In this document: positions 1 to 64,000 of the stretch, piece after piece | How the letters are laid out: each line of letters opens with the position of its first letter | Numbering within the stretch: the stretch's first letter is position 1 | DNA from: Tubulanus polymorphus | Lineage: Eukaryota > Animalia > Nemertea | Length of the DNA: 64,000 bases | Assembly: GCF_964204645.1 (NCBI RefSeq) | Contig: NC_134032.1 | Coordinates: 4,860,175 to 4,924,174, forward strand | Direction of reading: 5' to 3' | The notes under the pieces: generated by a model | Told to the model about the DNA's origin: nothing | What the model saw: the letters and a program-made list of their open reading frames with translations, nothing else | Databases searched by the model: none | Translations under genes and position numbers: made by a program

Positions 1-872
1 TATCCTTTTCTGTTGTAAAGTTTGAATCATTTTTAAACATTTTATTACTTTTTGATGTTTTATTCCTTTTTGTATTGTAAACATTTAAATCTAAATATAT
101 AATTTCATTCAATGTTAAGCCAGAACCCTCAAAATATCTTTCTTCAATACGACGTTTAAATACATTAAATATTTTTTCTAACTTCTTTTTTATTTGTGTT
201 TTTGAAATTATTTCTTCAGAGAGTGTTTGAATATTATAATCCATTTTTTCTTCTGACTTTATAAAACTTACTTTCCCAGAGATACTAATTTTTGGATATT
301 CAACATCTGTTATCAAATCTAGTATTTTTTCTATTATTTCATTAAATTTACAATAATCTTCTATTGTTGTACCTTTAAAAAATTTAAATATAATAGCTGC
401 AGGACCAATTTTACTATGTAATGTTTCTAAAATTTCAATTGTATCTTTTATTTCTAATGAATCAATATAATTTCTAACATTTTCCATGTAAGGTTTATTT
501 GAAATGGATTTAGTTTTTGAACTTGGTTTTTTTACTTTTTGAGATTTATCATCAAAATATTCTGATCCTAAAACATTTTTATTTAAATTTTTATAATGTT
601 TTTGTGATTCGAGATGTCTATTATAATTCCTTTTTACTATAAATTCATTACAAACTTCACATTTTATTTCATCCACATTCATATTTTCTAATCTTTCTTT
701 TCTTTCATTGGAATTATCTGGAGTTTCAAAATCTATTAGAATTTTTTATATGATTTGCAGTTTTTTCATGTCGTGTTTTATTAGATGTATCGATGTATTT
801 TTTACAATATGTGCAATAATATTGATTTTTATTAACATTATTGTTTTCTGTCTGGTGTTCATTCTCTCCCAT
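1..872 (-). pseudogene. 5' fragment of a Polinton pPolB gene from another, diverged copy (runs off the window start)
   Basis: The minus strand reads MGENEH..QYYCTYCKKYIDTSNKTRHEKTANH, then after a frameshift CEVCNEF..RHLESQKH, GPAAI and TDVEYPKISISGKV. This is collinear with the N-terminus of ORF 22164-23993 (e.g. nt 281-310 vs 23429-23459). The start codon is in a TAAATG context. Confidence 0.8.
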
Positions 873-903
873 TTATTAGGAAAAAAATTACTTGTGGTGA
901 TTA

Positions 904-1960
904 GTGGTGTCTCGTCCTCTCGTCCTCTCGTATGAAAGCCTACTTTTCCAATTACTTTTGTATAAATCAGATTTTAGGCAAAATATTGTCAAATCAAATT
1001 CAATGGAAGAAGTAGGTATTTTGAGCAACCACACGCGTAATTCATCAAATATCTATTTTCAGGTGATACCTGTTGCAGTGATCGGAAAGAATGGTCGCAC
1101 CGTCGCCACTCATGCGTTGCTGGATTCAGCTCTTGACATTAGCCTCATCAACGATGAATTAGCTCAAGAATTGGGTTTAAAGGGTAAGAAGCAAAGCCTT
1201 ACCATTAATACCCTGTCAACGAGCGTTACTGAAAACTCTCAATGTGTGTCGTTTAAACTGAGGGCTTTGAATGCTCCATGTACTAAATCTGATATACTAG
1301 TAGTGGGATCGGCGTATACAAAATCTGGTTCATTTCGATGCCAAACTCAGAATAAGGCTCTTTGTCAATCACAATTTAAACATTTGGAAGATTTGCCAAT
1401 TGCAGACGTCAATCGAAGTGAAGTAAAGATTTTAATTGGCGCTAATAATCCCCGTGCACATGTTCAGCTTGAAATTCGGGAAGGGCTCTCCGATCAACAA
1501 CCAGTGGGGATTCGAACCCCCCTAGGCTGGTGTATTTTGGGTTCATCATCGCTTTTGCTTACTGATTCATGTCAGACCATCGTAAACAATACTGACTCTG
1601 AAGAGTCATCTCTTGATAATTTAGTTGAACGTTTCTGAGTCATTTGGTGTGGCTTTTAAGGAGTCTAAAGGGTCTATCGATGATCAAAGGTGTGAAAAAA
1701 TTCTAAAAGAATCTACAAAACTCGTTGAGGGTCATTATGAAATAGGCATGTTATGGAAATCAGATGATTCTGTTTTTCCTGATGGTAGGAATTTGGCGTT
1801 AAGTCGATATAGAAATTAAGAGCGTAGGTTGAAAGGTTCCGAGGGTATGCTTCTAAGTTAACGGAGAGTGTGTTAGCGTTTTCAGGGTCACGGATTTGGT
1901 ATATTCCTCATCATTGTGTGCTGAACCTGAACAAACCAGGGAAAGTTCGAGTGGTTTTTG

Positions 1961-1994
<34 letters not shown>

Positions 1995-2028
1995 GCTATA
2001 GAGGGCGTTAGTCTTAACAGAGAACTTC
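904..2028 (+). pseudogene. BEL A aspartic protease and start of RT region
   Basis: THALLDSALDISLI and RTPLGWCILG (Pao peptidase region), [25 protein letters not shown]; stops and frameshifts are present. Confidence 0.85.
1963..1992 (+). repeat. (GCT)10 microsatellite expanded from the DAAA codons of the BEL RT motif
   Basis: Directly visible in sequence. Confidence 0.9.
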
Positions 2029-5000
2029 AAAGAAATGCAAACCGAAAATAAGGACATATTATGGCTCCAAATTGATAAATGTGTGTTTAATACTGATAAA
2101 GACGTTTTCTTAGGTAGTATTTATGTTCCACCAAAAGGCTCGAAGTTTTTTAACAACTATAAATTCGACGACATTGAAATAGAAATTGCATTTCAAAAAA
2201 TAGAACGGGATGTCTTCGTTTGTATAGGGGTAGATTTCAATGATAGAACGGGTAAAGTTAAAGATTATGTTATAGAAAATGATCTTGATGATATTAATCC
2301 TTTCAACCGCCAAATGGCAAATATAACCCATAGAAACAATAAGGACTCCAGCATCAACACAGCTGGCTATCAAGTAAATTGATCTTTGTAAAAGACTAGA
2401 GCTTTTGATTGTTAATGGGAGGGCGCCTGGGGATTTAGAGGGTAATTATACATTCAAAGAAAACAGCGTAATTGATTACTTTGTTTGCTCAGTAGATGTG
2501 TTTGTATCAATCAGCCAGTGTCGACACTTTTAATCCTTTATTTTCAGATGGTCATCATCTTGTGACGATTGAATAAAGAAGCTTCCAGTTTCTAGGCGCC
2601 ATTTTGTGGCGGTCCCTCGAGGTCCCCATTGTTGCGATGATTTGCGCTCATTTTTAAAACATAAATTTAGATTGAATATCATATAGTTGTGCAGCCCCTT
2701 GCTCGACGAAATCAATTTATACAGCTTTTTAAAGGAAATGAAATGCAGATATTTGCTGGCGATTCTTGGAATTTTTGAACGCAACAATTGAGAACAGTGA
2801 CGATGTGAAACCACATAATAATAAAATAATAAAAGTTGCCCAGCCAATAGAGTTACTGATACAATACCTAGGCACAAACCTATCAAATCTATTGAATGGC
2901 AAAGAGACAAATCTCAACAATATAGAACGCTAATTAACAATGCGGAATTGACCGAGCTTAATAGAAATTTAACTAATGTAAATCCCACAACTATAAACAA
3001 AAATTCAGTCGATGACTTGACAAACAAACTTGCGAATATAATGGTCACAGCTGCAGATTCCTGTGGTATGTCCAGACTAAGTCGACCCAGAAAAGTAACC
3101 ACTAAAGGGAATCATAAATGGTATGATAATGAATGTAAGAGACTAAAAAAGATATTTGATAGTCGTAGGAACAAATATAGACAAAGTGGATACGAATTTA
3201 AATGATATGAAAATTGCTGGGAAAAACTATAAAAAAGCTATGTTTGAACGTCAAAAATTCGCCGAGACTACATTTATTAATGAACTAAGATCCTGTGAAT
3301 CAAAAGATCCAAAACAATTCTGGAAATTGATGAATTCGCACAGCAATTCTAACATTCCAACTGACACTGTCACCCTTACATCCAATGGCTTTTTTGATCA
3401 CTTCGCTGACCCAAACGCTCACGATGAGACTGAAGTTTTGGATACGGAAACAGATCTACTATTAGACGATATAGATGACTCTATGGTTAATGCTGAAATA
3501 ACTATGCTAGAATTAAATAAAGCCATTTTTTCCTTAAAAAACAACAAAGCTACCGGTATGGATCTAATTTGTAATGAAATTATAAAAAATTCCGATGATA
3601 ACTTACGCTCATCCTTTCTTCAACTCTTTAATATTGTATTGATGAGTGGTATTATCACAGAAAGCTGGACTATAGGCTCTATTAAACCGATGTTTAAGAA
3701 TGAAGGCAATATTAATTGTACGGATAATTATAGAGGTATAACGCTAGTTAGTTGTTTAGGCAAACATTTTACAAATATCCTTAATAATAGATTAACATGT
3801 TTTATGAAGGTAAATCAACTTTTAAGTGAAAATCAAGCAGGTTTTAGAGCGGGGTATTCTACTACCGATCATCTATTCACATGTTAGTCTATTGTTGAGC
3901 TATACCTTAATCAAGGTAGACGTCTTTTCTATTGCTTCGTAGACTTCCGCAAGGCCTTTGACTCCGTATGGAGAATTGCTTTATGGAAAAAGATGATGGC
4001 TTTAGGTATAAAAGTCTCTTTTTTAACACCGTTCACAACCTCTATTTGAATTCCAAATCTTGTGTATCGTTTAAAGGTGATGCTTCAAATTTTTTCCCTT
4101 CAAACATCGGAGTAAGACAGGGTGAAAGTCTTTCCCCCCTGTTATTCGCTATTTTCCTTAACGATATTGATAAATTCTTCAACGATAACAATAGTAACTC
4201 ACTCACCTTTATTGGCAACGTATACAAAAAAAGTTTTGAAGAAGAAATTGAGGTATTACTGAAATTATTCATATTATTATATGCAGACGACACAATTTTA
4301 TTTGCAGAATCAGAATCTGAATTACAAAACGATTTAAATATACTATTTGATTATTGCCAAGTAAACAAATTATTTGTTAACATTGATAAAACGAAAATAA
4401 TGATTTTCGCAAGATCGAAGCAAAGATTAAAAAACCTTCCCGATTTTCTATTCGGTGATGAGACATTGGAAAGAGTAGATGAGTACAATTATCTTGGAAT
4501 TTTGTTTAATTGGGATGGAAAATTTACAAAAGCGATTCACGACAAAGCTGTTCGAGCAATGTTTTCTATTATTCAAAAAGGCAGAAGATGTAATCTTCCT
4601 CCAGACTTACTTTTTAAATTATTTGATTGTTGTGTGGCACCAATTCTATTGTACGGGTGTGAAATATGGGGCCATGAAAATATCGATATACTAGAAAAAG
4701 TCCACGCAAGGTTTTGTAAATTAGTTCTAAAAGTACCAAAATTCTGCCATAATAGTATGATATATGGCGAGACTGGCAGATTACCTTTATCGACTACTAT
4801 TAAACTTAGAATGATTAAATATTGGAACAAAACTTTGAATGCTAACAAGTCAAAGCTGAATCTAGTAATGTATAATATTTTGTACGACTTATACAGAAAA
4901 GATGTATATGTATCTGATTGGATTTGCCAAATTAAGGAAATTATACAAAACTGTGGGCTGAACTATGTGTGGCAAGACCAGGTAAGCGATCTGCGGTCGA

Positions 5001-5246
5001 TAAATATCATAAAACAATCTCTAAAAGATAGATACATTCAGACATGGAGGGAAAAATTGCAAAATAGTGACATATGCGTAAATTAAAGAATATTTAAACT
5101 TAAATATGATTATGAAAACTATTTATCCGTTGTACCGAACCACCTCATGTATAGTCTCGCTGAATTTCGGATCGGTAGCCGTAAATTAGATGCCAACAAA
5201 CTTAGCAATGTAAATATTGATAGACACGAACGTATTTGTACATATT
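2029..5246 (+). pseudogene. LINE ORF2 (APE endonuclease + reverse transcriptase), disrupted; continues at 24267-24492
   Basis: GSIYVPP, DFNDRTG, IDYF, NYRGITLVSCLGK, QAGFR, GVRQGESLSPLLF, LYADD, YGETGRLPL; C-terminal ERICTY|CSLNKIGDEFHFLFEC is split by the Polinton. Confidence 0.9.
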
Positions 5247-5627
5247 AGTAATAGGGATAATAGGCTTTCATACCAAAGGTCGAAGGGTCGAGCTCGTAAA
5301 AAAATGAAAATAATAATTTACAGTTGAATTAGTCGCGCACACTCCTAATTCAACTGTAAATTATTATTATTTTCATTTTTTTACTCACTCGCCCCTTCAA
5401 CCTTTGATACGAAAGCCTATTATCCCTATTACTCTTAAAATATTCACATAAATGAATAACATTTAAATCATTGAACTTCTAAAATCAATTTTAATAAAAA
5501 ATATAGTATTAAAATGGAAGCAAATAAGTACTACTGCCCAACATGTAATATCGATATAGATAAATCCCAAAAAGCAAGACACAATAAAACTATAACACAT
5601 TTAGAGAATAAATTGAAACTAGAATAT
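5247..5627 (+). repeat. Left terminal inverted repeat (381 bp); first 187 nt form a fold-back hairpin
   Basis: Reverse complement of 23880-24260, with no mismatch seen by eye. Confidence 0.95.
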
Positions 5628-5765
5628 TTACAGTTATATTCAGAACAGTTAACAAAGGGAAAGAAATTTATTGAATTATGGAATAATGATCCAAGTAATG
5701 AACAATACGTTGAGGAATTTATTATCAAGGAATCGAAAGAACTTATCAAAAGCAGCGAGGAATGA
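5514..5765 (+). CDS. Chimeric 83-aa ORF: pPolB N-terminal zinc finger (from the TIR) fused to a paralogue of the HNH protein C-terminus
   Basis: The first 38 aa are identical to ORF 22164-23993. The following LQLYSEQLTKGKKFIELWN matches LQLYLDQLDKAKTFVELWN of ORF 5843-6511. Confidence 0.55.
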   Translation: MEANKYYCPTCNIDIDKSQKARHNKTITHLENKLKLEYLQLYSEQLTKGKKFIELWNNDPSNEQYVEEFIIKESKELIKSSEE

Positions 5766-5818
5766 AAAAGGATGACGTTAGTCGAAGAAATGGAAGAGGA
5801 TTCTAAAATGTTAATCAA

Positions 5819-5845
5819 TTTTAATAAAAATATGTATAATAAATG
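5819..5845 (+). promoter_or_regulatory. Example of second motif class TT(T/C)AATAAAAA-N9-TAAA(A)TG; also at starts 5514/23993, 12972, 19934
   Basis: Identical 9-nt spacing in four unrelated genes. Promoter function is inferred. Confidence 0.6.
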
Positions 5846-6511
5846 GAGCCGGAACAACCACAAATTATCAATATTACAAATAACACTGGCGTTATAAACA
5901 TATACTACAAGAAGTGTTCTAAATGTGAATTAGATAAATTAGCTTTAACAGAATTTAGTAAGCGTAAGATTAGCAAAGATGGTTTTCAAAATTGTTGTAA
6001 AACTTGTGCTAAACTATATACCAAACAATACCGAGAAGATAATAGAGAATCTTATAATGATTATATGACAGAATACATGAGAGAAAAATATAAAACAGAT
6101 CTTAATTTTAGATTAAAACAATGTTTACGGTCTAGATTAACGCAATTATTCAACAAAGAAACACATTCAGAAACACTATCTAATCTATTGGGTTGTTCAG
6201 ATGAATTTCTCAAATCATGGATAATATATCAATTCGATGATAAAATGAATATAGATAATTATGGTGAATACTTTCATATTGATCACGTGTTGCCGATTTC
6301 TAAATTTGACATGAATGATGAATACAATAAAAAACTTATTTGGAACTGGAGAAATTTAAGGCCTTTAGAAAAGAAAGAAAATATAATTAAATCCAATAAA
6401 CTAGATTTACAGTTATATTTAGATCAACTGGATAAAGCAAAGACATTTGTTGAATTATGGAATAGTATTTCACAGAATCAACCGCATTCTGAGGTTTTGA
6501 TCAGTGGTTAG
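5843..6511 (+). CDS. HNH endonuclease with N-terminal Cys4 zinc ribbon
   Basis: KKCSKC..CCKTC; FHIDHVLP..WNWRNLRPLEKKENIIKSN (beta-beta-alpha-metal motif of the large-DNA-virus type). Confidence 0.82.
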   Translation: MEPEQPQIINITNNTGVINIYYKKCSKCELDKLALTEFSKRKISKDGFQNCCKTCAKLYTKQYREDNRESYNDYMTEYMREKYKTDLNFRLKQCLRSRLTQLFNKETHSETLSNLLGCSDEFLKSWIIYQFDDKMNIDNYGEYFHIDHVLPISKFDMNDEYNKKLIWNWRNLRPLEKKENIIKSNKLDLQLYLDQLDKAKTFVELWNSISQNQPHSEVLISG

Positions 6512-6859
6512 AAAGCTGGCAATTCTATTTGAGCTTTGTATGTATATAACACATAGCTTTTGTTTACTACTAAAACATATGTTGCCAAATATATCTTGTT
6601 TTCAATTCTAAAGAATTAATTAACTTCATCATAAAGAACATCTGTGCAGAAGTAATTAGTTTGGTCGAACGTGCGCCACGTTAGCAGTTAGAAATCAACT
6701 TTCACATACATAGTACGTATTGGATATTCTCTCTCAAAACACAGTTTACAGTTCTAAATCTAAATGTAAGTACCGTTTTTTGTAGTTATTATGAAGTAGG
6801 GAAACCTTGAAACATATTTAAGTATAGTAATTCATTTTCACGATATCTTTTAGATTAAA

Positions 6860-7570
6860 ATGGAACACAAAGATCAACCAGAAATTCTAAGCCAACCAAC
6901 GGATGAGGAACGATTGCTACTGGATAGTGAAACTCAGGAATCAATAGAAATAGAGGATGAAACTCTCGTAATTGACGAACAAAATTCACAAACATTACAA
7001 GAACATTTGGACTATCATCAAGAAATGGTGAAAATTCTGAGTGATGTAATACATAATAAACAATTACCAAAATTACCAGCAACGCGACTTAAATTGCTGT
7101 TGGGACTCAAAGAATCGAAAACTAAGAAAATGAGTGGAGAAGAGTTGAACGAGTTTTTAAAATCTAAATTAATCATTGACACAGGACATTTAAACTTTCC
7201 GGAAATACAAAGTGTAGAAGTTATTTCATTTGCTGAAATTACTGATATCTTAAAAAAAAGTTATAAAACCATATTAAATAGAAAAGCAAATCACCTATGG
7301 GACCACATCATTTTCGGGGGTTATCTAAATATAGGGTTTTCAATGTTTGATAAAGAAACTGAGGGGATTTCTTGGGGACTGTGGGTTAAAAAGAACATAG
7401 ATATCAGTGCTGGTTTTGAACGAAAACTGAGAAGAGTAGGTAGATTAATAAAATATGAAAAATTCAAAATATTAGGATTAGCATTTAGTGAAGTAGTAAG
7501 ACATTTACCAGAAATTGAAGAAATGATTGGAAGCGATCCAGTAATTAAAGAATTCTGGACAAAATTATAA
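6860..7570 (+). CDS. Hypothetical protein, possible helical DNA-binding (DUF3102-like) C-terminal domain
   Basis: Intact 236-aa ORF; acidic N-terminus, then GGYLN..SWGLWVKKNIDIS..ERKLRRVGRL. The family call is tentative. Confidence 0.6.
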   Translation: MEHKDQPEILSQPTDEERLLLDSETQESIEIEDETLVIDEQNSQTLQEHLDYHQEMVKILSDVIHNKQLPKLPATRLKLLLGLKESKTKKMSGEELNEFLKSKLIIDTGHLNFPEIQSVEVISFAEITDILKKSYKTILNRKANHLWDHIIFGGYLNIGFSMFDKETEGISWGLWVKKNIDISAGFERKLRRVGRLIKYEKFKILGLAFSEVVRHLPEIEEMIGSDPVIKEFWTKL

Positions 7571-7650
7571 ATTATAATACTGAAGGTCTTAGATATCAAA
7601 AATGTAATCTCGATTGTATATATCTGTTTTAATATTGTATTGTTTACTGT

Positions 7651-7876
7651 TAACTGTGTATTGCGTAATAACCGGTCCGATTGAACCGCTTTTCTATTGT
7701 TCTCCATTGTTCTACTATTGATCGTTGTTGACTGAAACAGCTGCTCAATATTGATTGGTTACAGTTCTATGTTTGAATGTTGTAGTTTACAGAATAAAAA
7801 TATAACTGTGTATTGCGCAATAACCGGTCCTATTGAACCGCATTTCTATTGTTCTCCATTGTTCTATTATCGATCG
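7651..7876 (+). repeat. Two ~74-bp direct repeats (7651-7724, 7803-7876)
   Basis: TAACTGTGTATTGCG(T/C)AATAACCGGTCC..TTCTCCATTGTTCTA..GATCG occurs twice. Confidence 0.9.
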
Positions 7877-8265
7877 CTAAAATTTTTATAAAAAATATAT
7901 GTGTTTATGAAATAGTAATTCCACCAGTCGTTTCTTTGAATTTATTTTCAGTTTTAGGATTTATTATCGAGAATCCGAAATGACTTATCTGGACAGTTAT
8001 TGTTACTGCTCCTAATAGATAGACAATAGTAGTGAGATAATCTAAATCCTAATTTAAATAAAATATAATAAAAATTACATACCTTCAACTATCTATTATT
8101 TCTATTATATTTTTAATATTTTCTTTTCAAAAGAGAATACTTTATATCACAAATAAAAAATACTTAAAAAACAATAACTAATACTAGAATTCTTTAACTT
8201 CAAACTAGCTAGTATCATTTGAAGAATACTTATAATACTATTCTTATTAAATTTCTCTAATATAA

Positions 8266-8871
8266 ATGTCAAAGAAATCTAATAAAAATAGTATTGATAT
8301 TGAAAAGACATTAGATGATTTGGGTATAAGTGATAATAATGATAATGTGGCAACTAAATGTGATAATAAAATTGATAGTAATATTGATTACGAGTACTAT
8401 TTATATTGTAAACATCATCTAGAACTATTGATTGCTGGCGGGAAATCTAAGGACTTCTTAGGAAAAATAATAACTTTTCAAGAACTAGACTCTATGAAAC
8501 CCGATAAAGTAATAAAATATTTTAAGATTTATGAAGAGTCAAGATTAGCTAGAATAAATGATTCTATTTCAGATGGTATTATCAAATGTTATTCAAAATT
8601 ATGTAACCAGTTAATACTAAATAATGATGAAAATAAATTATATAATGATTTGAAAAATGACTATTTAGTTATGACTGAATTACAAAAATGGGTTGGTTAT
8701 GCTTCATTCCAATTAGGATCGGTTATGACGTTGATTTCTACTGGAGTTATAACATTTTCGAACATCAAACCTATGGAATATAAATCAGGTAAGAACGAAA
8801 CAGATGTACTACAACAAAACATCGAAACAGAAAATGAATCAGAACAAAAATTAACTAAAATAAATGAGTGA
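8266..8871 (+). CDS. Conserved Polinton hypothetical protein with C-terminal hydrophobic segment
   Basis: Intact ORF with TAAATG start; a homologous remnant lies in copy 2 at ~37520-37900. Confidence 0.75.
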   Translation: MSKKSNKNSIDIEKTLDDLGISDNNDNVATKCDNKIDSNIDYEYYLYCKHHLELLIAGGKSKDFLGKIITFQELDSMKPDKVIKYFKIYEESRLARINDSISDGIIKCYSKLCNQLILNNDENKLYNDLKNDYLVMTELQKWVGYASFQLGSVMTLISTGVITFSNIKPMEYKSGKNETDVLQQNIETENESEQKLTKINE

Positions 8872-9235
8872 TGGAGTTAAGAAAAAGGCTAGATCCGAGA
8901 AACAAATTAAATGGGCAAGAGAATTAGGTAAAAGATCTTCAGAATTAAAAAAAGCTAAGAAAAAGAAATTATCTGATATAAATGAATCTGATGGTGCCGT
9001 ACAGCACCCACACGGTGGTATTGATTCAAATAATAATCTATCTAATTCTTCTAATAGTGGAAGAAATAATTACTTATATATTACAATTGGGTTAATCACA
9101 GTTATTATATTATCCGGTGTAATATATAAATCAAAATTCAAATCCGATGATAAAGATGATTCCAATGACAATAAACCTATTATACCAGAAAATAAATCAA
9201 ATGAAAATAAATCTAAAATATTATTAATGGATTAA
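8864..9235 (+). CDS. Small basic single-pass membrane protein
   Basis: Basic N-terminus RSEKQIKWARELG and TM segment YLYITIGLITVIILSGVIY; homologue start at 37914 ([13 protein letters not shown]). Confidence 0.75.
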   Translation: MSDGVKKKARSEKQIKWARELGKRSSELKKAKKKKLSDINESDGAVQHPHGGIDSNNNLSNSSNSGRNNYLYITIGLITVIILSGVIYKSKFKSDDKDDSNDNKPIIPENKSNENKSKILLMD

Positions 9236-9238
9236 AAT

Positions 9239-10327
9239 ATGATGAAAAAAGAACAATATTTAAGAGATTTATATTATAACCCAGAAAGTGAAGTATCATA
9301 TTCTAACGTTTCAGAATTATGGGATAAAATTAAATCCGATAATAGCAATATAAAATATAGTGAATTAAAATCATGGTTACAAAATCAACCCACATATCAA
9401 ATTCATAAAAAGATGGATAAAAAATATTTAACAAGAAAAGTAATGGTTTCATATATTGACCAACAATGGCAAGCTGATTTAATTGACATGAAAAACTTAG
9501 AAGAATATAACAAAGGATATTTTTGGATACTAAATGTTATAGATATATTCAGTAGATACGCATGGAGTATCCCGATTAAAAATAAAACCGGTATAGAAGT
9601 TACAAATTCTTTCAAATTAATATTTAAAGAAGCTATCCCAGATAAGATACAATTTGATGAAGGTAAAGAATTTTATAACAAACATTTTAAAAAACTATTA
9701 TCTGATAACGATGTAGAATATTTTTCAACACATTCAGATAAAAAAGCATCTGTTATAGAAAGATTTAATAAAACATTGAAAACTAGAATGTGGAAATATT
9801 TCACCGCTAATGAAACATATAAATATATCGATGTGTTAGATGATTTAGTGAAAGGTTATAATAATTCTAAACATAGTTCTATAAATATGAAACCTATACA
9901 AGCTAGAAAAGAAGAAAATTCAGAAATAGTTTGGAATAATTTATATGGAGCATTTGTTACACATGATTTCGGTGAACCTAAATTTAAAATAGGACAACAT
10001 GTTAGAATTTCTAAATATCGAAAAACATTTTATAAAGGTTATACCCCTAATTTTACTGAAGAAATATTTAAAATTAAAAAGATAATATTAACTAAACCAT
10101 TTGTTTATAAATTGTTTGATTTAAAAGATGAAGAAATATTAGGTTATTTTTATGAACAAGAATTATCATTAGTACCAAATCCAGATGAAATAGAATACAA
10201 AATAGAAAAGGTATTGAAAACAAAAACTCTTAAAGGAAAAAAGTATTCTTTGGTGAAATATAAAGGATATGATGATAAATTTAATGAATGGATTTTATCT
10301 AGTAAAATTAAAAGAATAAATGAATAA
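9239..10327 (+). CDS. Retroviral-like (rve) DDE integrase with C-terminal chromodomain
   Basis: WQADLIDM, IDIFSRYAW, QFDEGKEF, VIERFNKTLK; chromodomain YKIEKVL..LVKYKGYDDKFNEWI. Confidence 0.95.
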   Translation: MMKKEQYLRDLYYNPESEVSYSNVSELWDKIKSDNSNIKYSELKSWLQNQPTYQIHKKMDKKYLTRKVMVSYIDQQWQADLIDMKNLEEYNKGYFWILNVIDIFSRYAWSIPIKNKTGIEVTNSFKLIFKEAIPDKIQFDEGKEFYNKHFKKLLSDNDVEYFSTHSDKKASVIERFNKTLKTRMWKYFTANETYKYIDVLDDLVKGYNNSKHSSINMKPIQARKEENSEIVWNNLYGAFVTHDFGEPKFKIGQHVRISKYRKTFYKGYTPNFTEEIFKIKKIILTKPFVYKLFDLKDEEILGYFYEQELSLVPNPDEIEYKIEKVLKTKTLKGKKYSLVKYKGYDDKFNEWILSSKIKRINE

Positions 10328-10934
10328 AGATTTATTTATATTTGAACCACATAATATGTTAATAACTGGAGTTACAAACTGCGGTAAAACACACTTCATA
10401 TTAGACTTGTTAGAAACTATTTATAAAAATCATTTTGATAATATAATATTATTCTGTCCTACTTATGAAATGAATGAAACGTATAATAGAGATATAGTTT
10501 TTAAAGATAAAAAGTTTATTATATTAAATTCTAAAACAGTAAAAGAAAATTTAGATAATTGTATAAAAATTACATTAGATATTTATAAAGGATCAAATAC
10601 ATTATTTATTATTGATGATTGCGCAAATTTACATGATTCTAAAATTAGAGAAAGTGAGTTATGTTATTTAGCTTTCTCTGGTAGACATTTTGGGATAACA
10701 ACTTGGGTTTTAAATCAGAAATATAATTCAATTGTGAAAGATTTTAGAGAGAATATAAGATTTCTAGTTTTATTCTACAACAAAGATAGAAAATCTATGC
10801 AACAATCATTGGAAGAAAATCAAATTATACCTACTGAATTACATGATGAATATATGAATAAATTAAAAAATAATAAAGGTTCCAAATTACTTATGAGATT
10901 ACAATTTCCATATGAATATAAATTTATAAAATAA
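10320..10934 (+). CDS. A32/FtsK-HerA-family genome packaging ATPase
   Basis: Walker A GVTNCGKT, Walker B LFIIDD, then SGRHFGITTWVLNQ and FRENIR. Confidence 0.92.
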   Translation: MNKDLFIFEPHNMLITGVTNCGKTHFILDLLETIYKNHFDNIILFCPTYEMNETYNRDIVFKDKKFIILNSKTVKENLDNCIKITLDIYKGSNTLFIIDDCANLHDSKIRESELCYLAFSGRHFGITTWVLNQKYNSIVKDFRENIRFLVLFYNKDRKSMQQSLEENQIIPTELHDEYMNKLKNNKGSKLLMRLQFPYEYKFIK

Positions 10935-10991
10935 CTATTTGTTTACCTATATATTAGATATGTATTAGATATGTATTATATAACTCCCCTA

Positions 10992-11557
10992 ATGTCTTTA
11001 TTATCTTTAGTACTTTAGTATTTTTAGTATATAAAGAATAAATCTTTATTTTATTAGTAGTGAATAAAATTATTTTTAAAAGTACTAAACTACTAAAGAT
11101 AATAAAGACATAACAAACACTATAGATTTATTATTACTGAATCAAATATATATAATAAATCTGTGAGATAAATAAATCTATGATATTTATTACATCTATA
11201 TATGTTTGTTATATCTTTAATATCTTTAATAGCTTTAATACTTTTAATACATAAAGAATAAATCTTTATTTAATTAATACTTAGAAAAATAAATATATAA
11301 ATAATTTTTATTAATGATAAATCTATGATATATATAATAAATATATATGATAAATAGATTTAATTATAGAAACGGTAATATGTAAAATCCATCAGATGAA
11401 TAAATATAATTATTGAAACAGTGTTATATATATATTTATGTCTTTATTATCTTTAGTAGTTTAGTAGTTTTATAAATAATTTTATTCACTACTAATAAAA
11501 TAAAGATTTATTCTTTATATACTAAAACTACTAAACTACTAAAGACAATAAAGACAC
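10992..11557. repeat. Internal nested inverted repeat between the convergent gene blocks
   Basis: ~120-bp arms at 10992-11111 and 11438-11557 are near-identical in inverted orientation, and each arm is self-complementary at its ends. A partial third copy lies at ~11212-11270. Confidence 0.9.
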
Positions 11558-11583
11558 AAAGGGTATTATATTCATATTTTAAA

Positions 11584-12972
11584 TTACTTTTCTGATTCTA
11601 ATTCTGAAAACAATTTTCTCCATGCATCTCTTAATACTTGCGATCTTCTTTCACCTAATAGTTTAAAATGATAACTATTACCATTCAAACCCTTAACAAA
11701 GAATTCATAAGTTAAATAAATATATTGGTTTAATTTGTCTTCACTTATATTTTTATATTCATTTTTTGCATCATTTCTTATTTTATTTATAACATCCTGT
11801 GAAAAATCTTCATAACTATAGTATTGAATTATTTCATCAAAGTTATCACTTATATTATCATTAACAGCAACTTTTTTCAATTCTGTTAAAAAATCTATAT
11901 TTTTAAATTTTATGAAATAATGTATACTCCAATAATTATTTGAATCAATTTTTATATATAACCGACGAGTTTTTAGATCTAATAATACTTGTTTTGGATT
12001 ATTTCTTACATAATCGATAAAAATTGATCTATATAATTTCCTATGATCATTATTTTCGATATCAAAAAATGCACTTGGTACTCTATAAAGGTTATTTAAA
12101 TCAGCAGCTTTTATTGTATGTTCAAAAGAATTATCATGTTTAATTCTATCTTTAGGTAATACAACAACATTGCACTTTTCACATATATTTCTTTCTATAT
12201 TACCCAAATGTATCTGTGTTAATTTATGCTTTGAAAAATTACTACGACTTATATATTTATCACATTCTTCACAATATTTATCTTCTTTAACATTATCATT
12301 ATCAATTTCACTATCATTATCCAATTCATTTAAAATCTTATTCTTATTTTTCTTATGCTTGAGTGAATTAAGATGAGTTGCCCAATTCTTATAACTTTTA
12401 TACTGTTTACATACGTCACAATATTTTTCATTTGTCTTTTTTGATTCAATATCATATGTAGAGGGTATATTATAAGATACATATCCTGTTACATCTTCTA
12501 TTTTATATTTAATATCATTCTTATCTTCTATTTTAGTTTCAATATCATCTTCTATTTTATATTCAATATCATTCTTATCTTCTATTTTATATTCAATATC
12601 ATTCTTATCTTCTATTTTATATTCAATATCATTCTTATCTTCTATTTTAGTTTCAATATTCTCTTTTATTTTATATTCAATATCATTCTTATCTTCTATT
12701 TTAGGTTCAATATTATTATCTATTTTTGTTTCAATATTATCTTTTATTTTAGGTTCAATATTATCTTTTATTTTAGGTTCAATATTTTCTTCTATTTTTG
12801 TATCAATATTATTATTACGTTCAATTAAATATTCTTTGTATTGATTTAATTCATTTAATAAAAATGTTCCAATATATTCATTTATTCTTTTATAAGGTAT
12901 TACATAATACAAATCATCATTGATTTCTTTATCAGCTTTGATTCTTTCATATACTTTACCTCCTCCTTCCAT
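11584..12972 (-). CDS. Zinc-finger protein with acidic tandem repeats
   Basis: Three CxxC..H..H fingers (YCDVC, YCEEC, ICEKC); IEDKNDIEYK and IEPKIKDN repeats. Confidence 0.8.
   Translation of the reverse strand: MEGGGKVYERIKADKEINDDLYYVIPYKRINEYIGTFLLNELNQYKEYLIERNNNIDTKIEENIEPKIKDNIEPKIKDNIETKIDNNIEPKIEDKNDIEYKIKENIETKIEDKNDIEYKIEDKNDIEYKIEDKNDIEYKIEDDIETKIEDKNDIKYKIEDVTGYVSYNIPSTYDIESKKTNEKYCDVCKQYKSYKNWATHLNSLKHKKNKNKILNELDNDSEIDNDNVKEDKYCEECDKYISRSNFSKHKLTQIHLGNIERNICEKCNVVVLPKDRIKHDNSFEHTIKAADLNNLYRVPSAFFDIENNDHRKLYRSIFIDYVRNNPKQVLLDLKTRRLYIKIDSNNYWSIHYFIKFKNIDFLTELKKVAVNDNISDNFDEIIQYYSYEDFSQDVINKIRNDAKNEYKNISEDKLNQYIYLTYEFFVKGLNGNSYHFKLLGERRSQVLRDAWRKLFSELESEK
12490..12810 (-). repeat. 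In-frame 24/30-bp coding tandem repeats
   Basis: ATTCTTATCTTCTATTTTATATTCAATATC units and 24-bp variants. Confidence 0.85.
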
Positions 12973-13004
12973 TTATTATATATATTTTTATTAAAGTTAA
13001 AATT

Positions 13005-14252
13005 TTAATACATAACACTATCTAATTGTGAATTTACAATATTTAATTGCGCGTCAGATATAATATAAAGGTGCATTTTAAAATTTTTGATTCCCTTTTT
13101 CTTTGTCATGAATAATTGTATTCCATCTTTTGTATTTTGTAGTTTTTTTCCAGAACCATGTAATGAATTATCTTCAGTTGTTCTAAAATCTAACCATAAT
13201 GCATATTTATTACCGGTATAATAATCAATTTGATTAATGTTACAATTTTCAAATGATTTTACTTTTTCATTCATAAAATGTTTTTTAATTTCTACCCATT
13301 GATCTATCATTCTCATTCCTTGACAAAATATTTTATTCGCTATTCCTTCGATAGTTATTTCTACTTTTGTTATTTCAGGATTATAATAATTGTCAACATT
13401 TATTGCGCCATTAGTATACGTTCCAATGGTAAAAAATATTAATATACCTTTAATAGATCTTCTAGGAAAGTTAATATTCTCATTTATTATTTCATCATTT
13501 GCATTAATAGTTACAGTTTTAAATTTATCAATATAATCATATAATAATGAAAATCCTTGATTGTATTTAGTTTGAATTATACTTGAAATATTTTCATCAG
13601 TTACTGTATCATATTCTAAACATATATTCGATAATTTATAACTCATATCTTTATTAACGCTAGATATTACAATTTCATTTACAGGAGCAAATGTTATCTC
13701 AAATATAATATCTTCTTGAATTGCGTATTTATATAAAGGTGCATTATTATTTATCAATTCAAAGTCTAATGGAATTTTATATTTGCTTCCATATATACTT
13801 TTTATCAATTTATCTACATCATTAGTTAATATTGCGCTATTAGCTTCTGATCTTAATTTATTTTGGTTTTCTGATTGGATTCCTTGAAATATCATATTAT
13901 TTCTATTTTCTTTAGTTAACCATAAATCTTTATAGTGCATAAATAAATTATAATCATCTAATGAGAAAACTGTTTCTGGACCAATCTTTATTGTTAACTT
14001 TTTAATCAAATATCTTCCAACATTATCAACGACATAATTATTATTATTACCGATTACTTTTATATCGGCTGATAAATAAATACTGTTTGGAACATAAAAA
14101 GTATTTTGTGTTAATCTCGGAATTCTAACGTATAAAGTTTCATCGGGATTAATATTTGAAGGGTTATGAGTAATTATATGATGTGATCTTTCTGCTTTAA
14201 TAGCATTAGATATTCTATGATTCTTAGAAGGATTGATATAACTCCCACTCAT
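13005..14252 (-). CDS. Putative major capsid protein (double jelly-roll)
   Basis: 415 aa, beta-rich; motifs NVGRYLIKKLTIKIG, YKIPLDF, NENINFPRRSIKGILIFF, YALWLDFR; highly conserved in copy 2. The fold is inferred, not computed. Confidence 0.78.
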   Translation of the reverse strand: MSGSYINPSKNHRISNAIKAERSHHIITHNPSNINPDETLYVRIPRLTQNTFYVPNSIYLSADIKVIGNNNNYVVDNVGRYLIKKLTIKIGPETVFSLDDYNLFMHYKDLWLTKENRNNMIFQGIQSENQNKLRSEANSAILTNDVDKLIKSIYGSKYKIPLDFELINNNAPLYKYAIQEDIIFEITFAPVNEIVISSVNKDMSYKLSNICLEYDTVTDENISSIIQTKYNQGFSLLYDYIDKFKTVTINANDEIINENINFPRRSIKGILIFFTIGTYTNGAINVDNYYNPEITKVEITIEGIANKIFCQGMRMIDQWVEIKKHFMNEKVKSFENCNINQIDYYTGNKYALWLDFRTTEDNSLHGSGKKLQNTKDGIQLFMTKKKGIKNFKMHLYIISDAQLNIVNSQLDSVMY

Positions 14253-14271
14253 TTATTTAACAAAAAAATTA
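14250..14271 (-). promoter_or_regulatory. Example of late-like motif TAA-T7-N6-TAAATG (MCP gene); also at starts 15990, 17308, 17759, 18201, 18447, 18803 and in copy 2
   Basis: The T-tract begins exactly 13 nt before TAAATG in all seven genes. Promoter function is inferred. Confidence 0.65.
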
Positions 14272-14295
14272 ATTATTAATTTTTGATATCATGGT

Positions 14296-15990
14296 TTACT
14301 TGATATTTTTTGATATCATATTTACTAACCCAAAAATAATAGCACTTACAACTGTAATTAAAAATAAAATAATATGTTCAGCAGCAAAGTTAATAATGTT
14401 TCCTGCAGATTTCAATATAAAACCAACAATTGATGCAATAACTCCTGGTAATGCTGCAGCAGATTTTTTAGATAGTTCCCATAAATATTTTGCTAATTTC
14501 TTTAAACCATCTTTAACTTTATCTTGTATAGAATTATTTCCTGGAGTTTTATCTGGTTTATTGGGAGTAGGAGTAGATTTTAAAGCATTTGATATTGCTA
14601 AACCAATTGTTGTAAATAACATAGTTACAGATGTTAGAATTGAAAGAATTGTTATACCTTCTAATTTAAATAATAATTTTATTCTATCTTTTAATGATAT
14701 TTCAGAATCTGGTTTAATCAACAAATCTTTAAAAATAACTTTTAATTTTTTAATATGATTAAGATCATATGATTTTAATAATATATCTCTTTCTTCTTTT
14801 TGTAATTTTATGTTATATTCTAAATCATCTATTTCTTTTACTAAAGCTAACTTTCTGCTTTCAAAATCATAAATTACTTGATGATTTCTATTTAATTCTA
14901 ATTGTTTTAATTCTTCATCTACATTAACTAATTCTTTTTCTAACAAGGTTATTTTAGAAAATCTCATCTTAATATTAGCAATTTCATCAGCTGATACTTG
15001 TATACCTTTAATTTCTCTACGTATTTGTTCAGGAAATGCTTCTAATTCTTCATCAGTTAAATTAAGAAATCCTTTTTCTAGTAAATATTGCAGTCGATTT
15101 ATTCCAGTTTCAGAACCAGATGTATCTGATATACTATTCATCAGTTCTTCTGAATCTCTTAATCTATCAATTTGTTTTTCTAATTGTAATTTACTTGAAT
15201 AATTATCAATTTGTTGAGTGTCTCTTCTCGATGTTTCGGGTGTTGAAGATCTCAATCTATCTAATCGATTTCTATTCTCTTCCATTTCTTGATCAAAATC
15301 AGTAGGATTTGGATTTGGATTTTTAAATGGATTTTTAAATGGTGAATATTTGTTTATATCAATTTTAGGAATTGGTTCTTCTTCATTTATTCTATCGAGT
15401 GCATTCCATATAATTCTGAGAAATTCTCTACCACCTTTTGAATTTTCAATTGTAGATGTTGCTCGCATTTCAGGTTCAAAAATATTTTCTTGTTCCATTT
15501 TAGATAATTGAATTGTTACAATATTCCTATTTAAATCAAGATTATAATACCATGCATCATTTTTAAATTCTAAATTATTTGTGAAATATGGGTCATCTTT
15601 AAAAATTTGTTCTACAACATCTTCAGTATCAATTTCATCTGTTACAACTGATGGTAATAATTCGTTAACAATTGCATCTGTTACTCTAGATTTCAATAAA
15701 TATAATTCTTCTTTCAATTCAGGATCAGTTGTATTTTCTAATCCATTCATTAAATTTTTTCTTTCTATTCTAGTTGTAATTATACCCCTTTCAGGAGCTT
15801 CTAAATATTTTTTAAATTTTTCACGTAATTCGGGATCAATATCATAATCTTCACCTAAATTAGTATTATATGCTGATTCATTATCATTATCGATATTATC
15901 ACCTGCATCATTATAATCATCATCAATATATCCTTCATTATCATTTCCCATGTCATCCAATGGAATATTTTCTACACCTTCTACATCCAT
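14296..15990 (-). CDS. Acidic/coiled-coil protein with C-terminal multi-segment membrane region
   Basis: EGITILSILTSVTMLFTTIGLAI, AAALPGVIASIVGFIL, IILFLITVVSAIIFGLV. Confidence 0.8.
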   Translation of the reverse strand: MDVEGVENIPLDDMGNDNEGYIDDDYNDAGDNIDNDNESAYNTNLGEDYDIDPELREKFKKYLEAPERGIITTRIERKNLMNGLENTTDPELKEELYLLKSRVTDAIVNELLPSVVTDEIDTEDVVEQIFKDDPYFTNNLEFKNDAWYYNLDLNRNIVTIQLSKMEQENIFEPEMRATSTIENSKGGREFLRIIWNALDRINEEEPIPKIDINKYSPFKNPFKNPNPNPTDFDQEMEENRNRLDRLRSSTPETSRRDTQQIDNYSSKLQLEKQIDRLRDSEELMNSISDTSGSETGINRLQYLLEKGFLNLTDEELEAFPEQIRREIKGIQVSADEIANIKMRFSKITLLEKELVNVDEELKQLELNRNHQVIYDFESRKLALVKEIDDLEYNIKLQKEERDILLKSYDLNHIKKLKVIFKDLLIKPDSEISLKDRIKLLFKLEGITILSILTSVTMLFTTIGLAISNALKSTPTPNKPDKTPGNNSIQDKVKDGLKKLAKYLWELSKKSAAALPGVIASIVGFILKSAGNIINFAAEHIILFLITVVSAIIFGLVNMISKNIK

Positions 15991-16006
15991 TTACATAATA
16001 AAAAAA

Positions 16007-17308
16007 TTAAAATTTAAAATATAATATTCCACCGATTACAATTCCTATACAAGTTATAGCTAATTTAGTATTTTCATGTGATTTATTATCATCATTTAGT
16101 TTAATTATATCATGTTGAATAATATCAGTTTTTATATCTTCTGATGTATTGTAATCTTTTATTTTAGAATCATTATTTAATTTAATATTCTTAGTTTTAG
16201 TTTCAGTTGATTGAATATGTTTTTTATTTTTTTCACCTTCCATTAATTTTGGAGCAGTAATAATCTTTTTATTTATATCATTTAATCCAAATGAATTATT
16301 TATTGTTGCAGTTTTAATTAGATTATTATAACCAATTATGTTTCCCATCTTTAATACTAAATCATTAGAAATAATTAATAGATTAGGGCCTATACAATAA
16401 TTAAGTCTTACATGAGATTTATCTAAATAATTTTGATATCTTATAATGTTTTCTGGAATCGATCTATTTTTATCATTATGTATGGAATCTTCAAATAAAA
16501 CTTTAAACTGTTTCTGCGCATCGAATGAAGTGTTATCATTTCCAATTATTGGGGATCTTGTTTCAACTTGGGCGCCTAAAATACATATCAAATAAATTCT
16601 AATAGATTGATTTATTCTTTGTATACCTGATTTTGTAAAACCTTCACCATTTTCTAAAATGAAATTAACCCAACCATTATTATTATCAATTTTATAATTA
16701 TGATAAGCTCCAATTCTATGCATATAATCAATTCTTTTTATTTCAAACTCTTCACCAACACCTTGCAATTTACCATGCGCTCTAAAATCGGAATTAATAT
16801 TTATATTAAATTCATTACATATTTTATAAAACTTGGATATATTAATATTATTATCCAATTCTTTAAAATATTTAGACCCGGGTAAAGGACATTCTAATTC
16901 ATTTAATATTATTCTGATTTGAAAATATGTGTGAAATCTAAATATTGTGTGAATTAATTTTAAATCAGAATACTTCAAATTTTTATCTAAGTTATTTAAA
17001 TGATCATTCCAACTAATTCCACATCCTGTTGTTGCACAATAAACAGCAAAATTTAATTGGTTCTGCCAATACTTCATATTAGATTTTACTTTATATTTAT
17101 GATATTCATCTCGAGTAAAAGTAACTTCATATGTATTAAATATATTTTCCATTTTAGAAATAAAAAACTGTGATTCATTAACATAAATTTCTAAATTAGT
17201 TAATGAATTTAAAACTATATTTTTATATGTAATATTTTTCTTAAAATCTATTGCCGGAATATTATATTTAATTGATTTATTATATTGGAAAGCTTTTGGA
17301 AACCCCAT
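16007..17308 (-). CDS. Conserved hypothetical protein with C-terminal membrane anchor
   Basis: YWQNQLNFAVYCATTGCGIS, FRFHTYFQIR, ILGAQ; terminal LAITCIGIVIGGILYF; homologue at 32628-33922. Confidence 0.8.
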   Translation of the reverse strand: MGFPKAFQYNKSIKYNIPAIDFKKNITYKNIVLNSLTNLEIYVNESQFFISKMENIFNTYEVTFTRDEYHKYKVKSNMKYWQNQLNFAVYCATTGCGISWNDHLNNLDKNLKYSDLKLIHTIFRFHTYFQIRIILNELECPLPGSKYFKELDNNINISKFYKICNEFNININSDFRAHGKLQGVGEEFEIKRIDYMHRIGAYHNYKIDNNNGWVNFILENGEGFTKSGIQRINQSIRIYLICILGAQVETRSPIIGNDNTSFDAQKQFKVLFEDSIHNDKNRSIPENIIRYQNYLDKSHVRLNYCIGPNLLIISNDLVLKMGNIIGYNNLIKTATINNSFGLNDINKKIITAPKLMEGEKNKKHIQSTETKTKNIKLNNDSKIKDYNTSEDIKTDIIQHDIIKLNDDNKSHENTKLAITCIGIVIGGILYFKF

Positions 17309-17348
17309 TTATATAACTAAAAAATTAATAATTTATTAATTCTTTTAA

Positions 17349-17759
17349 TTATTTATCTTGTTCTTCAACTGTTATATGACCATTTAAACTTATTATATAA
17401 TCTAGTGTGTTCTTTAATTTATTAATTTCTTTTATATTAGTTTTGATTTTTTCTTTATTACTTTTTATATTTAATTTTGAACTTATACCAGTTAAAACAC
17501 TTGAACTTAATCCTAACACACCAATTGATATAGCTAAAGGTGTTAATGGACTGAATATTGCTAGAAATGTTATTACAGAACTAATTGTAACCGAACCACT
17601 TATAATCAAATAATATATAATTTTACTTTTTAAATATTTTTTCTTTTTTATCTTTAAGTCACTTTCGAATTCTAATATTTGTTTTTCTAAATATGTTTTT
17701 AATTTAGTTTTATTTATATCATGAGGAATAATATCAATACTATCAACTTTATCTTCCAT
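17349..17759 (-). CDS. Small two-TM protein (slightly shortened by a TTA>TAA change relative to copy 2)
   Basis: Hydrophobic hairpin IIYYLIISGSVTISSVITFLAIF..LAISIGVLGL; homologue at 32175-32656. Confidence 0.75.
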   Translation of the reverse strand: MEDKVDSIDIIPHDINKTKLKTYLEKQILEFESDLKIKKKKYLKSKIIYYLIISGSVTISSVITFLAIFSPLTPLAISIGVLGLSSSVLTGISSKLNIKSNKEKIKTNIKEINKLKNTLDYIISLNGHITVEEQDK

Positions 17760-17778
17760 TTATTTAGAATAAAAATTA

Positions 17779-18201
17779 CTAATTAGTAAACTTATAAGCA
17801 ACAAATATAACAATAACTGTTCCACCCAAAATCCAAATTATTTCATATTTCTGTTGTTCTTTACTCGGGGTATAATAATCTGATAATTTAGGTTTGTATA
17901 GATGTAATTTTTCTTTATTGGTTACCGCGTTATATAAACTCATTGCATCATCAACTGATTGAAAATCTCTATGTGAAATCTTCTGATCATATAATTCTTT
18001 ATTGATGTAATCCATATAGTTTTGTCTCTTTTCTCTATATTCTTCTGCATCTTTATTATATTTCTCTAACGCTAAATTATGTCTTTTTTGTTCTGTTAAT
18101 GATCCATTTTTATCAATATGTTTAAATAAATAACCACCACCAGTAAATGCTAAAGCGTTAACAATTGCTGATCCTATAATAGTTATAATTGCAGAAGCCA
18201 T
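17779..18201 (-). CDS. Small protein with N- and C-terminal hydrophobic segments
   Basis: MASAIITIIGSAIVNALAFTGGGYLF..EQKRHNLALEKY..IIWILGGTVIVIFVAY; near-identical homologue at 31730-32155. Confidence 0.8.
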   Translation of the reverse strand: MASAIITIIGSAIVNALAFTGGGYLFKHIDKNGSLTEQKRHNLALEKYNKDAEEYREKRQNYMDYINKELYDQKISHRDFQSVDDAMSLYNAVTNKEKLHLYKPKLSDYYTPSKEQQKYEIIWILGGTVIVIFVAYKFTN

Positions 18202-18225
18202 TTATTTAGCAAAAAAATTATGTAT

Positions 18226-18447
18226 TTATATGGGAGGAATATATTTTTGTTTTTCCAAATAATCAATAGTTAAATTAGATAAAGTAACTGCTAATGTTAA
18301 CTTTAAAATATCATTGATATCAAATCTATCAACATTAACACTTCCCATTTTGAATACTTTTTTTAATACCATTGAATAACCAACAGTTCCAACTGATAGT
18401 AATGCGCCATTATATAATCCAGTTATTATCCACTTATTATCACTCAT
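18226..18447 (-). CDS. Small hydrophobic protein (73 aa)
   Basis: Differs by only 2 aa from 31484-31705 despite many synonymous changes. Confidence 0.8.
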   Translation of the reverse strand: MSDNKWIITGLYNGALLSVGTVGYSMVLKKVFKMGSVNVDRFDINDILKLTLAVTLSNLTIDYLEKQKYIPPI

Positions 18448-18803
18448 TTATTTATCAAAAAAATTACTATCTTCAAAATATTTAGTAACTTATTTATGAT
18501 TAATTCAACATTTATTTCATTATTAGTTTCATTTGTATATATTTCAATTATTATTTTTTTAATATCATCAATGATAAAATCTTCATGTAATTCATAAAAT
18601 CTTAAAGATTCTCTAATTAAATTAGTAATCTTTTCTACATTTAAAGTTTCTTTATCTATTGTTGTTTCATACTCAAATGTTGTTTCATTAGAAAATGCAA
18701 TATTTTTGATATGTGTTATTACATCATTAATGTTAAATTTCATTTCTTTCTCACGTTTAAAATCAAATCCAAAACATATACTCGGTCCAACAGTTATATT
18801 CAT
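18444..18803 (-). CDS. Hypothetical protein
   Basis: TAAATG start; homologue at 31128-31487. Confidence 0.75.
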   Translation of the reverse strand: MNITVGPSICFGFDFKREKEMKFNINDVITHIKNIAFSNETTFEYETTIDKETLNVEKITNLIRESLRFYELHEDFIIDDIKKIIIEIYTNETNNEINVELIINKLLNILKIVIFLINK

Positions 18804-18819
18804 TTATATATCAAAAAAA

Positions 18820-19575
18820 TTACTCTTTACATCTTATAACTAATTCATATATCACAGGAAAGTTATTTAAATCAATTAAGTATCCATTATGATTTCTTAT
18901 TTCTAATTTAAAATTATTAAATTTAGGAATGCATGGTTTAAAATCACATTCTGTTAAATTATAATTTATTTGAGTTCCAAATTGTTTAACATTTTTTAGT
19001 GGTAAAATATTTAGTATACTAGAATTACAAATTGTTTCTTTAGTTGCTTCGTAAGTTTTTGTAGGCTCTATTAAATTGCAATAAATATAAAAGTGTGTAA
19101 AAGGTATTATATTTGAGCTGCCTTCTGCGTTTCCAGTAACTGTAAGTGGTTTAATTCCTAACATTTTAGCCAGTGGTTTGTTTACCATAAATTTATGTTG
19201 TTCATTAGATATCTTTATTCTTATTTTATTAGTACTATCAATTTTATTAAATTTAATTTCAAATACAGAACTACCCCCGATTTTCAACCGAGCTCTTCTA
19301 TTAATTTCCTGCGCTAATGATTCTAAATTATATAATCCTGGTTTTAAAAATATATGAAACCATTTATCTTTATTTCTCATATAAATCATAAACCCTCTAT
19401 GTTCAAAAGTTTTATCCGATACATTGTAAAAAGAATTACATAAACTTATATTAACTAATTTTAAATCTACACAATTCTTAAATTCTCTATCTAATTGTAC
19501 TAGTAAATTATGAGATTTATAATTTGTAAGCCTTCTAGAATCAACAAATATTCTGTATTCTTTTAATTCTACCAT
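18820..19575 (-). CDS. Putative minor capsid protein (penton, single jelly-roll)
   Basis: IFVDSR, NISLCNSFYNV, PGLYN, FYIYCNLIE, ILNILPL, KLEIRNHNGYLIDLNN..YELVIR; this motif series is typical of Polinton mCP. Confidence 0.78.
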   Translation of the reverse strand: MVELKEYRIFVDSRRLTNYKSHNLLVQLDREFKNCVDLKLVNISLCNSFYNVSDKTFEHRGFMIYMRNKDKWFHIFLKPGLYNLESLAQEINRRARLKIGGSSVFEIKFNKIDSTNKIRIKISNEQHKFMVNKPLAKMLGIKPLTVTGNAEGSSNIIPFTHFYIYCNLIEPTKTYEATKETICNSSILNILPLKNVKQFGTQINYNLTECDFKPCIPKFNNFKLEIRNHNGYLIDLNNFPVIYELVIRCKE

Positions 19576-19592
19576 TTATTTTACATATTTTC

Positions 19593-19934
19593 TTATTCGA
19601 AATCTATTTCATGGTGCCCTTTTTCATTCTTACCTTTATATACGAAATAGAAATCTCCAGAACATAATTCTTCTAAATCTTCACTTGATAATCTATGAAA
19701 TCTATCTGGTAAATAAGTTCTGAATTTATGTGTATTTCCTTTTAATCCTTCATATTCTAAATGAATTATTAATTTATCTCCATATTTGTTAGTAACTGTA
19801 ACAATATTTGTAATTAAATATTTCTTGTGAATTGTTAACTCAGTTAGTTTTTTGAATTTATAATCTACAGATTTTACATTTGTGGTATCTTTAATTCTAT
19901 CTAAGAATTCATTGTGTACTTGTTTACTCTCCAT
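19593..19934 (-). CDS. Hypothetical protein, possible OB-fold ssDNA-binding protein
   Basis: FKKLTEL..KKYLIT..TNKYGDKLIIHLE..RTYLPDRF; adjacent to pPolB. The fold is inferred. Confidence 0.55.
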   Translation of the reverse strand: MESKQVHNEFLDRIKDTTNVKSVDYKFKKLTELTIHKKYLITNIVTVTNKYGDKLIIHLEYEGLKGNTHKFRTYLPDRFHRLSSEDLEELCSGDFYFVYKGKNEKGHHEIDFE

Positions 19935-19962
19935 TTATTATACAAATTTTTATTGAAATTTA

Positions 19963-22900
19963 TTAACACGCTAGAATCCTTTTCATAATCTCATTTTCTT
20001 TTGTTTCTTCTCTTTTGAATTTTATATATTCATCTAAATTGCAACCATAGGCGACTGTGTGGATTCCATCATCTAAAATATATCTTTTATCATCAAATGG
20101 GTTTAGACTTATCTTTTCAATTTCTTCAATATACATTTCATGATCTTCAGATCTTAAACATTTCATCTTATGTTTTCTAACTTCTTCATTAAATATACAA
20201 TTGATGTAATCTTTAAAATGAATATTCTTTTCTACTACACTTTTGGTTATTCCTTTTAACTTTTAAGCTTCATGTTCTTTAGTTTTATATGAATACATTT
20301 TAGATCTAATACCAATGAACTCTATCATTTCTTCACCACCTAATTCATCCTTAAACTTCCCAGGAACTTTTTTATTATCATTGCTAAACAATTCATGATT
20401 TTTTGGATAGTTACTGAAATCAAAATGGTGTTTTAATATTTTTAAGTCTTTTGTTATGTTATCACTTTTTATCTTTAATATATAACTGTCAGTATCTAGA
20501 TATAATATTTCTATATTTTTTTCTCCAAAATGGGGTTGCAATACATTATAATAGAATTCATACATCAATAGCTTTGAAATTTCTAAAACTGCAGCTCCAA
20601 CATAAATAGGTTTATTGAACTTCATAGAAGTTCTTTTTAATTTAACTGCAGCTAAATTTTCATCGAATATTCTGTTACCTTTGAATTTCGGATACGATTG
20701 TAAATGTCTAATTCTTTTACCATTACTAACTAACTCAATATCATTTCTATTTCTTATGTTTTCACATGTTTTTCCATAAAACGCATTATTCATTAACTTG
20801 AAGTAATCCTTCTCAAAATCAGTTTTAGCTTCAGTTCTCTGTGTAGTATTAAAATCTATATATTTTTCTAACCACTTAGATTGATTAAATGAAATATATC
20901 TATGTACTTTTTTAATATCATTCCTTGATTCAAATAGAATTTTAACATTCTATAATGAACTACATAATTATATTTATCTTCTTGAGTTACCATTAACTTT
21001 TCAGTATGAATATGATTATCGGGTTTAATTCTTTTTTGATAATTTGATAATTCTTCATGTTTAACAGTTTTATGTTCGGGACAATATGCTAGATTTCTAG
21101 ATTTGAATTTAATATTTTCAGGGTATTCTAAATCTACAACAAAGAAGTAACCAGTATCTGAATCATCTGCAATATCTAGGATTCTTTTCTTCCAATCAAA
21201 TTTATCAATTTGTAAAACTTCAGTTATTTCAAACATCCCATAAGGTTGTGGTTCCATCATTGCCCAACCATAAAGATTATTTGCATCTATGTATAATAAT
21301 TTATATCCAGGATTATCATTTACATTGAAATATCTATCACCCAATACACCTGAAACACCTCCTCTTATAGATTTTTCAAATAATAGTAATTGATCTATAT
21401 TTGTTAACAAATCCATTTTTATATTTGTAAATTTTAATCCACAATCCCATGTTAATCCTGGTGATGAATAACAATGACAAGGATCAATATTGAAATATTT
21501 TAGGTTTACATCTCTAAACCTTTCGAATATATCGGTTAATAATAATACATCTGATTTTAAATATAAATCTACTAATTGACCATGATTTTTAATTTCGAAA
21601 TGATTCCAAATATTCAATGTTCTATTATAGACTTCATCTTTAACATATTCATTTTTTAATTCATCATAGAATTGTTCTTTCAATAATTCAGTTATTTTAA
21701 AATCATTATGATTTTTATAGAAAGAATATGGAATTGCACCTTTATATCTCATTAATTTAAAATCATCATAATTTGGGTAATATTCTTTTAATATCTTTAA
21801 TTCATCATCAACTAATGATTTTGATAAGTTATCTAATGAACTATTTAAAAATCTATATGAATCTATAAATCTAAGACAACCAAATTGGAATGATATATAA
21901 TTCTCAGATGTTTTAGCTAACATTCTAAATTTATAAGTTGGTATTTTATCTTTTGATTTATTTGAATTTAATATTTCTATTTCATTATTAATTTCTTCTA
22001 TTTTGTGACATAACTGTTTGATAAATAAATGTGCGTCATACCCCGATAAATTGTGAAATATAACTGGTACAAAGTTAATTTTCTTAGCTTGTAAGTTACA
22101 ATTCTCATGTGCAGCGCCTCTAAACTTTCCATTTAAATGATCATGGTCTCTTACTTTTTTATCTTAATAATTAAATACCTTTTCACAATAATAACATTTA
22201 TCTGCAAACTCAAATGCTTCTTTATCTTCTTCTGTCATTATAATTTCTATATTTGTATTCAATAATTTACTAAATCTTATTTCATATTCAATTAATAAGT
22301 CACAAAAATGATTGATAACATTTTCATTTCTATAATGATAATATTCACTTTCAATTAGTTCTGGATAATCAGATTTAATATATAACCCGAAAGCAGCAGC
22401 TGATTGATGAATCTTTTTAATAGTATTTGTTTTTGGTGGTTCTTCTGAATAATCACTTTCATTAGAATTTAATTTCTTTCTTTTATAATATATATCTTTT
22501 CTATCTTTATCTGTTAATTCTTTATTTAATGATTCAAAATCTCCATATATTACAAATGGTACTTTATTTTTGTAATCATATTTTTTGAATTCTAATATTT
22601 TATCTTTTTCATTTGGTAAAACTAATTTACAATAATCATGATTATCACATAGTTGTTTATGATTTAATAATGTACTTTCATTACTAAATTTATGTAAACA
22701 TTTTCTACATAGATATATTTTATTATGGTGATCACTTTCTGTTCTAAAAAATAAATCGATTTGTTTAATCCACATATAATGATTCTCATAATATAGTATA
22801 TCTATAACATCGTTTGAATCATAATCTTTTGATAGATATAAAGGTTCTAATGTATAATGTTTAATATTATTTCCTTTTGTATTTGGTAATTTAATTAAAT

Positions 22901-23993
22901 CAAATACATTTATTTTAAGATTATTATCTCTTTCTATTTTGGGGATGTTTTTAATTCTAACAGGATACTTATCTATCTTATAATTATTTTCAAATTGTTT
23001 ATAATGAGTTAATCTAAAACTATGTGTAATATCTTCTGTTGGATGTAAACAACTTATTATAGCCCATATAAAACATTTATTATCAAAATTTTGTATATTT
23101 ATTACACCATTAGTTTTAAATGGTAGTTTAATATAACTTGTTCCATTTATACTATCATCTTTATAATATGATAAATTATTTTCATCAATTGGTTTTGATT
23201 TAGTTAACTTATTATATTTTGTGTTATAAACATGTAAAGTTATAAATATTATCTCATCAAATATTAAACCAGATCCTTCAAAATATTTCTCTTCTATTTT
23301 AGTTTTTATTTCATTATAACATTTATTTAATTTATCATCTATATGTTGTTTAGATATAATATGTTGTGAATGAGAATTTATATTATATATTGGTTTATCT
23401 TCAGATTTTATAAACTTTACTTTAACTGATATACTAATTTTAGGATATTCAACATCTGTAATTATTTTTATTATTTCTTTCATATTTTCTAAATGTTTTT
23501 TATTTTCTTCTATTGTTTTACCTTTATGAAATTTAAACTCGATAGCTGCTGGACCAATATCACTTTTAAATGCTTCGGTTATCTCTATATCTTTTTTATT
23601 ATCTAATGAATTAATATAATTTCTTACATCTTCCATGTATGGTCTTTTATTGTTTAATTTATTTTTTATTCTTTTAATTGTCTTCTGTTTCTTATCGTTA
23701 TCATTATCAAAATAATCATCACCTAAAATATCATTATTCTTATTTCTAATATGACTTATAGATTTTAAATGTTCTTTATAATATCTTTTATCACTGAATG
23801 ATTGATTACATGTATCACATTTATATGTTTCCTTTTCATTCTTTAATTCTTCTAATTTAGTTTCTAATATATCATCCTTATATTCTAGTTTCAATTTATT
23901 CTCTAAATGTGTTATAGTTTTATTGTGTCTTGCTTTTTGGGATTTATCTATATCGATATTACATGTTGGGCAGTAGTACTTATTTGCTTCCAT
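19963..23993 (-). pseudogene. Protein-primed-type family B DNA polymerase (zinc fingers, OTU-like protease region, EndoVII-like domain, exonuclease, polymerase) with three lesions
   Basis: YGDFES, RDHDHLNGKFRGAAHENCN, FHNLSGYD, YIDANNLYG, KLMNNAFYGKT, YLDTDS. In-frame TAA at 22164-22166 and 20263-20265, and a 1-bp deletion in the T-run at 20908-20913. Confidence 0.93.
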
Positions 23994-24260
23994 TTTAATA
24001 CTATATTTTTTATTAAAATTGATTTTAGAAGTTCAATGATTTAAATGTTATTCATTTATGTGAATATTTTAAGAGTAATAGGGATAATAGGCTTTCGTAT
24101 CAAAGGTTGAAGGGGCGAGTGAGTAAAAAAATGAAAATAATAATAATTTACAGTTGAATTAGGAGTGTGCGCGACTAATTCAACTGTAAATTATTATTTT
24201 CATTTTTTTACGAGCTCGACCCTTCGACCTTTGGTATGAAAGCCTATTATCCCTATTACT
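23880..24260 (-). repeat. Right terminal inverted repeat (381 bp); hairpin at 24074-24260
   Basis: Reverse complement of 5247-5627; includes the pPolB promoter and first 38 codons. Confidence 0.95.
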
Positions 24261-25509
24261 CATATTGTAGTCTTAACAAAATCGGTGATGAATTCCATTT
24301 TCTTTTTGAATGTTCCAAACTAAACAATATACGAAGAGTTTTCTTAACACCTTTTTATGTAAATAGACCCAACACTTTTAAGATGTCACAATTACTTAAT
24401 TAATCAATCACTTAATTTAATTAATGCTGTAAATAACAATATATTAATTAAACTCGCTAGATTTGTAAATGCTGGTCTCAAGCTACTTAAGTAAAATTAT
24501 TGTATACATATCTGTTATCTCTATTATTATTCTATTCTAAGTTTTAAGTTTTGTAAATTATAAATTTTATTGTACAAATTCTTGTAACCTCTATGTACCA
24601 ATGTTTGGTTAGAGCGAAATAAATAAACCTAAAACCTAACCTAAACCTAAACCTCAACTTCTGAGGGGTCCAGACCTTTTAAACAGTCTTTTTGGTGTTA
24701 TACAAAGATTTAGGATATGTCCAATAGCAATCGTTTCCGATGTACAGGCTATGTTTCACCAGGTTCGCGTACCTCAGACAGATTCGCATTATCTCAGATT
24801 CTTTTGGAAAGAAGATATTAGTGTCCCAGGTTCACCTGATATTTATAAGATGAATGTTCATATATTTTGAGCAAAAGATTCTCCGTGTTGTGCAAACTAT
24901 GCACTAAAGCGTTCTGCACTGGACAATATAGATTCTCATTCTTCGAGTGCTGTAAATGTCGTATTGGATGATTTCAATGTAGATGATTTGTTAGCCTCCG
25001 AAAATGCTGACAAGAGCGCTATTGAGTTAGGGTTTGAAGTGTCAACAATTGTTAGCAAGGGTGGATTTCATTTAACTAAGTGGATTTCAACTAGCCGGAA
25101 AGTTTTGAATGCATTTCCAGAAAACGAGCGGTCCAACCCGTAGCTTAATTTAGATTTTGACGACCTTCCGATTGAGAGAGCTTTGGGCATCAGATGCAAT
25201 GTAAATTCTGATCAGTTTGTATTCAGCCCTGTACTGCATGATCGTCCACCTACTAAGCGGGCTGTACTTAGTTCTGTGTGTTCAATATTTGACCCCATTG
25301 GGTTTCTCTCCCCGTTCACCTTTAGAGCTAAATGTTTGATCCAGAATCTCTGGAGATCAGGGTTAGATTGGGATGAACGAATTGAGGGTCTGTTATTAGA
25401 TAGATGGCGTAACTGGCAGTCAGAATCATGTACCCTAAATTCTTTCAGTATACCGCGTTATTTCGGTCCGCAACCAAGAAATTCTGTGATTGAATTGCAT
25501 GCATTTTCA

Positions 25510-26287
25510 CGGTACTCGAAAAACGCCTAATGAAATACACCGAATCGGAAAACGCATAACGCCTAATTCCTAGAAAATGACCTAATTTCGTAATTGCACC
25601 ATCTACTGAGACTCACAATCCAACTCATCAACGGAACAGTTTGAAAATACATGTGTTTTACGCTTCACGAAACGAGACTACTACTCTAATAAACTTCATT
25701 ATAGGATGATGATAGAATGTCCGCCGTGCAAGCGATCAATCACATAACGCCATAGAAGTGTAAACTGAAACAGTTTACACTTCTATGATAACGCGAAAAC
25801 AAACGCCGCGGTTATAAACCGGCTTTCTTGAATTTTGAAACCGGAATGCATAAATATGGTACAACCTTCGCTCGTAGGTACAACGCACACAGAGACTGAT
25901 AAAATAGCCATTCTCAAAATTATCCTCCAAAAATGTTCACAACCACGCTAATCTTCCGAACCTACCGAACCAATGAGAGACTAAATAATGTCCAGCCCCT
26001 GAACTTCCTTGAACAAAAATAATAAACTATATGTTCCATAAAATGATGTCTTTTATTATCATAATACTCTGTCTTAATATGAAATAATAACACAGATAAG
26101 CCTGCGTAACCAAAGACAGTAGAAACGAAGATGGAACAGGCGGCGCTCCACGCACTCCGACGTGAACTATGTAGCGTTGTGTACATAGTTCACGTAGGGA
26201 TTTAGGTCAATTTCTTGGATGTTACTTGAATTAGGCGTTATGCGTTTTCCGATTCGGTGTTTTTCATTAGGCGTTTTTCGAATACCG
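25510..26287. mobile_element. Non-autonomous Mutator-like (MULE) MITE
   Basis: 9-bp TSD GCATTTTCA (25501-25509, 26288-26296); ~60-bp TIR CGGTA(C/T)TCGAAAAACGCCTAATGAAA.. The superfamily is inferred from TSD length. Confidence 0.85.
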
Positions 26288-27430
26288 GCATTTTCAGATG
26301 CTTCAGAGTCCGGGTTTGGTACAGTTTTGTATATGCGTATTTTGAGTGAAAGCGGTGATGTTCTCTCGTGTCCGTTCGTAGCGAGTAAAACGCATGTAGC
26401 CCCGATAAAACAGAAACTGACAATCCCTAAACTTGAACTGCAGGGTGCAGTCATGTCAGTAAGACTGATTCAATCAGTTTTAACGGAACTTAGATCGCTT
26501 TCATTCTCTAGAGTTGTCTATTGGACAGACTCTGTAACTGTGCGTCGTTACGTTAATAATGAATCGACGCGGTTCAAGACTTTTGTAGCTGTCAGGGTGT
26601 CGGAGATTCGAGAAAGTTCGAATCCCAGTGATTGGCATTACTTAAAATCAGCTGAAAATCCTGCTGATGATTGTACACGTGGTTTATCAGCATCTCAGCT
26701 ATGTGCTGATCATCGCTGGTTATTAGGTCCAGAATTTCTTAGGTCTATGGAGGATTCTTGGCCACAGTATCCTATTGATACTGTCAGTGTATCTAGTGAT
26801 GATGTCAATCTACGTAAGAAAGCGCCTCATCCGAGTAAATGTGCAAATAATACGTGTTCCAGTGTAGTGAACACTCGTTCATTGAATCTCAATAGAATGA
26901 CACTTACAGGTCTAATCGACACGAATACGCTTTCGTCTTATTACGTTCTGCGCCGTAAGGCAGCTTTGATTTTGAGAGCAATTAAGAATTTTGCTGCAGG
27001 TTGTTCTTCCTTCCAAATCGCACCAATTACTGATCTGTGTCTGCGCCTTGAAGAACTCAATGAAGCGGAGTCTGTACTACTCATTGATGCGCAACGAGAT
27101 GTTTATAGTGATGAAATTCGGTCTTTGGATGCCCGTAAGAAAGTTTCAAAACGAAGCTCAATTAGAAATCTTTGCCCATTTTATGATGGAGATTTCATTA
27201 GAGTAGGGGGTAGATTATGTAATGCACCGATTGGTGCTGAAGCTAAACATCAGATTTTATTGCCTCACAGTCACCATGTGTCTTATCTAGTAGTAAAGTA
27301 CATGCATCAAAAGGTGCATCATGCTGGGACGGAGCACGTTGTTGCTTCTACTCGTCTAAGATTTTGGCCCGTGAGGGCGAGGTGTATTGCTAAAAAGGTC
27401 ATACGTGACTGTCGAGTTTGTCATGGACGT

Positions 27431-27661
27431 TGTGGTGAAATACATGCCAGTATGAGATCGCCGACACCACATAAGAGAGATAGAGAGAAACACAGTACTG
27501 CTTGGAATACAGACACGATCTGAGTTTTATTCATAAAATATGACTTGATATATACAACTTTGTCTATAGAAATGCAACGATATGTGACAGAGATTGAGAT
27601 TTGTAACTGAGAACTCAATGTGTGTTGACGGGGCCTAAAGACTATCGTGCGAGTCACGACA
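27431..27661 (-). repeat. 3' LTR of BEL B
   Basis: On the minus strand it runs 5'-TGTCGTG...CACCACA-3', preceded by the purine-rich GGCGGAG, with an internal AATAAA. Confidence 0.7.
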
Positions 27662-27924
27662 CTCCGCCAGCGAAGAAATCTAGAAAGAGACTAACAATTG
27701 AGCATTATATAAACATGATCAAACAAAAACATACAAATACAAAATAGTCTCTAGTTATCAATTATCAGCAAAATACTGATTTATCTTAAGTTTAGCTAAC
27801 TCTGCAGCTCTACGGACAGGTCTAGAAGCTACTTGATCTGTGTCAACTGGATCTGAACAAGTTTTGTTCTCTTCAATGGTGGTATCAATCTCAAGTGGAT
27901 ATAACATTGAAATGGGCCTACTAG

Positions 27925-28881
27925 TTACACCAGTAGCGGTTTGACAGTGGCGGATCTTACTAAACCATCACTACCCCTGTGCAATGTCTGAATTATTCCT
28001 AATTTCCACCTTAGTCGAGGGATATTTTCATCATGTATGATGACAACAGAGCCAGGTTTAGCAATCTCACGATTGTCCCCTGTAAACCTATGATATTCTC
28101 TAAGGTTCGTTAGGTACTCGTTGCGCCAACGCAACCAGAAATGATCAAGAAGCCTGTTTAAATGCAAGTACCTTTTGGCTAGGACTGACCCATCATTTCC
28201 AAACTCCGCATCATCCTCCAAATTATCGATCGGGCATAATTTTGACAATGCGGTGATGCGTCGTCCCCACATCAAATGGGAAGGAGTCAGAGGCTCAGAC
28301 TCCAGATCACTGGATACGTAAACTAACGGTCGATCATTGAGACAAGCTTCTATCTCACACAATACCGTGTACAACTCGACACCAGTAACAGACGTTCTAC
28401 CGAGTACCTTCATCAAACTACTCTTCGTAAGCCCAATCAGCCGTTCCCAGAAGCCTCCATACCAAGGTCCGCGTTTCACTATGAACTTCCAATCGACGTT
28501 TTTCCGAGAAAGAAAATTGTGTACTTTGGTGTCGCGATAAATTCGCCGTAGTTCAGCGTTCGCTCCAATAAAAGCAGTTTGATTGTCAGAAATTAGAAGC
28601 CTTGGTATGGAGCGTCTTGCTGTGAAACGTCTGAAAGAGTGAAGAAAATCTTCGGTAGAATTACTATAAACAAGTTCAATGTGCACAACGCGCCAAACCG
28701 CGCATGTGAATAAACAAACCCAACATTTCACATTGCCCTTAACAATAAAAGGACCACAGTAATCCAGTCCCGTATAACTAAATGCTGGTAGTTCAGACAC
28801 CCTGAATTCTGGTAACGCTGGAGAATCAGGCCGTCGATATGGCAAAGATTGTAACCTTCGGCATGTCACGCAACGTCGCAC
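27925..28881 (-). pseudogene. BEL B integrase core
   Basis: DDE motifs as above; the upstream pol region is interrupted by stops. Confidence 0.85.
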
Positions 28882-29672
28882 ATGAGACTTAATGAACTGA
28901 CGAATTTGTATTATCCAATACCTTTCTCTAATCTAAGCGACCGTTGTAGGAACACCGAGGTGAAATACTCTCAAATGTGCGTCATGTGCTATCAAATCGG
29001 CTAAGCGAGAATGTTTTGGAATAAGAATAGGACATTTCATATCAGATGGTAACGAAGAATTTTGAATGCGTCCCTTACAACGAATTATACCCCTTTCATC
29101 AAGGAACAACTGGAGTTGACCGATTAATGAACAACGTTTCTTCGAACCATTAAGAAGGTAAGTTTTCACGTCATGATACGATACATCTTGCAGCCGTTTA
29201 ATCCACGAACATTCCGCTTCGTCGATTTCAGAAGCATGAAGTTGATGCGTGACGCGTCCATCACCACGACACTTCAGGTTAAATATAAAACGACTGACAA
29301 GTGGTAACTCTCAACAATACAATCAAAGACGAGTAATCATCAATGTTGATCACTTGATCAATAGAACCAGGAACATCTATGATAGGATTCGTATGAATAG
29401 AATCATCATTAATTACATCAGAATGTAACAACGCTGACGTGTCAACAAGAGCAGGACGAAATAAATCGTTGACCAACCAATCTGGACCATGGAGCCACAA
29501 ATCGGACTTCAAATTTTGAACTGAACCACCTCTTGTTAACAAATCAGCCGAGTTGAAAGCTGTAGGACAATAATGCCAGTTTTCAACTGATACGAGAGAC
29601 TTGATCTCTTTTACACGGTTAGAAACAAAAGCAGACAACTTCTTGTTCGAACGAAGCCAGCCAAGTACTATT

Positions 29673-30248
29673 ATGTAGATTTGAATTACTTGTTATAATA
29701 ATCAATTTACAATATTTACAATAATATGTTTTTCTTGTTAATTCATTATATTGTTTTTCTAACTTTTCAACTGTTTCTTTTTTATCTGGTAACGATTTCT
29801 CATATTTTATTTTTTCTAATATATTATTTTTTCTTTCATTGAATTCAGTTTCAAATTTATTAGAAATTTTATCTATATGTACTTTACGAAATTGATGATT
29901 CTCCCAATCTTCTATATTTTCAGGGCTATATTTTATTCGACAAGACTCGCAGAAATGATTTTTTATATTATCCTTATCATAGGATAAGAAAGGTCTTTTC
30001 CAAATAATATCAGGTTCAACTTCAACAGAATTACTATTACTTTCATTACTATCAACATTAAAGGTTGCGCCATTAATTTTACACTTCTCTGAATGTTTTT
30101 TAACATAATTACTTGAGAATAATTTATTACATTTTGGAAAGTTTAGTTTAGGGGGTTTATAATTTTCATCATGTTTTTTCATATGTCGAGCCATATTACT
30201 TTTTCTTAGAAGTTCACCACAAATTTCACATGCTATTTTCTCATCCAT
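29673..30248 (-). pseudogene. Truncated Polinton zinc-finger protein (read-through into BEL B creates the apparent ORF end at 29619)
   Basis: CEICGELLRKSNMARHMKKH, HFCESC, YYCKYC; TAAATG start. Confidence 0.7.
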
Positions 30249-30318
30249 TTATTAAGGAAAAATGTTATTAAAATTAATTTTTAGTGATGAGCGGTAATTT
30301 TTTTATGTTATAAATAAT

Positions 30319-31111
30319 TGTAGAATTAAAAGAATACAGAATATTTGTTGATTCTAGAAAACTTACAAATTATAAATCACATGATTTACTAGTTCAATTA
30401 GATAGAGAATTTAAGAATTGTGTAGATTTAAAATTAGTAAATATAAGTGTATGTAACTCATTTTACAATATATCGGATAAAACTGATGAACATAGAAGCT
30501 TTTTTATTCTTGATAAACTTAGAAATAAAAATTTTCAACTTATGATTACACCAGGATTATATAATTTAGAAACATTAGAGCAAGAAATTAATAGAAAAGC
30601 TCGGATTATGTTAGGTAGTGATTCTAAATTTAATATTAAATTCATAAAAAGTGAGAGCTCTAATAAAATTAAAGTAAAGTTTGATGATGAATATTATAAA
30701 CCTGTTTTATTTATGATAACAAGACATACTTACGTGGTAAAAAAAAACCTTTTGCTAAACTGTTCAACAGGAATTCCTCCAGATAAACATATTGTTGGAA
30801 ACATATACGGTATATCAAATTTAATACCTTTTACGCATTTTTATATTTATTGCAATTTAATTGATCCTACAAAAACATTTGAAGCAACTAAAGATATAAC
30901 TTGTAATTCTAGTATATTAAACATTTTACCATTGAAGAATGTTAAACAATTTGGAACGCAAATAAATTATAATTTAGCTGAATGTGATTTTAAACCTTGT
31001 ATTCCACATTTCAATAATTTTAAATTAGAAATAAGAAATCATAATGGTTATTTAATTGATTTGAATAATTTTCCTGTGATAAATGAATTAGTTATAAGAT
31101 GTAGAGAGTAA
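30319..31111 (+). pseudogene. Minor capsid protein homologue, start codon lost
   Basis: VELKEYRIFVDSRKL from 30320; the C-terminus is near-identical to 18820-19575. Confidence 0.8.
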
Positions 31112-31127
31112 TTTTTTCATTATATAA

Positions 31128-31487
31128 ATGAATATAACTGTTGGACCGAGTATATGTTTTGGGTTTGATTTTAAACGTGAGAAAGAAATGAAATTTAACA
31201 TTAATGATGTAATTACACAAATCAAAAATATTGCATTTTCTAATGAAACAACATTTAAGTATGAAAAAACAATAGATAAAGAAACTTTTAATGTAGAAAA
31301 GATTACTAATTTAATTAGAGAATCTTTAAGATTTTATGAATTACATGAAGATTTTATCATCGATGATATTAAAAAAATAATAATTGAAATATAGACAAAT
31401 GAAACTAGTAATGAAATAAATGTTGAATTAGTCATCACTAAGATAACTAAATATTTTGAAGATAGTATTTTTTTGATTAATAAATGA
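31128..31487 (+). pseudogene. Homologue of 18444-18803 with premature TAG at 31392-31394
   Basis: Direct sequence similarity. Confidence 0.8.
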
Positions 31488-31705
31488 GTGATAATAAGTG
31501 GATAATAACTGGATTATATAATGGAGCATTACTATCAGTTGGAACTGTTGGTTATTCAATGGTATTAAAAAAAGTATTTAAAATGGGAAGTATTAATGTT
31601 GATAGATTTGATATAAATGATATTTTAAAATTAACATTAGCAGTTACTTTATCTAATTTAGCTATTGATTATTTAGAAAAACAAAAATATATTCCTCCCA
31701 TATAA
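31484..31705 (+). CDS. Small hydrophobic protein (homologue of 18226-18447)
   Basis: Intact and near-identical. Confidence 0.78.
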   Translation: MSDNKWIITGLYNGALLSVGTVGYSMVLKKVFKMGSINVDRFDINDILKLTLAVTLSNLAIDYLEKQKYIPPI

Positions 31706-31729
31706 ATACATAATTATTTTACTAAATAA

Positions 31730-32155
31730 ATGGCTTCTTCTGCAGTTATAACTATTATAGGATCGGCAATTGTTAACGCTTTAGCATTTACTGGTGGTGG
31801 ATATTTATTTAAGCATATTGATAAAAATGGTTCATTAACAGAACAAAAAAGACATTACTTAGCATTAGAGAAATACATTAAAGCAGCAGAAGAATATAGA
31901 GAAAAGAGGCAAAACTATATGGATTATATTAACAAGGAATTATATGATCAGAAGATTTCACATAGAGATTTTCAATCAGTTGATGATGCAATGAGTTTAT
32001 ATAACGCGGTAACCAATACAGAAAAATTACATCTATACAAACCTAAATTATCAGATTATTATACCCATAGTAAAGAACAACAGAAATATGAAATAATTTG
32101 GATTTTAGGTGGAACAGTTATTGTTATATTTGTAGCATATACATTTACTAATTAG
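31730..32155 (+). CDS. Small membrane protein (homologue of 17779-18201)
   Basis: Intact and near-identical. Confidence 0.78.
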   Translation: MASSAVITIIGSAIVNALAFTGGGYLFKHIDKNGSLTEQKRHYLALEKYIKAAEEYREKRQNYMDYINKELYDQKISHRDFQSVDDAMSLYNAVTNTEKLHLYKPKLSDYYTHSKEQQKYEIIWILGGTVIVIFVAYTFTN

Positions 32156-32174
32156 TAATTTTTTTTCCAAATAA

Positions 32175-32656
32175 ATGGAAGATAAAGTTGATAATAATGA
32201 TATTATTCCTCATGATATAAATAAAACTAAATTAAAAAAAATATTTAGAAAAACAATTATTAGAATTTGAAAGTGACTTAAAGATAAAAAAGAAAAAATA
32301 TTTAAAAAGTACAAATTATATATTATTTGATTATATGTGGTTCGGTTACAATTAGTTCTGTAATAACATTTCTTGCAATATTCAGTCCATTAACACCTTT
32401 AGCTATATCAATCGGTGTATTAGGATTAAGTTCAAGTGTTTTAACTGGTATAAGTTCAAAATTAAATATAAAAAGTAATAAAGAAAAAATTAAAGCTAAT
32501 ATAAAAGAAATTAATAAATTAAAAAATACACTAGATTATATAATAAGTTTAAATGGTCATATAACAGTTGAAGAACAAGATAAATTATTAAAAGAATTAG
32601 TTAATTATAAATTTTTTTATTATATAAATGGGGTTTCCAAAAGCTTTCCAATATAA
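32175..32656 (+). pseudogene. Two-TM protein homologue with a frameshift in the A-run near 32235
   Basis: MEDKVD start at 32175; homologue of 17349-17759. Confidence 0.75.
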
Positions 32657-33922
32657 AAAATCACATGAATATTATAAATATAATACTCCAGCAATAGATT
32701 TTAGTAACATGATAATATATAAAAATTTAGTTTTGCCTTCATTGATTAATTTAGAAATTTATGTTACTGAAACAAACTATTTTATTTCTAAAATGGAAAA
32801 TATATTTAATACATATGAAGTTACTCTTACTCGAGATGAATATAATATATATAAAGTAAAATCTAATATGAAATATTGGCAGAATCAATTAAATTTTGCT
32901 GTTCATTGTGCAACAGCTGGTTGTGGTGTAAGTTGGCATGATCACTTGAATAACTTAGATAAAAATTTGAAATATTCTGATTTTAAATTCATTCATACAA
33001 TATTTAGATTTCATGTATACTTTCAAATTAGAATTATATTAAATGAATTAGAATGCCCTTTACCTGGATCAAAATATTTTAAAGAATTGGATAATAATAT
33101 TAATCTATCTAAGTTTTATAAAATATGTAATGAATTTAATATAAATATTAATTTCGATTTTAGAGCGCATGGTAGATTACATCGCGTTGGTGAAGAGTAT
33201 GAAATAAAAATAATTGATTATATGCATAGAATTTCAGCTTATCATAATTATAACATTGATAATAATAATGGTTGGGTTTATTTTATTGAATCTTATAGTG
33301 AAGGATTTACAAAACCTGGTATACAAAGAATAAATCAATCAATTAGAACTTATTTGATATGTATTTTAGGTGCACAAGATCACAAATAGTTGGAAATAAT
33401 AGTACTTCATTTGATGCGCAGAAACAAGTATTATTTGAAGATTCCATTCATAATGATAAAAATAGATCGATTCCAGAAAACATTGTAACATATCAAAATT
33501 ATTTAGATAAATCTCATGTAAGACTAAATTATTGTATAGGCCCTAATCTATTAATTATTTCTAATTATTTAGTATTAAAGATGGGAAATATGATTGGTTA
33601 TAATAATCTAATTAAAACTGCAACAATAAATAATTCAATTGGATTAAATGATATAAATAAAAAGATTATTACTGCTCCAAAATTAATGGAAGGTGAAAAA
33701 AATAAAAAAAATATTCAATCAACAGAAACTAAAACTAATAATATTAAATTAAATAATGATTCCAAAATAAAAGATTACAATACTACAGAAAATATTAAAA
33801 CTAATAATATTCAACATGATATAATTAAAACTGATAATAATAATAAATCCCATGAAAATACTAAATTAGCTTTAACTTGTATAGGAATTGTTATAGGAGG
33901 AATATTATATTTTAAATTTTAA
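32628..33922 (+). pseudogene. Homologue of 16007-17308, frameshifted near 33380
   Basis: The two ORF halves match the copy-1 protein. Confidence 0.8.
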
Positions 33923-33938
33923 TTTTTTTATTATATAA

Positions 33939-35402
33939 ATGGATGTAGAAGGTGGAGAAGATATTGGAATGGATCCTTTTGATGAACCTGGCATAACTGA
34001 AGAACAACCGCCTGATTTTAGTGAAAAAAGTTTTAATGACGGTAATGAGCCAGAATATAATAATAATTTAAATATGCCTGATTATATTGAAAATGCAGAA
34101 TCACAATTAAATCCTGAAAATTTAGACCCAGATTTAGTAAAACAAGATTTAGATAATAATTTTAGATAACAAAATACCTAAATTAAAACATATAATTGAA
34201 AATTCTGAATTTAACATAAATGATGAAAACGTTGGGTCTTTAGCAGATCAATTAAAATTTTTAGATAATGGTAAATGGTATTATCATTTGAAAGGTGATT
34301 ATTATATTGATATCACTTATAGAAATAATAAAAAAAAATATTAGCGGAATCAACTTTGAAAAATTTAGAAACATTTAGAATTAAGAGAATAAGTAATAGT
34401 AATGAAATAACTGATGTTACACAAAAAGAAATAGATGATAATATAGACGTATTTAAACAAAGAATTAATGAATTATTTGAAATAATCAAAAAGAAATCAG
34501 AAACAGAAACAACTTCTGAACAAAATAAAACTTCTAAAACTAGTAAACTTAAATCAAATAAAGTTCCAATTGAAAAACTTTTACCGAATGGATTAATTGA
34601 TGCAACAGATCAAGAATTAGAAGATTTAGATATATTTTCTGATAAAGCAATTAGAGAAATTGAAAGTATAAGACATGCATCTGATAAAATTGCGCATGAT
34701 AAAAGTATAAGAGATTTTAAAATTAGAACTTTAGAAAAAGAATTAACTGATAAAAAAAAAGAAATAGAACAATTAAAGTCTGATTTAGATCATCAAGTAA
34801 TTGATGAAATAGAATATAGGCAAAAAGAATTACGTTTAGAAAAAGAAAAAGATGATTTAGAATATAACATAGAATTACAAAAAGAAGAAATTAAATTATT
34901 ATTAAAATCATATGATTATAATATTAATAGATTAAAAGTTATTTTTAAAGATTTATTGATAAAACCAAATTCTGAAATATCATTGAAAGATAGAATAAAG
35001 TTATTATTTAAATTAGAAGGAATAACAATTCTTTCAATTCTAACAGCTGTTACTATGTTATTTACAACAATTGGTTTAGCGATATCAAATGCTTTAAAAT
35101 CTACTCCTAATCCAAATAAACCGGATAAACCCCCGAATGATAAGAATTCTATACAAGATAAAGTTAAAGATGGTTTGAAAAAATTAGCAAAATATTTATG
35201 GGAACTATCTAAAAAATCTGCTGCAGCTTTACCAGGAATTATTGCATCAATTGTTGGTTTTATATTGAAATCTGCAGGTAATATTCTTAACTTTGCTGTT
35301 GAACATATTATTTTATTTTTAATTACAGTTGTAAATGCTATTATTTTTGGGTTAGTGAATATGATATCAAAAAGATATCAAGAAAAAAATAATGAAAAAT
35401 AA
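33939..35402 (+). pseudogene. Homologue of membrane protein 14296-15990, interrupted
   Basis: MDVEG start and near-identical C-terminal ~150 aa; the middle is divergent. Confidence 0.8.
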
Positions 35403-35426
35403 ATAATTAATTTTTTTGTTAAATAA

Positions 35427-36674
35427 ATGAGTGGGAGTTATATAAGTCCTTCTAAGATTTCTAGAATATCTAATGCTATTAAAGCAGAAAGATCACATCA
35501 TATAATTACACATAATCCTTCAAATATTAATCCCGATGAAACTTTATATGTTAGAATTCCTAGATTAACACAAAATACTTTTTATGTTCCAAATAGTATT
35601 TATTTATCAGCTGATATAAAAGTAATTGGTCATGATAATAATCATGTTGTTGATAATGTTGGAAGATATTTGATTAAAAAATTAACTATAAAGATTGGTC
35701 CAGAAACAGTTTTCTCATTAGATGATTATAATTTATTTATGCATTATAAAGATTTATGGTTAACTAAAGAAAATAGAAATTATATGATATTTCAGGGTAT
35801 TCAATCGGAAAACCATAATAAATTAAGATCTGAAGCCAATAATGCAGTAGTAACTAATGCTGTAGATAATTTGATAAAAAAGATTTATGGAAGCAAATAT
35901 AAAATTCCATTAGACTTTGAATTGATAAATAATAATGCACCTTTAAGTAAATATGTAATTCAAGAAGATATTATATTTGAGATAACATTTGCTCCTGTAA
36001 ATGGAATTGTATTATCTAGCGTTGTTAAAGATATGGGTTATAAATTATCAAATATATGTTTAGAATATGACACAGTAACTAATGAAAATATTGCTAGCAC
36101 AATTCAAACTCAATACAATCAAGGATTTTCATTATTATATGATTAAATTGATAAATTTAAAACTGTAACTATTAATGCAAATGATGAAATATATAATGAG
36201 AATATTAACTTCCCAAGAAGATCTATTAAAGGTATATTAATATTTTTTACCATTGCAACATATACTAATGGCGCAATAAATGTTGATAATTATTATAATC
36301 CTGAAATAACAAAAGTAGAAATAACTATCGAAGGAATAGCAAATAAAATATTTTGTCAAGGAATGAGAATGATAGATCAATGGCCAGAAATTAGAAAACA
36401 TTTTATGAATGAAAAAGTAAAATCATTTGAAAATTGTAATATTAATCAAATTGATTATTATACCGGCAATAACTATGCATTATGGTTAGATTTTAGAACA
36501 ACAGAGGATAATTCATTACATGGTTCTGGGAAAAAACTACAGAACACTAAAGATGGAATACAATTATTTATGAAAAAGAAAAAAGGAGACAAAAATTTAA
36601 AAATGCACATTTATATTATATCTGACGCACAATTAAATATTGTGAATTCACAATTAAATAGTATTCAATATTAG
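35427..36674 (+). pseudogene. Major capsid protein homologue with in-frame stop at 36144-36146
   Basis: Same length as, and high identity to, 13005-14252. Confidence 0.82.
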
Positions 36675-36704
36675 AAATATTAAGTTAAAATTAAGGATAT
36701 ATAA

Positions 36705-37520
36705 ATGGGCGGTAAATAAACTCCTAATACTAAAGAAAAATATTTAAGAAATTTACATTACAACCCTGAGAGTTCGGTTGCTTATTCTTCTACTAAAAAT
36801 ATAAGGCGTCAAGTAAAACAAGATAAATTAGATAAGATAATCCCACAAAATTTAGTTAAATATAAAGATATAAATGAATTTATGTTAGAACAACCAACAT
36901 ACACAACACATAAAAAAATTGTTAGAAAATATAAAACTCGTAAAACTATGGTAAGTTATGTATATCAACATTGGCAAGGAGATTTAATTGATATGAAAAA
37001 TTTTAAGAAAGATAATGATGATTATTGGTGGTTATTGAATATAATTGATATTTTTAGTCGTTATGTATGGAGCTTCCCACTTTATAGAAAAGATGCTGTA
37101 CAAACATCAAATGTTTTAAGAAAATTTCTTTCGGATGATAAACTAAAACCAGAAAAAAATACAATTTGATGATGGAAAAGAGTTTGATAATTCACTTGTT
37201 CATGATCTCTTAGATAATCATAATATTAAATATTTTTCAACAAAATCGGATAAAAAAGCAGCAGTTGTTGAACGATTTAATAGAACATTAAGAACAAGAA
37301 TGTGGAAATATTTTACAGCAAATAATACTTTTAAATGGATTGATGTTTTGCCCAAATTGATAGAAGGATATAATAATTCTTATCATTCTTCTATTGGAAT
37401 GAAACCTATTGATGCTAGAAAACCTGAAAATGCTGAAATTGTTTGGAATAATTTATATGGAGCATTTCTTGTAGATGATTTTGGTGAACCTAAATTTAAA
37501 GTTGGTCAAAATGTATTATT
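36705..37520 (+). pseudogene. Polinton integrase remnant (chromodomain deleted)
   Basis: HWQGDLIDM, IDIFSRYVW, FDDGKEF, VVERFNRTLR, DFGEPKFKVGQ. Confidence 0.85.
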
Positions 37521-38010
37521 CATAATTATGAATATTATCTTTATTGTAAACATCAATTAGAAATATTAATAACATCTGGAAAATGTAAAAATTTTGTCGG
37601 TAAAAATTTAAATTATAATGAATTAGATACAATGAAATCAGATGAAATTATTAGATTATTTGAGATTTATGAAGCCGCGAGAACAGCTAGAATTAATGAC
37701 GCGATATCAGATATAGTAAATTATGTAATTATATACTACCAATTGAAGATGAAAATAGATTATATTCCGATTTAAAAAACGACTATTTATTTATGACTGA
37801 ATTAAATAAATGGATTGGATATTTATCATTTCAATTAGGCGGATTCATGACATTATTATCAACTGGGGTTATAACATTTTCAAATATTGAAAGTAAAAAT
37901 ATTTCTATAATAAATGAGCGAGGTGGAAGAAGTGAAGGAATTAACTGTGATGAAAAAACCGAGATCACAGAAACAAATTGAATGGTCTCGGCAATTAGGA
38001 ATAAAAATAT
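37520..38010 (+). pseudogene. Remnants homologous to ORFs 8266-8871 and 8864-9235
   Basis: MTELNKWIGYLSFQLGGFMTLLSTGVITFSNI; [13 protein letters not shown]. Confidence 0.75.
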
Positions 38011-38203
<193 letters not shown>

Positions 38204-39475
38204 TATAAGAGCTCGTTAAATACTCGTTACTTATATATGTTATTCATTTATATTTTATTCATGTATATGAATATTTTAAGAGTAATAGGGGTTGAACATA
38301 ATATAACATGCTTTTAAAATTTAAATTATTAATATCTTATAATAAATATTTAGTTAAAATATAAAATGCACACGGCTATGAAAATATATTATAGTTTTAA
38401 ATTACTTTTAATTTTTATTTTGTAAAAACAGCTCAGCCGTTCGGCCTTTGGCTTGAACCAACTAAACCCCTATTACTTACAACCACTATGTCAACGTCCA
38501 ATGTTATTCAGTTTTGAAACCGAACTTACGTGGACGTAAAATCGATAAATATGAATTGATTAGACCAAGCATTTATTTTGTATTTCCACGCTTAAAATAG
38601 ATCTATTCTATTAAGAAACCATCTTAAGAATCGGCTGACTCAATAGGTGTGAAATACTGATATAGTAACGTATTAGGATTTAGAATATATTTCAAGGAAT
38701 TAATCTTTTTATTGAAATATTTGAATAAATACATATATTGTATTGTAGATTCAATCGATTGATTATGAATTGCTTTGGTCTGGGTATTGGGCCGATGTTG
38801 ATTTTGGCTTTATGGATTACTAATTCTATACTGATGAACAATTTAAACCTTGCAACACGTGCGTAAATATCAAACCTATTCCACTAGTTAATAAACTGTT
38901 AATCACTGCAAACTATTCCAGTGTTATGTCGATCGTGTTAATCGCTTTGCTTGGGTTGAAAGATTCAGACCGTATATGATGCAGTTGAAAGATTCAGCCC
39001 GTATATGATGCAACATTGGTCGAAGAGAGTTGGTGTTGACTGACTGCCCTTGACCATTTATCTTCATGTGTTTGACATCAGCATATACCCATGAACCGCA
39101 AAATATTCATAGAACATGAAAACCTATATACATGTATACAGTATTCAAACTTTCACCGATGTTGGATATTTGAATGAACATTGGCTTATTTGAATATTCT
39201 AAATCACGAAATAATAAGCCCAATCAATAGGCCCTATTCCCATTGGAATAATGCGTTCAGCTGTACCGTACACTCATCTGTCGAGATTGGAGAAATCGGT
39301 ACACCAAACCTACGTACAGCAAAATGTACAGGCCTACACAATGATTTCTTGTTTTCTTGTATACAAGCCGTGATCAAGTGAACGTTTTGGATCGAGGTTT
39401 GACTATAAATGTCAGGTCAGGAGACAAGGCCTGAGCAAAATGTAAACACATTAACCGTTGTGTGCGAATACTATA

Positions 39476-39897
39476 AGGTAGGGACACACGAGCGTAATTT
39501 TTCGCCCGATCGCGACGATTACATTCGCCAGTGAATTCGGCGCCGAATTTATATGCCCGATACGAGTGGGCACGTAGCGATGAATCCGAACCTTGGTCAG
39601 CGACCGGTACTTAGTGGAAGAGAGTTAACAACTGACATGATATCAACAATGCATCCTATTTGTTGATAAAAATGGGTTGCTCTGCGGAATTCGCTGAGTG
39701 CGGGCAGACGAGCGAATTTGCAGGCGATCCGATCGCCGGCGTAAATAATCGGCCGAAAATATTAAACATGTATGATACGGGCGATCGAGTCGGCCGACGA
39801 AATCGTCGTCGTCGTCGTGAGTGGCCACACTAGCGAATTTTTCGGGCGATTTATAAATAAGCCGCGATCGGTCGAAAAAATACGCGTGTCCCTACTT
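39476..39897. mobile_element. GC-rich MITE, PIF/Harbinger-like
   Basis: Termini GTAGGGACAC..GTGTCCCTAC in a TAA/TTA context; a second, shorter copy lies in opposite orientation at ~47384-47611. Confidence 0.7.
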
Positions 39898-40185
39898 TTA
39901 GGCATACTGCATTGTTTTAATAATATCGAGTGAAAAGTGAATATACTGAATTAGATTTTAGGCTAGTCCTGACCCAATCCTATCCATGTTATAATGACAC
40001 CAGTATAGTAACATCCGTGTAGAGCCAACGAGAGCGAACAAGTTGTGTTTGTAGTACATGGTAGCTCACTCAATACTTAAAACGTTGTTGTTACCCCTAC
40101 ATGAATGTACCGTAATTTTCACAGATTAGCCTATATAAGTATGTTGACGCATGTGCAATGCAGTAGAATTCTGACTCGTAATATT

Positions 40186-40250
40186 GGGATTCGAAACCAA
40201 ATGAAAAAAAAAATCCGACGTTAGTCCAGTGATTTACCCACTGAGCCACA
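40186..40250 (-). repeat. Possible tRNA-derived SINE head
   Basis: A-box-like TGGCTCAGTGG and B-box-like GGTTTCGAATCCC on the minus strand; no cloverleaf. Confidence 0.35.
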
Positions 40251-40299
40251 TTTATCAACTGCAGGGTTGATAAAATTAATCAACATATAAACATTTAGA

Positions 40300-41150
40300 T
40301 TAATAAACTCAAATAAACATTTAGATTAATAAACCCAAATATAGAGAAATAATTATATATATTAATTAAAAAAGTAACGAGTAATTAACGAGTTGTTAGA
40401 ATTCAAATCAATTTTAATACTAAAAGTGTGAGTAAAGTTTGGGTAAAATAATTTAGATTTTTTAATATTAAAAGTGTGAGTTAAGTGTGAGTAAAATAAT
40501 TTAGATTTTAAGATATGAATAATCTAGAAAATTCATTTTAATAAAAGTTTTGTTATAAAAATGAAGACAGAAGAACCGAAATTCAAAATCGAAATAGAAG
40601 AAACTAATAACTTATTTTCATTATTTAACATTAAAAATTATATCTCAGCAACAAATTTAGTGTATGAAAGACATTATAAAATTGATGATATTAATTAATC
40701 AAATATTATCAAATGAAAAATTTTTAATTACTGAACTGGTAGATACTTTTGATAATGGTGCTAAAAATCCTAAAATATTTAATACAGTTTTAAATTATAA
40801 AGGAACTTTAGATGAAAACAAAATAAATACTCTTCAAACTCTATTTAATGAAAGAGATAGTGATTAAATACTTTCTAAAAGTTACAATGATTTGATTAAC
40901 TTAAGAATTGAAAAAAGACAATTATATTATTTTAATTTTGATAATAAACAAATTATCATGAAAATTCATCAAATATTGGAATTCAATGCGAATCAGTTAA
41001 TAATAATTCTTATAAAGATATTGGAATTCAATGTAATTTAGATGATGAATTTAGAAAATTCAATCCTAATGAAAAAGTGAATTGTTATTGTGGAGGTAAA
41101 TATTTAAAAACACATAAATCAAAACATTATCGAACAATTAAACATATCAA
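40300..41150 (+). mobile_element. Decayed Polinton-like remnant (subterminal region and broken ORF from 40561)
   Basis: AAGTAACGAGTAATTAACGAG (40372) matches the reverse complement of the copy-2 subterminal sequence at 38211-38232; AATAAAAG-N8-TAAAAATG start motif; NCYCGGKYLKTHKSKH zinc finger. Confidence 0.55.
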
Positions 41151-43705
41151 TTATGATGAGACAGCACAGATACTCATCAGAAAGTGACAAACAATGATTT
41201 ATTGACTTTCTGAAAATGCCATATAATATATTTTTAGAACAAATAAACGTTGAATATTTTATCATACGGGAGTCTCCTACAATTTTGAAGTATCGGAAAA
41301 ATTTCAAGCTCAAACATTCCGAACTGAATATTTTCTGAAAATAGATCCAAATTTAGTTTAAAAACAGAAAATGTGAAAACTTTATTGGCAATTAGCGTTT
41401 TTAAAACGGTAAATGTCCCGTTCTAGACGATGTAAAAACATTTTGAGTATGTGGAATTAAGTGGACACCTTCACATATATTGTTATGGTTTTACGTCAAG
41501 AAACAGCGATTTTACCAGACCTTGACTAAGTTATATAATATTTCAAGGTTACCTTAAAATATTAATGTAAGTATCGATCGTCGAAGTATCTAACGAAATT
41601 AAAAGAGGAGCACACTTATTTATAGTTGCCACAGAAATAGTTCAAATGATTATCCACGACAATAAAGCGTTCCTAATAAAGCTTATTTCAATTAAAAACT
41701 TCTTAATTAGAAACAGACAGCGTATGACAGCATTTATAATACGCGCTATGAGGACGCAGTAGTGCAACGCGCGGTTATACGTGAAAACAGAGTATATATA
41801 CACTTTTCTGCCATGCACTGCGGTGTGTATGTACGTACGTTAGATATATGGATTACATACCAAGCTGATTTACGTAGTGCGCGGATTTTAACGTGTATGC
41901 GCTGTTACGCCAATATACCGCAAAAACATCGGCAAACACACTAAATAGCCTACGGCAATAGCAAATAAAAAGGCGCACACAACTGTGTGGAACCAATTCA
42001 CTCTCATTTCAACAAAAACGATGCCAAACATTTGTCGACTGCCTCTCTCCCATCCTCGCTTGCCAGGGGTCCGGTATCACTCCCTAACTCCCTTCCACCA
42101 GCCCCCTGGCCTCACGAAGCGTGATTTCATTACTGGCGCTGTTGCGCATGACGTCATATATCGATTTGCGAAATACTTCCTTGTTCAGTAAAACGTTCGC
42201 TGATTGGTCCATTTAACGGGAAAACCAATAGAAGCCTAAAGTCGTTTGTTACAAGCGCTGTGATTGGTACGACCGGATTCTGGTCGGCTAGTAACGACTC
42301 CAACGACTCGTGAGGTCAAGGGGTTCGGCGAAAAGCTTCAGCGTAGTGGGTTCGAATCCCTTGACGGGTGAAGATGCCTCTCTCCAAAAACGCCGGCTCT
42401 CGGACTGGCGCCATCGTCCGTTACTCTTTCAAAAAAGGAATGTATTTTGTACGAGTCGGTCAAAATAAGACAATGACAGAAGGACTATAGAAATTGCCAC
42501 ACTTACTAAGTTCGAAATACTAAATTAGATAGCCGACTCTATTACAATCCTCACAACCGAACAAACCTACAGCGAACTAAGCTCGGCACAAATACAAAAT
42601 GAATTGCTCGCAATTTTGTAACTCCCAAAATTACGTCAGAGGTGCCGAAATTCCCGGAAATTCCAAGAATTTCCCGTATTAACGTCGGAAACTCAAATAT
42701 AGGTCAACACAAGAAAATTATAGAAAGCGAAGAATGTTCGATGTTTTTCGCGTTTTTCTCGAAAAATATTGCATCATCCGTTCAAAGCTTACCGGCCTGA
42801 CTTCCGCGCATCAATTCTACTTGCAAGTATAACCACTAAATTTTGTGCCCATACTCTTGGCAGACTGTCAACCAACAGCCATAACATAGGTAAACCAAAA
42901 AGTGAACCTACTCGTAAACTATTCTTTCTTCTGTCAATTTTAGAAAAGTCTACAAAAGTCACTTCCTTTTATTACATTATATTTTTGGAGGGAAACGATC
43001 AGAGGGACGGATAATGACTGAGGGAAAATGAATGAATACCCGAAATTCCCCTTGTTAAAATCCCCTAGGTTAAAATCCCAAATTCATCAAAGTAGGTAAA
43101 AACCCCCTCCTTTTGAATGTAGTGTAAGTAGATAGAATCTGAAGGCCGATTTATCCATAGTATTGATAGCGATATCTAGTGACCGTACACAAGCACAAAG
43201 ACAGTATTATCAGAAGTTACGAACCGAACTAGCCGAGAGAACAAGCAAATGTGAGAAAGGCTTATTATCAGAGGGGACCACATCGTAAGCAGACAACTGC
43301 CCTTTCGTGTGGGGGAACCCCAAGACGAATCATGAAGAATTATTACAAAAACAGAATGTAATAACAAAAAAACAAGAATCAAGTAAATCAAAGTAAAAAT
43401 CCTTTAAAAGCCAGAAACATTTACAACGATTACAACAATTACAACAAAAAATGTGAAAAGGCGTGTCAAAAAAGTCCAATCAATCTCCGAAAGAAATTCT
43501 TTTGTACGATGAAAATACTGAATTAATCAAAGATAATTCGCCGTGTAAAATACACAGATAATCGGATAATACAAATCAAGCCAATCAACGAAGGATATTC
43601 AAGAATCACCAATCATCGAATTTAGCAATAAATAATGCCAACTTCAGTAATTCTATCTCGAATCATCATCGCCAAGGAAGTGAAAATAAACTGAAAGTTC
43701 TATGT

Positions 43706-44895
43706 ATGAATGTAGACAATATGATGAACAAAAAACCGGAAATCGATGCACTAAAATTAGAACATAACCCAGACATTATATGCATAACTGAAGTAAAACC
43801 TAAATCAAGCAGGCTGCAGCTTGATGCACGCAATGTCTTCTTTAACGGATCAAGCGACCACGAAACCTTTACCAACATTGAGAATGAAGGGAGATGGATC
43901 GCTATATATTTCCATGCGGAACTAAAGCCCTGTTTCCCTGCTCTCGAGACAACTGATAAGATATATTCTGAGCAAACAAGCGAGGTAATCTGGGTCGAGT
44001 TACCACGTTATACTGCCACAGACAAACCCACTCTAATAGGATGTGCCTACAGGAGCCCAAACAGTGATCATGACAAGAATACAAATTTCACCAGAATGAT
44101 AGAATCACTAGGCACACTTGGCCAAAAGTATAACATAATACTCTGTGGAGACATCAACTTGCCCGAAATTGACTGGACAAACAAAAAGTGCAGAACTACT
44201 GGATCTCATGTTTCAAAACAAATACTAGATGCTAGTATGGATGCCTTCCTAGAGCAACATGTAAAGGAACCCACGCAACACCGTGGCAATCAAAGAGAGA
44301 ATATTCTAGACCTGATCTTCACAAATGAACCACACCTAATAGAGGAAGTTAAACACCTTGCCCCAATCTGCTCAAGCCACCATGATTGTCTCCTATCCCA
44401 CATTGAAAATGTCTGCAAGCTCCACACTGCTTTAAAATTAGGAAGAAGAAATTATAATACAGGAAACTCCGAAAGCTTAAGACAATTCCTCATGAATAAT
44501 TTACTGGAGAATAACCTGGCTGAAATGAATCTGGATGAATGCTGGGACCATATAAAAGAGAAAATAAAATGCGCGAAAGCAGAGCACATCCCTCAATACC
44601 ACGCACCTCGCTGGAAACAACATTCTCCACGATGTGTAAAGTCACAAAAAAACACGCGGCGTGGAAAAGGTATCTCGAACATAAAACCCCTGAAAATTAC
44701 AGAAATTACCAAATAGCCAATAATGCAACAAAAAGCGAAACCAGAAAGACTGTCAGAGAGTACGATGAGAACCTGTCACATGAAGTGAAAACAAACCCAA
44801 AGGCTTTCTGGAGGTATTGCAAAAGCAAAACTAGTGTCAGAAGTAGAATTCCCGACCTACAGATACAAAACGCGGAACTGATAACTGATAACTGG
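43706..44895 (+). pseudogene. CR1-like LINE ORF2 fragment (APE endonuclease and linker), 3'-truncated
   Basis: PDIICITEV, IGCAYRSPN, CGDINLPEIDW, ILDLIFTN, NPKAFWRY. Confidence 0.85.
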
Positions 44896-47383
44896 CGCCA
44901 GCGTTTCCTGATGTTTCGTGCTTGAAATATGCCGGGGGTAAAGTTGAGCCAGCTGTCAGTAACAACAAATGATTAGGTGGAGGAGCTTCCAAATCTAATG
45001 GATCATTTGAAACAGCAGTTATGGACCGACTGTTTATAACAGCTTCCACCTCACACATTAAAGTGCATAAGCCCTCATCGTCTTGAACTTTCATTAAAGC
45101 AGCAAGAACGTTACGGACTGTACGAATTTGACGCTTCCACACACCGCCTATGTGGGAAGCAGTAGGCGGATTGAAATGCCACTCAATTTCCTTCTGTAAC
45201 AGAAAAACGTGAATTTTATCCTTGTTCCAATCTTGTATAGCATCACGCAATTCCCTATTTCCTCCGACGAAGATGGTACCGTTGTCACTCCAAATACATG
45301 TAGGTGTACCTCGTCTTTCCATGAATCTGCGTAAGCCATTAATAAACGATGTTGTATCAAGTGAACATTTCTATGTGTACAGCTCGAACTGACAAACAAG
45401 TGAATATGCATCCGTAGCGTTTAACTTGCGAATGAAGCTGCTTAACGAGAAACGGACCAAAGAAGTCCACACCCACGTATGTAAATAGGGATTCACAAGG
45501 AGTAACCCTTTCTTCGGGTAAATCAGCCATCTTGTTTTCCTAAGCATTTACCACGCCTACGTCTACAATCGTAACAGAGATTTAAAACCTTCCATACTTC
45601 AGATTTACCGTTGACGATCCAGAATTTAGCACGAATTACCGACAGAATATGATCACGACCAGAATGACCATACATCTCGTGATACTCTTGGATAATCAGA
45701 TCTGAAATTTGCGCAGCTGTACAGCTGTGGTCATACAGCGGTTGTACATACGAAAGCACGGCTTTCTCGGCTTGCCTCAATTCATGTACCGTTATAGGAT
45801 CAGCAACTTTGACACCATTCAACCATCCTGCCAAATTCACTTAGAAGCGTAGAATCCAAGCGATACATCGCATCAACCGTGTCCATGACGAAAATCGCTG
45901 GAAGTACATCATACATGGGTCCTACGCCTCAGTCACTACCAGTGTACAGATATGTTTTTGTATGTTTTCTACTTCGACGTCAGTTGTGGATTTACCCTCC
46001 ACATCAGGTTGATTCGGCCACTCCGATTCCAAAGACGATAGGAACGCCGGCCCCGTCAACCATCTTGAGTTTTCATCCGGAAACTGTTGAACCCTAAACC
46101 CGCGTGATGCATCGTCTGCTGGATTATCAGCACCATTAACAAAGAACCATTGATCAGGGGTAGTCAGGTCTCTGATAATAGAAATCCGGTTTGCAACATT
46201 GACCTGAAAGCGTAGATTCTCATTCCTGATATATTTTAATACGGCTGTGCTAACAGTCCAGAAGTACGACGTTTCCACCTGGATACCAATCTCATTGCGA
46301 ATTAAACGGTCGAGCCTCGCGGTGGCTGTTGCTGCAGCTAACTCTAACCTAGGGATGGTTATGATCCTCAAAGGTGTAACCCGTGATTTAGCCATGATTA
46401 AACTACAATGAATTTCACCAGCTGCATTGACCAATCGTTTATAGCTCACAGCTCCATAACCACGTTCGGAAGCGTCGCTGAAATGATGCAGCTGAGCAGA
46501 GCAGACGTCTCCAAAGTTCGAAGGCTTGAAACATCGACCTATACGTAAACTCTCTAAGCTCGGAAGTTCGGCCAACCATGAACGCCATTTCTCCTCGTAG
46601 ATCACTGGTATCTCATCATCCCAGCCAAGTTTCATCTTACATAATTCTTGCATAAGTCACGGCTGTACAGCGAGGAAACTTGAAGCAACCTTGACCCTAC
46701 TTAGTATGCGAACGCGCACCTGTAGCATATTCAGCCAGCGGAGTCATCGGCGTTTGTCGATGATTTCCGATTCATATTAAATAAGTTTGTAAGCTATATT
46801 TTATTAGTCTTGTGATGAATATTCAATTGTATTTTGCTAATATACGATATTTAAACTTTCTTTTCATAAATAAATTGATATTACGGTATTTTATAAAATT
46901 AGATTTCGTGCGGAGTCATGTGACCGTACATCATGGCGGATTGTAAACAAAAAGTGATGACAGCTAGAGAAGATGAATATGTCTTTAAATTACACCCAAA
47001 AATGTGTTTTCCTACCAAATAACAATGATCAACTATTAGGATACGACGGTTACTATTGTTTTAAGATCATCATGCTTTCAAATGGAAGAATGAAACGACA
47101 GCTTGTCACCGGAAAGCGATTCAATCCAAATTCAATTAGTTTTATTGAAAACTGCCGCTGATCAAATCACGTATAAAGGATAAAGCATGAGTTCACCCAC
47201 GGTAAGTACTTTATTGCTATATGAATAAACAAAATATGAGGCCAGAATGTATGCACCTTCGTTCGATTTGCTGCCGATAGCCTAGGCTACTAGCCTACCT
47301 ATACATCACATACACGTCTATTCAAATGTATAGTTAATTATCCTCTATAAACCGCCATACTTTCTATACTGTCAAAATCCTTA

Positions 47384-47611
47384 AATGTAGCGGCACACAA
47401 GCGTATTTTCGCCCGATCGCGGCGAATTTATAAATCGCCCGAAAAATTCGCTCGTGTGGCCACTCACGGCGACGACGATTTCGTCGGCCGACTCGATCGC
47501 CCGGCGAATCGCCCGTATCAAACATGTTTAATATTTTCGGCCGATTATTTACACCGGCGATCGGGTGTATGAATTCGCCGGCGAATTCGCTAGCGCTCGT
47601 GTGTCCCTAGC
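47384..47611. mobile_element. Second copy of the Harbinger-like MITE, inside the Chapaev element
   Basis: Reverse-complement similarity to 39720-39895 and 39477-39495. Confidence 0.7.
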
Positions 47612-48023
47612 TTAATACTGATGCGGGCGGGCGGTAGGCCTATCAGAGGCTTGCTGGCTGTAGGCTACATCTCTCTCCCTTGCCCTCCCTATTTTGTTTT
47701 ATCTCTCGTCATCACTTAAGACCGAATCAGGCAGGGCTGTCAATGAGAATCAGTAATTAAGTATGAACTAAAACTGGTTATAAGTTTCAGCTTGTTTTTT
47801 CTTTTATTTTTCAGAAATTACATAAATTTATGACGTGCAACAGTGATTTACATCATAGAACAAAAACTAATTAGAGAATCTGGAACTGATTGGGAAGCTA
47901 GCTTCGAAGGTACAGTTCCTCAAAATTTTCGGCATTTTAAGTTTTTAAACATTATAACAAGTATGATGAATAAACTTATATCAATGCATATTCAGCTCAT
48001 GAAGAAATATTTCTCATTATAGG

Positions 48024-50743
48024 TTAAACCTGATCACTGACATTGCTACATTTCTGGCAAGTTCGTGTATTACTCGATGGTGACATTTTCTTGAAGAATC
48101 CTCCACAGTTACACTTCCGGATTATTTTGTGTAAGTGCAGTGATTTTGTTGAGTAGAGACCTTGATTCAAAAACATTAATTTTGTGCGGACTACTCTGTT
48201 CCGCAAACAGGAATAGATTCTGGCATCTTGGTTCATACTCGCATGCTTGCTTTCAAGCCCCTGCTCTCCAAAGAGCCCCAATGACTTCCATGTTTGGATG
48301 AATTCAGGCACGTGATAGATCAAAACATGCAATTTGGGAGTTATATTCGCCGTGGGGAAATTTTGAGGAAACCATGTACCAAATTCATGAATACTGTTCA
48401 CTACATGTTCTATTTCAGGTTCGGACAAAAACCGACAAGCTGAATATACTTGATAGATATCTTGAAACTTCTCGAAAAGATCCAAAAATAACTTTCGGTC
48501 ATTCGGATAATTGTTGAGACAGGATAATAGTATTTGTGGATTGTTAATTCCATTTTCCTCATCCTTTTTAAACAACTTGTGTACATGGTTTCCTACAAAG
48601 CTATTCGAGTGATATGCCTGTCTGTCGACTCCTATCTTTTTAAGATTTTCATTTAGATCTTTTTGTATTGGTCCCATCTCTAAGGTTATGTCCTTATATA
48701 TTTGGTTAAGCTTGGTTCTTCTCGGATTTAACAGTACTTTTATTGATGGAATTTCTATATCTTTGATTTTGCTCATGTTTTCTTCTGCTTGTTTCAGGAA
48801 TTTATCCGGTGTTATTTTTTTGTCCGCAAGTGGCCGACATTTCAAACAAAGGAAATCGCTATCAGAAATATCAGGATCATATACAGATTGAACACATTGG
48901 CTGTGGTATGGTGCTTCGCAGTTCGTGCAATACAAATATATATGTGGCTGCGGATTCTCAATAGAACGAATTATACAAATCGGCGCCCCACAGTTTAATG
49001 GACTAGAGCGTTTTTTCTTTGCATTTTTCAATAAGTCGACTAGCTCTTGACAAGATTGTAACTTCTGTTTTAGGCTATCCAGTTCATCCTGCAAGCTAGT
49101 TACAGATGCTGAAGCTGCTCTCCATGCTTCCCATTGCTCGGGAAAACGTTCTCCGAGGGAAGATTCATCAAGTTCACAACAACGTTTTTCTAGCATCTCG
49201 AAGAACATTAACCCTAAGCCAAGAGAAACATGGAGACCAGGAGGAACTAGATGGCCTAAATCAGAGGGCTTGAAAAGCATACTACTTTGAATATTTTGTG
49301 TCTCCGCACCAATAACCCGTGGTGTAGCTTCAGCAGTTTGTGCATTCCTTAAATAGGACCCGATTGAACGCGATTGGTACTGCTTGAATGTTGGGGTATG
49401 AGGTGTTGCATCTTTTTTGCGCAAATCATGGAGTGTTACCTCACACCATAGGCATGGATAAGATGATGCGCTGCCTTGATGGCCCATCATCTGGCAAAGG
49501 AAATGAAGGTCCCCCATTAGAAATAGTCTAACGGTAATTTCTTGATCAAAAACGATGATGGTTTTGACAGTTGAAATTTCACCCTGGAATTTTCCAAAAA
49601 CCTTATTCAAATTCTCCAAACAGTCAACCCCTTCATAAAAACTGATCAAATGCGTTTGATCTGGACTATTCGGGGATGGTCCGTTTATGATGGCTAGTAC
49701 CATCTTTGTACTACCGCCCCCTTTATCCACCCCGATCTTTGCCCATATTTCGTCATGAAATTCTGGGGACCTATTTAACTGATTTTTCATTATCAGTTTT
49801 TCTACTGACTTTTGTATTAATAGCTCTATTGATGTCACAGAAACAAACGCTGACAATTGCTTTTCATGCGTTCTGCTATTAATTTCCAGTTCTATTTCAC
49901 CAGCTTCAATGAATGTAGAAAACGACTCTTGTCTGGCTGCAAGCTCTTGTCTAATATTTCGACTAGACGGAAAAATCTGAATATTGTAATGTTTCAAGAT
50001 TTTTTTAAGTTCAAGTAACTTATTCATCGGTAGTCTCAAATTTAATTTCAATTCTATTACTTGAGTTGGATCTAATTGATTTACAGTTGCGATACCGGCC
50101 AACTCCAGAGCCTTTTTGACTAAATCAGGATACCTTTTCATGAAACAAGATAATGTTACAGCCATATCATTGCCTGACGATGAAATAGAGGATAATTTAT
50201 CCAAAACAAGTTTCAATTTTCTTGCTCTCGAGTCAAGAGTTTTCTTTGAGGCTGAACTGGAATTAATTGTTGGATGTTCTAATTTGGTGTAACAACTGCT
50301 TTTACTGCGAAAACTAGTAACAAGGGGAGTAGCTTCAAATGTTTCTAAGTTTGATGAATCTGTGTCAATTTTTAATAAATCTTGTGAATAAATTTGCTCA
50401 AGTTTCGCTTTCAAATTTTGAATTTCTTCATTCTTCTGTCGAATTTGGTCGGATAATTCATCGATTTTCTCTTTCATGGTAATCAAATCAGGATGACAAG
50501 AACATTGACAATGAGACTTAACAGGTGATATTGAACATAAGGAAACCGAATTTAGATCACTACACTGGAGGAGGACATCAATATCAGACAAATCTACACC
50601 ATCTACACCATCAACAGCAGATATCTCGAGTGGATTTTCCAGCAAAATATCGTCATTAGTCGAGCTTTCCTCTCTTTCCGTAAATTCACTACTCTGGCTT
50701 TCTTCAAATGTTGAATTTGCAACTATGTCCCTAGTTTTTGTTC
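48024..50743 (-). CDS. RAG1/Transib/Chapaev-like DDE transposase, large terminal exon, with inserted PHD-like finger
   Basis: KIGVDKGG, LMGDLHFLCQMMGHQG..YPCLWC, PPGLHVSLG, ITPKLHVLIYHVPEF..GEQGLESKH. Probable splice acceptor (polypyrimidine + AG) at ~50744; upstream exons not resolved. Confidence 0.85.
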
Positions 50744-52352
50744 CTAGGGAAATGTTAAGAGGGAAGAATAAATATGATTGTAGAAAATGGGTCCTTTCAA
50801 AGACCTTCATTATTTGAATGAAATATGTGTTGAATTGAGCAGAATCAGAAATATTTGTCTCATATTTTTTGCAGATGTTAGTAAAAAATAAACCTGTACC
50901 GAATAAACCTGTACCACCTTAAACAGAGAAACTGAAACTGGCCTCAGGGGTTTAATAGAGAACAACATATTTATCATACCTGCATTATCCTCATACTTAT
51001 ACTTGCATTATCCTCATTGTCGTTATCCTTTCATTTAAGTCATTTGATTGACAGTCACTCAATCAGAGTTCGAAATATAAAAAAACTTGTAAACCTCACA
51101 ATCAACTAACGAATAACCAAAATTTCTAACATGTGTAATGAATTTTAATTCTTTAATAAAAACATTCCAAAAAATATAGATATAAGACTCACTCCTACGC
51201 TTTTTTCTGGAACTTCCGAAGTACTTCTTTCTCGAATGGGCACCTTGCTCGGTAGTGAGATTTACTGAGCGCTTTTTTGATGCTGTAAAAAGTGAAATAT
51301 AGTGCATCTTAATGTTTTCATATTGCCTTAATCTTAATCTCAAGTTTAAAAAATTTGATATATTTACCAGTGGCTTGCTCAGCAGCAGACATTCCTAACG
51401 GTCAGTACTAATCATGCTAAAAATGAAAGAATAAATATCTGGTCAAATAAATGTACTTCATTTCACTAAATAAAATTTCTAGGCCTTTTCATCGGGTATT
51501 TCTGGGCTTCTTATATATCAAATTTCTGTAAAAAAATAGGAGAGCACCATTATTCTACTCCAAGAGGAAATACATGGGAGGGGAAATCATTTTAGGGGCC
51601 GGAAAGTGGCCGCTCTATAAAATCGGTCGAATTCTTACGAGGTACAAATTTACGAGCGTCAAAAAATCTCTGAAGCCCTAATTCGTCAATAGGGGTTATT
51701 GTATGTCAATTTCTTCATCTTTTTATGATCTACCTCGCTAAATCGGAATCCACTATGAAGTATTATGTTTTAATGTTCGCTTTGGCATTAAACTATGAAT
51801 AGCTTGGCATTTGGAGATGCCTAAATTATCAAAAAATTACTTACGATTTCGGAGCAGGTTGTCACGGTTTCTCCACCACGAACTAAAGTCTCAAACAATA
51901 TACCGCGAGGTACCTCGGGTCTTCAGGAAGCGATCTATACTGGTTACGAATTAATATATGCCTATCCATTCATGTACTATGTACGCTCAAATACGAATGC
52001 CAAAGCCCGGTTTCTTCAGCTTTAAAGCGTTACCAGCAGGTGCGCGTTAGGTCACGTGCGCGCCTTAGCCTATCAACAAGACTTTCACGCCGAAACGTTT
52101 AAAAGGTCAAGTTTCTAACTTCGTAGAAGAGCTGTAGAGCCGTGAAGTGATTTTACAGGCAAGGTCAATGGAGCAGTAATCCTATCGGGTCGTATAACGA
52201 ACTTGCTATAGAGAGTACTCCACGACGGGTAAGTGGTTTATCCTTTATCTTAAATTTAAAGAGGAACTTATCGGTTTCTATATGCCAGAGCATCCCGAGA
52301 GCTCGCTCTGTAGGAAGTTGCGATTGTTAACTAAAATCCATATCCTTTAATG

Positions 52353-53340
52353 TATTAGCACGCGTCCGTCCGTCCGTCCGGTGTTCGGTTATATCCCTAC
52401 TAGTCCTACAGTTCTGATGGGATCTTGATGAAACTTGGTATGAATGATCTATGGGGGAGTGCCTACAAAAGTACATAGCCATAATTTTGATATTGCATAA
52501 ATTATGCAAATTAGGGCTATTTTTAGATTTTCACTAAAATCGCTACTCCTCCATCGATTTTCAGCGGATTTCAATCAAACTTGGAATGAATGATCTATGG
52601 GGGAGTGCCTACAAAAGTTTAGAGCCATACTTTTGATTTTGCATAAATTATGCAAATTAGGGCTATTTTTAGATTTTCACTTAAATTGCTACTTCTACTC
52701 CAGTTTTTAGTAGATTTCAACCAAACTTCATATGAATGATCTATTGGGGAGTGCCTACAAAAGTATACAGCCATATTTTTGATTTTGCATAAATTATGCA
52801 AATTAGGCCTTTTTTAGATTTTCCTTTCAATCGCTACTCCTCCAATTTTCAGCGGATTTCAAACTTAGTATGAATGTTTTTATAGGGGATTGTCTAAACC
52901 AGTATAGAGCCATATTCTAGATTATGCATAAATTTTGCAAATTAGGGATAATTTTTTTAGATTTTCACTTAAATCGCTACACCTTCTTCAGTTTTTATCA
53001 AATTTGAATTAAACTTTTTATGAATGATCTATGGGATGATGCCTACATAAGTATAGAGGATGTTTTGCAAATTAGTTCTATTTATAGATTTATCTTGTTT
53101 CATTTGTCCACCAGGGGGCACCCCTGGGGGTGGAGTTTCTATTTCCTAAAATTGCTACAGCTATTAGTCCTACAGTTTGAAACAGATCAAGTCCAAATTT
53201 GGTATGAATATTCTATGGACCAATACCTACATAGTCAAGAGCCCTTTTTGGATTTGGCCAAAAGGGGGCACTCCTAGATATGCAGCTTCCATTTCTTCAA
53301 ATCACACAGCGGAGCTATATGAGCCGATAGGCTCCTTGTT
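52353..53340 (+). mobile_element. Helentron-associated (HINE/DINE-like) non-autonomous element with ~146-bp tandem repeats
   Basis: (GTCC)n near the 5' end; about five repeats containing TTGCATAAATTATGCAAATT; 3' hairpin GAGCC-GATA-GGCTC followed by CTTGTT. Confidence 0.65.
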
Positions 53341-55385
53341 ACTAACCCATGTAACCCTTTGTATATTGGGTAAGGAAATACAATCGCTCGCTATTGTTTA
53401 CAGTTTTCGCTTATCAGATTTCCGAAAGCCCGGATAAAGTAACAGTACTCCGTGACATCGCCAGAGAAAATAGGCATTTCTGGTTTTGGCAACTACATAC
53501 GAACCATATTTTCTATCATCAATTGCAGTCCAGGATAGGTACCAGAACTCTGTGGATTTCCGCTCAATGAATTGTCCGAGCTAGACGGCTGCGATGCCTG
53601 CGTTTTCGGCGTAAATCTAGGTGCTTTGACCATTAAATATTGATTTGTTTTTAAGCGCAAATTACATGTGAGATTTTCTTCCGTATCGAAATGAAAACAA
53701 CTGACGCTTCGATTTCTTCATCATCTAACAGTGAGTCATGCACGACTTGGTTGGCATTTTCGAATATTTTCCAGGCTTCATCAACTCCTAACAAAGCAAC
53801 GTTCACTTCATCAGCTGAGAGATTCTTCTTTAACATATCCCTCAACTCATTTCTTTTCTTAGTGAGCGCGCCTTTATATCCAGCTCTGGATCGTTTCATT
53901 TTTTCTAAATCATCGACGGTTGGCTTCCTCTTTCCGTCGACAGACATCTTCTTACAATTGTTCTAAACCAATGTATGCTCCGAATACGAATTTACGATCG
54001 TCCAAAAACACTCAATGTTAAACTGATATCTTTACATTTATTGCCATCATTTATCATCGATGCCGTTTCTAAAGACAAGAAACAACACAAAATTAGTACA
54101 CAAATATTATAATAATAACCAGAAATTCGAATAATAACAAATAACTTACAGAACATTTGAGAGCATTAAAATCATGTAACAGCCACAACGTCAGGACACC
54201 AAAAGCCAAATTCAACACACACAGATCACCAGATCAGCAGATTTCATACAATTTCACACATGAGCAATAAATGTAAAAACATGTGACCCTTGTCGATTTG
54301 TGGTGTATATTTTACTGAGGTAGACTAGTACTCAAGTAGATTAGTGAGGACGGAGTTGTTTTGGAATATATAGATATAAATACATATAATCGACTGGTGG
54401 ATTAATAAATAATAAGTAATGAGATTTTATTTAGTTTTCTATATATGGATGGGACATTCCCTTTCTCAATTGTAGCGTTTGGTCTTGTCAGTGTGTTTAT
54501 GCGTTTGACCGCAGTAAGTTAAAAATTCCAGAAACCCAATAGTATTGTGTTTCAAGTTACTGCGTAGTTGAATTTCATCACCAGATTAATGTTCATTTTA
54601 GTAAACATCATTCGGTCACATGATAAATCCTTATTTGGTAATCTTTTGGGTAGTTTCAGAAATTCTTTTGAGAAAAATCTTTGTAATTGATATCTAGGAA
54701 TTATATGGTGATCATTCTGTCTATTGGCAAATGGACTGTTGATAGTGTGAGGCTTTTTGGGCTATATTTGCTCAATTTGATATGAACTATTTTTGCATCC
54801 TGAATCTGGAGTCAGGTGATGTTGTTTTCGAAAGATATCAGAGCTGGGTTTTGAAAAAGAAGGAAGCCAACAAGGTTTATTCCTATAACACTATTTTTTC
54901 CGGCTTGGAATAAAAGGGCTTATTAACAATTCTAACCCAGTATTAAGTATTTATCCTCCACGGATTTATGCTAAATTGGAGGAACGAACTAAATTAGTTC
55001 TGTCAGAGAACCGAGATTTTAGTGATTTATATTTTTCTCCACTCCTGGAACCAAGAGATTTTTTCAGCAACTTTTACTATATTCAGAAGTTTCATTCAAA
55101 TAGCAAATTTCTCTATTTGTATATTATCAATGGAAAGAACCATAGTTTCCACTTTTTAACGATCGAATTTATGATAACTGGCGGTATTCGATTGCGACTC
55201 ATCGTAGAATATCTACAACATTCGACGGATGGACCAACGATGTTTCAAAACACATTGACAACGGGATTCGCGGCGCTATTGCGTGTGTTCAATAGAAATA
55301 TTGGAACTGAACGTTTCTAATATTCTCTTCATCCGTTTCGCGGGAACTTTTTCTAATTTTGCGCAAGACGTTGGTAATTTCTACG

Positions 55386-55501
55386 ATTTGAAACCGTGTA
55401 GTTCTCAGTCTTCAGATAAAAGTTATTTGAAACCGTGTAGTTCTCAGTCTTCAGATAAAAGTTATTTGAAACCGTGTAGTTCTCAGTCTTCAGATAAAAG
55501 T
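55386..55501 (+). repeat. 39-bp tandem repeat x3
   Basis: ATTTGAAACCGTGTAGTTCTCAGTCTTCAGATAAAAGTT. Confidence 0.92.
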
Positions 55502-57199
55502 GATGATCATTAACTGTGAAGTTCTCAGTTATTAGATGAAAGCCTAGTCGTTCACACGTATGAGCTACCACCTCTGTCTGAAGTTCTTCATTACATTAAG
55601 ACCGGTATGTCGGAAGAACAAAATAAAAGTATGACCAATAAGGACTTGAATGGTGAATAAGATGATGTGGATACATCTGTATATATATACCAGTGCATAG
55701 CAAATCACCGGATTTAATCCTTTTCACTGATGTCAGTGAGAATGAATTTCTTCGCGTAAACTCTGGATTTGGTGAATTCGTTCTTCTTACCCACGATCAA
55801 ATGAAATCATACAAACATTTTCGAGAATTGAACCAATTAAGTGACCTGGTATTAATTTCACCTCCTGTCCTTTTATTCGGGAACAGAACCTAACTTCCGG
55901 CATCCATTGTACATGCTTAAGTATGAATATTCTACAGATGATTCCCGAAACAATGGCAAGATATGGCAATTGGTTAGAAGACATTAAACAGCTTGTGGGC
56001 TAAAATAATTTCGCACATTTCAAAAGACTATATTGTTTGGTTGGCTGGCTGGTTACGCACAAATTACATCTGCATATCTTTAACGTAAAAACAGGTAATT
56101 GAAACTAGCTAGAAACATACATGTAGACTGAGTAAAACATTTTGAAATTTTTCAAAAGTGGGCCGTCTACCTGCCAGTGACCAAAAACCTTTTTATATTT
56201 TAAATCCAGATATACTACAGATAGATATTTTATTTCTGTTCATAGTTTACATACATTCATTCTTTTATGATGCTAGTGAGCATTTAGATGTAATTGAAGG
56301 TAGTTATTTCTTTTTTATAGATTTTGATTTTTTTATCAGTCAGTCAATGAATACGTGACAGCGGGTAATATTAATTTATGTTATTGATCTTCAACAGCAG
56401 TTCGATTCATAAATAGAACTGCTTCGGCAAAAGATAACTTAAACTTTGTGACATGAATTAATGTGAAAATATCGGATTTTGGGATCAACAACTGCTGCCG
56501 CAAACTATAATTTAAACTTCATGTCAGAATTTAATGAGAAAATGGCACATTTATAGACAGAAATTAATGAGAAAATGTCAAGTCAGACGAGTCTCGCGAG
56601 GACTTTGAATGGACCATTTCCGATACGCCAGGTGTCCAAAATATTGTAGCCATCGCTCTGTATTCGGCTAGCATGCTATTGTGTCTAATTATCTTCATTA
56701 AAACAAGGAAGGTTTTGGGGATAATGGCGGTTGCGACTTCACTGCCTCTAGCGAAGGCATTTACCGTCGTCTCGAATAAATCGTATGAACTAAGGCTAGA
56801 TTCCCTTGACAAGGGTACCAACAAAACGGTTTTGGTTAAAGTTGTAACTGAACGGTTTGACCATTCAGATATTCCCATAGATATTCCCATGTTGGAAGGG
56901 CTGTTCGAATATCACGGATACCGGATACCGGACACCTAAATACCGGATACTCGAGATTGCGCAGTATATAGCGCATCGGGTCAAAGGAGTCGTTTCCGTT
57001 CTGTTGTAAGTAAGTACTGCCGCGACATACAATTTATTTATGTCAAATTGTTACAGCGGCTAACCAACGTATTTGCTAGCCTGATTACAGCCTGCTTTCA
57101 CGTTCTTAGTGTCATCATCGATCTCAATATTATACATATTTCTTTCTGAATACTTTTTTTCTTTGGTTAGGTGAAGTAAAACGTTATATTAATTTTTTA

Positions 57200-57580
57200 T
57201 CACGTTATATTGCCAAAAAGGGCATGTTATATTGCGAAAAAGGGCACGTTCATTTGCCAAAAATTCAGAAAAGGGCTCCAAAAATCGTTTGAAAAATCCT
57301 GTTATGGGCAGAATTAATCTCCAAAATGAGGGCGCATTCAATGATATTACCGTACTGAGGTGCTCTGACAGGGCACGACTCAATGACTATCGGCACGTTC
57401 AAATTGCCAAAAAAATCCTAGGCACATTGTATTGCCAAAGGGCACGTTCATCAAAAATTCAGAAAAGGGCTAGAAAATAGTCGGCTCAAAAATATGACTA
57501 AATAACTATCACATTCTAAAAAGGGCACATCCAAATTGCAATAAATACTTAAAGTGGTTTGTTATTGCCTAAAATTCAGA
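57200..57580 (+). repeat. Degenerate AAAAGGGCAC / TTGCCAAAAA sub-repeat array, likely part of a non-autonomous element
   Basis: About nine GGGCA/GGGCT cores with recurring flanks. Confidence 0.5.
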
Positions 57581-58689
57581 CAAGGGATTTTTTGCTATTT
57601 TGACGCCTCAGATGCTCTGATAGCTGGGTTTCAAATTTTAAACTGATTTTAAACCCCTTGGTGGCTTCGTACCTTCGGTGCTCGCCTCGTCGTGGGAATA
57701 CAAATCCGGACAGGTGCCCTCTTGAATGAGTGCTACCCCTTGAATTTGGGCCTAGATCCCTACACCTACCAATTTGTATTGAGCTTTGCGCTAAACCTTC
57801 CGTATCCATTGCTCGTTATTTAATATAGTCTGAAGTCTGGACAAATAGAAACAATTTAGAGGTTAATTATGACAGTTTAAGATAGGAAAAAGTTTTTCAT
57901 AAAATAGGAAATTAGAAAAGATGTTGGCCTATGTAATGTTATTTACATCTTAATTAAAGAATTCAATGTTCAAGTTGAATGGATCCGGCAAACGTTGAAA
58001 TAATAAAAGTAGGCTACTGGTTATGTTGAGAAAAGGTGATCATTTATCTTTGAAAATCCATAACACGGACGGTAGAATAACCAAAACCGATCAATTTTCT
58101 GATTGAAATTTCTACAATTTGGCATCATTTGGCGTGTAAACCATTAGGACCGATATGAAGATGGACTCTTTCTTCATTTAAATGTAGGCAAACGGAGGCA
58201 AAGAGTGTGACTATGAGAAATTAGACATTATATTCACCTTATATTTAAAAAATGTTATCGTATGCTTCCGTAAGTTAATCCGCTGTAGTTTCGTTAAAAA
58301 TTGACGTATTCTCGGGAAAAGTTTCACTCAAACGCCGAAAACAAAATATGCTTTTCCTGACGATTTCAGCGCTTTTACGCATCGACATTGTCGTTTTTCT
58401 GATAGGGGGAAAATTTGATAAGAAAACGACTTTTCAAGTAAAAGTCCCTCAATTTAAGCATGATATCATGCAATTCGTTGGTTGGATGGAGGGGCGTTTT
58501 AAATGAACGTACGGAAGGTGTGGTCAAGAAAGTAAAAAGAGGTGGGCCTTAAAACGGCTGGGGCAGAATTTACTGTTAGTTATTTGAATGATAGGTTTTG
58601 TACCACTGGCAGGTCAGACGGGGTAGGGGAGGTGTGGGGTTGGTTCCAAGAACTCTAAACATGTGAAGCATTTAGATTCATTTCTCGGC

Positions 58690-59990
58690 CAACTAATGTA
58701 TGATTTTCGTTAGCAAAAAATAACAGGATTCTGCGCTTTCCATTAGATGGGTATTCAGCTAGTAAGTTGATATTGCAACATTTGGAAGGTTTGAATTGGA
58801 ACCGCCAGATTTTGGCACATGATTCAATCTCATTAAGATCTGTTTGTAGGATTAAACTATTCAAATTTGGATTTTGAGGATTAACTTGCATATAGATAGA
58901 TGTATCGTCGGCATAAATAAAAGTATCACTGTTTAAACTGTCGGTAAGTCATTTATATGTTAAAGGAATAACATGCGCCCTAGAATAAATCCCTGGGGCA
59001 CAGAGGTATCGAGGTATCCGATGGGGTAAGTTCAGAGATGAATCCATTCACTTTCACCTGGATTCGGCGATTAGATAGGTAGGATGAGATAAGATCATGT
59101 GTCTTGCCGTTAATTCCATATGCTTTTAACTTGTGAAGTAATAATTTGTGAGGTAGTGTATCACAGGCTGCTGATATGTCAAGAAAAGCCGCCCGAACAC
59201 CAAGTCCCTGTGCTAATTCGGCATTAATAAAGGCCGAAATAGATAGAAGTTGGTCAGTAGTCATATGACCAGGAAGATAACCTGACTGGTTTGAGAAAAT
59301 TACATTATCATTTATAACGTATATATGTTGATAAATCAATCTCTCAACAGTTTTGAAATAGTGCAGAAAAGGGAAATTGGTCGAGAATTTTTAGCGTCAT
59401 GACGAGCGTCCTTTTTGTAAATTACCGAAACTTGAGCGATTTGCCATATATTGGGAAAATTATTGCGATCGGTTAAAGTATTAAAGATACGTGCTAGCAT
59501 CGGTGAAATGACATTAACTGACAATTTTAACATACTATTATTCTGTCATGACCGGGCAATTCGTTGACATCAAGTTCAAGTTTTGAATTGGAATCAGTGG
59601 TTATATGTGGCATGAATATATCGTACGGGCTTCTGTTTGCAAGGGGGGGAGCAAGGCATCAATTTTGGATTTAGAGTGTTATTTATCAGATATGGTTCGG
59701 AGAAACACTTATGCCTTTTCGCTTTCAGTATCGCTCGTGCAGGATCAATTATGCTAGGAATCTGAAATGAAAATTTATTCCGAAGAAAAGTTTTATTGCA
59801 GATGCCAATAGTCGCATTTGGTTTTTGATGAGTTTTCAAGCGTGTTGATAAGATTATTTTCCAGTTCGCGTTTTGCCATGCTTATTAGGGAATTTACAAT
59901 ATTGGTTTGGGATTTGTATCGGTAATAGAATGAAGTGTAGCCAATAGGTTTAAAAAGCGCCTATATAGCCTATTTCGGCTTTTCATGGCA
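58690..59990 (-). pseudogene. Decayed CR1/L2-group LINE reverse transcriptase fragment
   Basis: NSRPISL, NQSGY, AFLDISAACDTLPHKLLLHKLKAYGI, FIYADDTSIY. Confidence 0.8.
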
Positions 59991-60163
59991 TGTTTGACAA
60001 GGAGTAAATAAACACATTATTATTCGAAAATGGAATTATTTAATTAGTGGAATCAGTTGTAAAGCTGAAAAAAGAAATACGGTTATGATTGGGTCAGGAT
60101 AAAGACAAAGCAATAAGTAACCTGGCAGACTAGGTTGAGGCAAATGTATGATTCATCAGTGGA

Positions 60164-60331
60164 ACACTGACCGAGGCTACAATATTGTAACCTAGGTCGG
60201 TTGACTTGCGCGGATTTATCTGCATACACTGACCGAGGCTACAATATTGTAACCTAGGTCGGTTGACTTGCGCGGATTTATCTGCATACACTGACCGAGG
60301 CTACAATATTGTAACCTCGGTCGGTTTACTG
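60164..60331 (+). repeat. 62-bp tandem repeat x2.7 with internal palindrome
   Basis: ACACTGACCGAGGCTACAATATTGTAACCT(A/C)GGTCGGTTGACTTGCGCGGATTTATCTGCAT. Confidence 0.9.
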
Positions 60332-63300
60332 CATTATATTTGCAGTATTCACTAATCCAAGATTAAGATCAGTCAGTTAACTTGATCAGTTTTTGAAGTT
60401 ATTGCTAGTCCGATATCAGTCGGTTGATTTGTAGTTTTGACTAACGAGGAATCCAAAAGTGTTTCAGTCAAACGTCTCCTATCATTGAGGAATGACTTGA
60501 ACAGTTAGGAATGTACATCGTACACATTCCAAATTAAGGGTTTAAAAGAAGTTTAAGTGCGAGCATTATACTTATATTGCGCAATTGCCATGATTGATAC
60601 GAAAACGTTTCTAGAATCGGATGACAATTTATATAGAATTGGAGTCAGATGTGCATTGTTTTGGGGTTGTTTCGAACTTCGCTGAATCACTGAATCGTTG
60701 ATTATTATATTTTTATTTCGCTGATTTGAATTTACGCTGAATCCATGCACATTTTACATATTCTAAAGAATAAGTTTCATTTGACCGATTCATTGATAAA
60801 TTTCATTACATATATTCTATAAAAATTCAGTTGGATTACGGTAACGAATGTATTTTGCGGAGAGCGGTAACGGCTTTCAGCTTACGTCATCGGTACTTCG
60901 ATGTAGTCTCACGGCTTTAATAGTGATTCGCCCTGGGGACCCGAGTTTCAGATATGACAGAAAAATATACAAAAAATCGCGACGATTGTAAGTTGAGGCA
61001 ACGATTGAAATGAAATCATTTGACTGCTGGATGTAATCACAAATAACAAATAAATGACGCCGAAATAGTCTACCTTTCAATTCAGTTGGTTTTCCACAGT
61101 AGCTGTTTGAAAGAGTCTACTGCTGAAAAGTGACTGTTGTAAAACATCTGATGTGCTAGTGTGCAACCGATTGTAAACAGCGATTTAGTGATAGTAACTC
61201 CTACCACAATAGCTACTCTCAAAACACATCGTTTCTAAAAGTCAACTAGTGAAAAATTGACCATTTTGAGATGGCACAGTAATTTCCTGTTCAAAATAGC
61301 CACATCTGTTAAAGATTTGCAGTGATACGTGACAGGGTCAAAGGTACTGTTAAACCCCATATGCTTTGTATACAGAACTCTGTATGCTTTGAATACAGTT
61401 CTGCCAATAGAAATCCTAGTTACTGAGTTGCTAAGAACCCCCTAAATTATATCACGCTCAACAAAATGGGAATAACCAATAGGAAAACTATTGATTTATA
61501 TAACATCATTATGGATTCAATCCGTTAAAACAAGTATTGTGCCAGATCTAATTTAGAATTTTATGATTTTTGTTTTATATTTGCGATTATAAAACATACT
61601 GGTGCATTCATACTGTCATAAATCTTTGATTCTGTAGAAATGAATTTGTCTTTTTTGAATTTGGCTTCATTTGTCTTCAAGGATATATGAGAGACGAAAA
61701 TACAAATAAAATCATATGTTCATGAAATGGATTATGTCTTTAGATCTCTTTACTTGGATGAAAGACTACAAAAAATTTTCCCAAAAAATGTATCTAAAAT
61801 ACTTAGAATTAACCTACAATTATTGTTTATTACGATACAATCAGTTTTTAAGTAATCCATGTGATGTTCACTTTGTCACGCTGTTCTCTGCTTGTTCGTT
61901 TATGAATATTAACCCTTTAATGCTTGTTAGAATTGATACCTTAACCGAAATTTCATTTCATAGTTATACAGTTTGGTTGAAATGATATTACAACCTCTAA
62001 TATAAGATCAAAATAATAGTGCATTTTATTTTAATCTAATACCCATTACTCACTGAGGGTATGCTAGTGAGAATAAGCCTAACAATTATCAATATTGATT
62101 GAATAAATACTGAAATAAACTCAGTTGAGATGTTCACGTAGTTTTGAAATCAGTTATTCCAATTTGATAAAAAAAACCTCTTCTGGTCTAAAAAAAAGAA
62201 TGCAAGGCTGAAATTTAAGTTTCACATGCTTTCCTACTTTGTTGAGTAAATTATTTGTATAGGTTATCAAAAGCCCAGCAGCAGCTATCAGTCAACAGGT
62301 GAATTACACTGGCTAACTATACAGTGATTGATGAACGAATAAACAAACTGCACTGACCACCAAAAATAATGACCTCTTAATAGTAATAAACTTAGCACCT
62401 CAAAGTTGTATTTGAAGATGCCAATGAAATAAAATGCCAATGAATCGCTGAATTTTAAGGTACTTAATCAGTTTTTTTCCAATATAACTCATTTTCTCAA
62501 ATTATCGTAGAATAAAAACTACTTTTATATCAGTGGCAGTGATACGACAAAAAGGCATTTATGGTAAGAATAACGTTACCAATTCGTTAGATTGGAAGTG
62601 AATGCAGGGACCAACAAAGGTGCTGATTTAAGATGCCGATATACAGAGAATCTCTCCCGTAGCGACTGACACGGTTGCATATACCTTCCGTGGCGACAAG
62701 TAATAATTTTCTATCTAAACGACTACATGACACGAAGTAGTCGAATAGAACACTAATCCGATAAATGAAGAAATTCTGCAATAAAATTTTATACGATGAC
62801 ATTTAATTATCAAAATTAAACCGCAACAACGTTCGGATTTTCAGTGACTGCCATCTGACTTAAATCACTGGAATGTCTACATTCCACCTGATGATGGCTG
62901 TTAGTCAACAGTCAAAACGTTGCAATTTCATCTCAACACATGTTATCATATTAAGAGTTCTATTACGGTATTTCTTCATTCATGACCTCAAGGTGAAGAT
63001 CACCAAAGGCCGTTACCGTAATCCAAATGAAATCTTGAATACTATACGAAATTTCTTATTTCTATTAAATTCGGCCTCAGTTCGGAAGATTTCTTTAGAA
63101 TGCATTGATAGATCCCCATAAATCTATTATAGATACAGCATATTTTATCTTTTTAAATCAACATTTTAGCGAAATTAATATAAAATCATGGGAGGTTCGA
63201 ACACTCCAAAATGCACATCTAAATTTATGATGCAAAGACATCCAGACCCCCGTTGAAAATAAACCACCATTTCAAAAATGAGAGGTTAGCCTGAATTTAA

Positions 63301-64000
63301 GAAATTTAATCAAAATATGAATGCAGACATGCTTGAAAATAGCTGTATTTGTTAAAATCGAATTCTGCATTAAACTAATATCGCCATTAAAAGAAGGAAA
63401 TTTCGATTCATCGTAAAACTCCATAACCAATGACAATTTGTAAACTAATTTACTCCAATCTCGATTTTTATTGGTTAGACTATCTTCAGAGCTTAACTGA
63501 GACACTCAAAATACAACTATATCCCAAACTATAGCGTGGGTATAGAATTTTCCACTAGTTTCTCAATGTGTTCATGTTGCCACGTATCACCGCAAATCTT
63601 AAGTGGCTACTAAGTAAAAGTAGACGTTTAGGCTCAAATGTGCGATAGACATGTTCTTGGATTCAGAGAACAATACAGAGACATGGGGCCAGGCCCTCAT
63701 CCATTTTTCTGATGCTTGAACATAATTTTTTTCATCGGCTGCTGTTAAAGGATACCAGTGTAAAACCCTTATTGTCGTATTTCTGCATAGCGTTACATTC
63801 TGAAATTCTTCAACAGTTCGTGGGCTTAGATAGATTTTAACCTTCATCTTATACATTAGATAATCTTTTAGCCTCATTGAATCTATTGTAATCGTTATTA
63901 TCCTTTTTGCATAAAACATGCCTGAAATTGTGAGCATATACCATTCCTAATTTCAACTAAGAAAGTGCTCAGAAAGCATCTAAACGCATCTCATTCTTCA

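What the first reader, a model, noticed from the sequence alone, without database searches (positions are those of the whole stretch)
5247..24260. Candidate endogenous virophage-like parasite of a poxvirus-like virus: a Polinton with pox-style promoters and hairpin ends
Seen: a complete integrated element with integrase, pPolB, ATPase and capsid genes but no recognisable RNA polymerase or transcription factor. Its genes are tightly packed and almost all intronless, start at TAAATG in two fixed-spacing classes, and both ends fold back as hairpins. Established: poxvirus post-replicative promoters use a TAAA/TAAAT initiator overlapping the ATG; poxvirus genomes end in imperfect AT-rich hairpins; the virophage mavirus shares its helper virus's late promoter and reactivates from the host genome on infection. 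Inference: this family may be expressed by a helper virus's cytoplasmic transcription machinery and could act as an infection-triggered, heritable antiviral element in an animal host.
Basis: partly seen in the sequence, partly recalled or inferred. Interest (0 to 1): 0.92.

Follow-up and report, generated by a model that had tools for sequence, protein, structure and literature searches.

The report
Polinton clade with poxvirus-type promoters
A recently inserted, multi-copy virus-like element in an animal genome starts nearly all its genes at a motif matching the poxvirus late promoter, a trait shared by its branch of relatives but not by the sister branch, so it likely borrows the transcription machinery of a poxvirus-like virus that has not been found.

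Summary
Real element: a 19,014-bp protease-less Polinton (5247-24260) with identical 381-bp TIRs, 6-bp TSD, integrase, ATPase and double jelly-roll capsid; its pPolB is broken. The promoter signal holds and is sharper than reported: 14 of 18 starts are TAAATG (9% of all ATGs), and all 14 have T at the 9th base upstream, like vaccinia late promoters. In relatives the motif follows lineage, not AT content: 58 of 64 starts in 14 motif loci, 3 of 221 in 38 sister loci; 31 of 34 versus 1 of 44 at overlapping GC. T at -3 runs against the Kozak rule. The two classes share that T and swap between orthologues, so they are not clearly intermediate and late. The 187-bp terminal palindromes are real but not pox-like (34% GC, same orientation at both ends), and terminal palindromes are published for virophages and PLVs. 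No helper virus, RNA or pox-derived gene was found; antiviral function is untested. Best reading: an endogenous satellite of a pox-like virus (0.6). The scan reported this pattern earlier in another genome (e1-8580207).

The parts
5241..5246 (.). Left target-site duplication CATATT (right copy 24261-24266); insertion lies in the 3' end of a LINE RT gene
5247..5627 (+). Left TIR, 381 bp, identical to the right TIR; holds the PolB promoter and first codons
5247..5433 (.). Terminal imperfect palindrome, 187 nt, 34% GC
5514..5765 (+). 83-aa zinc-finger ORF, start shared with PolB through the TIR (TAAAATG)
5843..6511 (+). Endonuclease VII/HNH-like gene; TAAATG, A-run type
   Evidence: (phrog_1035 E 3e-17)
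6860..7570 (+). Unknown 236-aa ORF; TAAAATG
8266..8871 (+). Conserved family gene (201 aa); TAAATG
8864..9235 (+). 123-aa basic protein with hydrophobic segment; TAAATG
9239..10327 (+). rve integrase with C-terminal chromodomain; TAAAATATG
10320..10934 (+). A32-type packaging ATPase; TAAATG
   Evidence: (PF04665 E 1e-12)
10978..11571 (.). Internal inverted repeat (136-nt arms, 93%) between the two convergent gene blocks
11584..12972 (-). 462-aa repeat and zinc-finger protein; TAAATG, A-run type
13005..14252 (-). Double jelly-roll major capsid protein; TAAATG, T-run type
14296..18803 (-). Six co-directional genes (564, 433, 136, 140, 73, 119 aa), four of them shared with sister elements; all TAAATG, T-run type; the 136-aa one is weakly SLATT-like
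18820..19575 (-). 251-aa gene of a family conserved in both branches, probable minor capsid protein (inferred, not folded); TAAATG
19593..19934 (-). 113-aa beta-rich protein, 27 unnamed relatives, no family; TAAATG, A-run type
19966..23993 (-). Protein-primed-type PolB, broken by two in-frame stops and one frame shift; TAAAATG
23880..24260 (-). Right TIR with the second terminal palindrome (24074-24260)

Best explanation
This is an integrated, multi-copy Polinton whose genes start at a TAAATG motif with a conserved upstream T, and it likely depends on the RNA polymerase of a co-infecting poxvirus-like virus, making it a probable endogenous satellite of that virus. Shown: the anatomy, many insertion sites, the motif, its vaccinia-late-like spacing and its restriction to one lineage. 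Inferred: a helper polymerase would start at the AAA and add a short poly(A) leader, so no 5' UTR or Kozak context is needed; all genes, PolB and integrase included, would switch on late in helper infection, as in mavirus; pPolB would copy the genome, ATPase and capsid would package it, and the chromodomain integrase would return copies to the chromosome with a 6-bp TSD. The terminal palindromes are probably replication or excision structures of the element itself, not closed pox-type telomeres. This copy's PolB is broken, so it would need a sister copy in trans.
For: 14 of 18 starts TAAATG against 65 of 727 ATGs (binomial p 4e-12). T at the 9th base upstream of TAAAT in 14 of 14 starts against 22 of 51 non-start sites in this element; 65 of 72 against 59 of 157 over 15 loci; GC falls to 0-8% at -14..-9 and relaxes to 33-40% at -6..-5. 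Vaccinia late promoters: TAAAT(G) over the start codon, conserved T at the 10th base upstream among other Ts (PMC11980589), T core 5-7 bp from TAAAT (PMC5294985). Lineage, not composition: 44 of 50 starts in 12 close loci, 14 of 14 in L038/L073 (33-36% MCP identity), 3 of 221 in 38 sister loci; 31 of 34 (GC 30-44%) against 1 of 44 (GC 26-39%). MCP, ATPase and integrase trees separate the two branches. AT-rich viral loci: 14 of 186 ORFs. TAA is never the upstream stop in this element; only 29 of 71 starts contain AATAAA. 1,492 reads leave the element at exactly 5247 into unlike flanks. PLVs occur in entomopoxvirus occlusion bodies.
Against: No helper virus or pox-derived gene found: no RNA polymerase subunit among 18 element ORFs or 29 accessory ORFs from relatives and the window. 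The T is the 9th base by my count and the 10th in the review; the one-base offset is unresolved (primary paper not held). Four loci inside the motif branch lack TAAATG (L015 0/2, L051 0/4, L053 0/11, L079 0/2). AT-rich sister loci have T-A(2-7)-TG at 22 of 38 starts, so a looser motif is less exclusive. Starts within and between loci are not independent, so p-values overstate. Coral polintoviruses are transcribed in stressed and control colonies, and the passages seen name no helper (PMC11131425; clade not checked). A nuclear provirus must meet a cytoplasmic polymerase. My two searches for poxviruses in marine invertebrates listed no such title.
Confidence: 0.6

Rival explanations
1. The element is transcribed by host RNA polymerase II, and TAAATG is a compact lineage-specific initiator or translation signal that only resembles the pox motif.
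For: Sister elements are as tightly packed and have no TAAATG; coral polintoviruses are expressed; no helper found.
Against: T at -3 in 58 of 64 motif starts, while 226 of 308 non-motif starts have a purine there; a fixed T 12 bases before the ATG has no role in a Kozak context; TAA is not the upstream stop.
Confidence: 0.15
2. The promoters are read by a different cytoplasmic partner: a non-pox large DNA virus or a cytoplasmic linear plasmid with its own polymerase.
For: TAAAT occurs in ranavirus polymerase promoters; yeast cytoplasmic linear elements make non-templated poly(A) leaders (abstract start); the 462-aa protein looks like Nucleocytoviricota zinc-finger proteins (lead only, 0.92).
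Against: ASFV late genes use TATA and CroV TCTA; the T plus TAAATG layout over the start codon is the poxvirus one in the papers read.
Confidence: 0.13
3. The promoters are relics of an ancestral satellite lifestyle; the family now spreads in this genome as a nuclear transposon without a helper.
For: PolB is broken in this copy; two other copies in the window are decayed or cut off; copy number is high.
Against: The motif is kept, with free spacer changes, across elements of 20-44% GC and down to 33-36% MCP identity, which implies continued selection; this copy has identical TIRs and an intact TSD.
Confidence: 0.12

Closest known systems
Maverick/Polinton (Polintoviricetes; adintoviruses of Starrett et al., PMC8502044)
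   Same: pPolB, rve integrase, A32 ATPase, double jelly-roll MCP, TIRs, 6-bp TSD, animal host.
   Different: No cysteine protease found; nearly all starts at a pox-late-like motif; 187-bp terminal palindromes. The word 'promoter' does not occur in that paper's main text.
Mavirus provirophage and CroV (bioRxiv 10.1101/068312)
   Same: Integrated, shares Maverick TIR/TSD structure, all genes on a helper late-type promoter.
   Different: Protist host, mimivirid helper with a TCTA motif; dependence and protection shown there, untested here.
Entomopoxvirus-associated PLVs (Barth et al., bioRxiv 10.1101/2023.10.16.562556; PMC11296320)
   Same: Polinton-type elements proposed as parasites of poxviruses; two are divergent Maverick-Polintons.
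   Different: They carry an adenain protease and mu protein and lack rve integrase; found in occlusion bodies; 'promoter' and 'TAAAT' occur 0 times in both versions' main text.
Vaccinia late promoter (PMC11980589, PMC5294985)
   Same: TAAAT over the start codon, T-rich core with one conserved T about 10 bases upstream, short relaxed spacer.
   Different: One-base offset in counting unresolved; no transcript or activity data here.
Terminal palindromes of Halocafeteria virophages and PLV subtype 4 (bioRxiv 10.64898/2026.07.28.741278)
   Same: Palindromes inside TIRs next to the TSD.
   Different: There 52 nt in the subtype drawn and mostly with non-pPolB replicases; here 187 nt with pPolB.

Membership tests
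Maverick/Polinton (Polintoviricetes) | Protein-primed PolB | tested here: met
   PF03175 E 2e-9; aligns along intact relatives, broken at three places
Maverick/Polinton (Polintoviricetes) | Retroviral-type integrase | tested here: met
   PF00665 E 6e-9 plus chromodomain
Maverick/Polinton (Polintoviricetes) | A32 ATPase and double jelly-roll MCP | tested here: met
   PF04665 E 1e-12; model pLDDT 84.9 matches iridovirus/PBCV-1/mavirus/adintovirus capsids
Maverick/Polinton (Polintoviricetes) | Minor capsid protein | tested here: inconclusive
   251-aa gene in a 25-member cluster from both branches; no family hit above cut-off; not folded
Maverick/Polinton (Polintoviricetes) | TIRs and 6-bp TSD | tested here: met
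   381-bp identical TIRs, CATATT on both sides
Group 1 Maverick / adenain-bearing adintovirus | Cysteine protease | tested here: not met
   No protease family among 18 element ORFs; group 2 gene content is variable
Virophage (functional sense) | Promoters shared with the helper's late genes | tested here: inconclusive
   Matches the vaccinia late consensus; the real helper is unknown
Virophage (functional sense) | Replication depends on, and inhibits, a large DNA virus | not testable with these tools
   No infection data
Poxvirus late promoter | TAAAT overlapping the ATG | tested here: met
   14 of 18 starts
Poxvirus late promoter | T-rich core with conserved T about 10 bases upstream | tested here: met
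   T at the 9th base in 14 of 14 and 65 of 72 starts; review says 10th
Poxvirus late promoter | Non-templated 5' poly(A) leader and activity under viral RNA polymerase | not testable with these tools
   No RNA reads available
Poxvirus intermediate promoter (for the A-run class) | Lacks the T at -10 | tested here: not met
   A-run starts also carry the T; class swaps between orthologues
Poxvirus hairpin telomere | Imperfect inverted repeat at the ends | tested here: met
   187 nt, z -18.5
Poxvirus hairpin telomere | AT-rich | tested here: not met
   34% GC against 24% for the element
Poxvirus hairpin telomere | Flip and flop forms in equal numbers | tested here: inconclusive
   Same orientation at both ends; 1,492 junction reads at 5247, none listed at 5433 among the six rows shown (smallest 539; 1,622 rows hidden)
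Poxvirus hairpin telomere | Covalently closed ends in the free genome | not testable with these tools
   Only integrated DNA seen
Entomopoxvirus-associated PLVs (Barth et al.) | Adenain protease and mu protein, no rve integrase | tested here: not met
   rve present, protease absent

The most novel reading that the evidence does not exclude
A whole lineage of animal Polintons are endogenous virophages of an undiscovered poxvirus-like group: silent in the germline, switched on by helper infection, and protective for the host population. Start-site dialects in neighbouring lineages (TAAATG here; TATA with a short leader in L053) would mark different helper families, so Polinton promoters could predict which large DNA viruses infect an animal.
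Probability: 0.22. Interest if true: 0.95.

Novelty: new variant of a known kind. Interest (0 to 1): 0.76.

Why it matters
Whether animal Polintons are autonomous viruses, transposons or satellites is a long-open question. A lineage-specific helper-type promoter makes it testable with a short reporter assay and with 5'-end sequencing, points to poxvirus-like viruses in hosts where none is recorded in the papers my searches listed, and extends the mavirus model from protists to animals if it holds.

Tried and rejected
No whole genome is held, so host-gene controls, exact copy number and a genome search for helper remnants were not possible. No RNA holder listed; one guessed-RNA run gave next to nothing on 5050-12400: no evidence either way. 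MCP and integrase found no relatives in viral contigs or phage records. A scan of viral contigs for the A-run motif gave 120 single-match loci and no candidate helper; kept as an AT control. The search for a pox RNA polymerase subunit or late factor was blank. The 113-aa protein's single-sequence model was poor (pLDDT 49.9) and was not searched. The 462-aa protein's C-terminal region had no homologues; the 236-aa protein gave no usable Atlas hit. The relative's nucleoside kinase gave no named viral match. Introns rejected: the PolB breaks are stops and a frame shift. Stop-start coupling and poly(A)-signal overlap rejected as the source of TAAATG. TTTTTNT counts were too low to be informative. 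Read-level detail on flip/flop ends remains open. Yang et al. 2011 is not held.
Full report
What is there. The element runs from 5247 to 24260. Its TIRs are 381 bp and identical, and CATATT flanks both ends. It sits in the 3' end of a LINE reverse-transcriptase gene. It encodes an rve integrase with a chromodomain, an A32-type ATPase and a pPolB domain, and an MCP whose model (pLDDT 84.9) matches double jelly-roll capsids. No protease, RNA polymerase or transcription-factor family was hit by 18 ORFs in Pfam, 16 in PHROGs or 14 in NCBIfam. PolB is broken by in-frame stops at 22164-22166 and 20263-20265 and a frame shift near 20907-20949. I saw no intron. In a DNA run of the same species label, 34,643 reads lay on 5050-12400, and 1,492 left the element at exactly 5247 into unlike flanks (agreement 0.34). 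Depth was about 250-1,660 over most of the left half and 13-37 over 10954-12400. The family therefore has many insertion sites, at least tens; no genome was held to count them. The host is an animal by inference from the flanking LINE and Pao elements; I did not identify it.

The start motif. Of 18 gene starts, 14 are TAAATG, 3 TAAAATG (two are the same TIR sequence) and 1 TAAAATATG; 65 of 727 ATGs in the element are preceded by TAA (binomial p 4e-12). TAA is never the upstream gene's stop. All 14 have T at the 9th base upstream of TAAAT, against 22 of 51 non-start TAAATG sites. Over this element and 14 related loci the figures are 65 of 72 and 59 of 157. GC content drops to 0-8% at -14 to -9 and rises to 33-40% at -6 to -5. 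That is a core, a relaxed spacer and an initiator. The vaccinia late promoter is described as TAAAT followed by G over the start codon, with a conserved T at the 10th base upstream among other Ts; intermediate promoters lack that T (PMC11980589, passages). A second review puts the T core 5-7 bp from TAAAT (PMC5294985, passages). The viral polymerase reads TAAA directly at -1 to +3 (PMC12917281, passages); on that numbering my T is at -10. The offset against the review's wording is unresolved because the primary paper is not held. ASFV late genes use TATA (PMC7163114, passages).

The two classes. Seven structural-block genes have a T run at -13 to -7, and the nuclease, 462-aa, 113-aa and PolB starts have an A run at -17 to -10. 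Both carry the T, and orthologues switch type: MCP is A-type in L007, L011 and L012; the 251-aa gene is T-type in L009, L061 and the second copy in the window. I read them as variants of one late-type promoter, not as intermediate and late.

Lineage versus composition. An MCP profile fetched 80 metagenome loci (best 80 of 163) and 3 genome loci. They share the same gene set. MCP (58 rows, quick tree), ATPase (46) and integrase (12) trees split them into two branches (midpoint roots, long branches flagged). TAAATG starts, ORFs of 100 aa or more: 44 of 50 in 12 close loci (near-duplicates L002, L011, L014 left out), 14 of 14 in L038 and L073, 3 of 221 in 38 sister loci. At overlapping GC: 31 of 34 against 1 of 44. 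Left out of both groups: L065 1/1, L069 2/3, L077 1/1, and four loci inside the motif branch that lack it (L015 0/2, L051 0/4, L053 0/11, L079 0/2); the remaining short or duplicate loci were not counted. L038 and L073 were grouped by their motif, so that count is partly chosen. Orthologues are related, so p-values overstate. AT-rich viral loci picked for one motif match gave 14 of 186 ORFs. TAAATG puts T at -3; 226 of 308 starts in non-motif loci have a purine there. Against exclusivity: AT-rich sister loci have T-A(2-7)-TG at 22 of 38 starts, though with A at -3 in 32 of 38, and sister elements are just as tightly packed.

The hairpins. Each end holds a 187-nt imperfect palindrome (z -18.5). 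It is 34% GC, and both ends have the same orientation. Vaccinia hairpins are AT-rich, come in equal flip and flop forms and lie next to a late-promoter-like resolution site (PMC8956199, passages); by eye I saw no such site facing the tip. Reads show deletions through the hairpin centre and 783 reads diverging after 5303; no loose end at 5433 is among the six rows shown, with 1,622 hidden. A non-motif relative has hairpins near its end (L055, z -8.6), a third element end in the window has none, and terminal palindromes are published for Halocafeteria virophages and a PLV subtype (10.64898/2026.07.28.741278, passages). A protein-primed polymerase argues for protein-capped ends (established knowledge). 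The hairpins do not support a poxvirus link.

Mechanism. Most likely (0.6) a pox-like helper's polymerase starts at the AAA and adds a poly(A) leader, so the element needs no UTRs. All genes would then be late-gated, as in mavirus, whose provirus is silent until CroV infects (10.1101/068312, passages). The element's own polymerase, ATPase, capsid and integrase would do the rest; this copy would need PolB in trans. These steps are inferred. Rivals: host Pol II (0.15), another cytoplasmic partner (0.13), a relic (0.12). Coral polintoviruses are expressed in stressed and control colonies (PMC11131425, passages), which counts against helper dependence for the class in general.

What is known. Barth et al. 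described PLVs in entomopoxvirus occlusion bodies (preprint part 1 of 4 and passages; journal version passages). They have a protease, lack rve integrase, and neither main text contains 'promoter' or 'TAAAT'; supplements were not seen. Starrett et al. (passages), two 2026 surveys (passages) and the egovirus preprint (passages) have no occurrence of 'promoter'. PMC7728225 gave only the entomopox early motif (passages). The yeast linear-element papers were seen as listings only. Searches listed no title or abstract start on pox-type promoters in Polintons; the library lacks most subscription papers. This scan noted the same pattern in another animal genome, with a pox polymerase subunit in some copies (e1-8580207). 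That is an unchecked note, not evidence. I looked for such a subunit among 18 element ORFs and 29 other ORFs and found none.

Verdict. A new variant of a known kind: a Polinton lineage with a well-controlled pox-late-type start signature. Helper dependence is likely but unshown, the hairpin link is rejected, and antiviral benefit is speculation. Interest 0.76.

Noticed in passing
L053 (whole locus): A 46% GC relative inside the motif branch has no TAAATG but TATA within 30 bases of 7 of 11 starts (background 7%), like the ASFV late initiator with a short leader; GC-rich sister loci show 29 of 144.
   Followed up: partly
window 29619-38478: Second, inverted and decayed family member (MCP 91% identical, several broken genes, an AT microsatellite); 6 of 7 shared starts keep TAAATG; its end closes a 13-bp terminal stem with a weak interior (z -2.1).
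   Followed up: partly
window 1-956: End of a third related element (PolB start about 52% identical, TAAATG start) whose terminus has no hairpin.
   Followed up: partly
window 10978-11571: Internal inverted repeat between the convergent gene blocks; few reads cover it, so it is specific to few copies. A relative has a hairpin at the matching junction (L004 near 3210). Possible terminator or origin.
   Followed up: partly
L005:10343-10981, L007:2898-3377: Deoxynucleoside kinase genes in two motif-branch loci; source not resolved.
   Followed up: partly
window 5843-6511: Endonuclease VII-like gene next to the terminal palindrome, with matches in four motif-branch loci only; could cut cruciforms or be a homing nuclease.
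   Followed up: no
P0045 cluster: MCP relatives at 54% identity are filed as Bartonella hypothetical proteins on contigs under 2 kb; probably animal-host DNA in those assemblies (inference).
   Followed up: no
window 40360-41200: AT-rich fragment with the A-run start motif and a broken zinc-finger-like frame, probably a remnant of another element.
   Followed up: no
window 48024-50810: Intact 928-aa ORF, transposase-like by eye, not searched.
   Followed up: no
window 52374-53231: 146-bp spaced repeat array.
   Followed up: no

Follow-up and report, generated by a model that had tools for sequence, protein, structure and literature searches.

Poxvirus-like start motifs in a Maverick/Polinton element of a ribbon worm genome

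Elements and gene content of the window

The window, the whole 64-kb stretch of ribbon worm DNA that was analysed, contains one Maverick/Polinton (copy 1; 5247..24260, 19,014 bp) together with a second and a partial third copy (Table 1). Copy 1 has AG...CT ends and a CATATT target duplication (5241-5246 and 24261-24266), and lies in the 3' part of a LINE; the joint of its empty site (5240/24261) is present in sequencing runs X1-X3. Its identity as a Maverick/Polinton is established by the 386-nt inverted repeats, the 6-bp target duplication, an RVE integrase, an A32-like ATPase, a protein-primed family B DNA polymerase (pPolB) split into four reading frames, and a capsid protein of predicted double jelly-roll fold. 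The capsid model matched iridovirus and PBCV-1 capsids (E~1e-16, Foldseek) and, more weakly, the Mavirus capsid (E 2e-11), all at about 10% identity, and its BFVD matches were NCLDV capsids.

The genes of the capsid module follow one another in tandem, separated by -4 to 41 nt. Hydropathy predicts two hydrophobic segments apiece in the 136-aa and 140-aa products. A fold search gave no match for the 433-aa protein. The 251-aa protein is penton-like as a lead only: its Atlas matches are viral clusters, one of them with the Sputnik minor capsid family PF21507 in 26% of members. Among the proteins of the element, several of which matched no family, Pfam detected no adenain-like cysteine protease, RNA polymerase or transcription factor, and no poxvirus-specific genes beyond the generic A32 ATPase family were found among 20 element proteins of the window and 35 proteins of relatives.

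Table 1. Features of the elements in the window, with start motifs of class A (T-run and TAAATG) and class B (AATAA and TAAA(A)TG)
Feature	Position	Strand	Remarks
Left terminal inverted repeat	5247..5627	+	99.7% identity to 23880-24265 over 386 nt; contains class B start 5514
Right terminal inverted repeat	23880..24260	-	contains polymerase start
Protein-primed family B DNA polymerase	19963..23993	-	PF03175 E=2e-9, 351-aa piece
RVE integrase with chromodomain	9239..10327	+	PF00665, PF00385; start TAAAAT-ATG
A32-like packaging ATPase	10320..10934	+	PF04665 E=1e-12; TAAATG start without T-run
Major capsid protein, 415 aa, predicted double jelly-roll	13005..14252	-	predicted structure, pLDDT 83.8
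564-aa conserved protein	14296..15990	-	33 homolog matches in loci; three hydrophobic segments near C-terminus (hydropathy)
433-aa conserved protein	16007..17308	-	hydrophobic helix at C-terminus
Four small genes (136, 140, 73, 119 aa)	17349..18803	-	two hydrophobic segments each in 136- and 140-aa products
251-aa penton-like protein (lead only)	18820..19575	-	TAAATG start without T-run in copy 1
Class A T7-N6-TAAATG, major capsid gene	14250..14268	-	ATG 14252
Class A T7-N6-TAAATG, 564-aa gene	15988..16006	-	ATG 15990
Class A T6-N7-TAAATG, 433-aa gene	17306..17324	-	ATG 17308
Class A T5-N8-TAAATG, 136-aa gene	17757..17775	-	ATG 17759
Class A T7-N6-TAAATG, 140-aa gene	18199..18217	-	ATG 18201
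Class A T7-N6-TAAATG, 73-aa gene	18445..18463	-	ATG 18447; within 3' end of upstream frame, copy 1
Class A T7-N6-TAAATG, 119-aa gene	18801..18819	-	ATG 18803
Class B TTAATAA-N12-TAAAATG, polymerase	23991..24016	-	duplicated at 5491-5516 +
Class B TCAATAA-N12-TAAATG, 113-aa gene	19932..19956	-
Class B TTAATAA-N12-TAAATG, 462-aa gene	12970..12994	-
Class B TTAATAA-N12-TAAATG, 222-aa gene	5821..5845	+
Class B TTAATAA-N13-TAAATG, 209-aa gene of copy 2	30246..30271	-	divergent context
Copy 2, decayed and rearranged	29619..38477	+	89% identity over capsid module; boundaries approximate
Copy 2 class A motifs	31128, 31484, 31730 (interrupted), 32175, 32628, 33939, 35427	+

Start motifs in the window and among relatives

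Seven genes of copy 1, all on the minus strand, begin with a class A motif, and the preliminary description of these sites was correct in every case, as it was in placing the motif at 18447 within coding sequence, where the T-run lies 20 nt inside the upstream frame. The run begins 13 nt before TAAATG at 7/7 of these sites, but the register that had been called invariant is looser elsewhere: in the third copy, T7-N5 precedes the polB-N-like frame at 872, with the run beginning at -12, and the frequency of T at -13 in relatives is only 0.33. TAAATG is found at 14 of the 18 gene starts of copy 1, as against 51 of 709 non-start ATGs (Fisher p=1e-12), and TAAAATG at three, two of which (5514 and 23993) are the two inverted-repeat copies of one sequence; the integrase is exceptional, as had been noted. 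A T5 at the register occurs at 7/14 TAAATG starts and 0/51 internal TAAATGs of copy 1 (p=5e-6), and the shuffling check that had been proposed bears this out: dinucleotide shuffling of the 14 upstream regions, repeated 3000 times, gave a mean of 0.25 and a maximum of 4 such sites. All 13 matches of TTTTT-N8-TAAATG on both strands of the 64 kb are at the start of a gene or broken homolog.

The seven class A sites that had been named in copy 2 share the register, six with an unbroken run and one (31730) with TTATTTT. Because copies 1 and 2 are 89% identical, they are not independent evidence; they differ at 0/21 TAA positions, 1/35 positions of the core run (-13 to -9) and 7/42 spacer positions. 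The earlier assignment of class A to virion genes fits the capsid gene but is otherwise loose, the capsid being the only identified virion protein among the seven; four of the other six genes encode hydrophobic segments by hydropathy. Further exceptions to the rule are the copy-1 penton-like and ATPase genes, which lack the run, and the polB-N-like start at 872, which has it.

A second start class absent from the preliminary description, T[TC]AATAA-N12/13-TAAA(A)TG (class B), is found on the polymerase gene and other non-membrane genes. This pattern was defined post hoc, after inspection of these genes, and contains the host poly(A) hexamer AATAAA. All six of its matches in the window are gene starts, and across the 82 capsid-related loci scanned it gave only five start matches and one internal match. 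Its AATAA lies at -17 to -13, with A at -10 in 4/5 independent window sites. A given gene is not tied to one class: the penton-like gene is of class B in locus L005, unclassed in copy 1, and preceded by T7-N6-TAAAT in copy 2.

Use of TAAATG is all-or-none among capsid-related loci, a pattern that had not been described. With 12 near-duplicate loci dropped, TAAATG was found at 53/59 of the other starts in 14 loci where the capsid gene has it and at 2/194 in 34 loci where the capsid gene does not (a non-circular test), the latter including 1/43 starts in a subset of 13 loci with GC up to 0.44. Among the 52 loci with at least three starts, 13 score 0.67-1.0, 39 score 0-0.12, and none are intermediate. 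The frequency of T at -9/-10/-11 before TAAAT is 0.89/0.74/0.72 at 72 starts, versus 0.33-0.37 at 115 internal sites, and the peak is also present in eight loci of GC 0.34 or more. AT-rich sister elements have A at -3 in 48/57 starts and TAAATG in 1/57, with no T peak. The motif persists among elements whose capsids share 32-77% identity and over GC values of 0.20-0.44. TAAATG-type and Kozak-type elements are intermixed in one 25-row clade of a quick capsid tree, which indicates that switches happen.

Candidate reader of the motifs

The likeness of class A to vaccinia late promoters, first drawn in the preliminary description, holds against the available text of two reviews (PMC11980589, PMC5294985), where these promoters have TAAAT(G) over the ATG, T at about -10 amid other Ts, and a spacer of 5-7 nt; only its extension to virion genes in general was too broad. 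T is at -10 in 7/7 class A sites, the spacer is 6-7 nt in 6/7, and the T peak of the relatives agrees with the late consensus to within 1 nt (PMC11980589, available text). Class B appears to resemble vaccinia intermediate promoters, described in the same text as having a TAAA initiator, no T at -10 and an A/T-rich element 15-19 nt upstream; the fit is one of position, to a pattern defined post hoc. TAAATG is also a late signal in fish and insect poxviruses (PMC4542343, PMC3061580), and asfarvirus-type late promoters are TATATA, unlike TAAATG (PMC11788076). As precedents, virophages bear the late promoter of their helper (PMC6723459), and the occlusion bodies of entomopoxviruses contain Polinton-like viruses (PMC11296320), according to the available text of both sources.

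By analogy with Mavirus and the late promoters of CroV, the motifs are probably post-replicative promoters read by the poxvirus-type RNA polymerase of a helper, and the element is likely to be switched on by such a virus, not by the host's own machinery. The helper would be a co-infecting poxvirus or poxvirus-like virus. Transcription would initiate within the AAA of TAAAT, with slippage that, as in vaccinia, would add a poly(A) leader at the 5' end, so that the T which TAAATG places at -3, against the Kozak context, would be absent from the mRNA. Capsid and predicted membrane genes, which have the T-run, would be expressed late, and the polymerase and other non-membrane genes, which have AATAA, at the intermediate stage. 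The chromosomal element would be silent until a helper infects the cell, and would then replicate by its own pPolB and be packaged in its own capsid, as Mavirus is with CroV. A difficulty for this model is that the integrated copy lies in the nucleus whereas the polymerase that would read it is cytoplasmic.

Host RNA polymerase II core promoters, possibly with an element-encoded factor, could produce the same pattern with no need for a helper if the poxvirus likeness arose by ancestry or convergence, but this is unlikely. The element sits in nuclear DNA and belongs to a large, variable family in the sequencing runs, the unexplained conserved proteins of 433, 564 and 462 aa could be regulators, and other animal Polintons are reported to be transcribed in tissues (PMC8502044, available text). 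Internal AATAAA is depleted neither in TAAATG-type genes (71 versus 68 expected on copy-1 coding strands; 201 versus 195) nor in AT-rich Kozak-type genes (115 versus 117.5), so this test does not discriminate. Within 63 nt of stops, AATAAA is enriched in TAAATG-type relatives (32/87 versus 16.8 expected). Such enrichment would be expected under a host poly(A) model as well, although the next start confounds the count. Against host promoters, a TATA-like TATAAA that abuts an ATG cannot serve that same ATG because Pol II initiates about 25-30 nt downstream of TATA, and scanning ribosomes initiate poorly with T at -3, whereas sister elements have a purine there.

Two further alternatives are improbable to the same degree. 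One is a translational role on long polycistronic RNAs, in which the in-frame TAA would insulate the AUG and the U-run would recruit ribosomes for reinitiation or internal entry. The tight packing of the capsid module and a fixed AUG distance that suits a ribosome footprint agree with it, but the motif is also present in the terminal repeat and at divergent starts with no same-strand upstream gene (T at -10 in 13/17 divergent and 35/48 tandem starts), the upstream stop is TAA in just 3/48 tandem junctions, and of 78 starts only 11 have a YAG (splice or trans-splice acceptor) 12 nt or less from the ATG, much as in control loci (7/57). The other is that the promoters are relics of ancestral dependence on a poxvirus-type helper and that present copies are host-transcribed or inert. 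The split polymerase of copy 1, the decay of copy 2 and the switches within one capsid clade are compatible with relics; against them stand the sparing of TAA and the core run relative to the spacer between copies 1 and 2, and the retention of the motif over divergent capsids.

A last alternative, part of what the preliminary description had named as its own refutation, takes the T-runs for AT-rich filler or for signals of the 3' end of the preceding gene, and TAAATG for a host start-codon context. It is very improbable and largely refuted: the T7 includes TTTTTNT, the poxvirus early terminator (PMC3061580), two copy-1 runs start directly after the upstream stop, and the class B AATAAA at 19934 and 12972 is about 10 nt past a stop, but the offset of the copy-1 runs from the upstream stop ranges between -20 and +27 nt while they always begin 13 nt before TAAATG, neither a T5 run nor AATAAA is present within 70 nt of any of the four free 3' ends of copy 1, and AT-matched sister elements nearly lack TAAATG. 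In relatives, T5 runs are similarly common at "free" (11/36, several of them misclassified) and tandem (11/51) 3' ends.

More tentatively, a lineage of invertebrate germline Polintons may be endogenous virophages of poxviruses that carry a copy of a two-stage (intermediate, late) promoter cascade; a literature search found no paper describing poxvirus-style start motifs in animal Polintons. If such Polintons carry this cascade, each element would therefore signal by its sequence that its host, here a ribbon worm, has a poxvirus-type virus yet to be discovered, and such viruses would be indicated in nemerteans, for which a literature search for poxviruses gave nothing relevant. The virophage lifestyle would be extended from protists to animal germlines, and the switch between TAAATG and Kozak starts would sort animal Polintons into helper-dependent and autonomous by sequence alone. 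Animal Polintons may be autonomous viruses, transposons or parasites of larger viruses, and the all-or-none start signature offers a direct test between these: the nucleotide at which transcription starts, a poly(A) leader, the two timing classes and the type of helper are all predicted by it.

Comparison with known systems

The vaccinia system, in the available text, shares with the element the late-type arrangement of start codon, Ts and spacer, a second class that lacks the T at -10 and is A-rich further upstream, and a late class in which membrane and morphogenesis genes abound. The motifs described here differ in being carried by an integrating element of 19 kb in which no RNA polymerase is recognisable, in having a longer and more uniform run (T5-T7, fixed start), and in being known from sequence alone. 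Mavirus with CroV and Sputnik with mimivirus are likewise small capsid-encoding elements in which nearly every gene is preceded by a single start motif matching the late promoter of the large virus, and Mavirus also has pPolB and an RVE integrase and is endogenous in its host (PMC6723459, available text). In contrast, the element described here resides in an animal instead of a protist, its start motif matches the promoter of Poxviridae and not that of Mimiviridae, no helper is known, and the capsid as modelled is closer to those of iridovirus and PBCV-1 than to that of Mavirus.

The Polinton-like viruses associated with entomopoxviruses are also of Polinton type and have been proposed to be hyperparasites of animal poxviruses (Barth et al. 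2024, PMC11296320); according to the available text they have a cysteine protease and two have no detected integrase, whereas copy 1 has an RVE integrase and no Pfam-detectable protease, and its host is probably a marine worm. The words promoter, motif, TAAAT, transcription and upstream are absent from the available main text of that paper. Adintoviruses, which are animal Mavericks/Polintons, share inverted repeats, a 6-bp target duplication, pPolB, RVE integrase, ATPase, jelly-roll capsid and residence in an animal genome (Starrett et al., PMC8502044), and the available text uses neither promoter nor helper. Most capsid relatives start with an ordinary purine context at -3, whereas the copy-1 lineage does not. 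The pGKL cytoplasmic linear plasmids of yeast have an early-like upstream sequence and are not known to encode a capsid or an integrase. Like the element they are linear and pPolB-based, with a TAAAN initiator and 5' poly(A) leaders made by slippage, but they encode their own polymerase and capping enzyme (PMC6211774, available text).

Start signals of the element's genes

The start signal described here is real, lineage-wide and promoter-like in its placement. TAAATG was found at 14/18 gene starts of copy 1, a Maverick/Polinton, versus 51/709 of the other ATGs (p=1e-12), and T5 in register precedes seven of the 14 TAAATG starts versus none of the 51 internal TAAATGs in this copy (p=5e-6); among 3000 dinucleotide shuffles of the upstream sequence, the count never rose above 4. 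The seven copy-1 sites proposed in the preliminary description (minus strand, ATGs 14252, 15990, 17308, 17759, 18201, 18447 and 18803) all have a T-run beginning 13 nt ahead of TAAATG (class A), and of the seven sites proposed in copy 2, a decayed second copy, six have an unbroken run and one, at 31730, is interrupted. The pattern TTTTT-N8-TAAATG has 13 matches in the window, every one at the start of a gene or of a broken homolog.

Class A includes the capsid gene and four genes bearing hydrophobic segments; a fifth segment, in a 119-aa gene, overlaps the next putative promoter and was discounted. The label 'virion genes' given to this class fits the capsid but is inexact, because the penton-like gene and the ATPase gene of copy 1 start with plain TAAATG. 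The penton-like character of the former (251 aa) is a lead only; it lacks a T-run in copy 1, its counterpart in the related capsid locus L005 belongs to class B, and the copy-2 frame has T7-N6-TAAAT at 30297-30317 with no ATG there.

A second pattern, T[TC]AATAA-N12/13-TAAA(A)TG (class B), is common to five independent starts without a T-run: those of the polymerase, the 113-, 222- and 462-aa genes and the copy-2 209-aa gene, none of which has hydrophobic segments. Drawn up post hoc from genes already seen, it matches 6/6 times at gene starts in the window and, in 82 related loci (including the best 80 of 159 metagenome loci), six times, at five starts and one internal site.

The element and its surroundings

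Copy 1 is a Maverick/Polinton with terminal inverted repeats of 386 nt (identity 99.7%), termini AG...CT and a target duplication CATATT; it codes for an RVE integrase bearing a chromodomain and for an A32-like ATPase, and its family B polymerase is spread over four frames, a split due either to decay or to assembly error. In structure the capsid model is closest to the capsids of iridovirus and PBCV-1 (E near 1e-16), and a sequence search of the capsid against solved structures gave no match. A 433-aa protein gave a good predicted fold (pLDDT 78) but no match: the lowest E in BFVD was 0.075, the highest Z in wide VIA was 4.9, and Atlas had no hit.

The flanks are pieces of LINE and Pao retrotransposons of an animal genome. 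Judging by the homologs of the 236-aa accessory gene, the host is probably the ribbon worm Tubulanus polymorphus or a species related to it. Variant contigs of the element number thousands in three sequencing runs from organism A (X1-X3), which also contain a joint skipping copy 1 exactly, either an empty allele or another LINE copy. A further run, X4, RNA by guess, covers copy 1 with just three contigs, all short and partial, and is uninformative for expression. In the third copy, the polB-N-like frames begin at 872, preceded by T7-N5-TAAATG, and the terminus ...CCAATTACT at 948-956 resembles the end of copy 1.

Features of the window (positions in nt)
Feature	Position	Remarks
Copy 1, element	5247-24260	19,014 bp, AT 76%
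Capsid gene, 415 aa	13005-14252	predicted double jelly-roll fold, pLDDT 83.8
Copy 2, decayed	about 29.6-38.5 kb	capsid module 89% identical to copy 1
Third Polinton copy, right end	1-956	polB-N-like frames on minus strand
Left inverted repeat, part	5514-5765	duplicates polymerase start and first codons; the resulting chimeric frame (83 aa) has a class B motif of its own
236-aa accessory gene	6860-7570	sole homologs four Tubulanus polymorphus LOC proteins, identity 61-91%
Intergenic stretch, 594 nt	10978-11571	lies where the ATPase and 462-aa genes converge; self-inverted repeat, imperfect (74%), with internal repeats
Part of 462-aa gene	12493-12834	tandem repeats coding IEDKNDIEYK-type units
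Short inverted termini CTCGTTACT / AGTAACGAG and AT-rich decayed fragment	38213-38231 and 40373-41186	first frame of fragment (40561) preceded by TTTTAATAA-N11-TAAAAATG, a class-B-like start
Host repeats	1003-5086, 24640-29600, 43706-46653, 38001-38207	LINE reverse transcriptase/endonuclease pieces, Pao/BEL pieces, (AT)n run
Single ORF, 928 aa	48024-50810 (-)	DUF1280 and weak PHD finger; no passing homolog in protein search

Use of TAAATG among related elements

Relatives were fetched by capsid alignment (best 80 of 159 metagenome loci, plus two genome loci). Use of TAAATG is all-or-none in this best-80-of-159 set: among 52 loci with at least three usable starts, its share is 67-100% in 13 and 0-12% in 39, with none between. 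When loci were classed by the capsid start alone, a non-circular test from which 12 near-duplicates were removed, the other starts were TAAATG in 53/59 cases at capsid-TAAATG loci and in 2/194 at the remainder (1/43 in the AT-rich subset), again within the best 80 of 159. At 72 starts of 18 TAAATG-type loci of this set, T peaks at -9/-10/-11 (0.89/0.74/0.72), versus 0.33-0.37 at 115 internal sites of the same loci; TTTT lies within -14 to -6 at 34 of these starts versus 15 of the internal sites, and the T peak is kept in GC-richer TAAATG-type members. The fixed 13-nt register claimed earlier holds in the lineage of this window, to which the strict -13 start is peculiar.

A quick capsid tree, which excluded 16 loci lacking a 300-aa capsid frame, placed all TAAATG-type loci in one 25-row clade together with some Kozak-type rows. 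Four loci (L009, L011, L072 and L079) have back-to-back TAAATG starts 28-37 nt apart with a single common T/A tract, and in L072 and L079 the starts of the ATPase and of the 433-aa homolog lie head to head, overlapping by 22-28 nt. Deoxynucleoside kinase, which large DNA viruses commonly encode, is present in two TAAATG-type relatives (PF01712, E~1e-31; L005:10343-10981 (-) and L007:2898-3377 (-)). A capsid fragment 54% identical (P0045 and its cluster) is filed under Bartonella sp. assemblies and is likely DNA of an animal carrier.

Candidate readers of the signal and known systems

No RNA polymerase or transcription factor family was found among 20 element proteins of the window and 35 proteins of relatives, so the reader of the start signals would be external. 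The most likely mechanism, favoured at somewhat better than even chances, is that an outside, poxvirus-type helper polymerase reads them as putative promoters; transcription would start inside AAA, and slippage would add a 5' poly(A) leader. This mechanism was ranked ahead of host Pol II, then a translational signal and a relic, level with each other, and last a 3'-end signal.

Reading of the motifs by host Pol II is unlikely. Some results are neutral towards the helper reading or count against it: AATAAA inside genes is not depleted in TAAATG-type or Kozak-type elements, a splice-donor test likewise did not separate the two groups, and TAAATG-type relatives show an excess of AATAAA following stops, a confounded result. 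A TATA-box reading was rejected on geometry, and a trans-splice acceptor reading was rejected when the splice acceptor showed no enrichment.

That the motifs act in translation is improbable, and the same low standing is given to their being a relic. The usual animal start context has A at -3; TAAATG has T there, while AT-rich sister elements carry A in 48/57 starts, and TAAATG is therefore not the host Kozak context.

The preliminary description had named that context, coupled with T-runs as 3'-end signals, as part of what would refute it. A 3'-end role is very hard to credit: in copy 1 the distance from upstream stop to run varies (-20, 0, 0, 3, 8, 24 and 27 nt) but that to TAAATG is always 13 nt, so that the register follows TAAATG, and T5 runs occur at 0/4 free 3' ends of copy 1. 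In the best-80-of-159 set of relatives, the upstream gene ends in that TAA at 3/48 tandem junctions, the T signal is equally common at divergent (13/17) and tandem (35/48) starts, and comparison of free with tandem 3' ends was uninformative, lending the helper reading no support.

The helper polymerase, the preferred reading, would have its closest parallel in poxviruses, whose promoter positions were taken from reviews. In vaccinia and mpox late promoters TAAAT(G) spans the start codon, and the T at 10 nt upstream, one of several Ts there, is conserved (PMC11980589); the spacer is 5-7 bp (PMC5294985); the likeness to vaccinia late promoters proposed earlier stands for class A in position, its promoter role being putative. 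Class B agrees in position with the intermediate promoters, which have TAAA, lack that T and are A/T-rich at 15-19 nt upstream (PMC11980589). A start in AAA with slippage gives a 5' poly(A) leader (PMC6211774), so T at -3 would cost nothing. The late signal TAAATG also occurs in salmon gill poxvirus (PMC4542343) and an entomopoxvirus (PMC3061580), and late promoters of asfarvirus type are TATATA (PMC11788076). The poxvirus early terminator TTTTTNT occurs 20 times in coding strands versus 49.7 expected, a shortage that cannot be told apart from an overall avoidance of homopolymers (T6 ratio 0.33, A7 0.34; TTTTTVT 0.49 versus 0.73 for its mirror).

Capsid searches over viral contigs gave no relative, and a class A scan of viral contigs gave 120 scattered single matches, 15 followed by an ORF of at least 60 aa, with no outstanding contig and no helper pinpointed. 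In the Polinton/Maverick literature covered, mostly outside subscription journals, no account of poxvirus-type promoters was found. Polinton-like viruses occur with entomopoxviruses according to PMC11296320, whose main text does not mention promoters and whose supplement index has no promoter table. Virophages carry the late promoter of their helper, and the helper CroV wakes integrated Mavirus (PMC6723459); the present element is a member of the Polintons that probably works like a virophage, a likeness claimed here for lifestyle rather than for membership of the virophages.
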